In this document: one piece after another, positions 1 to 35,214 of the stretch
Layout: each line of letters begins with the position of its first letter
Position numbering within the stretch: position 1 is the first letter of the stretch
IMG/VR virus record: IMGVR_UViG_3300020045_007904
Span: 1 to 35,214 of that record
Strand: one strand, 5' to 3'
Source: a virus
Lineage: Duplodnaviria; Caudoviricetes
DNA length: 35,214 bases
Program-made: the position numbers and the translations under genes
The notes under the pieces: generated by a model
Seen by the model: only the letters and a program-made list of their open reading frames with translations
Told to the model about the DNA's origin: nothing
The model's database searches: none

Positions 1-121
1 AAAAGATACCTCGATACAATGTCTGGAACTTGTCAGTAGTCGCTGACGTGTCGAAGTATGTTGCAAAAGCAAATGTATCTGTATCGGAAGCATTAGTTCC
101 AGCATGTCCCACTAAAGTCGA
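1..121. repeat. Terminal direct repeat, copy 1 (circularisation overlap)
   Basis: 1-121 is identical to 35094-35214 (aaaagatacc...cactaaagtcga), and an ORF reads through the junction in frame. Confidence 0.97.
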
Positions 122-763
122 CCAATTCGAATTAGCCACGTCAACCCAAACGTTCCCGTCCACACTGGTGCTTTCTGGGTCAGGGTCAGAGTAGCAAGTA
201 GTAGTTGTGTTACCAACTTTTCCTGCGACAATTTTCTCGCTTCCATGCTTTTGCAGTTTTACTGAAATAGTGTGTTCCAGCGATTGCAACAACGCCTCCT
301 TTGGGTCTTCACGTAATTTTCTTGTTTCAGTTTCACCAGTTTTCTCATTCACTTTAGTCCTTACAATGTCGCCGTTCGAATCTGTCACCGTAAATGGAGC
401 GGGAAAAAAGGAAAATCTTTCAATATCCACCTTTCCGTCTTCACCGAAGCCTATCTGTCCGTTTTTATCCCATACACGAGCGTACACTTCAATTCCTTTC
501 GGCACTGGTAAAACAGAAACAATGTCAATACCGTATTTTTCACGTTGAATAAAACCTATAGGAATTGATTTCGCAACTTCTTCTCCTTGAATCTTGTGTC
601 TTTCTGAAGAATTTTTTCCCTCAATCTTTTGGACAATCGTCTGTTCGTTGCTTCCAATGACAGGAGTATCAACGGCTCCAAGATTAGGAGAAAGTGAAAT
701 TAACATCGATAGCAATATCACTTTTGCTTCAGCTAAAATCTGTAACATGGTTGAAGTACTCAT
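1..763 (-). CDS. 5' part of a junction-spanning ~408-aa putative virion/surface protein (continues at 35093..34630)
   Basis: Manual translation from ATG 763 gives MSTSTMLQILAEAKVILLSMLISLSPNLGAVDTP...IGFGEDGKVDIERF...NWSTLVGHAG. The frame is open to base 1 and in frame with 34630..35205; 763+464=1227 nt. Hydrophobic N-terminus. Confidence 0.85.
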   Translation of the reverse strand, partial: MSTSTMLQILAEAKVILLSMLISLSPNLGAVDTPVIGSNEQTIVQKIEGKNSSERHKIQGEEVAKSIPIGFIQREKYGIDIVSVLPVPKGIEVYARVWDKNGQIGFGEDGKVDIERFSFFPAPFTVTDSNGDIVRTKVNEKTGETETRKLREDPKEALLQSLEHTISVKLQKHGSEKIVAGKVGNTTTTCYSDPDPESTSVDGNVWVDVANSNWSTLVGHAGTNASDTDTFAFATYFDTSATTDKFQTLYRGIF

Positions 764-773
764 GATTGTTGGA

Positions 774-1976
774 CTAATCTGATGTCTTGTTAACGACAGC
801 CGTCACCGTAATACGTGATACTTGTCCTTTAGTTGAGCTTGCAACGATGTTAAATCCTTCAAACGCTGTCCACGTGTTGTTTGAAACTGTTCTAGTGAAG
901 CTTCCGCTTGTACAGGTACTTGTCTCTGTACTGTTTCCAGCGTCGTCTGCAAAGTGAACAAGAGCTGTTCCTGTTGAGCTTGCGACACAGTAGAACCCTA
1001 TCAATGTGAACGGCTCAGGGTCGTTCTTTAAAAGGAACGTACTCGTAGCCGAGTTGAATTTCTTTCCGAAAGCATCCAGTGACGTCGAAGCAAGATTTAC
1101 TGCAGGCGACGAAGTTCCTGTGAGAATGTTCGTCAATCCGTTCCCTGCTACGAACTTGAACTGAGTATCTGATACAGCGATTGTTTTAGTAGTAGAGGCT
1201 TGAGTCGGTACAGCGAGTGAACCCGACACGGACATAGCGGTGGTTGAGGCGTATGTTGCCGTAAGAAGGGAAGCTGTTGACGAATAGGTCAATCCCGTAT
1301 GTCCTCCGAATGTTGCAGGGGTGGAACCAGTAGAGGTGAAGAACAACACCTGATTAGCGGTATCAGCAGTTGAGGTTGCAATATAGGATTTGAGCGAGAG
1401 TGTACCTGATGTTGTTATCGTCCCTCCGTCTAGCCCAAGTCCTGCTGTAATTGAAGTAACCGTTCCAGAACTAAACGAAGTGATACAGGTAGTAAGACAG
1501 AGGGTTGTGGCTGACAAAGCGGTTGTGGAGGCGTAAGGAACCGTTAGTCTATCGTTAGTCGCATTAAACTGAAAACCTGAATCGCTACCGAGGGTCGCGG
1601 GAGTTGACGCTGTCGAAGTCCAATAAGGAACATATCCCGAAGTCTCAGATGTTGACGTTGAAACATTTCCTGAACCTGAACTTGACGGCCAACTAGTCCG
1701 ACAATCGTTCGAAATGCAAAGTGTAGGAGAGGAAAGGGCGGTAGTTGAAGCATACGAGAAGGTAGACTTAATCTTCGTAGACGTTGCTGTTATAGCTCCC
1801 ACAGTGAAAGGAGTTAAGGTGGTGTAAATCCACGCACCAGTTGTCGTACTGATAAGACCGTACCCTGACGAAGGTGCGACAGGCACTGATACGTTAATCG
1901 CTGTAGCAATTCCCGCACCCGACAGTATCGTTATCAGAGCTACGAGAAGTGCGAATTGTAAGTTTTTCAATTTCAT
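774..1976 (-). CDS. Ser/Thr-rich tail-fibre-like or surface protein with signal peptide
   Basis: N-terminal MKLKNLQFALLVALITILSGAGIATA; three YASTTA(L/M)S repeats; LCISNDCRTSWP and LCLTTCITSF motifs; fibre-like GTVTSITAGLGLDGGTITTSGTLS segment; lies at the end of the tail module. Confidence 0.65.
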   Translation of the reverse strand: MKLKNLQFALLVALITILSGAGIATAINVSVPVAPSSGYGLISTTTGAWIYTTLTPFTVGAITATSTKIKSTFSYASTTALSSPTLCISNDCRTSWPSSSGSGNVSTSTSETSGYVPYWTSTASTPATLGSDSGFQFNATNDRLTVPYASTTALSATTLCLTTCITSFSSGTVTSITAGLGLDGGTITTSGTLSLKSYIATSTADTANQVLFFTSTGSTPATFGGHTGLTYSSTASLLTATYASTTAMSVSGSLAVPTQASTTKTIAVSDTQFKFVAGNGLTNILTGTSSPAVNLASTSLDAFGKKFNSATSTFLLKNDPEPFTLIGFYCVASSTGTALVHFADDAGNSTETSTCTSGSFTRTVSNNTWTAFEGFNIVASSTKGQVSRITVTAVVNKTSD

Positions 1977-1980
1977 ATGT

Positions 1981-2024
1981 TGTGGATAACTAGGCTTGCT
2001 TATTTACTGATAATGGTGTATTAT
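1981..2024 (+). promoter_or_regulatory. DnaA box plus sigma70-type promoter, antisense to the late operon
   Basis: TGTGGATAA(1981-1989)-6 nt-TTGCTT-17 nt-TATTAT, then ATG 7 nt later. Confidence 0.65.
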
Positions 2025-2031
2025 AATGGGT

Positions 2032-2118
2032 ATGGTATTATTTTCAGTAATTATTGGTCTTCTGGTCGTTCTTCTGCTCAGGTGGATTTTCAACCGTGGT
2101 CGTCCTCTTGGAAGATGA
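2032..2118 (+). CDS. Putative 28-aa leaderless membrane peptide
   Basis: MVLFSVIIGLLVVLLLRWIFNRGRPLGR: one hydrophobic helix and an Arg-rich tail, directly after a predicted promoter; overlaps the 3' end of 2044..2658 antisense. Confidence 0.45.
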   Translation: MVLFSVIIGLLVVLLLRWIFNRGRPLGR

Positions 2119-2658
2119 ACTCCCTTGTTTAATTAACGAAAGCACTGTTGAAAGTGCTGTATTTCCTCCTTCTTTTTGAGCTACAGCCAAGGGTTCTTTT
2201 GGCTTTTCAGAATAGAACTCTTTCGAATAATCTTGAACTTTACTTGCGTAACTCGGAACATCAAACTTAACACCGTATTTTTTATTTACTCCCGTCGAAG
2301 GTTGTCCGTTCGAAAACTTTCCAGTATAAGCGTCTTTCTCTTTTTCTCCTGCGTTCCACATTGAGGCAATCTGTCTCGAGGTGTAACCTTGATTAACCCA
2401 CTTTTTCACTTTCTCATTTACAACGTATGTCTCATTATCAGCAGTAAGTGGTGAATTTTCATCTCCCATAACTTCTTTCGCATAGAGCTTCCACGTGCTA
2501 GGTGTAAACTGATAAATTGATTTTAACTCACCAGTCTTTCCTTTTCGAGGATTATCAATGTCAGGTTTACCTCCGTTTTCTGCGTAGGCTAGAGCTTTAG
2601 TTATTGCTCGTGATATTTTTTCAGTTTCGTCCATATTAGTCCAAGATTGATTTAGCAA
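2044..2658 (-). CDS. Lytic transglycosylase/lysozyme-fold protein, probably virion-associated
   Basis: Motifs ALAYAENGG (catalytic Glu), IYQFTPSTWK and ASMWNAG; follows the ejection-type gene. Confidence 0.75.
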   Translation of the reverse strand: MLNQSWTNMDETEKISRAITKALAYAENGGKPDIDNPRKGKTGELKSIYQFTPSTWKLYAKEVMGDENSPLTADNETYVVNEKVKKWVNQGYTSRQIASMWNAGEKEKDAYTGKFSNGQPSTGVNKKYGVKFDVPSYASKVQDYSKEFYSEKPKEPLAVAQKEGGNTALSTVLSLIKQGSSSSKRTTTVENPPEQKNDQKTNNY

Positions 2659-4255
2659 ATCCGACTATTGAACCTACACCTCTCTTAGCACCCCCAATTA
2701 AACCTTGAAGAACTGGATTATCGGTATTCAAAGGTGAAGGACTATTTTCTGGAGTGGTGTTTAACGACGTATTCGGAATTGCTGTGCCTCCCTGATATCC
2801 TGTCCCCCCGCCGTATGATTTACTAGCCTGTCCTTGAAGAACTGAGAGCTGATTTACGCCCAAAGTTTTGAGAGATTCAAGGAATGAGGTCAATTGCTGA
2901 GCATTTAATTCTGAAGGGTCAAAGGTGTCATTGATTTCCCCGATTCGAGTAGGATTTATTTCACCTGTTGCCCCAAGAATCTGTGCGGTGTACTTCTTAA
3001 TATCTCCCATTAAGGCGTTTAGGATTTTAATATCAGCAGGATTTTTAAGTTGTCCGATGTACTCGTTTACCGACTTGTTAAAGAATGGATTTTCTTGAGA
3101 ATTAAGCCCTGATTTGTTCAGGAAGTCTATTGCAGTAGGAGTGATAAGGTCTAACTGTTTCAAACCAGTGTCAAGATTTACGGCCTGTTCCTGATAAAGC
3201 TGTCCTTGTTTCATATTCTGAACTGCAATCGAATTCGAAGAGGTCGGATTCCAGTTAGGGTCAAACTGCTTCATTCGTTTGATAAACTCGTTCGCCCCTA
3301 CATCACCTCCTATGATATTAGCCATTGCGTCTTGAGTAGTTGCTCCCTCCTTTATCATATTCACAGCATTATCAATCGAGTTCCCCATTACGGAACTACC
3401 TTCAGTCCCACCATATCGTAGAGCTTCAGGAGTCATCTGTGCTGTTCCTAACAAGCCTTGCTGTTTCTGTTGCTGTGCCTCAAGAAGTTGTCCAGTACCC
3501 TTTAGGGCGGCTTCTTCACCAGCACTTAACGCTGTTTGCTGTGCGGCGGCTGAACGAGCAACATTTCCCGCTAATCCCTGTGCTACAGGAGAAGTAAGTC
3601 CACTTGTAAGATATCCTATTTGAGCTCCTTCTGATTTCTGTCCTACGTCTCGAATAGCACCCCCGTATCGTTCTGCGGTGTCAGCGATACGATTTCCAAT
3701 GTCAGTGTTCCCTCTTGCCGTATCAGCACTTTCAGTAGCGAGTCCTGAATATGTTTCAGGAGGTTTTTGTTTAACAGGTTCGTCAGGTTTCGGAGGAGTA
3801 AAGTTCGGTGTTGTCGAAGCAGTACCTGTGGCGGCTTGTCCTGCTGTCTGTCCTGTCGTCTGATTGACAATCCTATTTGGGTCTGACTGAGCATAACCTG
3901 TTGAAGGTTTCGGAGAGGAGTTAATCATTCCTGAATTACTTCCTGTTTTCTCTGATGTGGTAGTTTTTGAAACTGGCGTAGCGGATTGTTTAGTGTCGTA
4001 TTTCGTAGTTATAACAGTGCCATCAGGGTTCTTGTGGGTTTGAGTCGAAATTGGTGTCGTGGGTGCTTGAGGAGCCACCGATTGAGGAGGCTTTGGAGGT
4101 GTATTGACTGCATTTCTAAAGTCCGTTATTCCCTGTCCTGCTTTATTGAGAGCATTTCCGACTGCTGTTTTAGCGTTTCCAAGACGTCCCATTATTCCTG
4201 AAAATGGATTTCTGTCTTGAGGAGTCGAACCGTTAGTTGTGAAACCTGATGACAT
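2636..4255 (-). CDS. Putative DNA ejection/internal virion protein
   Basis: 539 aa; low-complexity P/T/S N-terminus then A/G/Q-rich helical region; downstream of the nozzle and adaptor, as in podoviruses. Confidence 0.5.
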   Translation of the reverse strand: MSSGFTTNGSTPQDRNPFSGIMGRLGNAKTAVGNALNKAGQGITDFRNAVNTPPKPPQSVAPQAPTTPISTQTHKNPDGTVITTKYDTKQSATPVSKTTTSEKTGSNSGMINSSPKPSTGYAQSDPNRIVNQTTGQTAGQAATGTASTTPNFTPPKPDEPVKQKPPETYSGLATESADTARGNTDIGNRIADTAERYGGAIRDVGQKSEGAQIGYLTSGLTSPVAQGLAGNVARSAAAQQTALSAGEEAALKGTGQLLEAQQQKQQGLLGTAQMTPEALRYGGTEGSSVMGNSIDNAVNMIKEGATTQDAMANIIGGDVGANEFIKRMKQFDPNWNPTSSNSIAVQNMKQGQLYQEQAVNLDTGLKQLDLITPTAIDFLNKSGLNSQENPFFNKSVNEYIGQLKNPADIKILNALMGDIKKYTAQILGATGEINPTRIGEINDTFDPSELNAQQLTSFLESLKTLGVNQLSVLQGQASKSYGGGTGYQGGTAIPNTSLNTTPENSPSPLNTDNPVLQGLIGGAKRGVGSIVGFAKSILD

Positions 4256-4259
4256 ATTA

Positions 4260-5567
4260 TTAACCTATATTCTGCTGATAAAGATTAGGGTTACGACTCA
4301 AACCCTTTGGTGATAAATTGACGTTGATTGTTTTGCTTCCTGCATACTCCGCGAGTTGTTTCAGCTTCTCGTCATACAAACCTTGATATTCATCTTTGCT
4401 TGCTTGGTCGTTACCAAGAGCGGGAGAAGCGAAGTAGAATATCAGAGGTTTCCATATAAGCATGTCCTGAAAGTCTTCCATAAGAAGGGGCATCTGTCCA
4501 AGTGTATACGTTCCTCCTGAAACTGTGATTCCCTGATAAGGCGCAAGTAATGTGAGTGAGGTGGTGCTATCTACGGAGGCTACTTGATACCAAAGATTGT
4601 CTCCTTTTGAAGAACCGACATCAATCTTAATCCAACGGCTTTCACTTTGAGCGTTCGTTGTGAGAATCCAAGATGTTCCTGAACCTGTTACCGTCATTCC
4701 ACCGTTAGAAACGGAAACCGTTCCAGTTGTGTAGTCAGCAAGTGAAAGGTCAGGTACTCGGAACTTGTAGTTGAATGATATTATATTCCCAGTCGTTGAA
4801 GGAATCGGCCACAGATTGAACTTTCCATTGTAGATAAAGAAGTGCGAAGGAATATCTGCGTAGTATGGAAAGACGTTTAATCTATCCCATTCTTCTCGTG
4901 AGAGGATTTCAGTAGGTGTCCATTTCAGAGAACCTATCGTAAGAGTTCCAGTCTTTAACTTTGAATAGTTCGGAGGAAGATTGTACGTTTGAATACCTCC
5001 TTGTCCGATTGAGGTGGTACATACGCTGGTGTTTACATATCCTGTCACCGCTGAGTTAAGTCCACCTGTCCACGTAATAGCCGTAGAACCTGATGTATAA
5101 GTAATCGTTTTCTGTTCTCCGTCGGTGAACTGTGATAGCTTCGAAGCGGTATCATACTCCCACGCTGTCGCCAACGTAGCTGACGTAGCCCCAGACGCAA
5201 GAGAAGCCGTGAGTGCTAGCGAAGTACCAACCAACCCGTTAGACCACGTTATCGCTGTTGAGCTAACTGTGAGAGTTGCAGTACGTTGTTCACCGTCCGA
5301 AAACGTAATTACTGTCTGACATGTTGGAAATGTCCACGCTGAGGAAAGCGTTGCTGATGTATCACCGATTGCTGGTTCGGAGGTTAATGTCAGAGTTGTT
5401 CCTCCAACTGTCGCAATTGTATACGACGCTTCGTTATTGAAATACTTCTGAAGGAGATAGCGATGTTCGATGTTCGCTAATTTTCCAGCTCGAGTCAAGT
5501 TCGCGGAAGTGGTGTTACCCGATAAGTCCCCGTACTGTGTTTGAAGTTCTGTAAAAGAGATACTCAT
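4260..5567 (-). CDS. Head-tail adaptor (tail tubular protein A-like) with inserted beta-rich domains
   Basis: Adaptor-like N-terminal helices, QTYNLPPNYSKL and FNLWPIPS motifs, helical C-terminus; contains a tandemly duplicated insert. Confidence 0.65.
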   Translation of the reverse strand: MSISFTELQTQYGDLSGNTTSANLTRAGKLANIEHRYLLQKYFNNEASYTIATVGGTTLTLTSEPAIGDTSATLSSAWTFPTCQTVITFSDGEQRTATLTVSSTAITWSNGLVGTSLALTASLASGATSATLATAWEYDTASKLSQFTDGEQKTITYTSGSTAITWTGGLNSAVTGYVNTSVCTTSIGQGGIQTYNLPPNYSKLKTGTLTIGSLKWTPTEILSREEWDRLNVFPYYADIPSHFFIYNGKFNLWPIPSTTGNIISFNYKFRVPDLSLADYTTGTVSVSNGGMTVTGSGTSWILTTNAQSESRWIKIDVGSSKGDNLWYQVASVDSTTSLTLLAPYQGITVSGGTYTLGQMPLLMEDFQDMLIWKPLIFYFASPALGNDQASKDEYQGLYDEKLKQLAEYAGSKTINVNLSPKGLSRNPNLYQQNIG

Positions 5568-5568
5568 A

Positions 5569-5937
5569 TTAGAAAACTAGATACTTATAAATTAATCCCG
5601 CACTTTCTGAATCTGAAGATGTAATGGTGAAACTTCCTCCGAGTGGATTCACTACTACCGCCCAATTTCCACTTGACGGAGTCTTTGGTACAGGAATTAT
5701 AAACGACGAAGCGAGTATAGCTCTGGACGTTACCGTGTCAGTATTCCCTGACGTAAGCCAAGTACGAGTAAACACCGCTTTGTATCTTTGTGTGATGTTA
5801 GGAAAAGCAACATTAGGACTATCAGAGCCATTATGCGTGTGGAACGGACTTTGAATAACAGAGAATTGTCGGTCGTATGTGTTTTGTTGAAACACACCCT
5901 GAGCAATTTCCTTTATTTCTTCTTGTGGTGTTTTCAT
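5569..5937 (-). CDS. Small tail-associated protein with C-terminal ITSSDSESAG domain
   Basis: Start re-called at ATG 5937 (ATGA overlap with the upstream stop); PFHTHNGSDS motif; C-terminal domain paralogous to 8700..9038 and 11743..12000. Confidence 0.7.
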   Translation of the reverse strand: MKTPQEEIKEIAQGVFQQNTYDRQFSVIQSPFHTHNGSDSPNVAFPNITQRYKAVFTRTWLTSGNTDTVTSRAILASSFIIPVPKTPSSGNWAVVVNPLGGSFTITSSDSESAGLIYKYLVF

Positions 5938-8090
5938 CGTATTCGTAGTTCCTTTAAGCGAACAAAACTTGATGTCGACCCAGACTGTGAGGAAGAAAGA
6001 GTTGCTTTCACTTGTATCCACTGAGTTTTTTCGAACGTAACTGAAAAATATCCTGAAAGATTCGTTGAAGATTCTTGAACTACCGTTCCAGCACTCGTAT
6101 AAGAGTCAGTTGAGTTCAAACGATAGCTCAGAGCAACCGACTCGCTTGACGAAACCAAAGGAGCAGATAGCTTGTATTCAAGAGCATTGTAGGTTTTCTT
6201 CTTTAAGAGAGTTCCCGTGGGTATTAAATCACTTTCAATAACAGTGTTTGTCGACGGTGATGTATCGGTAAAATCTATCCCATACGTTGCCGACGTGATA
6301 CTCGAATACCAACCTGACCAGTATTGAGGTGAAATTGCGTTTTGTGACATTGACGCAAGTAACACGGTTGCAACTCCACTGTATGTTCCATAGGAGTTCT
6401 GATTTTCCATTCTCAAAGCTGTTCCGTCATTTTCGTATATGGACATATTCTGAGTCGGAATAAACGACCAAATACCGCCACAATTTCCCGACTTTGCTGA
6501 CGTCTGGTCAAGGATTGAGAAATACACTCTCCCTCGTAAGAACATTATTCCTCCCCACGTGAAGTAGGGTTCTATGTAAGAGGACGGAGTTCCCGCAATA
6601 CCAGAACAGTAGTCAGGAACGGAGATTGAAACCGAAGCTGTTGAACCGTTCGTGATGTAGATGTTCCCTTTTGCACCTGAAAAGACGTATACCATGTTGT
6701 TTACCGTCAACATGTTAACGGTGTTGTTTTCGGGAAGAGGTATCAAATCAGAAGCTGACGAATCAATCTGATTCCACGGGTAGAGAACATTTCCTTTCGT
6801 TCCAACAATGATTGTGTTTCCAAGTTCTGCGAGGCAAGTAGAAATCTCCTTAAAAGGAAGTACGAAATTCTGAGGAGTAAAAGTTATGGTTGTCTTTCCT
6901 GTGGTATTGGTCGGACAGAACGTATTAAAATACTGTGTTCCCGATGAACCAGTTTCTATGTCGATTGCTGAAGTGTTCGCCAGTGCATCAGCTTGTGTTG
7001 CATACACTTTAAATGTCCCTGCACTCAAGGAGTAGATAATATAAAATATGGGGGAGAGTCGACTATTTCCAGCCGTGTTGAGTGCGGTAGCAATAGCGTC
7101 CGTACTAAAGAAAACAGCAGGAACGGGCATTGAAGTCGTCACATTAGTCCCAATAGTTGGAAGTGAACCGCCTATTAGAACTGAAATTGTTCCTGTTATG
7201 GTCGAAGCGGTGTACGAAGCGTAAGATTGAATGTTTGGGATAGTGACGGTTGAACTGTTAAGAAGAGACGTGTTAGGAAATATACTTCCCACAAATCGTC
7301 CGTCAGTATAGTAAAGAATACCCGCTTGAGTCGTAATAGAATAGTGAGGATTTGGCGAGGTGGCTGGGCTTAAAAGAATCCCCGAAGCAAAACTGACATA
7401 GCCTGGATTTGATGTTGTCAGAATGACAGTCGGTTTACAAAAAATCTCATTACCAGCGAAGACTAAAAGCCAACCATTCAACACCGATACACTGTTTGGT
7501 ATGTTGCTCCCGTAGTAGGTGATTGAGATATCAGGAAGAAACCACTTTACTCCAGTTGAGGTTTCGTTTGAATCTAACACCCACACTAGACCGTTAGAAT
7601 CAAGAACATAGTATCTATACGCGAGTGCAGTTCCCGTTGAGTATGTTTCCGTAGCAGAGGAAATAGGTTGACCCATGTTACGGATAAGAGCAAAGTTCGC
7701 CGTTCCTGTCAGTCCAAGACTACCTACGACACTACCACGGTAAGTTGTGGAAACTTGAACTGAGTTACCGTCTTGATTTAAAACGTAGTAAGTAGTCGGT
7801 CCCGATGTGAGATTTGTAATTGTACTTGAGGTTACGGAAATCCAATTACCTGCCAGTTTAGTCAAAGAGCTTTGTAAGTGTGTAGCGTCAGAAGCTGTAA
7901 AAGTTCCTGACGTGCTTGATGAAGCAAGAGTCTGTTGAGTCCGAGCGTAAGAAATCATCACCTCACCGTTCTCAGTTGAAATGTTTCCATTCTGAATATT
8001 GGCAATTCCTTTATGAGGAGAAGCTCCGATTCCTTTCTCGAATCCTTCAATCACTATATCCCCTGTTTGTTCATCAAGTCGATAACTCAT
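5934..8090 (-). CDS. Tail nozzle/stabilisation protein (tubular protein B or P22 gp10-like)
   Basis: 718 aa, beta-strand-rich with propeller-like repeats; C-terminal TVIESDLIPTG...WIQVKATL...VRLKELRIR pattern; located in the tail module. Confidence 0.65.
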   Translation of the reverse strand: MSYRLDEQTGDIVIEGFEKGIGASPHKGIANIQNGNISTENGEVMISYARTQQTLASSSTSGTFTASDATHLQSSLTKLAGNWISVTSSTITNLTSGPTTYYVLNQDGNSVQVSTTYRGSVVGSLGLTGTANFALIRNMGQPISSATETYSTGTALAYRYYVLDSNGLVWVLDSNETSTGVKWFLPDISITYYGSNIPNSVSVLNGWLLVFAGNEIFCKPTVILTTSNPGYVSFASGILLSPATSPNPHYSITTQAGILYYTDGRFVGSIFPNTSLLNSSTVTIPNIQSYASYTASTITGTISVLIGGSLPTIGTNVTTSMPVPAVFFSTDAIATALNTAGNSRLSPIFYIIYSLSAGTFKVYATQADALANTSAIDIETGSSGTQYFNTFCPTNTTGKTTITFTPQNFVLPFKEISTCLAELGNTIIVGTKGNVLYPWNQIDSSASDLIPLPENNTVNMLTVNNMVYVFSGAKGNIYITNGSTASVSISVPDYCSGIAGTPSSYIEPYFTWGGIMFLRGRVYFSILDQTSAKSGNCGGIWSFIPTQNMSIYENDGTALRMENQNSYGTYSGVATVLLASMSQNAISPQYWSGWYSSITSATYGIDFTDTSPSTNTVIESDLIPTGTLLKKKTYNALEYKLSAPLVSSSESVALSYRLNSTDSYTSAGTVVQESSTNLSGYFSVTFEKTQWIQVKATLSSSQSGSTSSFVRLKELRIR

Positions 8091-8091
8091 T

Positions 8092-8427
8092 TTATTGTAT
8101 GCCGAAGATTGAGCTAGTAGGTGGGATTGTCATTGTTATCGTCCCTGCAAGATACGACCATTGGACAACTGAGTTGTTATCAAGAGCCTTGTACCATAAC
8201 CCATCACTAACCACGTAAGAAGGTTCTGAAGCAATTGTAAATGACGCATTTATTCCATTCACCGCACCTGTCATCGCGAGTTCCGTCACCCCACCACCAG
8301 TAATTGAGACAAGTAATCGATGTGTCGACGGATTTGCATACACCTTAACTGGTGTCGTTCCATCTGTTGAGGAAGCGGCAATCAAACTTGAAACATCATT
8401 TCCATCTTTTAGTGCTGTGTCTGCCAT
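8092..8427 (-). CDS. Small virion protein: repeated N-terminal domain A plus beta-rich C-terminus
   Basis: MADTALKDGNDVSSLIAASSTDGTTPVKVYANPSTHRLLV is nearly identical to the N-terminus of 8700..9038. Confidence 0.75.
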   Translation of the reverse strand: MADTALKDGNDVSSLIAASSTDGTTPVKVYANPSTHRLLVSITGGGVTELAMTGAVNGINASFTIASEPSYVVSDGLWYKALDNNSVVQWSYLAGTITMTIPPTSSIFGIQ

Positions 8428-8699
8428 TAGTTTGAATCTACGAGTAAGTTCCCATTAGTATCCGCATACACGACAACAGGAGTAATCCCGTCTACCGATG
8501 AAGTGGCTATCCATGTAGGAATATCGTTTTCGTCGTGTAACGCATTAGCGGGTCCGAAATCAGTTCCAGTAGTGTTATTTGATACCTTGAGCCCATGTGT
8601 CGACGGGTCAGCTTTGACTCGAATAATGTCATCTCCATTTGCTGATGAAGCACACGTTATGCTTGACACTGAGTTTTCATCTTTAAGTGCGTTTGCCAT
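8427..8699 (-). CDS. Small virion protein made of two copies of domain A
   Basis: ANALKDENSVSS...VKADPSTHGLKV and ANALHDENDIPT...VYADTNGNLLV. Confidence 0.75.
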   Translation of the reverse strand: MANALKDENSVSSITCASSANGDDIIRVKADPSTHGLKVSNNTTGTDFGPANALHDENDIPTWIATSSVDGITPVVVYADTNGNLLVDSN

Positions 8700-9038
8700 T
8701 TATGGTAGAACTTTGTAAATAAAACCCATTCCTGCGCTTTCACTGTCTGATGAAGTAATCACAAACGAACCGCTCCCTGCTACAATTTTCCAATTTCCGT
8801 TAGGTATTGAGGTGTACTGAATAAGTACCATTGACGTCGCTGAAACTGCTGAATCCGTAACGGTATTCGTGTTACCCGTAGTAGCCCACGTTGTCGGAGT
8901 AGACGCACCACCAAAGTCGACTAACAACCTATGCGTAGTAGGATTGGCGTACAGTTTGACAGGTATTGTTGCGTCAGACGACGAAGCGGCAATCAAGCTA
9001 CTTACATCGTTCTGGTCTTTTAAAGCTGTGTCAGCCAT
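8700..9038 (-). CDS. Small virion protein: domain A plus ITSSDSESAG domain B
   Basis: N-terminus MADTALKDQNDVSSLIAASS...YANPTTHRLLV; C-terminus TTWATTGNTNTVT...GNWKIV...FVITSSDSESAG. Confidence 0.75.
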   Translation of the reverse strand: MADTALKDQNDVSSLIAASSSDATIPVKLYANPTTHRLLVDFGGASTPTTWATTGNTNTVTDSAVSATSMVLIQYTSIPNGNWKIVAGSGSFVITSSDSESAGMGFIYKVLP

Positions 9039-9747
9039 TTTGTTTACGTCTTAATTCGTTAAAGGCTTTGTCGAGTTCTTCTTCTCTGTCCTTTAGCCAC
9101 GTTTCTTTTTCAATTAAATCTTGTTCTTTATCTTCGAGTTGTTTCTTTCTGAGAGCTAGAGATGTTTCTTGAGCTGTTAAATTCCCTTCTCGAATCTTTA
9201 CGTCTTTCATTCTGAGCTCTGCGTTCTGAGTGAGTTCGTATGCTTTATCACGTGCTTGACTTAGAAGTGTTTGACTCTCTATTCGTAAATCGGTTGATTC
9301 GTTAAGCATTATCGACGAGAGTCTTCGTTCTTCTGAGATTCTGTCTTTTTCAATGAGTAATTCATTAGCTCGTTCTGCGTTTCTTTGTTCAGATTCTGAT
9401 ATAAGAATTTCTCGGTTGTCAAGGACAGTTCTTCGTTTATCAAGTTTGATATCTTCAATGTGAAGTCTGTTCCAGTCCTCATCAAGAGGTGTGAGTTCTT
9501 CAAGTCGTCTTTTGTGAAGTTCTTCTATCTCTTTCAGAAGAGAATCACGCTCTAGTATCTTTGAATGAATCTCTTGAGTTACCTGTGATACTGTCTCGGT
9601 TCGAAACTTTTTCAACCCTTGTTCTTCTTTACCTAACGTATCACGAAGAACATCAATCTTCTTGGCAATCGCAACTCCCTCGTCAATCTTTTCCTTACGC
9701 TGGCGAGCTACGTCTTGGGTGACTTGTTTTTTGCTGAGGAGTTTCAT
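9031..9747 (-). CDS. Coiled-coil hypothetical protein
   Basis: 238 aa, E/K/R/L-rich heptad pattern; coupled to neighbouring genes. Confidence 0.7.
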   Translation of the reverse strand: MKLLSKKQVTQDVARQRKEKIDEGVAIAKKIDVLRDTLGKEEQGLKKFRTETVSQVTQEIHSKILERDSLLKEIEELHKRRLEELTPLDEDWNRLHIEDIKLDKRRTVLDNREILISESEQRNAERANELLIEKDRISEERRLSSIMLNESTDLRIESQTLLSQARDKAYELTQNAELRMKDVKIREGNLTAQETSLALRKKQLEDKEQDLIEKETWLKDREEELDKAFNELRRKQNG

Positions 9748-10217
9748 TAGTTTAGAGGACTATCGGGAAATCTTACGGATAGCGGAGTTACTGAAGCTGA
9801 TTCTTCCTTGAAGAGAAAGTTCGGATTGTCTTTATCAGTTAACGCCTTAGTGCCTTTGTAGTTCTTATCGCTGTCCTTTGGCAAGTCTATGTTACTCGCT
9901 CTTGAAGGTGCCAGAGGTTTAAGACATACATCAATCCACGGCTGAAGAACTTTATCGTCGAACGTAGGCGGAAGTCCGTTACCCATCTTAGACATTCGAG
10001 TGTATTCCTTCGATTTGTAGAACTCTCGAGTGGCTAACTTGTAAGCGAACTTCTTTCTAATTTCCTGAATATTCTCTAATGTCTCATTTGGAATGAGCAT
10101 TGGACAGGTGGTCTGTTTCGGAAATGTATACTCCTTGTTATTCCAAAGAACTTTGAAATCTTCGTCTGTGTCGTTTGTGAATCTAAATACTCCGTCGAAT
10201 TCTTTCGTGATTTCCAT
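9747..10217 (-). CDS. Hypothetical protein (head module)
   Basis: 156-aa ORF coupled to the next gene and preceded by a pseudoknot motif. Confidence 0.7.
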   Translation of the reverse strand: MEITKEFDGVFRFTNDTDEDFKVLWNNKEYTFPKQTTCPMLIPNETLENIQEIRKKFAYKLATREFYKSKEYTRMSKMGNGLPPTFDDKVLQPWIDVCLKPLAPSRASNIDLPKDSDKNYKGTKALTDKDNPNFLFKEESASVTPLSVRFPDSPLN

Positions 10218-10225
10218 TTTATTAA

Positions 10226-10253
10226 GATTGTTTCAGGCACAATCACGCCTATA
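10226..10253 (-). promoter_or_regulatory. Predicted H-type pseudoknot 8 nt upstream of a start codon
   Basis: TAT AGGC GT GATTGT GCCT GAA ACAATC: stem 1 AGGC/GCCT, stem 2 GATTGT/ACAATC. Confidence 0.55.
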
Positions 10254-10270
10254 AAGTTAATAAGTGTTAT

Positions 10271-10318
10271 CTGAGCTCATCACCACTCCCGTCACAAGCA
10301 GGAGTAGAGTGAGCTCAG
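10271..10318 (-). other. Long intergenic hairpin (processing or stabiliser site)
   Basis: CTGAGCTCA...TGAGCTCAG outer stem with inner ACTCC/GGAGT stem; no U-tract. Confidence 0.6.
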
Positions 10319-10325
10319 TTAAGAG

Positions 10326-11186
10326 CTAGAGTGAAAGAAGAATCAATCCGTTGTTTGCTGAGGTGAGCGTCTGCGCTGATACTGCAATCTGCGGTACGGT
10401 TGTCAGAGTAGCTACACCAACGGTTCCTGCGGTTGTCTTTGACACACCGAGCGGATATCCGATGTTCGTAACGGTTGAGTCAACAAGACATGAAACGAAA
10501 CCTTTCGTACAAATGAAGGCGTATTGTGATACACCAGCGGCTGTAAGAGCTCCTGTCGTTCCGCTGTAGGTCGCGGCGGTTCCTGCGGCAACAGGGTAGA
10601 GAGTTACACCAACTGGTGAACCCGTTGCTGTCGTATCAGGGGAGATAATAATTCCGTCATACTGGTTCTTGAGGAGCGAAATCTTTGAGGTAGCGTCGAG
10701 TGTAACCACAATCGGGTCTTCAGTAGTAACGACGAACGTTCCTGCGTTTGCGGCGGCCTGATTAGAAGCAATTCGAAGTGTTTGTCCAATACCAGTACCA
10801 GAGGCGACGATAAGTGTACCTCCTGCGTACTCGTTTACCTTTACAACTGTCGAACCGTTTGTCACAAGAATCTGTGTCTGTCCTGCAGTTGCAGGGTAGG
10901 CTGTCGGTACAGTCATCGCGAGCTTCTGATGAGCAGTTTGCTCGGCAGGCGACTGCATAAGCTTTCCTGTCGTAAGAGCAGTTGCACCGTTTCGAACGAG
11001 AGCAACAGTTCGTCCATCAGCCGTATTGAACTTTTGTCCAATCGCCGACTCGAGGTTCGGGTCAAGTACACCAGTTCCAACGGTAGAAGGAGTGTTCTGA
11101 GCAGGAAGTGCGGAATACGCTTGTCCTCCTGCGTTGTTGGTGAAGAGACTGAGCGAAACCGATTTAAAATCTGAAATATAACTCAT
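10326..11186 (-). CDS. Putative capsid decoration/cement protein
   Basis: 286 aa, A/G/T-rich beta-type sequence, downstream of the major capsid gene. Confidence 0.5.
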   Translation of the reverse strand: MSYISDFKSVSLSLFTNNAGGQAYSALPAQNTPSTVGTGVLDPNLESAIGQKFNTADGRTVALVRNGATALTTGKLMQSPAEQTAHQKLAMTVPTAYPATAGQTQILVTNGSTVVKVNEYAGGTLIVASGTGIGQTLRIASNQAAANAGTFVVTTEDPIVVTLDATSKISLLKNQYDGIIISPDTTATGSPVGVTLYPVAAGTAATYSGTTGALTAAGVSQYAFICTKGFVSCLVDSTVTNIGYPLGVSKTTAGTVGVATLTTVPQIAVSAQTLTSANNGLILLSL

Positions 11187-11202
11187 ATCTAATAATTAAC
11201 TG

Positions 11203-11742
11203 TTAATTAGCGAAATACTTAACCACCAACGTTCCTCCAGCAGTCGACGACGTAGCATTCGTGAATAGATTGAGATATGTTCCCGAAGCCCATACTCGAA
11301 TTTGAGGCGCAACTGTTTTACCTGGCGTAGTAGAAGCAACATAATCAATTGCTGACGAAGTCGCTTGCGTAGTAGAGAGAATCAAGTTAGGAGTAGGCGC
11401 AAGATAGATTCCTGTACTTGTCGCCATCGTGAAGGTGAGGTTTGCAACTCCTGTTGCATTTCGACTGAATGTTCCGAGTCCTGAAAGATAGTAATCAATT
11501 TCTGTAACAATACGGTCTGTTGCATCGCTGTTATACAACTTTCCTGCGTCTGATACAGTCGTCGGGGTAGTTGTAGAGAAGTCCAGTGAAACCGAAGCTA
11601 TCTTAGCTGTTGAGTTAGTCGTTCCTGCGGTTGAGCTGATGTTCTGAGTTACGTTCGTGAGTCCGAAGTAGTTCGCTCCGATATAGAGTCCTACTACTAA
11701 GATAACGACACCAACGATAAGTCCTGTAAGATGTTTATTCAT
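11203..11742 (-). CDS. Thr/Ser-rich protein with N-terminal transmembrane or signal helix
   Basis: MNKHLTGLIVGVVILVVGLYIGA followed by S/T-rich beta region (ATST, ATSS, ASTT). Confidence 0.7.
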   Translation of the reverse strand: MNKHLTGLIVGVVILVVGLYIGANYFGLTNVTQNISSTAGTTNSTAKIASVSLDFSTTTPTTVSDAGKLYNSDATDRIVTEIDYYLSGLGTFSRNATGVANLTFTMATSTGIYLAPTPNLILSTTQATSSAIDYVASTTPGKTVAPQIRVWASGTYLNLFTNATSSTAGGTLVVKYFAN

Positions 11743-12000
11743 TTAGAGAATTCGGTAGTTATATCCCAAACCCGCCGACTCCGAGTCTGAACTTGTAATG
11801 ACAGCTGACCCTTGTGCTACTACCACTTTCCAAAATCCAGCAGGGATTGAAGTGGGTGTTACAAGAATAGCCGATGTTGGGTGAATTGAAGCGTCTGTAA
11901 TCGTTTCGGTATTTCCAGTCGTCCCCCAAGTCTGAGTTGTTACAGGAATGTTCGAGAGTGCTGGGTCGTAATTTCGAGGCTGTTGTGATTCATAAGCCAT
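11743..12000 (-). CDS. Small virion protein, essentially stand-alone domain B
   Basis: TQTWGTTGNTETIT...GFWKVVV...AVITSSDSESAGLGYNYRIL. Confidence 0.75.
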   Translation of the reverse strand: MAYESQQPRNYDPALSNIPVTTQTWGTTGNTETITDASIHPTSAILVTPTSIPAGFWKVVVAQGSAVITSSDSESAGLGYNYRIL

Positions 12001-12012
12001 ATGTTTGATTAG

Positions 12013-12492
12013 TTAGCGTATAATAGATTCGTATTTAATTATTTTTGTGTTTTTCTTTGAATTGCATAATCGACACAATGGTTGGATGTTTTCTATGTTA
12101 TCCGAACCGCCCTTTGACAGGGGTATTATGTGGTCTTGAGAAAGTCTAATTTCAGGTTCTCTTTTGCGACAAGACGGACAAGTAAAGTTATACTGAGCTT
12201 TAAGAGTATTCCATTCACCTAACGAGTGCGAACCTCCATTTCCTAACTTCCTTATTTGACGTTGTCTAGCCATAAACGGAGCGTATTCTTTTTTGAGACT
12301 AATTCCTCCTTTCCAAAGCGGATGAGACGAACCTGATTTGAAGGTACTTTCATTTCTACCCTTCGGATTTTTCCTACCAGTAAGAGTATCTCTGATTTTA
12401 TCTTTTGTTTCTTCTGATAGTTTTCTTCCAAAAGCTACCTTACGAAGCTTTTCTACGGTTTCTCTCGAGTGATGAAAACCTTTCTTTCTCAT
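12013..12492 (-). CDS. NUMOD3-HNH homing endonuclease
   Basis: HHSRETVEKL and KLSEETKDKI (NUMOD3); HPLWKGG; CPSC...DHIIPLSKGGSDNIENIQPLCRLCN. Confidence 0.92.
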   Translation of the reverse strand: MRKKGFHHSRETVEKLRKVAFGRKLSEETKDKIRDTLTGRKNPKGRNESTFKSGSSHPLWKGGISLKKEYAPFMARQRQIRKLGNGGSHSLGEWNTLKAQYNFTCPSCRKREPEIRLSQDHIIPLSKGGSDNIENIQPLCRLCNSKKNTKIIKYESIIR

Positions 12493-12537
12493 AACCAAAT
12501 GATACCACTGTCAAAGAACTAACTAAATACTTTCTAA

Positions 12538-13566
12538 CTAATTAACACCTGTCACGCCAGTCAACTTGCCATTTCTGAAAGGGTCTGTGCATATCAATTG
12601 CCCCCCCATAATCATAAACCCGTTCACCGCACCTTGGTTATACGCCTTAATCCACTTTGTCCATGTGAAGGCTTTCGTGGCGTTCGCTGGGTTGTACATG
12701 TAGATGTTTCCCTTGATGTCTTCTGACTTCAAAGAAACAGCTTCACCTTCCCACCAGTTTAGTCCGTAGAACTTAAGGTAGTCCATGTTCAAGAGGTAGA
12801 AGTTACCTGTAAGACACTTTTTGTCTTTGTAGATAACAAGTCCGTCCCAGATGAGTCCTTTCGCCTTGTACCCTGTACCAGCGTCCATGTCCTTGAAGTC
12901 GGAATAGGTATTGCGCTGAAACGGCATTAAGAGCTGTTCAACATAAGACCAAGTGGTGTAATCGGTATACGCAAAGTCTGGTGCTACTTTACCGTCAGTG
13001 ATTGAGTTCGCAAGTTGTCGAATCTTCAAGAGTGAAATCGTTCCACTTGAAGCTGTAACAGTTGCGGAGAGTCCTGTATACGTCGCACGTGAAAGTCCAC
13101 CGTAGGTTGAGGCGGTTGTTCCGTCGTCTACGATGTTACCGAGTCCTGCTGGGGCTTTCCCACCGAACGCTGTACCGTCTGACTGAAAGAAGTTTCCGAT
13201 GTCGTCCGCACCGTCTTGAGCACGTGACTTCATCATAACCTTCATAAGATTCAGAGTCTGCATCTTTGTCTTGTTGATGGAGAGGTCTGAACCTGCGAGT
13301 GCTACGTTCGTTGCGGTGAACGTAGGATAGAACGTCATATTTACAGATACGGGCTGTTGTGAAGTCGGGAGTTGGTCGAATCCGTTGAAGGCAATAGTCG
13401 CAACACCTTTCTGATACTTAATCGGGAAAAGCATCTGTGAGCCGTTCCACTGTTCTGTATTACCGAGAACCTCTCCGAAGAAGAAGTTATCGCGCAATAT
13501 CTGGTCGACCCAAGCAGGGGCGAGATATTGGTTAGTTGTCGTTTGCAGATTTATGTCTGGAGGCAT
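12538..13566 (-). CDS. Major capsid protein (HK97 fold inferred)
   Basis: 342 aa, directly after the scaffold-like gene; GLGNIVDDG...TYGGLSRATY and C-terminal GQLICTDPFRNGKLTGV patterns typical of podovirus-type capsid proteins. Confidence 0.8.
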   Translation of the reverse strand: MPPDINLQTTTNQYLAPAWVDQILRDNFFFGEVLGNTEQWNGSQMLFPIKYQKGVATIAFNGFDQLPTSQQPVSVNMTFYPTFTATNVALAGSDLSINKTKMQTLNLMKVMMKSRAQDGADDIGNFFQSDGTAFGGKAPAGLGNIVDDGTTASTYGGLSRATYTGLSATVTASSGTISLLKIRQLANSITDGKVAPDFAYTDYTTWSYVEQLLMPFQRNTYSDFKDMDAGTGYKAKGLIWDGLVIYKDKKCLTGNFYLLNMDYLKFYGLNWWEGEAVSLKSEDIKGNIYMYNPANATKAFTWTKWIKAYNQGAVNGFMIMGGQLICTDPFRNGKLTGVTGVN

Positions 13567-13586
13567 ACTAATAATTTATCTAATAA

Positions 13587-14348
13587 TTAACTCATTTTCG
13601 CAAAAGCCTTATCAACGTCTTTCCAAGAGTTACCTCCTTGCTTCGTTTCAGTAGAGGCGTCACTTGAACGAGACATTGAGCGAGAGGCAAGTGTTTTTGC
13701 TCGACTTGCCGTAGGAGATTTCTTCCGTTCTTGAAACAGTTCAAAGGTTGCTTCAAGGTCAGGAAACTCTGTAATATCTCCGTTCTCGTCTTTCGGTGCG
13801 ACTTTCTTAATGAACTCCACGAAGTCTGCTCGAAGTTTACGAGCTGTCGGGGTGTTCGAGGAGAGGTCAACTGAAAATGAAGATTCAATGTTATCAAATC
13901 CTTCTTCCAGTTCCTCTGTCGCTTGAGCTTCTTCACGGAGTTCCTCTTCGGACTGTTCCGCGAGTCTAGCTAAAGCTCGCTCAGCACCTTTCTCTTCAAG
14001 ACTGTTAAGATACTTTTTAAAGTCCTTAACCGCTTGAACTTTCTCTGGAGTGTCGTTACCGATTATTCTATTGAGAAGAGCATCTCCTTCGTCGTCTTCC
14101 GTTTCTTTGACGAACCTTTCAGTTTCAGTTGGTCTTGTCTTCAAAGCCTTTTCGATTTGCTTTTCAACGTAACGCTGTACCTTTGGGTCTTTGTGAAAGG
14201 GCAACGGCTTTTCATCTTTCACTTCTTCCTCTTCTTTTTCTACAACCTCCTTATCGTTAAACGGGTCTGTAGGGTCTGAAGAGAACTCGTCCTTTTTGTC
14301 TGTAATACCGTCATTAAGAAACTCATCTACTGCGTTTTCTTGTCCCAT
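13587..14348 (-). CDS. Capsid scaffolding protein
   Basis: Acidic helical ~253-aa protein between portal and capsid genes, with PFHKDP motif and a short C-terminal helix. Confidence 0.7.
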   Translation of the reverse strand: MGQENAVDEFLNDGITDKKDEFSSDPTDPFNDKEVVEKEEEEVKDEKPLPFHKDPKVQRYVEKQIEKALKTRPTETERFVKETEDDEGDALLNRIIGNDTPEKVQAVKDFKKYLNSLEEKGAERALARLAEQSEEELREEAQATEELEEGFDNIESSFSVDLSSNTPTARKLRADFVEFIKKVAPKDENGDITEFPDLEATFELFQERKKSPTASRAKTLASRSMSRSSDASTETKQGGNSWKDVDKAFAKMS

Positions 14349-14357
14349 AATGTGCAA

Positions 14358-14386
14358 GATGATTCAGGTTCACCAGGAGACCTATA
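14358..14386 (-). promoter_or_regulatory. Predicted H-type pseudoknot 9 nt upstream of the scaffold start
   Basis: TAT AGGT CTCCT GGTGA ACCT GAA TCATC; same architecture as 10226-10253 with compensatory changes. Confidence 0.55.
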
Positions 14387-14446
14387 TGGTTAAAAGATTT
14401 ACTCGGGTTTTATTTAACGTCCACAACCGCGAAACGGACATACGAC

Positions 14447-14572
14447 TTACTTCTTTATCTTCATTAACGCTCGTAATTTAGCTCCAACTCCTTTCTTACG
14501 ACCTTTGAGGAGTTCTTTCTTTTCCTCTTTCGAGTGCTTTAGATAACTTGGCACTTCATTATCAATTTTCAT
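14447..14572 (-). CDS. 41-aa basic peptide
   Basis: Manual translation MKIDNEVPSYLKHSKEEKKELLKGRKKGVGAKLRALMKIKK; overlaps the upstream ORF. Confidence 0.55.
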   Translation of the reverse strand: MKIDNEVPSYLKHSKEEKKELLKGRKKGVGAKLRALMKIKK

Positions 14573-14675
14573 CTGTTTTCTCTTTAGTATTTAAAACGAC
14601 CTTTAGTACTTCGTTTTCTTTCATACCATCGTGTTGGTGTAATGGAACTTCTTCAGTGTTTAGCGGTGCGCTCAT
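14562..14675 (-). CDS. 37-aa acidic peptide
   Basis: Manual translation MSAPLNTEEVPLHQHDGMKENEVLKVVLNTKEKTDEN; tiles between neighbours. Confidence 0.5.
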   Translation of the reverse strand: MSAPLNTEEVPLHQHDGMKENEVLKVVLNTKEKTDEN

Positions 14676-14677
14676 AA

Positions 14678-14917
14678 TTATTTCTTTACGCCAGTACCTT
14701 GACACTTCTCACACGACGGTGAAATCCAGTCACGCTGTGGGTCTGTGATACGACCTTTCCCATCACAAGCCTCGCATTCAGTTGACTTCTTCTTGCGTGT
14801 TTTCTTTTCGACTACTTCTTCGACTACTTCGGGTTCAGTAAAAGCAGTTGGAACTGACGGACTATCAACTGTTTGTGTTTCACTTACTTCTTCGATTATG
14901 TCTGGGTGTTTTGTCAT
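14678..14917 (-). CDS. Small protein with DnaJ-type CxxCxGxG zinc-finger pair
   Basis: CEACDGKG...CEKCQGTG. Confidence 0.75.
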   Translation of the reverse strand: MTKHPDIIEEVSETQTVDSPSVPTAFTEPEVVEEVVEKKTRKKKSTECEACDGKGRITDPQRDWISPSCEKCQGTGVKK

Positions 14918-14919
14918 AG

Positions 14920-15111
14920 TTATTTCATTTTGTTAAGTGCTTTTGTACGTGCCTTGTTGTATTTCTCTTGTGGGTTTCCAAACTTCTTAAACCAATCTTT
15001 ACTTGCTGGGCGATTTATCATCGCCTTTAAGGTTTTAGTCGTCGCCTTCTTCTTAAACTTCCTAGAAGGGTGAGTATTCTCAGGGTCTGCGTGGGGGTTA
15101 GGTGATGACAT
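14920..15111 (-). CDS. 63-aa basic peptide
   Basis: Start re-called at ATG 15111 (MSSPNPHAD...KARTKALNKMK), 1 nt after the upstream stop. Confidence 0.6.
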   Translation of the reverse strand: MSSPNPHADPENTHPSRKFKKKATTKTLKAMINRPASKDWFKKFGNPQEKYNKARTKALNKMK

Positions 15112-15112
15112 G

Positions 15113-15292
15113 TTAGTCGTTCCAAGCTCGCTTATATTTACTCTGATAATGTCTTTTTTCTGAGTCTGTTTTCGGAAAACTGTCGTTTGAGTGTCCTTTA
15201 AACTTTTTCTTAAACTTCGATAATGCTTTTGCTTTTGAGGTAACAGGTTTATCGTAACCAAATCTCTTTCTTAAATCGTCTAGTGCTCCCAT
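15113..15292 (-). CDS. 59-aa basic peptide
   Basis: Manual translation MGALDDLRKRFGYDKPVTSKAKALSKFKKKFKG...KRAWND. Confidence 0.55.
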   Translation of the reverse strand: MGALDDLRKRFGYDKPVTSKAKALSKFKKKFKGHSNDSFPKTDSEKRHYQSKYKRAWND

Positions 15293-15293
15293 A

Positions 15294-15401
15294 TTATTCC
15301 TTCCCCAAGGCTTGACGATGTATTCGTCTTACTTGTGGGTGCATTTTCTTTTCTAATGCTTTCTGTACTGCACGACCTTTTGCTTTTTGTGTCTTTTTCA
15401 T
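15294..15401 (-). CDS. 35-aa basic peptide
   Basis: MKKTQKAKGRAVQKALEKKMHPQVRRIHRQALGKE; ATGA overlap with the portal stop. Confidence 0.55.
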   Translation of the reverse strand: MKKTQKAKGRAVQKALEKKMHPQVRRIHRQALGKE

Positions 15402-17245
15402 TGTGGTATAGCTGGTGTGTTAATTGGAACGGCTGATAATGAACTTGAAGCTGGGTCTTGAGCGAGGTTAGGGTCTTGTCCTTCTGGTATTGGTTGAGGT
15501 GAGCCTTCGGGAAGTTGGGGGTTATTGCTGTCAGGAACTGGAGGGGCTGATTCTGGGAAGTAGGTCATCATATAGAGTTGAGGATTCGTTACCCACATAC
15601 ACAGTCGTTTGGCACTCTCCATTGGGTCTGGTTCGTTCAGAGCTTTCATAAGACCGATAGGGTCAATTGCTTTGTTGTTCCATCGTTCAACTGCGAGGTT
15701 CTGTTCTGACACCTCATCTTTAGGCTTCATTGAGTTCGGAGAGATTGAAACAACAAAGTTCCTGTTGATGTCTGAGTTTACAATTTTTACATACTCAACC
15801 GCTCGTCCGTTGCCCATTATCGCCCCGTAGTGTGCTTCATCGTAGAAGACAAAGTAAAGTTGAAGTAACCAGTTGAACATTGTATCGGCTACTTCCTCGA
15901 GTCTATCTCCAATTCCACCACCGATACGTGACGTGTCGTGTGATTGATTCAAAATCATTCCACGTGCGGTGTCTTCCTCGTTTGGCTTCTGAGCTGAGAT
16001 ACCTAATGTTCCGAACACAGAGCGAAGTGTTTCTTTGTCGTTGGCTTGGGCTTCAAGAACTCCAGACGGTAACGCTGAAGCTGGAATACGATATACAGCG
16101 TCCTTAACTCCACTTGGATTTAAAATGAATCCTTCCTCGTAAAACGATTGAACTACTTGTGAAGCATTCTCGACGTTAAAGCCTTGTCCGCTTAACACTA
16201 CTCCGTTATTCCCTGAAGCGAGGTTCTTTGTAATCTGAATATCTCGTTCCGTAATCCTATCTTGATTAGCGAGGTTCTGTTCAATGAGGTTAGTGATGTC
16301 GTGCGGTTGTTCCTGTAAAGAGAATACAGAAAGGAACGTAAACGGCATTTGAGGAATAGCGAAGTGATTCTTTGCTGGTGTGACAGTTTCCTCTGGAAGT
16401 CCAAACTCGTCAGTTTTAGTTTCTGTCTGTTCGTAGTTAAAGAATTCGTTCTTGTGTTTGTCCAAGACAACATCTTCAAAGGTTGTAAAACAAAACTCAT
16501 CAGTCCACCATTCGGTGTACGTGACTTTAGTCCCGAGCTTCTGAGCGCACTTTTCTGTGATGTACTCCTTATGCTTAGGAAACATTTTAATGAGCTTCCG
16601 TCCTGTCTTCGTCATTCGTTCGCCAAGAAACTCTCCTATGTAATTCCCTGCTGGGTCTATGAAAGCATCAGGGTCAAAGATAAAGTTCTGAGGCTTTCGC
16701 TTTTCAATACAGACGTCATTCTTTTTATCGTCCCAGCCGTACTTAACGATTGCTGTGAAGTAAATAGACCAATCCCGTACCATCACACCGAGTACCGAAC
16801 GCATATGGAGAATATCAGCGTGGTACTGAAGCATTGTCTTAATGTCGTTTGAGGCTTCTTTGCCCTCTTCGGTGTTGTCACTGAAAACAACAGGCTCAGG
16901 ATTCTTGGCAAGAGCTTGAGGAATGAACGTTTCCTCTGCTTCAAAGAGGAGGTTTGAGGAAACAGGCTTCGTAGCCGTTCCTCCTTGCGCTAACTGAAGT
17001 CCCGAATAGTACATTCGGTTACGTTTCTGTCGGGGAGTTATCTTAGGAGAATATCCGTCATCAAGTGACTTCCACTCACGAGCTAATTCAAGAAGTTCTT
17101 CGTCAGTCTTTTTAAGGTCTAGTACGTCAATGTACTCAGAATCAACTCCTTCCTCCTTTGTGATATCAGAGTCGTTAACTTTATTCTCACCTGACGTTAC
17201 GAGGTTAGTTACTCCTGCAATATTCTGTTCAAAGGCGTCACTCAT
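15398..17245 (-). CDS. Portal protein (podovirus/P22-like)
   Basis: 615 aa between terminase and scaffold; RNRMYYSG, EDTARGMIL and P/Q-rich C-terminal tail. Confidence 0.85.
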   Translation of the reverse strand: MSDAFEQNIAGVTNLVTSGENKVNDSDITKEEGVDSEYIDVLDLKKTDEELLELAREWKSLDDGYSPKITPRQKRNRMYYSGLQLAQGGTATKPVSSNLLFEAEETFIPQALAKNPEPVVFSDNTEEGKEASNDIKTMLQYHADILHMRSVLGVMVRDWSIYFTAIVKYGWDDKKNDVCIEKRKPQNFIFDPDAFIDPAGNYIGEFLGERMTKTGRKLIKMFPKHKEYITEKCAQKLGTKVTYTEWWTDEFCFTTFEDVVLDKHKNEFFNYEQTETKTDEFGLPEETVTPAKNHFAIPQMPFTFLSVFSLQEQPHDITNLIEQNLANQDRITERDIQITKNLASGNNGVVLSGQGFNVENASQVVQSFYEEGFILNPSGVKDAVYRIPASALPSGVLEAQANDKETLRSVFGTLGISAQKPNEEDTARGMILNQSHDTSRIGGGIGDRLEEVADTMFNWLLQLYFVFYDEAHYGAIMGNGRAVEYVKIVNSDINRNFVVSISPNSMKPKDEVSEQNLAVERWNNKAIDPIGLMKALNEPDPMESAKRLCMWVTNPQLYMMTYFPESAPPVPDSNNPQLPEGSPQPIPEGQDPNLAQDPASSSLSAVPINTPAIPQ

Positions 17246-17246
17246 A

Positions 17247-17462
17247 TTATTTTATACCGCACTTGCAGTTGGGGTGATACGGAGGCTGACTTCCACCACC
17301 GCCTATGTTATGTGAACCTGCTTTGCTTTGACAATACGCACAGGGTCCCGATTTTGATTTACCTAAAGCGACAGTGTATCGTCCACTTCCTACAACTTTC
17401 TTTCCTCCTCTAAAGAATTGGTCTAGCTTTGAGTTGTTGAGAGCTTTCGTCTTTGGATTCAT
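17247..17462 (-). CDS. 71-aa protein with MuF/SPP1 gp7-like Cys/His motif
   Basis: CAYC...PPYHPNCKC matches the CxxC...PPxHPNCRC signature of head-morphogenesis proteins; adjacent to the portal. Confidence 0.55.
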   Translation of the reverse strand: MNPKTKALNNSKLDQFFRGGKKVVGSGRYTVALGKSKSGPCAYCQSKAGSHNIGGGGSQPPYHPNCKCGIK

Positions 17463-17464
17463 GT

Positions 17465-17498
17465 AAAAAAATAAGCACAAACCGTGATGGCTGTGCTT
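17465..17498 (-). terminator. Intrinsic terminator/attenuator immediately before the head genes
   Basis: AAGCACAGCC-ATCAC-GGTTTGTGCTT followed by ATTTTTTT. Confidence 0.65.
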
Positions 17499-17526
17499 TC
17501 CTTGAGTTAGGAGTAGCGTCTACTAA

Positions 17527-17555
17527 ACTGTATACCTATCTACTTACTATGTAAA
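17527..17555 (-). promoter_or_regulatory. Candidate late promoter
   Basis: TTTACA-17 nt-TACAGT. Confidence 0.5.
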
Positions 17556-17578
17556 GTGTGTATAAGATGTGAATTACT

Positions 17579-17782
17579 CTAGAGCAAGCTATCGTTCCCC
17601 CTAGTAGTGTGACTTCTCCAGTCTAAGGAGTGAATGAGTCCTTCACGTGAAAAGTTAAGCTGTACACTTCCTTGTCGAGTATCAAACACTCCCTGCGACA
17701 GTAAGAACGCAAAATTGTCGTAGTTCTGTTGGAACAGAATAAAGAGTGCGGCCTGTTCGTCTGTAAGAGAAAGGTTTGTCAT
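17579..17782 (-). CDS. Small protein, DUF2292/YezD-like
   Basis: Helix followed by GSVQLNFSREGLIHSLD beta-hairpin pattern; weak similarity by eye. Confidence 0.45.
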   Translation of the reverse strand: MTNLSLTDEQAALFILFQQNYDNFAFLLSQGVFDTRQGSVQLNFSREGLIHSLDWRSHTTRGNDSLL

Positions 17783-18321
17783 ACACCCTTGTTCTTATGC
17801 CCACCGTAAGTGCTAGTCTTTTTGTGACATGGTACGCAAAGCGTTCGTCCGTTGTCTATTGCAAAGCGAAGTTCGGGGTAATCGCAAAACGGTTTAATGT
17901 GGTCTGCTTGAACATAACCGTGGAAACCACACCAGATACATGTCCAGTTATCTCTCTTGAATACCGCTTCACGCCATAGTTTGTATTCAAAGTTATGGCG
18001 AAGCTTTTCAATTTCAGAGCTTCGTCCACCTTTCCAATTAAAATGTTTTTCACCTTTCAACGACTCACTTATTTTTTTTCTTGTTTCTAAACTTCGGACT
18101 GCCCCTAGTGCATGACTATTTCCCAACTGTCCTAAGCGCATCTTTTCACGAGTTTCGGGTGAACGTATAATTCCTTTAGGAGAAGGTGGTTTATTTCCGT
18201 TCCTGATATTAGCGTCCCTCAACTTGTTTTTATGCTCAATAGTTAAAGGAGGAAGTTTCCTACCTTTATTTAGATTACCTAATGTATTACCTTTTACAAA
18301 ACCTTTAATACCCTTTGGCAT
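17779..18321 (-). CDS. NUMOD3-HNH homing endonuclease
   Basis: RSPETREKM, RSLETRKKISES, HFNWKGG; WREAVFKRDNWTCIWC...ADHIKPF...NGRTLCVPCH. Confidence 0.92.
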   Translation of the reverse strand: MPKGIKGFVKGNTLGNLNKGRKLPPLTIEHKNKLRDANIRNGNKPPSPKGIIRSPETREKMRLGQLGNSHALGAVRSLETRKKISESLKGEKHFNWKGGRSSEIEKLRHNFEYKLWREAVFKRDNWTCIWCGFHGYVQADHIKPFCDYPELRFAIDNGRTLCVPCHKKTSTYGGHKNKGV

Positions 18322-18336
18322 AGCTGTATTTTAGCA

Positions 18337-19779
18337 TTAAAAATCCACTACGTCTTGAACAAAACGCTTTGGGATAAATCTTTCTCCTCGTATTGAACCA
18401 TCAACTGAACTGGCGGTTTCAACACCACTCATAAACTTATTGTTTTTAGGTATTACCATCGCAAGGTCTTCACCAAAACGATTTAGACCGACAATTGCGT
18501 ATACTAAAGACATGAAGTAATGGTCATGAGATTTTCTCTTCCAGACCCACCTCCAGCCATACTGCGGGTCGTTCTCGTCTTGTCCTTGTATCTCTTTCAC
18601 ACGATAGATGTTCAGACAGTGATTAAAGAAAGGTTGCCAGTCCTCTAGAGTTCCGTTAAACGTAATTCGAGTTTCGTTTATCTGGTCTACGAGCAACTGA
18701 ACTGTCCTGTTTCTATCCACTAACACCTTTCCGTATTCCTCGTTCTCTCCCCAGCGTATAAGTTCTTGATTTTTGGTCTCCTTCGTAAACCAACAGAGGA
18801 ACACTCGTCCTGTGTACTTGGCTTGAAGCTTCCTCACTCCTATGAGGTCTCCGCCTTGGTCGGCGACTAGTATCCATGTGGGGTTATCTCGAAGTAAGAT
18901 ATCAACCTCAGTATACGGGTCGTACCCCTTGGCATTGGGGTGATTCTCCATGTATTCCGCAACGGATTGGCAGTACCCGTGGTGGTATACGCCTTGCTTG
19001 TTTACTAGCGTGTAATAGATGTCGTGGCCTGTGTCAATCCCTATTATAGTCCTTCCTAGTTGTTCGTTCACTTCAGAGGATAAACATTTCGTCAAAGACA
19101 TCAGAGAAAGCAAGTCATTCAGACTTACATACGGCTCTCCTAACCATTTTTGTTTATAAAGAACAGGACGCTTTAGCTTATCGTCTGCTATCTCTTGTCG
19201 GATAACCTCTGGTAGGAATCCATACTTCTCCGCTACATCGTAGTTAACATTTATGATGAGAGTATTCGGACGTCCTTCTTCGACGAGTCTCGTATGTACA
19301 GGGTCGCTTACGGTGAGTCGGTTGTAGGTATAGATAATCTGTGAACCGTCTTTACGGACTGTTGGAGTTAAGACTTCAAGACTATTCTTTGTTATCGTCT
19401 GAGCTTCTTCAACCCATGCTACGTCAATACCTTCAATGGATTTTATACTTTGGTCGTTGTTCCACAGTCCTCTAAACAAGAAATCAGAGCCTGTTATCCT
19501 GTTGACTATCGCCTTATCGCTTACCGTAAAGTCAGTTAGCTCGTATTGCTTTATCAAGTCAGATAAGAGTTGATGTGAGCTTTCTGCGATAGAGTTCTGA
19601 AACTCTCGGAAACAACCTACACGTATCTTTTTCTGGCGAGCTCTTACTAAAAGTACTCGAGCTACTGAGTGTGACTTTAATGAGTAACGTCCACCGTATA
19701 CTGCGGACTCACGCCAGTCGGTATCAAATAGTCGTCTGTACTCACTGGGTATTTCCATTACTACCTGATTTTTCATCAA
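18337..19779 (-). CDS. terL: Terminase large subunit (PBSX/SPP1-like ATPase domain)
   Basis: Walker A-like GGRYSLKSH, REFQNSIAES, IKSIEGIDVAWVEEAQ (Walker B), TYN coupling motif, GIDTG nuclease motif. Confidence 0.93.
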   Translation of the reverse strand: MMKNQVVMEIPSEYRRLFDTDWRESAVYGGRYSLKSHSVARVLLVRARQKKIRVGCFREFQNSIAESSHQLLSDLIKQYELTDFTVSDKAIVNRITGSDFLFRGLWNNDQSIKSIEGIDVAWVEEAQTITKNSLEVLTPTVRKDGSQIIYTYNRLTVSDPVHTRLVEEGRPNTLIINVNYDVAEKYGFLPEVIRQEIADDKLKRPVLYKQKWLGEPYVSLNDLLSLMSLTKCLSSEVNEQLGRTIIGIDTGHDIYYTLVNKQGVYHHGYCQSVAEYMENHPNAKGYDPYTEVDILLRDNPTWILVADQGGDLIGVRKLQAKYTGRVFLCWFTKETKNQELIRWGENEEYGKVLVDRNRTVQLLVDQINETRITFNGTLEDWQPFFNHCLNIYRVKEIQGQDENDPQYGWRWVWKRKSHDHYFMSLVYAIVGLNRFGEDLAMVIPKNNKFMSGVETASSVDGSIRGERFIPKRFVQDVVDF

Positions 19780-20050
19780 TGAACTTGACTAGTATGGGTA
19801 ATACCGTGGTTTCTTGTTTTACTTCACTCTTTGTTTCTGGGTTTCCTTCTGCCATTCGCCAGACAATATCAGTTGGGAGCGACTCAAGATACTCAAGCTT
19901 TTCGTTATCAGGTAACGTATTAAAATACTCACGGGCGTATTCCTTGAGTGATTTACCTTTTGGACGCCCTAGTGGATTACCAGATTGACCCTTTTTCCAT
20001 AAATAGGGTTTAATCTGTTTTGGTGCGTGATTATCAGATTCGTTCTCCAT
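19742..20050 (-). CDS. terS: Terminase small subunit (DUF5681-type)
   Basis: WKKGQSGNPLGRPKG motif, immediately upstream of terL; start re-called at ATG 20050. Confidence 0.75.
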   Translation of the reverse strand: MENESDNHAPKQIKPYLWKKGQSGNPLGRPKGKSLKEYAREYFNTLPDNEKLEYLESLPTDIVWRMAEGNPETKSEVKQETTVLPILVKFIDEKSGSNGNTQ

Positions 20051-20216
20051 AATCGTATTCCATATCTTCTTTATTGCTTCGCTCCATTTCTTCGTCCGTT
20101 CTAACGATAGAATTACCGTCTTTGTCCTTTGCAAAGTTCCCTGAGTAAATAGTGTACTCTTTGGTTTCCGATGGGTTCGTACACTTTAGGAAGCCATTCC
20201 AAACAAAGTATTTCAT
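20034..20216 (-). CDS. Hypothetical protein
   Basis: 60-aa ORF coupled to neighbours. Confidence 0.55.
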   Translation of the reverse strand: MKYFVWNGFLKCTNPSETKEYTIYSGNFAKDKDGNSIVRTDEEMERSNKEDMEYDYGERI

Positions 20217-20422
20217 TAAAATAGAATACCCTTATAGAACGTCTCTAATTCCTTTTGTTTCTCTTCACTTACGGGAACAGAGTCTAGGACAAACTGATAT
20301 GTTTCTTCACCTTTTCGTATCTGAAGAGTCAAGTCACCTTTGTCTGTTTTGAGTATAAGATGATTAAGGACAGATACCTTTAAGATTCTCATTAGCTCGT
20401 TGTCTTTTGTGGGGGATTTCAT
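20216..20422 (-). CDS. Hypothetical protein
   Basis: 68-aa ORF with TAATG coupling. Confidence 0.55.
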   Translation of the reverse strand: MKSPTKDNELMRILKVSVLNHLILKTDKGDLTLQIRKGEETYQFVLDSVPVSEEKQKELETFYKGILF

Positions 20423-20567
20423 ACTTTTTGAAAGACTAAAGGCTTGTAATGTTTGTATTCTACGCCCGCTTGGCTTTTGGTTGTGAACTCAACGTACTTT
20501 ACTTCGTGAGTTGCCTTAATTGGAGTTCTACCTCGTCTAGCCCAGATTCTTCGATAGGCTTTTTCCT

Positions 20568-20723
20568 TCATACAGGTATTGATTTTATAATATTAAAGCA
20601 TTTTCTACAAAGTTCGTTAACTGATTCTATCGGAAGAGGAGATACTTTGGATACTATGTACGACCTTTTCTTTACGAAAAACTTCCTCTTCTTACACATA
20701 GCACAGGGTTTACGGAATGTCAT
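20568..20723 (-). CDS. 51-aa Cys4 zinc-binding peptide
   Basis: Manual translation MTFRKPCAMCKKRKFF...ELCRKCFNIIKSIPV; ATGA overlap with the upstream gene. Confidence 0.55.
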   Translation of the reverse strand: MTFRKPCAMCKKRKFFVKKRSYIVSKVSPLPIESVNELCRKCFNIIKSIPV

Positions 20724-21001
20724 TTCTTTTCGTTTAAAGCTAACCACAGATTCGCTACGGCTTCTTCGGGGGTTGTGCCGTTAGAAGCTCCAAAATCGTG
20801 GGAGTAACCGATATCAGTATTTGTCTTGTACTTTCCTTCTGGTGTTCGTACCAAAGACTCGAAATAATCCCCACACGCCTCAATGAGTTCGGAGAGGGTG
20901 GGGTAGTATATTGGTTCTGGCCCAACAAGTTTATCCCAAATTGCATCAGGTTTTTGAGGAAACCCAGAATCTTTAAGGCGTTTTGCTAGGCTATAGTCCA
21001 T
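20720..21001 (-). CDS. Conserved-type phage hypothetical protein
   Basis: LAKRLKDSGFPQ...PTLSELIEACG...TPEEAVANLWLAL pattern. Confidence 0.7.
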   Translation of the reverse strand: MDYSLAKRLKDSGFPQKPDAIWDKLVGPEPIYYPTLSELIEACGDYFESLVRTPEGKYKTNTDIGYSHDFGASNGTTPEEAVANLWLALNEKK

Positions 21002-21069
21002 ATATATCAACCTGCCGTTTTAGACAAGCCTTTTAAATTATTACTAATACTCGATGCGAAATGTCATAA

Positions 21070-21264
21070 TTAAGGGTTGTAGTAAATTGATACTCCACCA
21101 ACAGTAGTCCATCTAGGACCGTGATAGGAAAGTTCTTTAATACGGGTTATTTTGCAATCTCTCCTTATACCAATGACTGTATCGGTGTCAAGTACGTTTT
21201 TATTCATCCAACTACTTAATTCCTTAAGAGTAATCAGACTTTTAGGGACAAGTTTTATTTTCAT
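21070..21264 (-). CDS. Hypothetical protein
   Basis: 64-aa ORF starting 2 nt after the groEL stop. Confidence 0.5.
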   Translation of the reverse strand: MKIKLVPKSLITLKELSSWMNKNVLDTDTVIGIRRDCKITRIKELSYHGPRWTTVGGVSIYYNP

Positions 21265-21266
21265 AT

Positions 21267-22781
21267 CTAGAATCTAGCTCCTTTATTTTGTAACATCTCA
21301 TACGCTATCTGGTCTGGAGTTTTCGGAGGTTTTGTTATAACAATACCTGTCGTAAGTACGATACTTGCGAGTGCGATGGCGTTCCTTACGGCATTCTTAA
21401 CTACAACCGCACTGTCAATTATGTCGTCTGAAAATGCAAGTGTCGTGCCAACGAATATTCCCATATTTCTTTCATTCTGGTGTAGAGGTTCTTTAAGAGC
21501 TATCGCCAATATTTCACCCGCCTTAGTGCTTGGCATCGCTTGAGACGCATTTAATAGAGCTACTCCACCTCCTGCTACTACCCCACCCTTTAAAGCCGAC
21601 TGTGAGCTGTTTATAGCGTCTGCACACTTCAACCTTAGATGGCTGAGTTCTGACTCGTTGTTCGCACCTAACTTCAAGATACAGGTCTTGGTCTGAAGCC
21701 AGCTTAAACGTAGCTTGCTGTCAGTTTCGTCATTAGCTTTAAGAGCTTCAAGATGAGATGTAAAATCCTTTGTTCCGAGTACAATCGTTTCGTCTTGTGT
21801 TACGGTGATTTTACCACACGTTCCTAGATGGTCGAGCTTTAATGTTTTAAACGTTATCCCGCTCGAGTCCTCGACAATCGTTGCGCCCGTTACCTTTGCG
21901 AAGTCCTCGAAGACGTATTGTTTCCATAAAACAGGAGCTTTTATGATAAGGATTTTAGCTACCTTTGCTCGATGTGTGGCAATCATTCGTTGTGCGACAC
22001 CCGAGTCCATATCGTCTGTGAAAATGACAAGAGGTCTGCTTGATTCTACACACTGATTGAGTATAGGTTCGATGTCAGAGTCCTTTGTGATTTTGTTCTT
22101 GGTTACGAGGATTATGGGGTTTTCGTAGATTGCTTTTGTTTCGAGGCGACCTTCTTTTTGGGCGACTTCATCGTAGACCAAGTAAGGCGACAAATACCCT
22201 GTACCTTGAAATCTAACCCCTTCAATAACGGAAAATGTTGTCTGATAATTTCCTGAACCTTCTGGGATGATAATTCCGTCCTTTCCAATTTTTTTATATA
22301 TGTCTCCCAAAAGGTTTCCAAGCTCTTTCGATTCTCCAGCAATAGAAGCCACTTTGTACACGTCATCGACGGTGATGTCTTGTTTTTGGTCATCTATGTT
22401 CTTTTCTATTACTGGAATCAAAGCGTCAAGTTCACGCTTTAGTTCCATACCTGATAAACCCGAGGCTAGAGCTTGTTCGAGAATTGATTCAGAAATAATG
22501 AGCGAAGTCTTCCTACCGTCCCCGCTCGTAGCGTCTTGACGGTCTACCAGTTCTTTTAAGTAATCAAGTCCTACCTTTTGAACTTGGTCGGTTACTTGGA
22601 TAGCTTGAATTATCGTTTTGGCGTCATTGGCAGTCTGATTGAATGGATAGAGGTCAACTTGTATGGCCGCATTAACTCCTTTACTACCGTAGGAAAGTCT
22701 AATCGCTTTAGTAGCGTGTTTGATACCGTCCATCATTCCCTGCATAGCTTCCTTGCCTAGAACTACGTTTGATTCAGACAT
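21267..22781 (-). CDS. groEL: Divergent group I chaperonin (GroEL/Cpn60-like)
   Basis: YGSKG, SGDGRKTS, IGKDGII, GYLSPY, ENPIILVT, RPLVIF, KAP, LDHLGTC, GVVAGGGVAL are colinear with GroEL. Confidence 0.95.
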   Translation of the reverse strand: MSESNVVLGKEAMQGMMDGIKHATKAIRLSYGSKGVNAAIQVDLYPFNQTANDAKTIIQAIQVTDQVQKVGLDYLKELVDRQDATSGDGRKTSLIISESILEQALASGLSGMELKRELDALIPVIEKNIDDQKQDITVDDVYKVASIAGESKELGNLLGDIYKKIGKDGIIIPEGSGNYQTTFSVIEGVRFQGTGYLSPYLVYDEVAQKEGRLETKAIYENPIILVTKNKITKDSDIEPILNQCVESSRPLVIFTDDMDSGVAQRMIATHRAKVAKILIIKAPVLWKQYVFEDFAKVTGATIVEDSSGITFKTLKLDHLGTCGKITVTQDETIVLGTKDFTSHLEALKANDETDSKLRLSWLQTKTCILKLGANNESELSHLRLKCADAINSSQSALKGGVVAGGGVALLNASQAMPSTKAGEILAIALKEPLHQNERNMGIFVGTTLAFSDDIIDSAVVVKNAVRNAIALASIVLTTGIVITKPPKTPDQIAYEMLQNKGARF

Positions 22782-22938
22782 TTGGTTTTGAATTAAACTT
22801 TCCAGTACACATAAAACAGTACCAATGGTCGTCTTTCTGTTCGGTATCGGGGTTTTTACAGTATGGACAGGTGTGTTTGCCGAATTGATAGTCTCCGTCT
22901 TTGTTCACTCCGTCCTTTATCTGTTCAGTGTCTAACAT
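22774..22938 (-). CDS. 54-aa zinc-ribbon peptide
   Basis: Manual translation MLDTEQIKDG...HTCPYCKNPDTEQKDDHWYCFMCTGKF; overlaps both neighbours. Confidence 0.6.
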   Translation of the reverse strand: MLDTEQIKDGVNKDGDYQFGKHTCPYCKNPDTEQKDDHWYCFMCTGKFNSKPNV

Positions 22939-23147
22939 AGATTTGATTCAGGATATTCGTGCTTGAATAAAGGATTCTGTGGCACTAGAGCTTGTCGGGC
23001 GTGAAAGGAAAGATACTCTAGGTTATTCAGTTGTCCGTTAGCGACTTTGAAAAACTGTTTGTGGCCACATATCTCACACACCTCACTTACACCCTCATAG
23101 AATTGTTCTTTGATACTAAACCTATGTAGGTAGCTATTCCTGCACAA
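22932..23147 (-). CDS. Small Cys/His protein
   Basis: Likely TTG start at 23147: CRNSYLHRF...CEICGH. Confidence 0.55.
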   Translation of the reverse strand: MCRNSYLHRFSIKEQFYEGVSEVCEICGHKQFFKVANGQLNNLEYLSFHARQALVPQNPLFKHEYPESNLC

Positions 23148-23391
23148 TGACTCCGAGAATAAACCTCTCATCTTCGGGTACGAAGTAAAACTTTTCATTT
23201 TCAATTTCAACACTGTTAATCCCCCAGACGGTGTATGCGATTACATCTCCAACCTTTATACGACTGTCGTTACTTGGAGCTTTTGCGACCACAACACCGT
23301 ACTCACAAAAAGACTTCTGCTCTGATACTAAAACCTGTTTCTTTTCTACGGGCTTAATGAGTAGATTGTATCCAAATGGTGATATTTTCAT
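23134..23391 (-). CDS. groES: Co-chaperonin GroES/Cpn10-like
   Basis: MKISPFGYNLLIKPVE...GVVVA...IKVGDVIAY...VEIENEKFYFVPEDERFILGVI is colinear with GroES; lies near groEL. Confidence 0.88.
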   Translation of the reverse strand: MKISPFGYNLLIKPVEKKQVLVSEQKSFCEYGVVVAKAPSNDSRIKVGDVIAYTVWGINSVEIENEKFYFVPEDERFILGVIVQE

Positions 23392-23579
23392 TGTTCGTCA
23401 ATTATCGCTTCTACTGGGTCTTTAGGAGTTCGTTTTATAACTACTGCCATTTCGTGAAACTCTGACTGTTTACCTAATTTTAGAAACACTTGGTTCTTTT
23501 TCGTTAAGTCTTCTGGAAGTGGGTAATAGTTGTCTTGTCCTGACAGATTCCACAAGTTTTTCAGACGCTTGAATATCAT
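23388..23579 (-). CDS. Hypothetical protein
   Basis: 63 aa with ATGA overlaps. Confidence 0.6.
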   Translation of the reverse strand: MIFKRLKNLWNLSGQDNYYPLPEDLTKKNQVFLKLGKQSEFHEMAVVIKRTPKDPVEAIIDEQ

Positions 23580-23782
23580 TTAAGGTCACTTACGTTGATA
23601 GTCTGCTGGGTGTAACGTGTGTCTTGGAGGTAGGCGTCAACCTTAACAGCAAACAACCCGTCCTTAGTGTTCGCCATTGAAACGAAAGCGGCGGGCTGAA
23701 GGTCTAAAGTCTTTAGATAGGAGATAGCTTTTTCCGAGCGTTCGAGAATATCTTTGCGCTGTTCTTCGGAGTAATTTGCCAT
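23576..23782 (-). CDS. Hypothetical protein, first gene of the chaperonin-terminase operon (leaderless)
   Basis: 68 aa; ATG lies 6 nt after the -10. Confidence 0.65.
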   Translation of the reverse strand: MANYSEEQRKDILERSEKAISYLKTLDLQPAAFVSMANTKDGLFAVKVDAYLQDTRYTQQTINVSDLK

Positions 23783-23788
23783 ACGTTT

Positions 23789-23831
23789 ATATTACACGTT
23801 TTCTAATAATAATCAAGTGTTTTTATCCACA
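23789..23831 (-). promoter_or_regulatory. DnaA box plus promoter
   Basis: TGTGGATAA-6 nt-TTGATT-16 nt-TAATAT-6 nt-ATG. Confidence 0.65.
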
Positions 23832-23834
23832 GCC

Positions 23835-24226
23835 TCTAAGAACGTACCATCCTTTTTACCTCATCTCTTAATGGCAGGTAAACAGTGATACTATTGTCTC
23901 TACGCTAGACTCTTAACCTCAATGCTCGGAGTTACTCGTTACCGTTTAACTTGCTGGTACTGACAAGTGTTTTAGCATCAGGAGAGTGTAGGCTTTTAGT
24001 GAAGTGCTTATGAGGCCGAGGGGCGAAAGGATAAAACGCTAGTCCCTCGGTGTTATCAGCACTCCACTCTAGGTGTTAGTTGGTATCTCTCGGATGAAAC
24101 CTATCGCCGAGCCGTAGATGTATGTACAAAAATCACCCACCCGTAGGGCGAGTGAGTGATTTTAATCACCAATCTGCCCTACAGATTAGTATGTATATAC
24201 TACTAGAAACACTAAAATCTTGTCAA
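23835..24226 (-). ncRNA. Promoter-led structured non-coding region with kissing-loop hairpin/terminator pair
   Basis: TTGACA at 24226-24221; hairpin 24168-24190; terminator 24129-24163; long hairpin 23998-24068; no ORF of 60 aa or more. Confidence 0.55.
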
Positions 24227-24234
24227 TACCTTTT

Positions 24235-24507
24235 TCAACGTGCAAGTTTGTCGTAGGACACTATCTCCAATCCAAGTGAGGGTACTGTTCTGATTACCTT
24301 CTTGAACGGTGAACTCTTGAGAACGTAAATAAAGTCTTTACAGCCGTATTCGCCTTTCTCAAAGTGTCCCTCGATTTCCCAACCCGATTTGTTCAAATCA
24401 CAGATATAGGCTCCGAGCCTGCTAACAAAATGCTGAAGGCAGAAGTTCCGTGAAATCTTCCCGTAGTCTAGGAGGTGTTTGGTTATGAAGGCTTCTTGGT
24501 TTTTCAT
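24235..24507 (-). CDS. Winged HTH DNA-binding protein (HTH_39-like)
   Basis: HLLDYGKISRNFCL...SRLGAYICDLNKSGWEI pattern. Confidence 0.7.
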   Translation of the reverse strand: MKNQEAFITKHLLDYGKISRNFCLQHFVSRLGAYICDLNKSGWEIEGHFEKGEYGCKDFIYVLKSSPFKKVIRTVPSLGLEIVSYDKLAR

Positions 24508-24800
24508 ACCTCAAAAAATCTACCGTGAGTTTTTCGAATAACGACTAAAAGTTGTTCTAGAGTTACATTACGAAGTTTTTTCTTAGATTCCTCTACCGCC
24601 TCCTTTTTCGTTCTTCCTGTTGCCACCGATGCGCCACTTGTTAGTTCAGTTACAACCCACCCCTCTGTAACGTGCTCCAAATTTTCGTTCTCTGCGGGCC
24701 TGTGTATAAAAGTAACGATGTACGGAGAAAGTCTGATTAACTCTCCTTTAACATCCAAACTCCTCCACTTTGTATTTGATGAAACCTTAAAGTTTTTCAT
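24504..24800 (-). CDS. Hypothetical protein
   Basis: 98 aa with WVVTELTSGASVATGRTKKEAVE; ATGA coupling. Confidence 0.65.
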   Translation of the reverse strand: MKNFKVSSNTKWRSLDVKGELIRLSPYIVTFIHRPAENENLEHVTEGWVVTELTSGASVATGRTKKEAVEESKKKLRNVTLEQLLVVIRKTHGRFFEV

Positions 24801-24919
24801 AGTTCATCTTCACCCTTTTAGCCAACGTGTCGATAAAAACTACATACTAGGGAGATACTGAGTATCTTTCCGTTCCTAGTTTCTTGTCGAACAAGTCAGG
24901 GTCAAGGAATGAAGTGTCA

Positions 24920-25154
24920 AGTAGATATTTCGATACGCTTTCAGTAGGTTAGGATTTCGTACAACCCCGCTTTGCAGTAGTTGTTTAGTCACCTAACAGG
25001 TTTTTCATAGATAACTTTACCTTAAAGGTATAGTGCCGTCACACAGCTCTAATGGGCTATCAACCAATGTATCAGTCGGGTAACAAGCGGATTTCCTTGC
25101 TCCCCTAGCGTCTCCCTTTTCCGCCACTACTGAGTGCGTATAAAAATATCTACT
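24920..25154 (-). ncRNA. tRNA-like structured RNA with large inserts
   Basis: Nested stems AGTAGATATTT/AAATATCTACT, ATACGC/GCGTAT and TCAGTAG/CTACTGA; Leu-type D-arm TGGCGGAAAAGGGAGACGC; T-stem-like GTTAGG/CCTAAC with loop ending GAAAT. Confidence 0.6.
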
Positions 25155-25160
25155 CACGAT

Positions 25161-25204
25161 ATCGTATACTATTTCTGCTCAAATTGCAAGCCTAGTTATC
25201 CACA
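25161..25204 (-). promoter_or_regulatory. DnaA box plus promoter driving the tRNA-like RNA
   Basis: TGTGGATAA-6 nt-TTGCAA-17 nt-TACGAT; TGTGGATAACTAGGCTTGC is identical to 1981-1999. Confidence 0.7.
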
Positions 25205-25590
25205 GAAAGGAGTTTCTTATATTCCTCAATAAGTTGAATATAGTGGTCTCGAGCTTTGATTGGTTTCCCTTTTGACGCTGAGCATTCGTTGTAGAGTTTC
25301 TGTTCTGCTTCGTCACCGATTTCTGATTTCATATGTTCACGGAATCGTCCTCCCATACCTCCTAGATTTATATTGCAGTTGTAACACTGGATTCTCAAAA
25401 TCCGTAAGTCGTATTTAAGTAATGCACTCAAAGCTCCTTTCGGGAAGTAGTGACCACATTGTCGATTTGCTCCTTCTAGACGCTCTTGGAAACAGGTATA
25501 ACACTTACTACCGTATCTTTTTATCGTGATGTTTCTACAAAGCTCCCAAAGCTCACGTTCTATAGCCTTCATTGAGCGTTGTTTTTTCAT
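25192..25590 (-). CDS. ninG: NinG/Rap-like recombination endonuclease
   Basis: CYTC...QCGHYF...LKYDLRILRIQCYNCN; start re-called at ATG 25590 (ATGA overlap). Confidence 0.8.
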   Translation of the reverse strand: MKKQRSMKAIERELWELCRNITIKRYGSKCYTCFQERLEGANRQCGHYFPKGALSALLKYDLRILRIQCYNCNINLGGMGGRFREHMKSEIGDEAEQKLYNECSASKGKPIKARDHYIQLIEEYKKLLSVDN

Positions 25591-25961
25591 TCTGCAAGAT
25601 TCATTATTGTCGAATGGTCGCGCTTCAACATCTTTCCTATCTTCGGATATGAGTAGCCTTTTTCTCGTAAGAACTTTACGAGTATTTTCCTTTGAAGGAC
25701 AACGTAGTCGTGACGGTCTTGATAGGATAGTCGTTTGCACTCATTCTCAATTCCTTGTCGCTTTATGTAAGCAGGAGTGTATTTCTTTTCAGTGAGACAC
25801 ATCAGACACTTTTCCTTGTCATACAGAAGTTTTGAGTGTTTTTCACATTCGCCAGTCACGTGAAGATAACCTCGTATTGTGTCGGTGCTTCGAAACATAA
25901 TCTCAGCTATTGCCTTGACTGAGTGTGTCTGTCGGAGTTCTTGAATGTATTTGTAGTCCAT
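25587..25961 (-). CDS. DNA-binding protein with N-terminal HTH, Cys/His linker and DnaA domain-IV-like C-terminal HTH
   Basis: GYSYPKIGKMLKRDHSTIMN resembles the DnaA signature SLPEIGxxFGGRDHTTV; N-terminal SVKAIAEIMFRSTDTIRGYL HTH; CEKH...CLMC. Confidence 0.7.
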   Translation of the reverse strand: MDYKYIQELRQTHSVKAIAEIMFRSTDTIRGYLHVTGECEKHSKLLYDKEKCLMCLTEKKYTPAYIKRQGIENECKRLSYQDRHDYVVLQRKILVKFLREKGYSYPKIGKMLKRDHSTIMNLAE

Positions 25962-26205
25962 TTTTACGTCTTAGAATGTTAGTAAGTGTCGCCCCTTTTG
26001 AGTATTTATCTGGAAGAGTTTCAAGGTCTTTTAAGATACCTATTATCTCGGTATACGAAACCTTTCCTATCATTTTCAACCAGTAACCGAATGAACGAGA
26101 ATCTTCACCTAAGCACTTTTTAATCTCAACTACGGACGCTGATTTCTCGTGCGGTGCTCCTCTTTTTACTTCAAACGTCTTAGTCAAAAGACTGATATGT
26201 TCCAT
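25903..26205 (-). CDS. Hypothetical protein (replication-region position)
   Basis: 100-aa ORF preceded by a DnaA box. Confidence 0.6.
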   Translation of the reverse strand: MEHISLLTKTFEVKRGAPHEKSASVVEIKKCLGEDSRSFGYWLKMIGKVSYTEIIGILKDLETLPDKYSKGATLTNILRRKNGLQIHSRTPTDTLSQGNS

Positions 26206-26233
26206 ACTAGCATAGTTTGTTATCTTTTAACAG

Positions 26234-26247
26234 TGTGGTTATCCACA
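26234..26247. promoter_or_regulatory. DnaA box inside the palindrome TGTGG-TTAT-CCACA
   Basis: TTATCCACA at 26239-26247 in an intergenic gap. Confidence 0.6.
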
Positions 26248-26261
26248 GTTATCTTTCAGAT

Positions 26262-26657
26262 TTAATGAAGAGTTCCTGCTAATCCATTTTCTCTTATAAA
26301 TCGATTAGATTTTGTCTGCATATTTTTTTTCGTCTTTTCCCTAAAATGAAATAACTTATGACAAGAGGAACAAAGAGCGACAAAATCGTTATCGTGTAAA
26401 CCTAAGTAGCGACCATTTTTAGGGTATTTCTTATGGTGAAGATGTATACCATTCAATGAACGACATCTAGCACACTGTTTTCTATGACGTGAGTACCAAT
26501 CTTCTTTTTGTATTTTCCACCAGACACCCTTAATGAAGTCCTTGTACTGGAACTTAATTCTACGTTCTTCTTTTGAGAAACAATTACGATTAGATTTCAT
26601 AAGTATAACTAAGATAGGAAAACTTTGTTTTTTGAGTACAGGAGGGGTAAAAGCCAT
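26262..26657 (-). CDS. HNH endonuclease
   Basis: CARC...IHLHHKKY...VALCSSCHKLFH. Confidence 0.85.
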   Translation of the reverse strand: MAFTPPVLKKQSFPILVILMKSNRNCFSKEERRIKFQYKDFIKGVWWKIQKEDWYSRHRKQCARCRSLNGIHLHHKKYPKNGRYLGLHDNDFVALCSSCHKLFHFREKTKKNMQTKSNRFIRENGLAGTLH

Positions 26658-26927
26658 CTCTTGATGACTTGACTTTAAGAAGCGAAAATCCCGTTTTCTC
26701 TCGGCACTTCTTCTGCTCCGCTATCGCGAAAGGTTCAGTCCGTACGGCTGTCGCGTATGTTCGCCTCCCCAGAGCATTTCAAGCAAGGAGGACGTTGACT
26801 ACTTTGTTTTCCGAGTTAGCTGGTTCCTGCCAGTCACATCAGGTATAAAGTGTCCTACTGTTTAAGGTGGCTTCCAGAGGTGGCTTGCAATAGGTTCGCC
26901 CCGCCATTTCCTCCAGTATTACAACGG

Positions 26928-27082
26928 AAAAACCGACCCCAACTTAATGGGTATCGGTTTGACCTGCACCGTCAAATGCAACGTAAGCACCAAAGGGAAT
27001 ATATGCTCCTTTGATACACACCAAGCATTTTACATTTGACGGTAACATAAAGCAATAGTACACCCCTCACCGTTCTTTGCAA
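26928..27082 (-). ncRNA. Promoter, long-hairpin RNA and terminator
   Basis: TTGCAA-16 nt-TACTAT; 14-bp stem 26968-26981/27030-27043; terminator AAACCGATACCCA-TTAAGT-TGGGGTCGGTTTTT. Confidence 0.55.
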
Positions 27083-27588
27083 GTGGATAATGTGTTGATA
27101 ACTTCTTGAAGTAGTAGTGGCTGGTAATTATAAAGTTCTGGAGCGATATCAATATGATATCCCTCAACAATTTCAACCCCTCCTTCCTCGTGTCTGTGAT
27201 TATTTCCGTGTAGATGTCCGTGAATGTTTAGATTGTAGTCTGCTTTAGGAAGTGGGTAGTGGGAAAACAGTATTTTCTTTCCAAAGTAATGTCCCGAAAA
27301 CTCATCACACACAAAGTCCCAACCGTGTTTTAAGTACCAACTATCGCTCTTGCTGTCGTGGTTCCCTCGTAGAAGAATCTTTTTCATTCCAACTGGAATC
27401 CTAGACATAAAGGCTTTGTGCCAGTCTTCGTCTTTACCGATACACACATCTCCAAGATGAATGATAATGTCCCCTTGAACCTTGCGTAGATTTTCAAGAA
27501 GCAGGTCGGTAAAGTTAGTTGGTCGCCCTGAAAGCTCAACCAACTTATCGTGTCCAAAATGTGTGTCGCTGATAATCCAGATTTTCAT
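27067..27588 (-). CDS. Calcineurin-like metallophosphoesterase
   Basis: SDTHFGH, HLGD, GNHD, SHYP, HGHLH motifs; start re-called at ATG 27588. Confidence 0.93.
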   Translation of the reverse strand: MKIWIISDTHFGHDKLVELSGRPTNFTDLLLENLRKVQGDIIIHLGDVCIGKDEDWHKAFMSRIPVGMKKILLRGNHDSKSDSWYLKHGWDFVCDEFSGHYFGKKILFSHYPLPKADYNLNIHGHLHGNNHRHEEGGVEIVEGYHIDIAPELYNYQPLLLQEVINTLSTCKER

Positions 27589-27589
27589 A

Positions 27590-28291
27590 TTATTTAGTGC
27601 TATTCCATTCCATCTCAAGTTTGCTTTCAAATTTCTTTTTATTGTTTGTCCCTATAACGTCTCGACTTCTATGACACGAGCGACATAGTTCATCGTAGTC
27701 TGAAATATCTCTAGTGTATTCGTGCCCTATTTTCAACGCTCGTTCAGTGTAAGTTTCTTTTTTACATTTGTCGCATATTCCTTTTTTGGGAAAATGACTT
27801 TTAAGATACGAATGTAAATTAACATAACCTACTTTGTCTCCTTTCCAGTTAGGATGTTCCGCCCCTTTAAGCAGACTCGGGGGAATTGCTCTACGCATTT
27901 CCTCTGTCCACGGCTTCCCCTTTTTAGCCCTGCTCATATTTTTACAAGCAGTCAAGGACTTTTTCTTTCCCAATAAAGCTCGTGAGATGTTACGCCTACC
28001 TTCTTCTGACATGGGTTTTACTTTGTAACCGCTCAAACCATCATTCCAAGTTTTACCACCTCTTTTGTAGAACAGTCTTACCGATTTACTCATATTCTTC
28101 CTAGATTCTTCGGTGTGTTTTCTCCCCGTATTTGCAAGAGATATTTTTCTCCTAGTTTCTTCTGAAACAGAATGCCCTAATTTGTCTTTTGACAAAGTAA
28201 CTCCGTAGCACTTCCTTGAACAGTGAATACTATTGTTAGACAGATAACCTAAAAATACTTTTTTACAACTCTTACAGGTTAGTTTTATCAT
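27590..28291 (-). CDS. NUMOD3 homing endonuclease-like protein
   Basis: CKSC...HCSRKC; VSEETRRKISLANTGRKHTEESRKNMS; HPNWKGDKVGY; CDKC...LCRSCH. Confidence 0.85.
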   Translation of the reverse strand: MIKLTCKSCKKVFLGYLSNNSIHCSRKCYGVTLSKDKLGHSVSEETRRKISLANTGRKHTEESRKNMSKSVRLFYKRGGKTWNDGLSGYKVKPMSEEGRRNISRALLGKKKSLTACKNMSRAKKGKPWTEEMRRAIPPSLLKGAEHPNWKGDKVGYVNLHSYLKSHFPKKGICDKCKKETYTERALKIGHEYTRDISDYDELCRSCHRSRDVIGTNNKKKFESKLEMEWNSTK

Positions 28292-28297
28292 TTATCT

Positions 28298-28326
28298 ATT
28301 CTACTAGAGAACCTCTTTAGTATCAA
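28298..28326 (-). promoter_or_regulatory. Leaderless promoter of the endonuclease gene
   Basis: TTGATA-17 nt-TAGAAT-6 nt-ATG. Confidence 0.6.
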
Positions 28327-28685
28327 GTGCGCTGAAACTCTTGTTCGATGAGTCCACGAAATCGCTTCAAGATTTTTATTTGCTCCTCCGCTAAATCGTA
28401 AATCATCTGCAGTTTCTTCCAATCCAGGTACTCCCTAGATGCCCTCGCTATGGCCTCCGCCTTCGTATTAGGCGCACCATTCGCCATTTCCCGTACTATC
28501 ACCTGTCTGTACGCCATTTCACGCTCTAGGAGCGGTGTAATGAGGAACGCCAGAGAGCTTATTAGAGTCTCAACGTCCCCGAACATTCCGTGAAAGTCCC
28601 CTATCTCCGTCTTGTCCTTTGCTTCACGGAGGATAGTGTAGATGGTTCTAGCCTCTTGGTTGATGATGTCTTTGTTGTCGGTCAT
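28323..28685 (-). CDS. Helical hypothetical protein (possible recombination mediator)
   Basis: 120 aa, all-helical, in the recombination module; function is inference only. Confidence 0.6.
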   Translation of the reverse strand: MTDNKDIINQEARTIYTILREAKDKTEIGDFHGMFGDVETLISSLAFLITPLLEREMAYRQVIVREMANGAPNTKAEAIARASREYLDWKKLQMIYDLAEEQIKILKRFRGLIEQEFQRT

Positions 28686-28879
28686 GGTTTTAACATACTA
28701 TAGGTAGTGTGAGTGTGTTTGAAAGGAGTAGGACAACCCTTTTTCGGACACCTCCAGCCTTTCGGTGTAGGTACCGTAATGTGATTAGTTCCGTCATCGC
28801 ACTTCAAATCACCGAAACCTAAATGAAGAATTGCGTCCCAATATTCTGCACCTATATCTTTAGGTTTAATTTTCCTCAT
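28682..28879 (-). CDS. Small Cys/His protein
   Basis: ATGA-coupled start at 28879; CPKKGCPTPFKHTH. Confidence 0.55.
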   Translation of the reverse strand: MRKIKPKDIGAEYWDAILHLGFGDLKCDDGTNHITVPTPKGWRCPKKGCPTPFKHTHTTYSMLKP

Positions 28880-29124
28880 ATAACGAATTTCTTTTGAGTA
28901 GTAAGGTGATTGAGGTAAAACACGAGGTGAGGACAATTTTCTAACGTGAAGATGTTACTACCGTCATTGGTCTGTACTTTAACCTGTTCGTAACACTCCG
29001 CTCGTCCCATATTCACGATGTGTAGTTTGAGCGCACGTTTGAGGAACTTCTTTTTACAGACGGGGCAGATAGGACAGTCGTTCCGCCAAAATTCGTCCTT
29101 GATAGGTTTTACAAATCTTTTCAT
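28876..29124 (-). CDS. Small zinc-finger protein
   Basis: CPVCKKKFLKRALKLH (C2H2-like). Confidence 0.6.
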   Translation of the reverse strand: MKRFVKPIKDEFWRNDCPICPVCKKKFLKRALKLHIVNMGRAECYEQVKVQTNDGSNIFTLENCPHLVFYLNHLTTQKKFVI

Positions 29125-29300
29125 GGCCTAAAACTACTAATAAGACACCACACTTCACTTAGCTTGTATTTCCTTCGCTTGGTTGGGGTGAAATGGGGTA
29201 TTTCCCGTGTTTCTTCACGTCTAGCCCACTCCACCATTGATTCACGGTCTACACGGGCTTGTATCGCCATTTGAACACTCCACGGAGGAAGGTTAGTCAT
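29121..29300 (-). CDS. Hypothetical protein
   Basis: ATG 29300 (MTNLPPWS...), coupled to neighbours. Confidence 0.5.
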   Translation of the reverse strand: MTNLPPWSVQMAIQARVDRESMVEWARREETREIPHFTPTKRRKYKLSEVWCLISSFRP

Positions 29301-29739
29301 TGTGAACGTCTTGAGCGTCTGGCGGTAGGTCAAAGTTCGGAAACTCGGAACCGTCGGATAAACGGTCTAACCTCTTCTGTCCAGTCAGATGTTCTCGGAT
29401 TTCACTTATCGTAAAGTTCAAACGTCCGAGCTTGGTGAGAATTTCAGAATGTTCCTTACGGAGAATCTCAAAGTTTTCTGGTGAAATTCCACCTGCTGAT
29501 TTAGGTTCAGACTTTTGCATTTCAAAGTTGTAATACGTCTTATCGTCCTTGACTACTTCTTCCACCTTGAGTACCTCCACCTCCTGTCCTACGTCCCAAC
29601 TCTTGTTTGAGCTGTTTCCGAATCCCGACAGATATTTATCACCGTATTCTTTAGCCTTGATTGAAAGCGAGGTAAACGGTTTTCCATTTCGTGAAGATGT
29701 TCGTTCAGTACGTTTTACGAATGTGAGATTTAATTTCAT
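29293..29739 (-). CDS. Putative single-stranded DNA-binding (OB-fold) protein
   Basis: Beta-rich N-terminal domain (GKPFTSLSIK...SGF...WDVGQEVEV), acidic C-terminal tail, near the exonuclease. Confidence 0.55.
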   Translation of the reverse strand: MKLNLTFVKRTERTSSRNGKPFTSLSIKAKEYGDKYLSGFGNSSNKSWDVGQEVEVLKVEEVVKDDKTYYNFEMQKSEPKSAGGISPENFEILRKEHSEILTKLGRLNFTISEIREHLTGQKRLDRLSDGSEFPNFDLPPDAQDVHND

Positions 29740-29987
29740 TTTAGTTTTCGGCGCTTAATTTCTCTAATAATACTTTCGTAGTCAAAATAATATTCAACCT
29801 CTTTTCCTTTCAATTCTTCCTCGTAATACCACATATCGTCTATATCCCAACCTCCACCTCCGTGCATAACAGTAATACCATTCTTTGCTTTTTTCTTAAT
29901 AAGTTTCGCTATATTAAGCAAATGGCTATCTTCAAGATTGCGTATCGGGATTTCCGTTCCGTCCTTTGTTGTCCATATTTTACTCAT
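29736..29987 (-). CDS. Hypothetical protein
   Basis: WTTKDGTEIPIRNLEDSHLLNI motif; 83 aa. Confidence 0.7.
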   Translation of the reverse strand: MSKIWTTKDGTEIPIRNLEDSHLLNIAKLIKKKAKNGITVMHGGGGWDIDDMWYYEEELKGKEVEYYFDYESIIREIKRRKLK

Positions 29988-29988
29988 T

Positions 29989-30777
29989 TTATTTCATTGC
30001 TTCTAACTTTTTTAATAATGTGAGTGCGGCCAGAAACGCTTCCTTGTTTCCTGACATATCATAGCTGTACTTCGCTTCGGGCTTTGACGCTCCGAACGGA
30101 AACACAACCACGTAATCGACCTTTGGTATATCAAGAATCTTGTCACCTTCGGGCGTGTGCGCTCCGTTTTCCTCTAACTGCATAGCGTATCCAGTAGCCT
30201 GCCAGAATTGAGTCGGATAGGCTTCCTTTGAGCTTTTAAAGTCTACAACTGCGATTTTCCCGTCTCTGTCCTCAACGACACAGTCCACGATTCCTCCTAA
30301 CCATAGAAACTCGGAGTAACAGTGTGCTTCGGTTAAGAGGATAGTCTTGACATTCTGTTTACACCACTTGGCGAAGATTTCAACTGACGGGTGTTCGTAT
30401 TTTTCCATCTCTCGAGGTTGTCCGTGTTGGTCTTCTATAACGAACTTTGAGTAGTTCTCAAGAGTTTCGTGCATATCCGTCCCTACGACTGCACTATCCT
30501 TTAACTTCACAGAATGCGCCCTGTACGCTTTATCCAGTAACTTCATATAACCCATCACGTTTAGCATTTTAATCGCTGACAGTGCGGTTTCAGCCGTTTG
30601 GCGGCACGTTTCGGGTGGTGTTGTCTTTGGATTTAACCAACCCATAACCTCACAAGCTTTTCCTGAAGCCCACCACGTGAGAGGTTTAGCTAGAACGTCT
30701 CCGACTCGTGACGTGCCGATAAGAGGTTTTCCGTCTAGAGTGTGGACGTGATGTTTAGAATCGAAGTGGTATCTCAT
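29989..30777 (-). CDS. PD-(D/E)xK exonuclease (lambda-exo/RecB-like)
   Basis: GTDMH, E...GGIVD...VVDFKSS...QATGY; start re-called at ATG 30777. Confidence 0.88.
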   Translation of the reverse strand: MRYHFDSKHHVHTLDGKPLIGTSRVGDVLAKPLTWWASGKACEVMGWLNPKTTPPETCRQTAETALSAIKMLNVMGYMKLLDKAYRAHSVKLKDSAVVGTDMHETLENYSKFVIEDQHGQPREMEKYEHPSVEIFAKWCKQNVKTILLTEAHCYSEFLWLGGIVDCVVEDRDGKIAVVDFKSSKEAYPTQFWQATGYAMQLEENGAHTPEGDKILDIPKVDYVVVFPFGASKPEAKYSYDMSGNKEAFLAALTLLKKLEAMK

Positions 30778-31259
30778 TATCTTTTGACTAGAATTAACTC
30801 TATTTCTTTTCCAAGTTTCTTGGACTTTACAGATTGGATTTTGAATCCTACTGTGTTCGCCCATAAGATAATAAGAGCTTTGGTAAACAACTGATAGTGA
30901 AGTCCTCGTTCCTTTTTCCACGGAGTAGACATCCACCAGTTCCAGAACCTCATAACGTCCATACATAATCCGATAATCCTGAATGGAAAGTACGAACCAC
31001 TAGGGACGACAAGTCGCATTGTTCCGTAATAATCTAAACATCTGTAACACTCCTTCAAGACGTAATATGCGTTAGGAAAATGTTCAAGGCTATTATCGCT
31101 GTTTATGAAGTCGAGCTGTTCGTCTTTAAAGGGTAATCCTTCGTTACAATCGTGAACCAAATCAGGGTTATACTTTTTTGAGATGTCTATTCCGTAGCAG
31201 TCTTTGTACTTTTGTTCAGGACTACCGCAACCTATGTCAATTTTTGTTATTAATGGCAT
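30777..31259 (-). CDS. Class I SAM-dependent methyltransferase
   Basis: KIDIGCGS, GIDI, LPFKDEQLDFI, SLEHF, ECYRCL..YG motifs. Confidence 0.88.
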   Translation of the reverse strand: MPLITKIDIGCGSPEQKYKDCYGIDISKKYNPDLVHDCNEGLPFKDEQLDFINSDNSLEHFPNAYYVLKECYRCLDYYGTMRLVVPSGSYFPFRIIGLCMDVMRFWNWWMSTPWKKERGLHYQLFTKALIILWANTVGFKIQSVKSKKLGKEIELILVKR

Positions 31260-31422
31260 ATTCTTTTCTTAGAGTGTCTAATCTTCGTTCTATCGACCCT
31301 AGTTCTTCAATTGCTCGTTCTATGTTACCTACTTCAAACTCAAACTTTTGATATTCTTCTTCGGGAACTTGATAGTATATCGAGCAGTGAATGGTTTTAA
31401 CTTCAAAAGGGTTAGAATCCAT
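31237..31422 (-). CDS. Hypothetical protein
   Basis: 61 aa, overlapping neighbours. Confidence 0.55.
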   Translation of the reverse strand: MDSNPFEVKTIHCSIYYQVPEEEYQKFEFEVGNIERAIEELGSIERRLDTLRKEYAINNKN

Positions 31423-31624
31423 ATTGGCAATTAGCTGGTAAATATACTTTCTTAGTCTCGAAACAACCGTCCTCGCTCGGGTGTCCTAACTCCTCAAAAG
31501 AAAATACAAACGCACCTTTTTCGTCCTCTAACACGTCCTCTCGTGTTGCACCGATATCAGATAGAAACTGTTCTCGGTTTTCTTGAACTGTTTCTTGAAA
31601 TAGTTCGTTAATCTTGTTTGACAT
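31412..31624 (-). CDS. Acidic hypothetical protein, first gene of the presumed early operon
   Basis: Start re-called at ATG 31624 (MSNKINELFQE), downstream of a promoter. Confidence 0.6.
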   Translation of the reverse strand: MSNKINELFQETVQENREQFLSDIGATREDVLEDEKGAFVFSFEELGHPSEDGCFETKKVYLPANCQYGF

Positions 31625-31650
31625 AATAATTGTTAGTGAATAATGAATGG

Positions 31651-31694
31651 ATAATAAACCCATTCGTATTTGAATGCAAGGATAGTTATCCACA
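31651..31694 (-). promoter_or_regulatory. DnaA box plus promoter of the recombination operon
   Basis: TGTGGATAA-6 nt-TTGCAT-17 nt-TATTAT. Confidence 0.7.
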
Positions 31695-31726
31695 TATCAG
31701 ATTACATAACGATTATCAGATAAAGT

Positions 31727-31753
31727 AAAAAGCGCACAGACTGGCCGTGCGCT
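31727..31753 (-). terminator. Intrinsic terminator
   Basis: AGCGCACGG-CCAGT-CTGTGCGCT followed by TTTT. Confidence 0.75.
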
Positions 31754-31768
31754 CGCTCATTCAGAGCG

Positions 31769-31786
31769 TTAGTTGTTGTTATTCAT
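31769..31786 (-). other. SD-led minigene MNNNN*
   Basis: GAAAGGAG-TCT-ATG AAT AAC AAC AAC TAA. Confidence 0.45.
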
Positions 31787-31843
31787 AGACTCCTTTCGTG
31801 TTAAAAAGTTGGAACGGTTCATATAAAATCGTAGCATTGAAAT

Positions 31844-31877
31844 AAAGGGAGAGCAAGGGTAGACCATGCTCTCTTTT
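31844..31877 (-). terminator. Hairpin/terminator after the HNH-like gene
   Basis: AAAAGAGAGCA...TGCTCTCCCTTT followed by ATTT. Confidence 0.5.
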
Positions 31878-31878
31878 G

Positions 31879-32154
31879 TTATCTTCGGACACAGATAAAC
31901 TTGAAGTCTGGGTCGAGATATTTCTCGTTAAGGACACAGGCAATCGTCTCGGGCGACATATTGCTCACTATGGCGTGCCAGGCCTGGTGTTGGTAATGCG
32001 GAATGTGAGAGATGTTGCTCTCGTCGCTTGTCCCTCCTAGGCTCCGTGGCTTCCTGTGGTGCTTTGTAAGGTGATGAGCGTGCGATTCGTAGTGCCGAAC
32101 CCGTAAGAATCGTTTGCGTTGCTTACGGAGGTGTTTACGCTCTTTACGGCTCAT
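31879..32154 (-). CDS. Minimal His-rich HNH-like protein
   Basis: TKHHRKPRSLGGTSDESNISHIPHYQHQAWH; strong SD AAGGAGG. Confidence 0.7.
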   Translation of the reverse strand: MSRKERKHLRKQRKRFLRVRHYESHAHHLTKHHRKPRSLGGTSDESNISHIPHYQHQAWHAIVSNMSPETIACVLNEKYLDPDFKFICVRR

Positions 32155-32156
32155 GG

Positions 32157-32321
32157 CTACCTCCTTTTAAACTTGTTGCGTTTCTGAGCTTTGAGGGATT
32201 CCTCAAGAATAAAGTGAGCGATACAGCCCCGATTACAGAAGAATTTGTTTCGGAACTTGAACGCCATATCCTTCACGATTGGGAACCGACATTTGGTCGA
32301 ACTGCAACGAACGATTTTCAT
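32157..32321 (-). CDS. 54-aa TRASH/MYM-like zinc-finger peptide
   Basis: Manual translation MKIVRCSSTKCRFP...KFFCNRGCIAHF; ATGA overlap. Confidence 0.6.
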   Translation of the reverse strand: MKIVRCSSTKCRFPIVKDMAFKFRNKFFCNRGCIAHFILEESLKAQKRNKFKRR

Positions 32322-32509
32322 TTGAAGCAGATGGCAGGTTGTTGGAGTGCAGGGGTTTCGATGATTCGGTAGAACTTATCAAAGCATTTCTGGCAACAGA
32401 AATACTGAAAGCCGAGGCGTTTTGCTGTGCCGTTAAGCACCCACGTTATCGGGAAGTAGGTCTTACATTCCTGACACATTTTGTGCCCTTGAGGTATCTC
32501 ACTCGTCAT
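32318..32509 (-). CDS. 63-aa TRASH/MYM-like zinc-finger peptide
   Basis: CQEC...YFCCQKCFDKF; SD GAAAGGA. Confidence 0.65.
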   Translation of the reverse strand: MTSEIPQGHKMCQECKTYFPITWVLNGTAKRLGFQYFCCQKCFDKFYRIIETPALQQPAICFK

Positions 32510-32666
32510 ACTGATTCCTTTCTTGTTCTGTTGGTACTAGGGGTTTGAACTTAATGAGGCTAACGTACTCCTCATAGCATTTGTTGTCGCAGAACCATTG
32601 ACCGAGATGCATCATCTCAGACGCTGGCTTGATTTTTTTGCAGTTGGCACAGATAACTACATGCAT
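32499..32666 (-). CDS. 55-aa TRASH/MYM-like zinc-finger peptide
   Basis: Manual translation MHVVICANCKK...WFCDNKCYEEY; SD GAAAGGA. Confidence 0.65.
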   Translation of the reverse strand: MHVVICANCKKIKPASEMMHLGQWFCDNKCYEEYVSLIKFKPLVPTEQERNQYDE

Positions 32667-32693
32667 AGTGTGTCCTTTCTTTAGTTGTCAAAA

Positions 32694-32782
32694 AACTCTC
32701 TTGCCTCCCCTTCATGCAGTACATCTGCGGTGTGGGGTATTAACACATACCCTGTGAAGTTAAGAGGAGAGGCGACGGAGTT
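32694..32782 (-). ncRNA. Multi-stem structured RNA element
   Basis: Outer stems AACTC/GAGTT and GCCTCTCC/GGGGAGGC enclose hairpins GGGTAT/ATACCC and GCAG/CTGC. Confidence 0.5.
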
Positions 32783-32783
32783 C

Positions 32784-33011
32784 TTATGCAACAGCTTCGG
32801 GGGTTGAAGGCTCTGTAGGAACAGTCTCTTCCGTTGTTTCGTGTTTCATGAGTTTGAAACTACTAGTAACCTCTTTGTCTATTTCTCGGATAAAATTCCG
32901 TATAGCATTAAGTGCAGTTCCTCCGCACTTTCCTTCTCGTTCCGCCACAGTCCACACTCCTTTGTTACTGTATTCAGTGAATTGCTTGTCAAATTTTTCT
33001 AGGTAACTCAT
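32784..33011 (-). CDS. Hypothetical protein
   Basis: 75-aa ORF after the holin. Confidence 0.6.
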   Translation of the reverse strand: MSYLEKFDKQFTEYSNKGVWTVAEREGKCGGTALNAIRNFIREIDKEVTSSFKLMKHETTEETVPTEPSTPEAVA

Positions 33012-33041
33012 ATGAGTATTTTCTCTGTTGTTAACTGATAA

Positions 33042-33248
33042 TTACGGGCGTCCTCCAAGTGAAACAGGTGCTAAACGTGCAACTACCTCCTTAATGCCAG
33101 CACGTACTCCTGAGAGTAATACTGCTACCCAGAAAGCTGATGTCCATTCAATCGTTCCTATTGAAAGCATAGCTCCTGCCGTGGTAAGAAAACCTGTCGC
33201 AAACGTAAGACAAGCTGATATGATGTGTTCTCGAATAATTGGATTCAT
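33042..33248 (-). CDS. Putative holin
   Basis: 68 aa, two hydrophobic segments and a basic C-terminus, adjacent to the endolysin. Confidence 0.65.
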   Translation of the reverse strand: MNPIIREHIISACLTFATGFLTTAGAMLSIGTIEWTSAFWVAVLLSGVRAGIKEVVARLAPVSLGGRP

Positions 33249-33270
33249 ACAATTATATTAGCATAATAAT

Positions 33271-34374
33271 CTACGACCTTTGAGTTCCGAAGATGTCATT
33301 TAACGCCAGACGAGTTTTTGGTCCCACATTCTTTTCCGACGTAGGATTGATACCTTCATCAGTTTGAAATGAGAGTACAGCTCTAGACGTAATCAAACCA
33401 TAGAAGCCTGTTGAGCTGGGTTTGAAATACCCCATATAGTGAAGACATTTTTGTAACCACACCACTTCGTCCGACCTATCACCGAACTGAAGATTAACCG
33501 TAAAGATGTGATAGGGTTTTGTCTTAGGACGTATCGTAGCAAGAACAGCGTATGGAATATAGTAGTCGTTCGACAACGTCTTTTGAAACGGGTCGTACTG
33601 GTCTAGAATATCATAGAGTTGTTCAACTGAGTAAAGTTCCACTCCGTGTTCAGCTTGTTTTTTTCCACAGTACGTTACGTCGCCGTCGTTCCAATTAGGA
33701 CATACGGGTACTCCGATATGAACAGGGGCGGATTGTAAGGCTGTTGAAAGAATCGAAAACTGATTTCCTCCGCTTCCTTGTAAGAAGTCCCATACCGATT
33801 TTATAGCTCCGTTCAGTCCTGATGTAATTTTATATGTCCATTCGATTTCAAAAAACTCGTTGAACTTCTTAGCTTTCGTAAGCATTTCTTGAGTTATGAG
33901 AGAACGATTGTAGTAGTCCTTCCAGAAGTCACTCGGAGTGATAAAACGTCTAGATTCCTCGAGTGTATATGAGAAGTCTTTTTCAGGGAGTAAACCGTAC
34001 TTCACGAAACCACTCCAAACAGGGTCGAAGGAGTTTCCTGTTGCTGGATTTGTTCCGTTCATAATTGCGGAGAATCTGTCAGAGAAATTGAACTTTCCGT
34101 TCTCGTCAAAATATCCGTTATCACGGCACCATGTTAGCGTCTCGACTGGAATCTGTCCTATACTGTTAAGATGATTAAGCTCAGTTTCTAGAATGTTCGT
34201 TCCGCTGTACGTCATGCACGCATTCGTATCAAATACGAATTTCTGTCGCTCGAATGAAGGTAAGAAGGATTTCCACGCTTGAGGTGTGATACCTAAAATG
34301 TGAGGTTTTCCTTTAGGAAAAAGTATCTTTAATGAAGGTTTCTTGAAGCCTGTGTTTTTTAATGAATGTTTCAT
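33271..34374 (-). CDS. Putative endolysin: papain-like cysteine peptidase plus peptidoglycan-binding domain
   Basis: Q..FDTNACMTYS (Cys), EHGVELY (His), DQY; C-terminal LQFGDRSDEVVWLQKCL...TGFYGLITSRAVLSFQ...VGPKTRLALN (PG_binding_1). Confidence 0.8.
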   Translation of the reverse strand: MKHSLKNTGFKKPSLKILFPKGKPHILGITPQAWKSFLPSFERQKFVFDTNACMTYSGTNILETELNHLNSIGQIPVETLTWCRDNGYFDENGKFNFSDRFSAIMNGTNPATGNSFDPVWSGFVKYGLLPEKDFSYTLEESRRFITPSDFWKDYYNRSLITQEMLTKAKKFNEFFEIEWTYKITSGLNGAIKSVWDFLQGSGGNQFSILSTALQSAPVHIGVPVCPNWNDGDVTYCGKKQAEHGVELYSVEQLYDILDQYDPFQKTLSNDYYIPYAVLATIRPKTKPYHIFTVNLQFGDRSDEVVWLQKCLHYMGYFKPSSTGFYGLITSRAVLSFQTDEGINPTSEKNVGPKTRLALNDIFGTQRS

Positions 34375-34628
34375 AATGGTTTTATTACTTCTGTCGTTGT
34401 TCCTATTCGACCATTTGAGAAATAAGAATCTGATGAGCTTTGAATGAGTTTAGCATTATCGATTTTATTCTCGATTCTAATGCTCGTTTCTTTTATAGAT
34501 TCGATTGAAGTCTGAATACTCGCTAATTGAGCATGGTCGGTGAAAATTGTGTACGAAAGAGCAGTACACCAAGCGTAAAGAGCCATGACTGCTGTTACCA
34601 CTGAAATTGTAGCTCCTCCTTTGCTCAT
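34371..34628 (-). CDS. Small membrane protein (TM plus coiled coil), lysis-module associated
   Basis: Hydrophobic N-terminus then LASIQTSIESIKETSIRIENKID. Confidence 0.6.
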   Translation of the reverse strand: MSKGGATISVVTAVMALYAWCTALSYTIFTDHAQLASIQTSIESIKETSIRIENKIDNAKLIQSSSDSYFSNGRIGTTTEVIKPL

Positions 34629-34629
34629 A

Positions 34630-35214
34630 TTATTCTCCAAAGACTATAATATCTTGCGGTGGTTTGAACGTGGGAGCGGAAACGGAACTCTCAATGACGA
34701 GCTTTGGGTCACTTGCTGTCGTTGCTGTATCGGCGGCCACGACTCGTAACCAAGAGGACAGGGAATCTCCCCACGGGGGCTGAGAGTTCGCTACGTCATA
34801 GTTTGCATTACGAGTACCAAACTTACTCACCCCGTTGACGATAGCGGCTATTCCTGAAGCATTTAATGCGAAGTCATTGTAAGCGACAGTAGAAAACCCT
34901 GAATACGTTATCGCTGTCGAAAAAGCAGTCGAGCCAAGGGAATCAAAATCACCCGCCACTAACGTTGTGTTTGACGCTGGATTAGAAGAATAGATGTTAA
35001 TGTCGGGTGTTGCTGACAAGGCATCGGCTTTTCCAAGTCCAAACAGAGAAATGGTTCCAGAGTTTGCTGTACCAGTAAAAGGACAGTCGAATAAAAAGAT
35101 ACCTCGATACAATGTCTGGAACTTGTCAGTAGTCGCTGACGTGTCGAAGTATGTTGCAAAAGCAAATGTATCTGTATCGGAAGCATTAGTTCCAGCATGT
35201 CCCACTAAAGTCGA
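34630..35214 (-). CDS. 3' part of the junction-spanning protein; DNRLRE-like beta-sandwich
   Basis: In frame with 763..1; YRGIFLFD...SGTISLF...DPKLVIE pattern. Confidence 0.8.
   Translation of the reverse strand, partial: STLVGHAGTNASDTDTFAFATYFDTSATTDKFQTLYRGIFLFDCPFTGTANSGTISLFGLGKADALSATPDINIYSSNPASNTTLVAGDFDSLGSTAFSTAITYSGFSTVAYNDFALNASGIAAIVNGVSKFGTRNANYDVANSQPPWGDSLSSWLRVVAADTATTASDPKLVIESSVSAPTFKPPQDIIVFGE
35094..35214. repeat. Terminal direct repeat, copy 2
   Basis: Identical to 1-121. Confidence 0.97.

Follow-up and report, generated by a model that had tools for sequence, protein, structure and literature searches.

The window, by which we mean the whole 35,214-nt stretch analysed here, covers a complete phage genome, circular and with a terminal repeat of 121 nt. 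It contains five perfect DnaA boxes, TTATCCACA, at positions 1981, 23823, 25196, 26239 and 31686, all located in intergenic gaps or in the final codons of genes. The boxes and the features around them are as follows.

1981-2024, plus strand: predicted promoter directed against the main gene strand; box 1981-1989, 6 nt, -35 TTGCTT (1996-2001), 17 nt, -10 TATTAT (2019-2024)
2026-2118, plus strand: hydrophobic peptide ORF of 30 aa, overlapping the 3' end of an SLT-like gene (2044-2658, minus strand)
23789-23831, minus strand: predicted promoter; box 23823-23831, 6 nt, -35 TTGATT (23811-23816), 16 nt, -10 TAATAT (23789-23794)
24940-25133, minus strand: tRNA-like RNA of 194 nt; acceptor, D and T arms are present, and both the anticodon region and the T loop carry long insertions
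25161-25204, minus strand: predicted promoter of the tRNA-like RNA; box 25196-25204, 6 nt, -35 TTGCAA (25184-25189), 17 nt, -10 TACGAT (25161-25166)
25587-25961, minus strand: 124-aa protein with an N-terminal helix-turn-helix (about residues 3-33, eroded sigma-70 region 4.2 type), a CxxH...CxxC motif (39-55) and a DnaA domain IV-type region (about 63-124)
26204-26247, minus strand: weak promoter or operator; box 26239-26247 in a 5-bp inverted repeat, with the 6-nt and 17-nt spacing kept
27055-27101, minus strand: two 8/9 boxes in opposite orientation (27093-27101 and 27082-27090), -35 TTGCAA (27077-27082), 16 nt, -10 TACTAT (27055-27060)
31651-31694, minus strand: predicted promoter; box 31686-31694, 6 nt, -35 TTGCAT (31674-31679), 17 nt, -10 TATTAT (31651-31656), ATG at 31624

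Promoters were predicted by a sequence rule (TTGnnn, 16-17 nt, TAnnnT). At the boxes at 1981, 23823, 25196 and 31686, TGTGGATAA is followed by exactly 6 nt and then by such a promoter. The box spans approximately -50 to -42 and adjoins the -35 element without covering it. The -35 and -10 hexamers of the four predicted promoters are off consensus; TTG is kept in the -35 hexamers, and the later bases vary. The box at 1981 has a second neighbour, the minus-strand ORF 774-1976, whose start codon follows 4 nt downstream of it. The antisense peptide that a preliminary description of this DNA had placed behind a box is present as the 30-aa ORF, and a second ATG at 2032, 7 nt past the -10, makes a leaderless form of 28 aa possible. 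The promoter at 23789-23831, with an ATG at 23782, 6 nt past its -10, is the predicted leaderless promoter of a run of GroES, GroEL, terminase and structural genes, and that at 31651-31694 heads an early run with a methyltransferase and a PD-(D/E)XK exonuclease. The box at 25196 lies within the last codons of a NinG-like gene. The box at 26239 lies two genes ahead of the 124-aa ORF. Its +6 hexamer, TGTTAA, agrees with the consensus at 2 of 6 positions, and the -10-like hexamer runs into the start codon at 26205, so that this site would be a weak promoter at best. Behind the site at 27055-27101 come a structured non-coding stretch of 390 nt and the genes as far as the 124-aa ORF. Here the preliminary description was right that an 8/9 box lies at 27082, but this box points the other way and shares one base with the -35, and the second 8/9 box at 27093 had been overlooked.

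Five perfect boxes compare with 0.25 expected, and five were reached in none of 100 shuffles; under Markov models of orders 2-4 the expectation is 0.29-0.46. With one mismatch allowed, 14 matches were found against 7.9 expected, a count reached by 6 of 100 shuffles, so that an excess over chance is clear for the perfect boxes alone. Four of the five boxes are followed by a rule promoter at precisely +6, compared to 0.14% of random positions. These four sites thus combine an above-chance box in the promoter region with, by the sequence rule, sigma-70-type -35 and -10 elements 16-18 nt apart, as is characteristic of DnaA-regulated promoters. The count, the placement at gene boundaries, the 6-nt gap at four boxes and the 19 bases common to two of them (1981 and 25196) had all been claimed beforehand and are borne out. 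The perfect boxes are single, 1-22 kb apart and dispersed over 30 kb. We rejected an oriC-like reading of them because they are scattered and do not form a cluster.

The tRNA-like RNA folds better than all 200 shuffles and is a member of a widespread phage class. Neither ARAGORN nor Rfam called it, so it does not qualify as a canonical tRNA gene, and ARAGORN with relaxed settings returned only noise. A general association of the box with this RNA was rejected: a box lies within 120 nt upstream in 0 of 120 related RNAs.

The 124-aa protein had been described as a DnaA domain IV-like protein ending in the DnaA recognition motif. The quoted motif is present, with MNLAE still between it and the stop codon. 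A profile search of the protein led to the DnaA structure 3PVP (E 1.6e-5), and its predicted model (pLDDT 95.7) matched 3PVP in Foldseek with a probability of 1.0 but an E value of 0.37. Structural alignment gave Z scores of 5.8 for 3PVP and 5.3 for 1J1V (rmsd 2.5-2.7 over 56 residues), with KorB (7.8) and Spo0J (7.2) scoring higher. The match to Bac_DnaA_C (PF08299; E 3.4e-7, 30.6 bits) lies under the 31.5 cut-off and is outscored by HTH_38. A single-sequence PDB search with the whole protein returned no DnaA, and the C-terminal half alone gave 3PVP first at E 0.38. The profile and model comparisons point to the domain IV-type fold that had been proposed. Like domain IV of DnaA (3PVP, 1J1V; PF08299), the protein keeps the D-H-S/T-T helix start and the basic-loop residue, with Arg83, Asp115 and His116 retained; the base-reading residues of E. 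coli DnaA are Arg399, Asp433, His434 and Thr435. We take Arg83 to be the equivalent of E. coli Arg399, mapped through the aligned Lys of 3PVP. Ser117 and an Asn take the places of Thr435 and His439 of the E. coli protein, in a numbering based in part on PMC13451751. Unlike DnaA, the 124-residue protein has neither AAA+ domain III nor domain I and gives no Bac_DnaA match; it carries instead the N-terminal helix-turn-helix and the Cys/His motif. It is therefore not a bare domain IV.

A first protein search returned the query alone; a full HMMER scan revealed a family of at least 53 clusters at 50% identity. PF04545, the sigma-70 region 4.2 profile (SigA/RpoD structures), matches 43 of 53 members, and DnaA domain IV matches 45 of 53 at E 0.01. 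The profile aligns the family's E-R-V-R-Q-I helix with the -35-reading helix of primary sigma factors. Residues corresponding to sigma-70 E585, R588 and Q589 are present in 46, 47 and 47 of 52 homologues, and that corresponding to R584 in 6 of 52; PMC2613000 links E585 and R588 with position -33, and R584 with position -31. The window protein gives no match to Sigma70_r4 (PF04545) and has Asp, Arg and Gly at the E585/R588/Q589-type places. In the domain IV part, the basic-loop Arg is kept in 51 of 52 homologues, the recognition-helix Asp in 39 and the His in 41. A family in which a region 4.2 helix-turn-helix and DnaA domain IV are joined, with a Cys/His motif between them, appears to be undescribed, and its two end domains are, as assigned by profile, those that read the -35 element and the DnaA box. 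With only the sigma helix-turn-helix and no regions 2-3, its members would be unable to start transcription. The order of the domains, sigma-4 and then domain IV, parallels that of the -35 element and then the upstream box on the DNA.

Searches with the single protein gave no genomic contexts for the family, and three degenerate DNA patterns yielded 160 loci with one true member (L398). A full family member, L258, was found in a locus picked by the promoter pattern alone, inside an operon behind a box-N7 promoter. G026, the third known context besides the window and L258, carries the gene and two perfect boxes, neither with an N5-7 promoter.

In related phages, both the box excess and the +6 TTG recur. 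The 19 capsid-related records (ten with a completeness of 90% or more) hold 33 boxes versus 5 for the reversed control, and 16 of the 19 carry boxes; for 18 records of kin, 32 boxes compare with 5.9-6.2 expected. TTG stands at +6 in 7 of these 32 (P 3e-6, with the offset set beforehand from the window). The full rule promoter lies at +5 or +6 for only 4 of the 32 boxes, and is commoner on the other side of the box (11 hits, mostly 8-12 nt off), so the geometry seen in the window is not the only one. Across all viruses the spacing peaks at 5 and 14, not 6. As a control, 159 unrelated phage loci (2.14 Mb) held 17 boxes, or 0.008 per kb, versus 17 for the control sequence, and no box-N5-7-TTG. 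A TM7 (Saccharibacteria) phage encodes distant relatives of the window's capsid, portal and GroEL; it has three boxes, none with such a promoter. None of the 19 capsid-related records encodes a full-length family member, yet 16 carry boxes, which speaks against the dedicated pairing of boxes and protein that had been proposed.

The same box-to--35 geometry occurs on host-type chromosomal contigs, a finding named beforehand as one that would lower the novelty, and the layout is thus not a private phage circuit. In a scan of metagenome contigs with the spacing left free from 2 to 14 nt, 49 of 110 distinct sites fell at 5-7 nt, compared to 25 for a flat distribution. Housekeeping genes lie on at least 14 of the 33 promoter-pattern loci scanned. 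Of 17 loci hand-picked from 118 for look-up, six gave an organism name: five Patescibacteria and one Gastranaerophilales, which indicates that the layout is not confined to Patescibacteria. We infer that the phage host is likely a Patescibacterium (Parcubacteria). A close capsid gene (86%) turned up in one species genome, of 4.6 Mb and with 97 boxes versus 87 in the control; lacking a box excess, this genome is probably not that of the host. The sole organism name among the 120 capsid matches listed is a Spirochaetia MAG, and we read both matches as mis-binned phage contigs. An Atlas look-up of ORF 774-1976 gave no clue to the host.

We propose that, at the four predicted sigma-70 promoters where the phage has a perfect DnaA box 6 nt ahead of the -35, host DnaA likely binds the box and likely helps RNA polymerase to start, and that the 124-aa protein, an optional component in these phages, would likely compete for the same boxes and damp them. 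The recurrence of the layout and the domain build of the protein were computed and the action is deduced from them; we give this account an even chance of being correct. The layout on cellular contigs and the absence of full-length protein from all 19 kin make host DnaA the likely reader. The promoters are predicted to fire, with DnaA as the putative reader and activation as the proposed effect. Without the ATPase and N-terminal domains of DnaA, the 124-aa protein would sit on the boxes but not activate. The sigma-4.2 helix of intact family members would add grip on the adjacent TTG; in the window copy this helix is eroded, and the protein likely works mainly through domain IV.

Alternatively, the phage protein could itself be the dedicated reader, a two-headed protein that grips box and -35 together, runs the phage regulon and shuts host promoters of the same type. 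The family joins exactly the domains for these two elements, and its retention of E585/R588/Q589-type residues without R584 fits the window -35 hexamers, with their constant TTG and variable remainder. All three known contexts (window, L258 and G026) have a box beside a -35 upstream of the gene, but the geometry differs among them (N6, N7, and inverted and abutting). The boxes moreover persist in kin without the gene and on host contigs, the E, R and Q of the sigma helix are gone from the window copy, and sigma-4-like helices of the family type are also found alone in small proteins of phages without boxes. We therefore consider a dedicated reader unlikely. It is similarly doubtful that host DnaA represses rather than activates, or that the boxes titrate DnaA or aid phage replication. 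DnaA-ATP does repress nrdAB and dnaA from promoter boxes, as PMC8203912 describes, and the boxes overlapping a -35 (27082 and G026) resemble repressor sites; the fixed gap that leaves the -35 free would fit polymerase contact better than occlusion. Tandem boxes 12 or 21 nt apart in other phages would suit titration or replication, and the 34 proteins scanned included no recognisable replicative helicase or polymerase, whereas the single perfect boxes spread over 30 kb are unlike an origin cluster.

That the 9-mer is read by a non-DnaA host factor, or is an upstream promoter element which the polymerase of this lineage contacts itself, appears improbable. C follows the box in 16 of 32 cases in kin and in 67 of 159 metagenome loci, a preference that hints at a slightly longer site, but the match to the DnaA consensus is complete down to the ninth base, with TTATCCAC followed by A in 32 of 41 cases in kin, and this sequence is known to be read by domain IV of DnaA. 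We regard it as about equally improbable that the boxes are host-DnaA sites and the ORF an unrelated regulator of helix-turn-helix type that has drifted in specificity away from the box. Its Pfam score is sub-threshold, the recognition helix varies in the family, with another residue in place of His in 11 of 52 homologues and Thr or Ser at the two following positions, and stand-alone Bac_DnaA_C proteins are common in phages, with a match in Pelagibacter phage HTVC010P. This reading leaves the near-invariant basic-loop Arg unexplained, as well as the boxes in all three gene contexts, given their rarity in unrelated phage DNA.

Compared to known systems, the proposed host-DnaA promoters are partly familiar. 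Lambda's DnaA box presumably lies downstream of pR. Transcription of lambda is stimulated by host DnaA, and promoter boxes allow DnaA to activate or repress depending on its level and nucleotide, as at E. coli nrdAB, dnaA and uvrB and C. crescentus gcrA, ftsZ and podJ (PMC8203912, in the part drawn on here). The window resembles these bacterial promoters in having the consensus TTATCCACA in the promoter region, and differs from those treated there in repeating one fixed box-to--35 spacing at four promoters, which recurs in uncultured Patescibacteria; that part of the account gives neither a fixed spacing nor a Patescibacteria case. Unlike in lambda, where the transcription is linked to replication, the element stands on early, RNA, late and antisense units, and the phage has its own domain IV protein. 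Among the papers listed in searches of mostly open-access literature, none describes DnaA-box promoters in Patescibacteria or their phages, or a sigma4-domain IV fusion.

To our knowledge, hardly anything has been learned of how Patescibacteria control their transcription. A bolder extension of our proposal, which we hold only tentatively and think rather unlikely, is that Patescibacteria wire many promoters to DnaA via a box-plus--35 module and that phages fused its two reading domains into a purpose-made antagonist. If so, one small protein would silence the host DnaA regulon, time the phage promoters and perhaps block oriC. Since the module consists of standard sigma-70 and DnaA sequences, E. 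coli would be a suitable test system. The sigma4-domain IV family represents a concrete candidate for a DnaA antagonist working on DNA rather than on protein. A fixed DnaA-box promoter module common to Patescibacteria and the phages infecting them points to a second, broadly regulatory role of the replication initiator in these bacteria, and suggests that phages may read the replication state of their host through DnaA.

The perfect DnaA box, TTATCCACA, occurs five times in the window against 0.25 expected, and none of 100 shuffled sequences reached five, which bears out the set named in the preliminary description. At four of the five, read in the TGTGGATAA direction, the box is followed by 6 nt, a TTG hexamer, 16–17 nt and a TAnnnT hexamer, as had been proposed; a promoter of this pattern (below, a rule promoter) begins at that offset from 0.14% of 5,000 random positions. 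The fifth perfect box (26239) has a poor -35, and an 8/9 box at 27082 is reverse-facing and shares one base with its -35. As a set, one-mismatch boxes are not clearly above chance (14 versus 7.9 expected; 6 of 100 shuffles). The four box promoters and the peptide behind one of them are:

Box 31686: predicted promoter of the early exonuclease run
Box 25196: predicted promoter of the tRNA-like RNA
Box 23823: predicted promoter of the chaperonin–terminase–structural run, with an ATG 6 nt past the -10
Box 1981, plus strand: predicted promoter of a hydrophobic peptide
2026–2118, plus strand: hydrophobic peptide of 28–30 aa with a basic tail, antisense to an SLT-like gene, with its own predicted box promoter

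Because the ATG follows the -10 so closely, the late transcript from box 23823 is probably leaderless. The peptide, the sole plus-strand gene found in the window, may act at the membrane as an exclusion or toxin-type peptide.

The window is a circular whole genome in a single contig of 35,214 nt, and ORFs 2–763 and 34630–35214 are one gene spanning the circular junction. Coding is nearly all on the minus strand and includes terminase, portal, major head, GroEL/GroES, exonuclease, NinG-like and HNH genes. Further features are:

1–121 and 35094–35214: terminal repeat of 121 nt
21270–23391, minus strand: GroEL and GroES genes, in a 35-kb phage
12013–12498, 17779–18321, 27590–28291 and 26262–26657: four HNH or NUMOD3 homing-nuclease-type genes
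24940–25133, minus strand: tRNA-like RNA with long inserts in the anticodon region and T loop
23840–24190, minus strand: non-coding stretch of 351 nt with strong structure (z -4.2), directly upstream of the late promoter
26660–27045, minus strand: structured non-coding stretch of 386 nt (z -2.6), behind the 27082 promoter

Two of the four homing-nuclease-type genes sit between packaging and head genes. The tRNA-like RNA, called by neither Rfam nor ARAGORN, is one of a large group of phage RNAs that have D and T arms and a variable middle (an estimated 270 or so viral stretches, mostly 100–210 nt). Similar RNAs lie in a kin phage (G010, about 22075–22250) and at four scanned loci (L477, L489, L418 and L414), and a T-loop insert beginning GACTA is common to a few members. 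Neither the 351-nt nor the 386-nt stretch has a homologue in the kin records.

Boxes recur in phages sharing the capsid gene: 19 such records hold 33 boxes, where the reversed control sequence occurs 5 times, and 16 of them have at least one box. Leaving out G018, a near-copy of G006, 32 boxes remain in 598,599 nt (G014 and G015 covered to 20,000 nt only), compared with 5.9–6.2 expected. With the +6 offset set from the window beforehand, 7 of these 32 carry TTG there (background 0.020, P = 3e-6), so the spacing comparison supports the proposed geometry; a complete rule promoter starts at +5 or +6 in four. A rule promoter lies within 20 nt on either side of 15 of the 32 boxes versus 3.6% of random positions; this control is lenient, since random positions are mostly coding. 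Of these matches, eleven fall on the opposite side, mostly 8–12 nt off, and kin phages therefore have a second box geometry. There (G004, G010, G011, G012, G013 and G027) an opposite-facing box stands 8–12 nt upstream of the -35, often of a near-consensus promoter, and this layout outnumbers the 6-nt one in kin. In four phage records (G001, 27286/27298; G028, 28374–28407; G029, 24589–24700; G030, 860–1482) boxes stand in tandem at distances of 12 or 21 nt, the last forming a box-N6-TTG promoter. Across 159 unrelated phage loci (2.14 Mb) there was no box excess (17 versus 17 in the control) and no box-N5–7-TTG. Among 119 sites in all viral contigs pairing a box with TTGACA at free spacing, peaks lie at 5 nt (19) and 14 nt (20), with 12 at 6 nt; the 6-nt spacing is therefore not general to viruses.

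Comparison with candidate hosts, based on metagenome contigs, showed that the geometry is not private to phages. Of an estimated 5,700 or so stretches with a box, 2–14 nt, a -35, 16–18 nt and a -10, 118 loci were kept; they held 110 distinct sites, and 49 of these were spaced 5–7 nt versus 25 under a flat distribution. Housekeeping genes, among them those for tRNA ligases, MreB, release factor, Der, MurB and Ddl, lie on at least 14 of 33 longer loci scanned. An organism was found for 6 of 17 hand-picked loci: Nomurabacteria (box-to--35 spacing 6), Portnoybacteria (7), Gribaldobacteria (5), Paceibacterota (5; named via cluster members), Moranbacteria (10) and one Gastranaerophilales locus (5). 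The layout is thus a promoter module of cells, chiefly, though not exclusively, of Parcubacteria. Some host box promoters lie at LexA or S24-peptidase genes (L211, L254, L268, L208), one next to a umuC-type gene, hinting that DnaA is tied to the SOS response.

The phage itself probably infects Patescibacteria. Its capsid family is large (1,248 clusters at E 1e-50; 35 viral loci), with two full-length matches among annotated phages (27% identity), a spring-water phage and the TM7 phage DolZOral124_53_65, which infects a Saccharibacterium; portal and GroEL, too, are common to the window and each of these two phages. GroEL was found in all 19 kin records (partial in three) and in the TM7 phage. 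Two findings speak against this host: the single species genome in which a close capsid gene lies (4.6 Mb) has no box excess (97 versus 87), and the only organism name among the 120 capsid matches listed is Spirochaetia. We read both as mis-binned contigs.

A first search found no close relatives of the two-headed protein (ORF 25587–25961), described as DnaA domain-IV-like; a full HMMER scan retrieved 96 proteins at E 0.001. We aligned the query with 52 of these (124–158 aa, matches extending into the middle or N-terminal part). Bac_DnaA_C is matched by 45 of the 53 and Sigma70_r4 by 43; an E-R-V/I-R-Q helix is present in 42, and 43 carry a CxxH...CxxC motif. The C-terminal half of the family profile matches M. 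tuberculosis DnaA domain IV (3PVP, E 1.6e-5) and its N-terminal part the -35-reading helix of primary sigma factors; the best match overall is a designed helix-turn-helix repeat protein. By the offset of the profile alignment to E. coli RpoD, equivalents of E585 (46/52), R588 (47/52) and Q589 (47/52) are kept, and R584 varies (Arg in 6/52). In sigma-70, base -33 is the one to which E585 and R588 relate, and base -31 that of R584 (PMC2613000), a pattern that fits -35 elements constant in TTG and variable afterwards. The window protein has Asp, Arg and Gly at the E585, R588 and Q589 places and no Sigma70_r4 match, so its sigma helix appears eroded. Its domain IV keeps Arg83 (51/52 in the family), Asp115 and His116, with Ser117 and Asn121 replacing E. 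coli Thr435 and His439; an in-silico paper, in a passage quoting E. coli work, lists Arg399, Asp433, His434 and Thr435 as base readers (PMC13451751). In the confident structure model (pLDDT 95.7, pTM 0.79) residues 69–124 align better with KorB (Z 7.8) and Spo0J (7.2) than with 3PVP (5.8) or 1J1V (5.3), so modelled structure alone does not pick out DnaA. Stand-alone Bac_DnaA_C proteins are common in phages.

Boxes and protein do not form an obligate pair. The dedicated pair envisaged earlier is not supported among kin, where none of 19 records (10 at least 90% complete) has a full-length family member and one (G002) has a weak partial match. A box lies beside a -35 in all three known family contexts, too few for a test. 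At L258, a locus found through the promoter pattern alone, the family gene is inside an exonuclease operon behind one of two box-N7-TTGACT promoters. In phage G026 it follows an 8/9 box that is inverted and directly adjoins TTGACA, arranged as at window site 27082; the two perfect boxes of G026 lack an N5–7 promoter. The boldest reading, in which the protein was built specifically to read box and -35 together and to shut down the DnaA regulon of the host, we consider unlikely.

From the boxes, their spacing and recurrence and the domain build of the protein, we infer the following mode of action. Host DnaA would sit at about -50 to -42 and aid polymerase starts at off-consensus promoters, so that early, RNA and late expression would depend on the state of DnaA in the host. 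The phage protein, which has no ATPase domain, would be an optional accessory that fills boxes without activation and would therefore damp box promoters, among them its own. Family members whose sigma helix is intact would have an added grip on the adjoining TTG. Given the 1J1V structure, the orientation of the box presumably turns the basic loop, and hence the protein's N-terminal side, to the -35, fitting this proposal.

DnaA is already known as a transcription factor, also used by lambda, and can help transcription at nrdAB (PMC8203912). Literature searches covering mainly open-access main texts listed no paper that describes this promoter module for Patescibacteria, and none on the fusion family; a passage of PMC4736985 places DnaA-box-like repeats only at an origin, in Peribacteria. 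We regard the promoter module as a variation on known DnaA-regulated promoters; what is new is the two-headed protein family.
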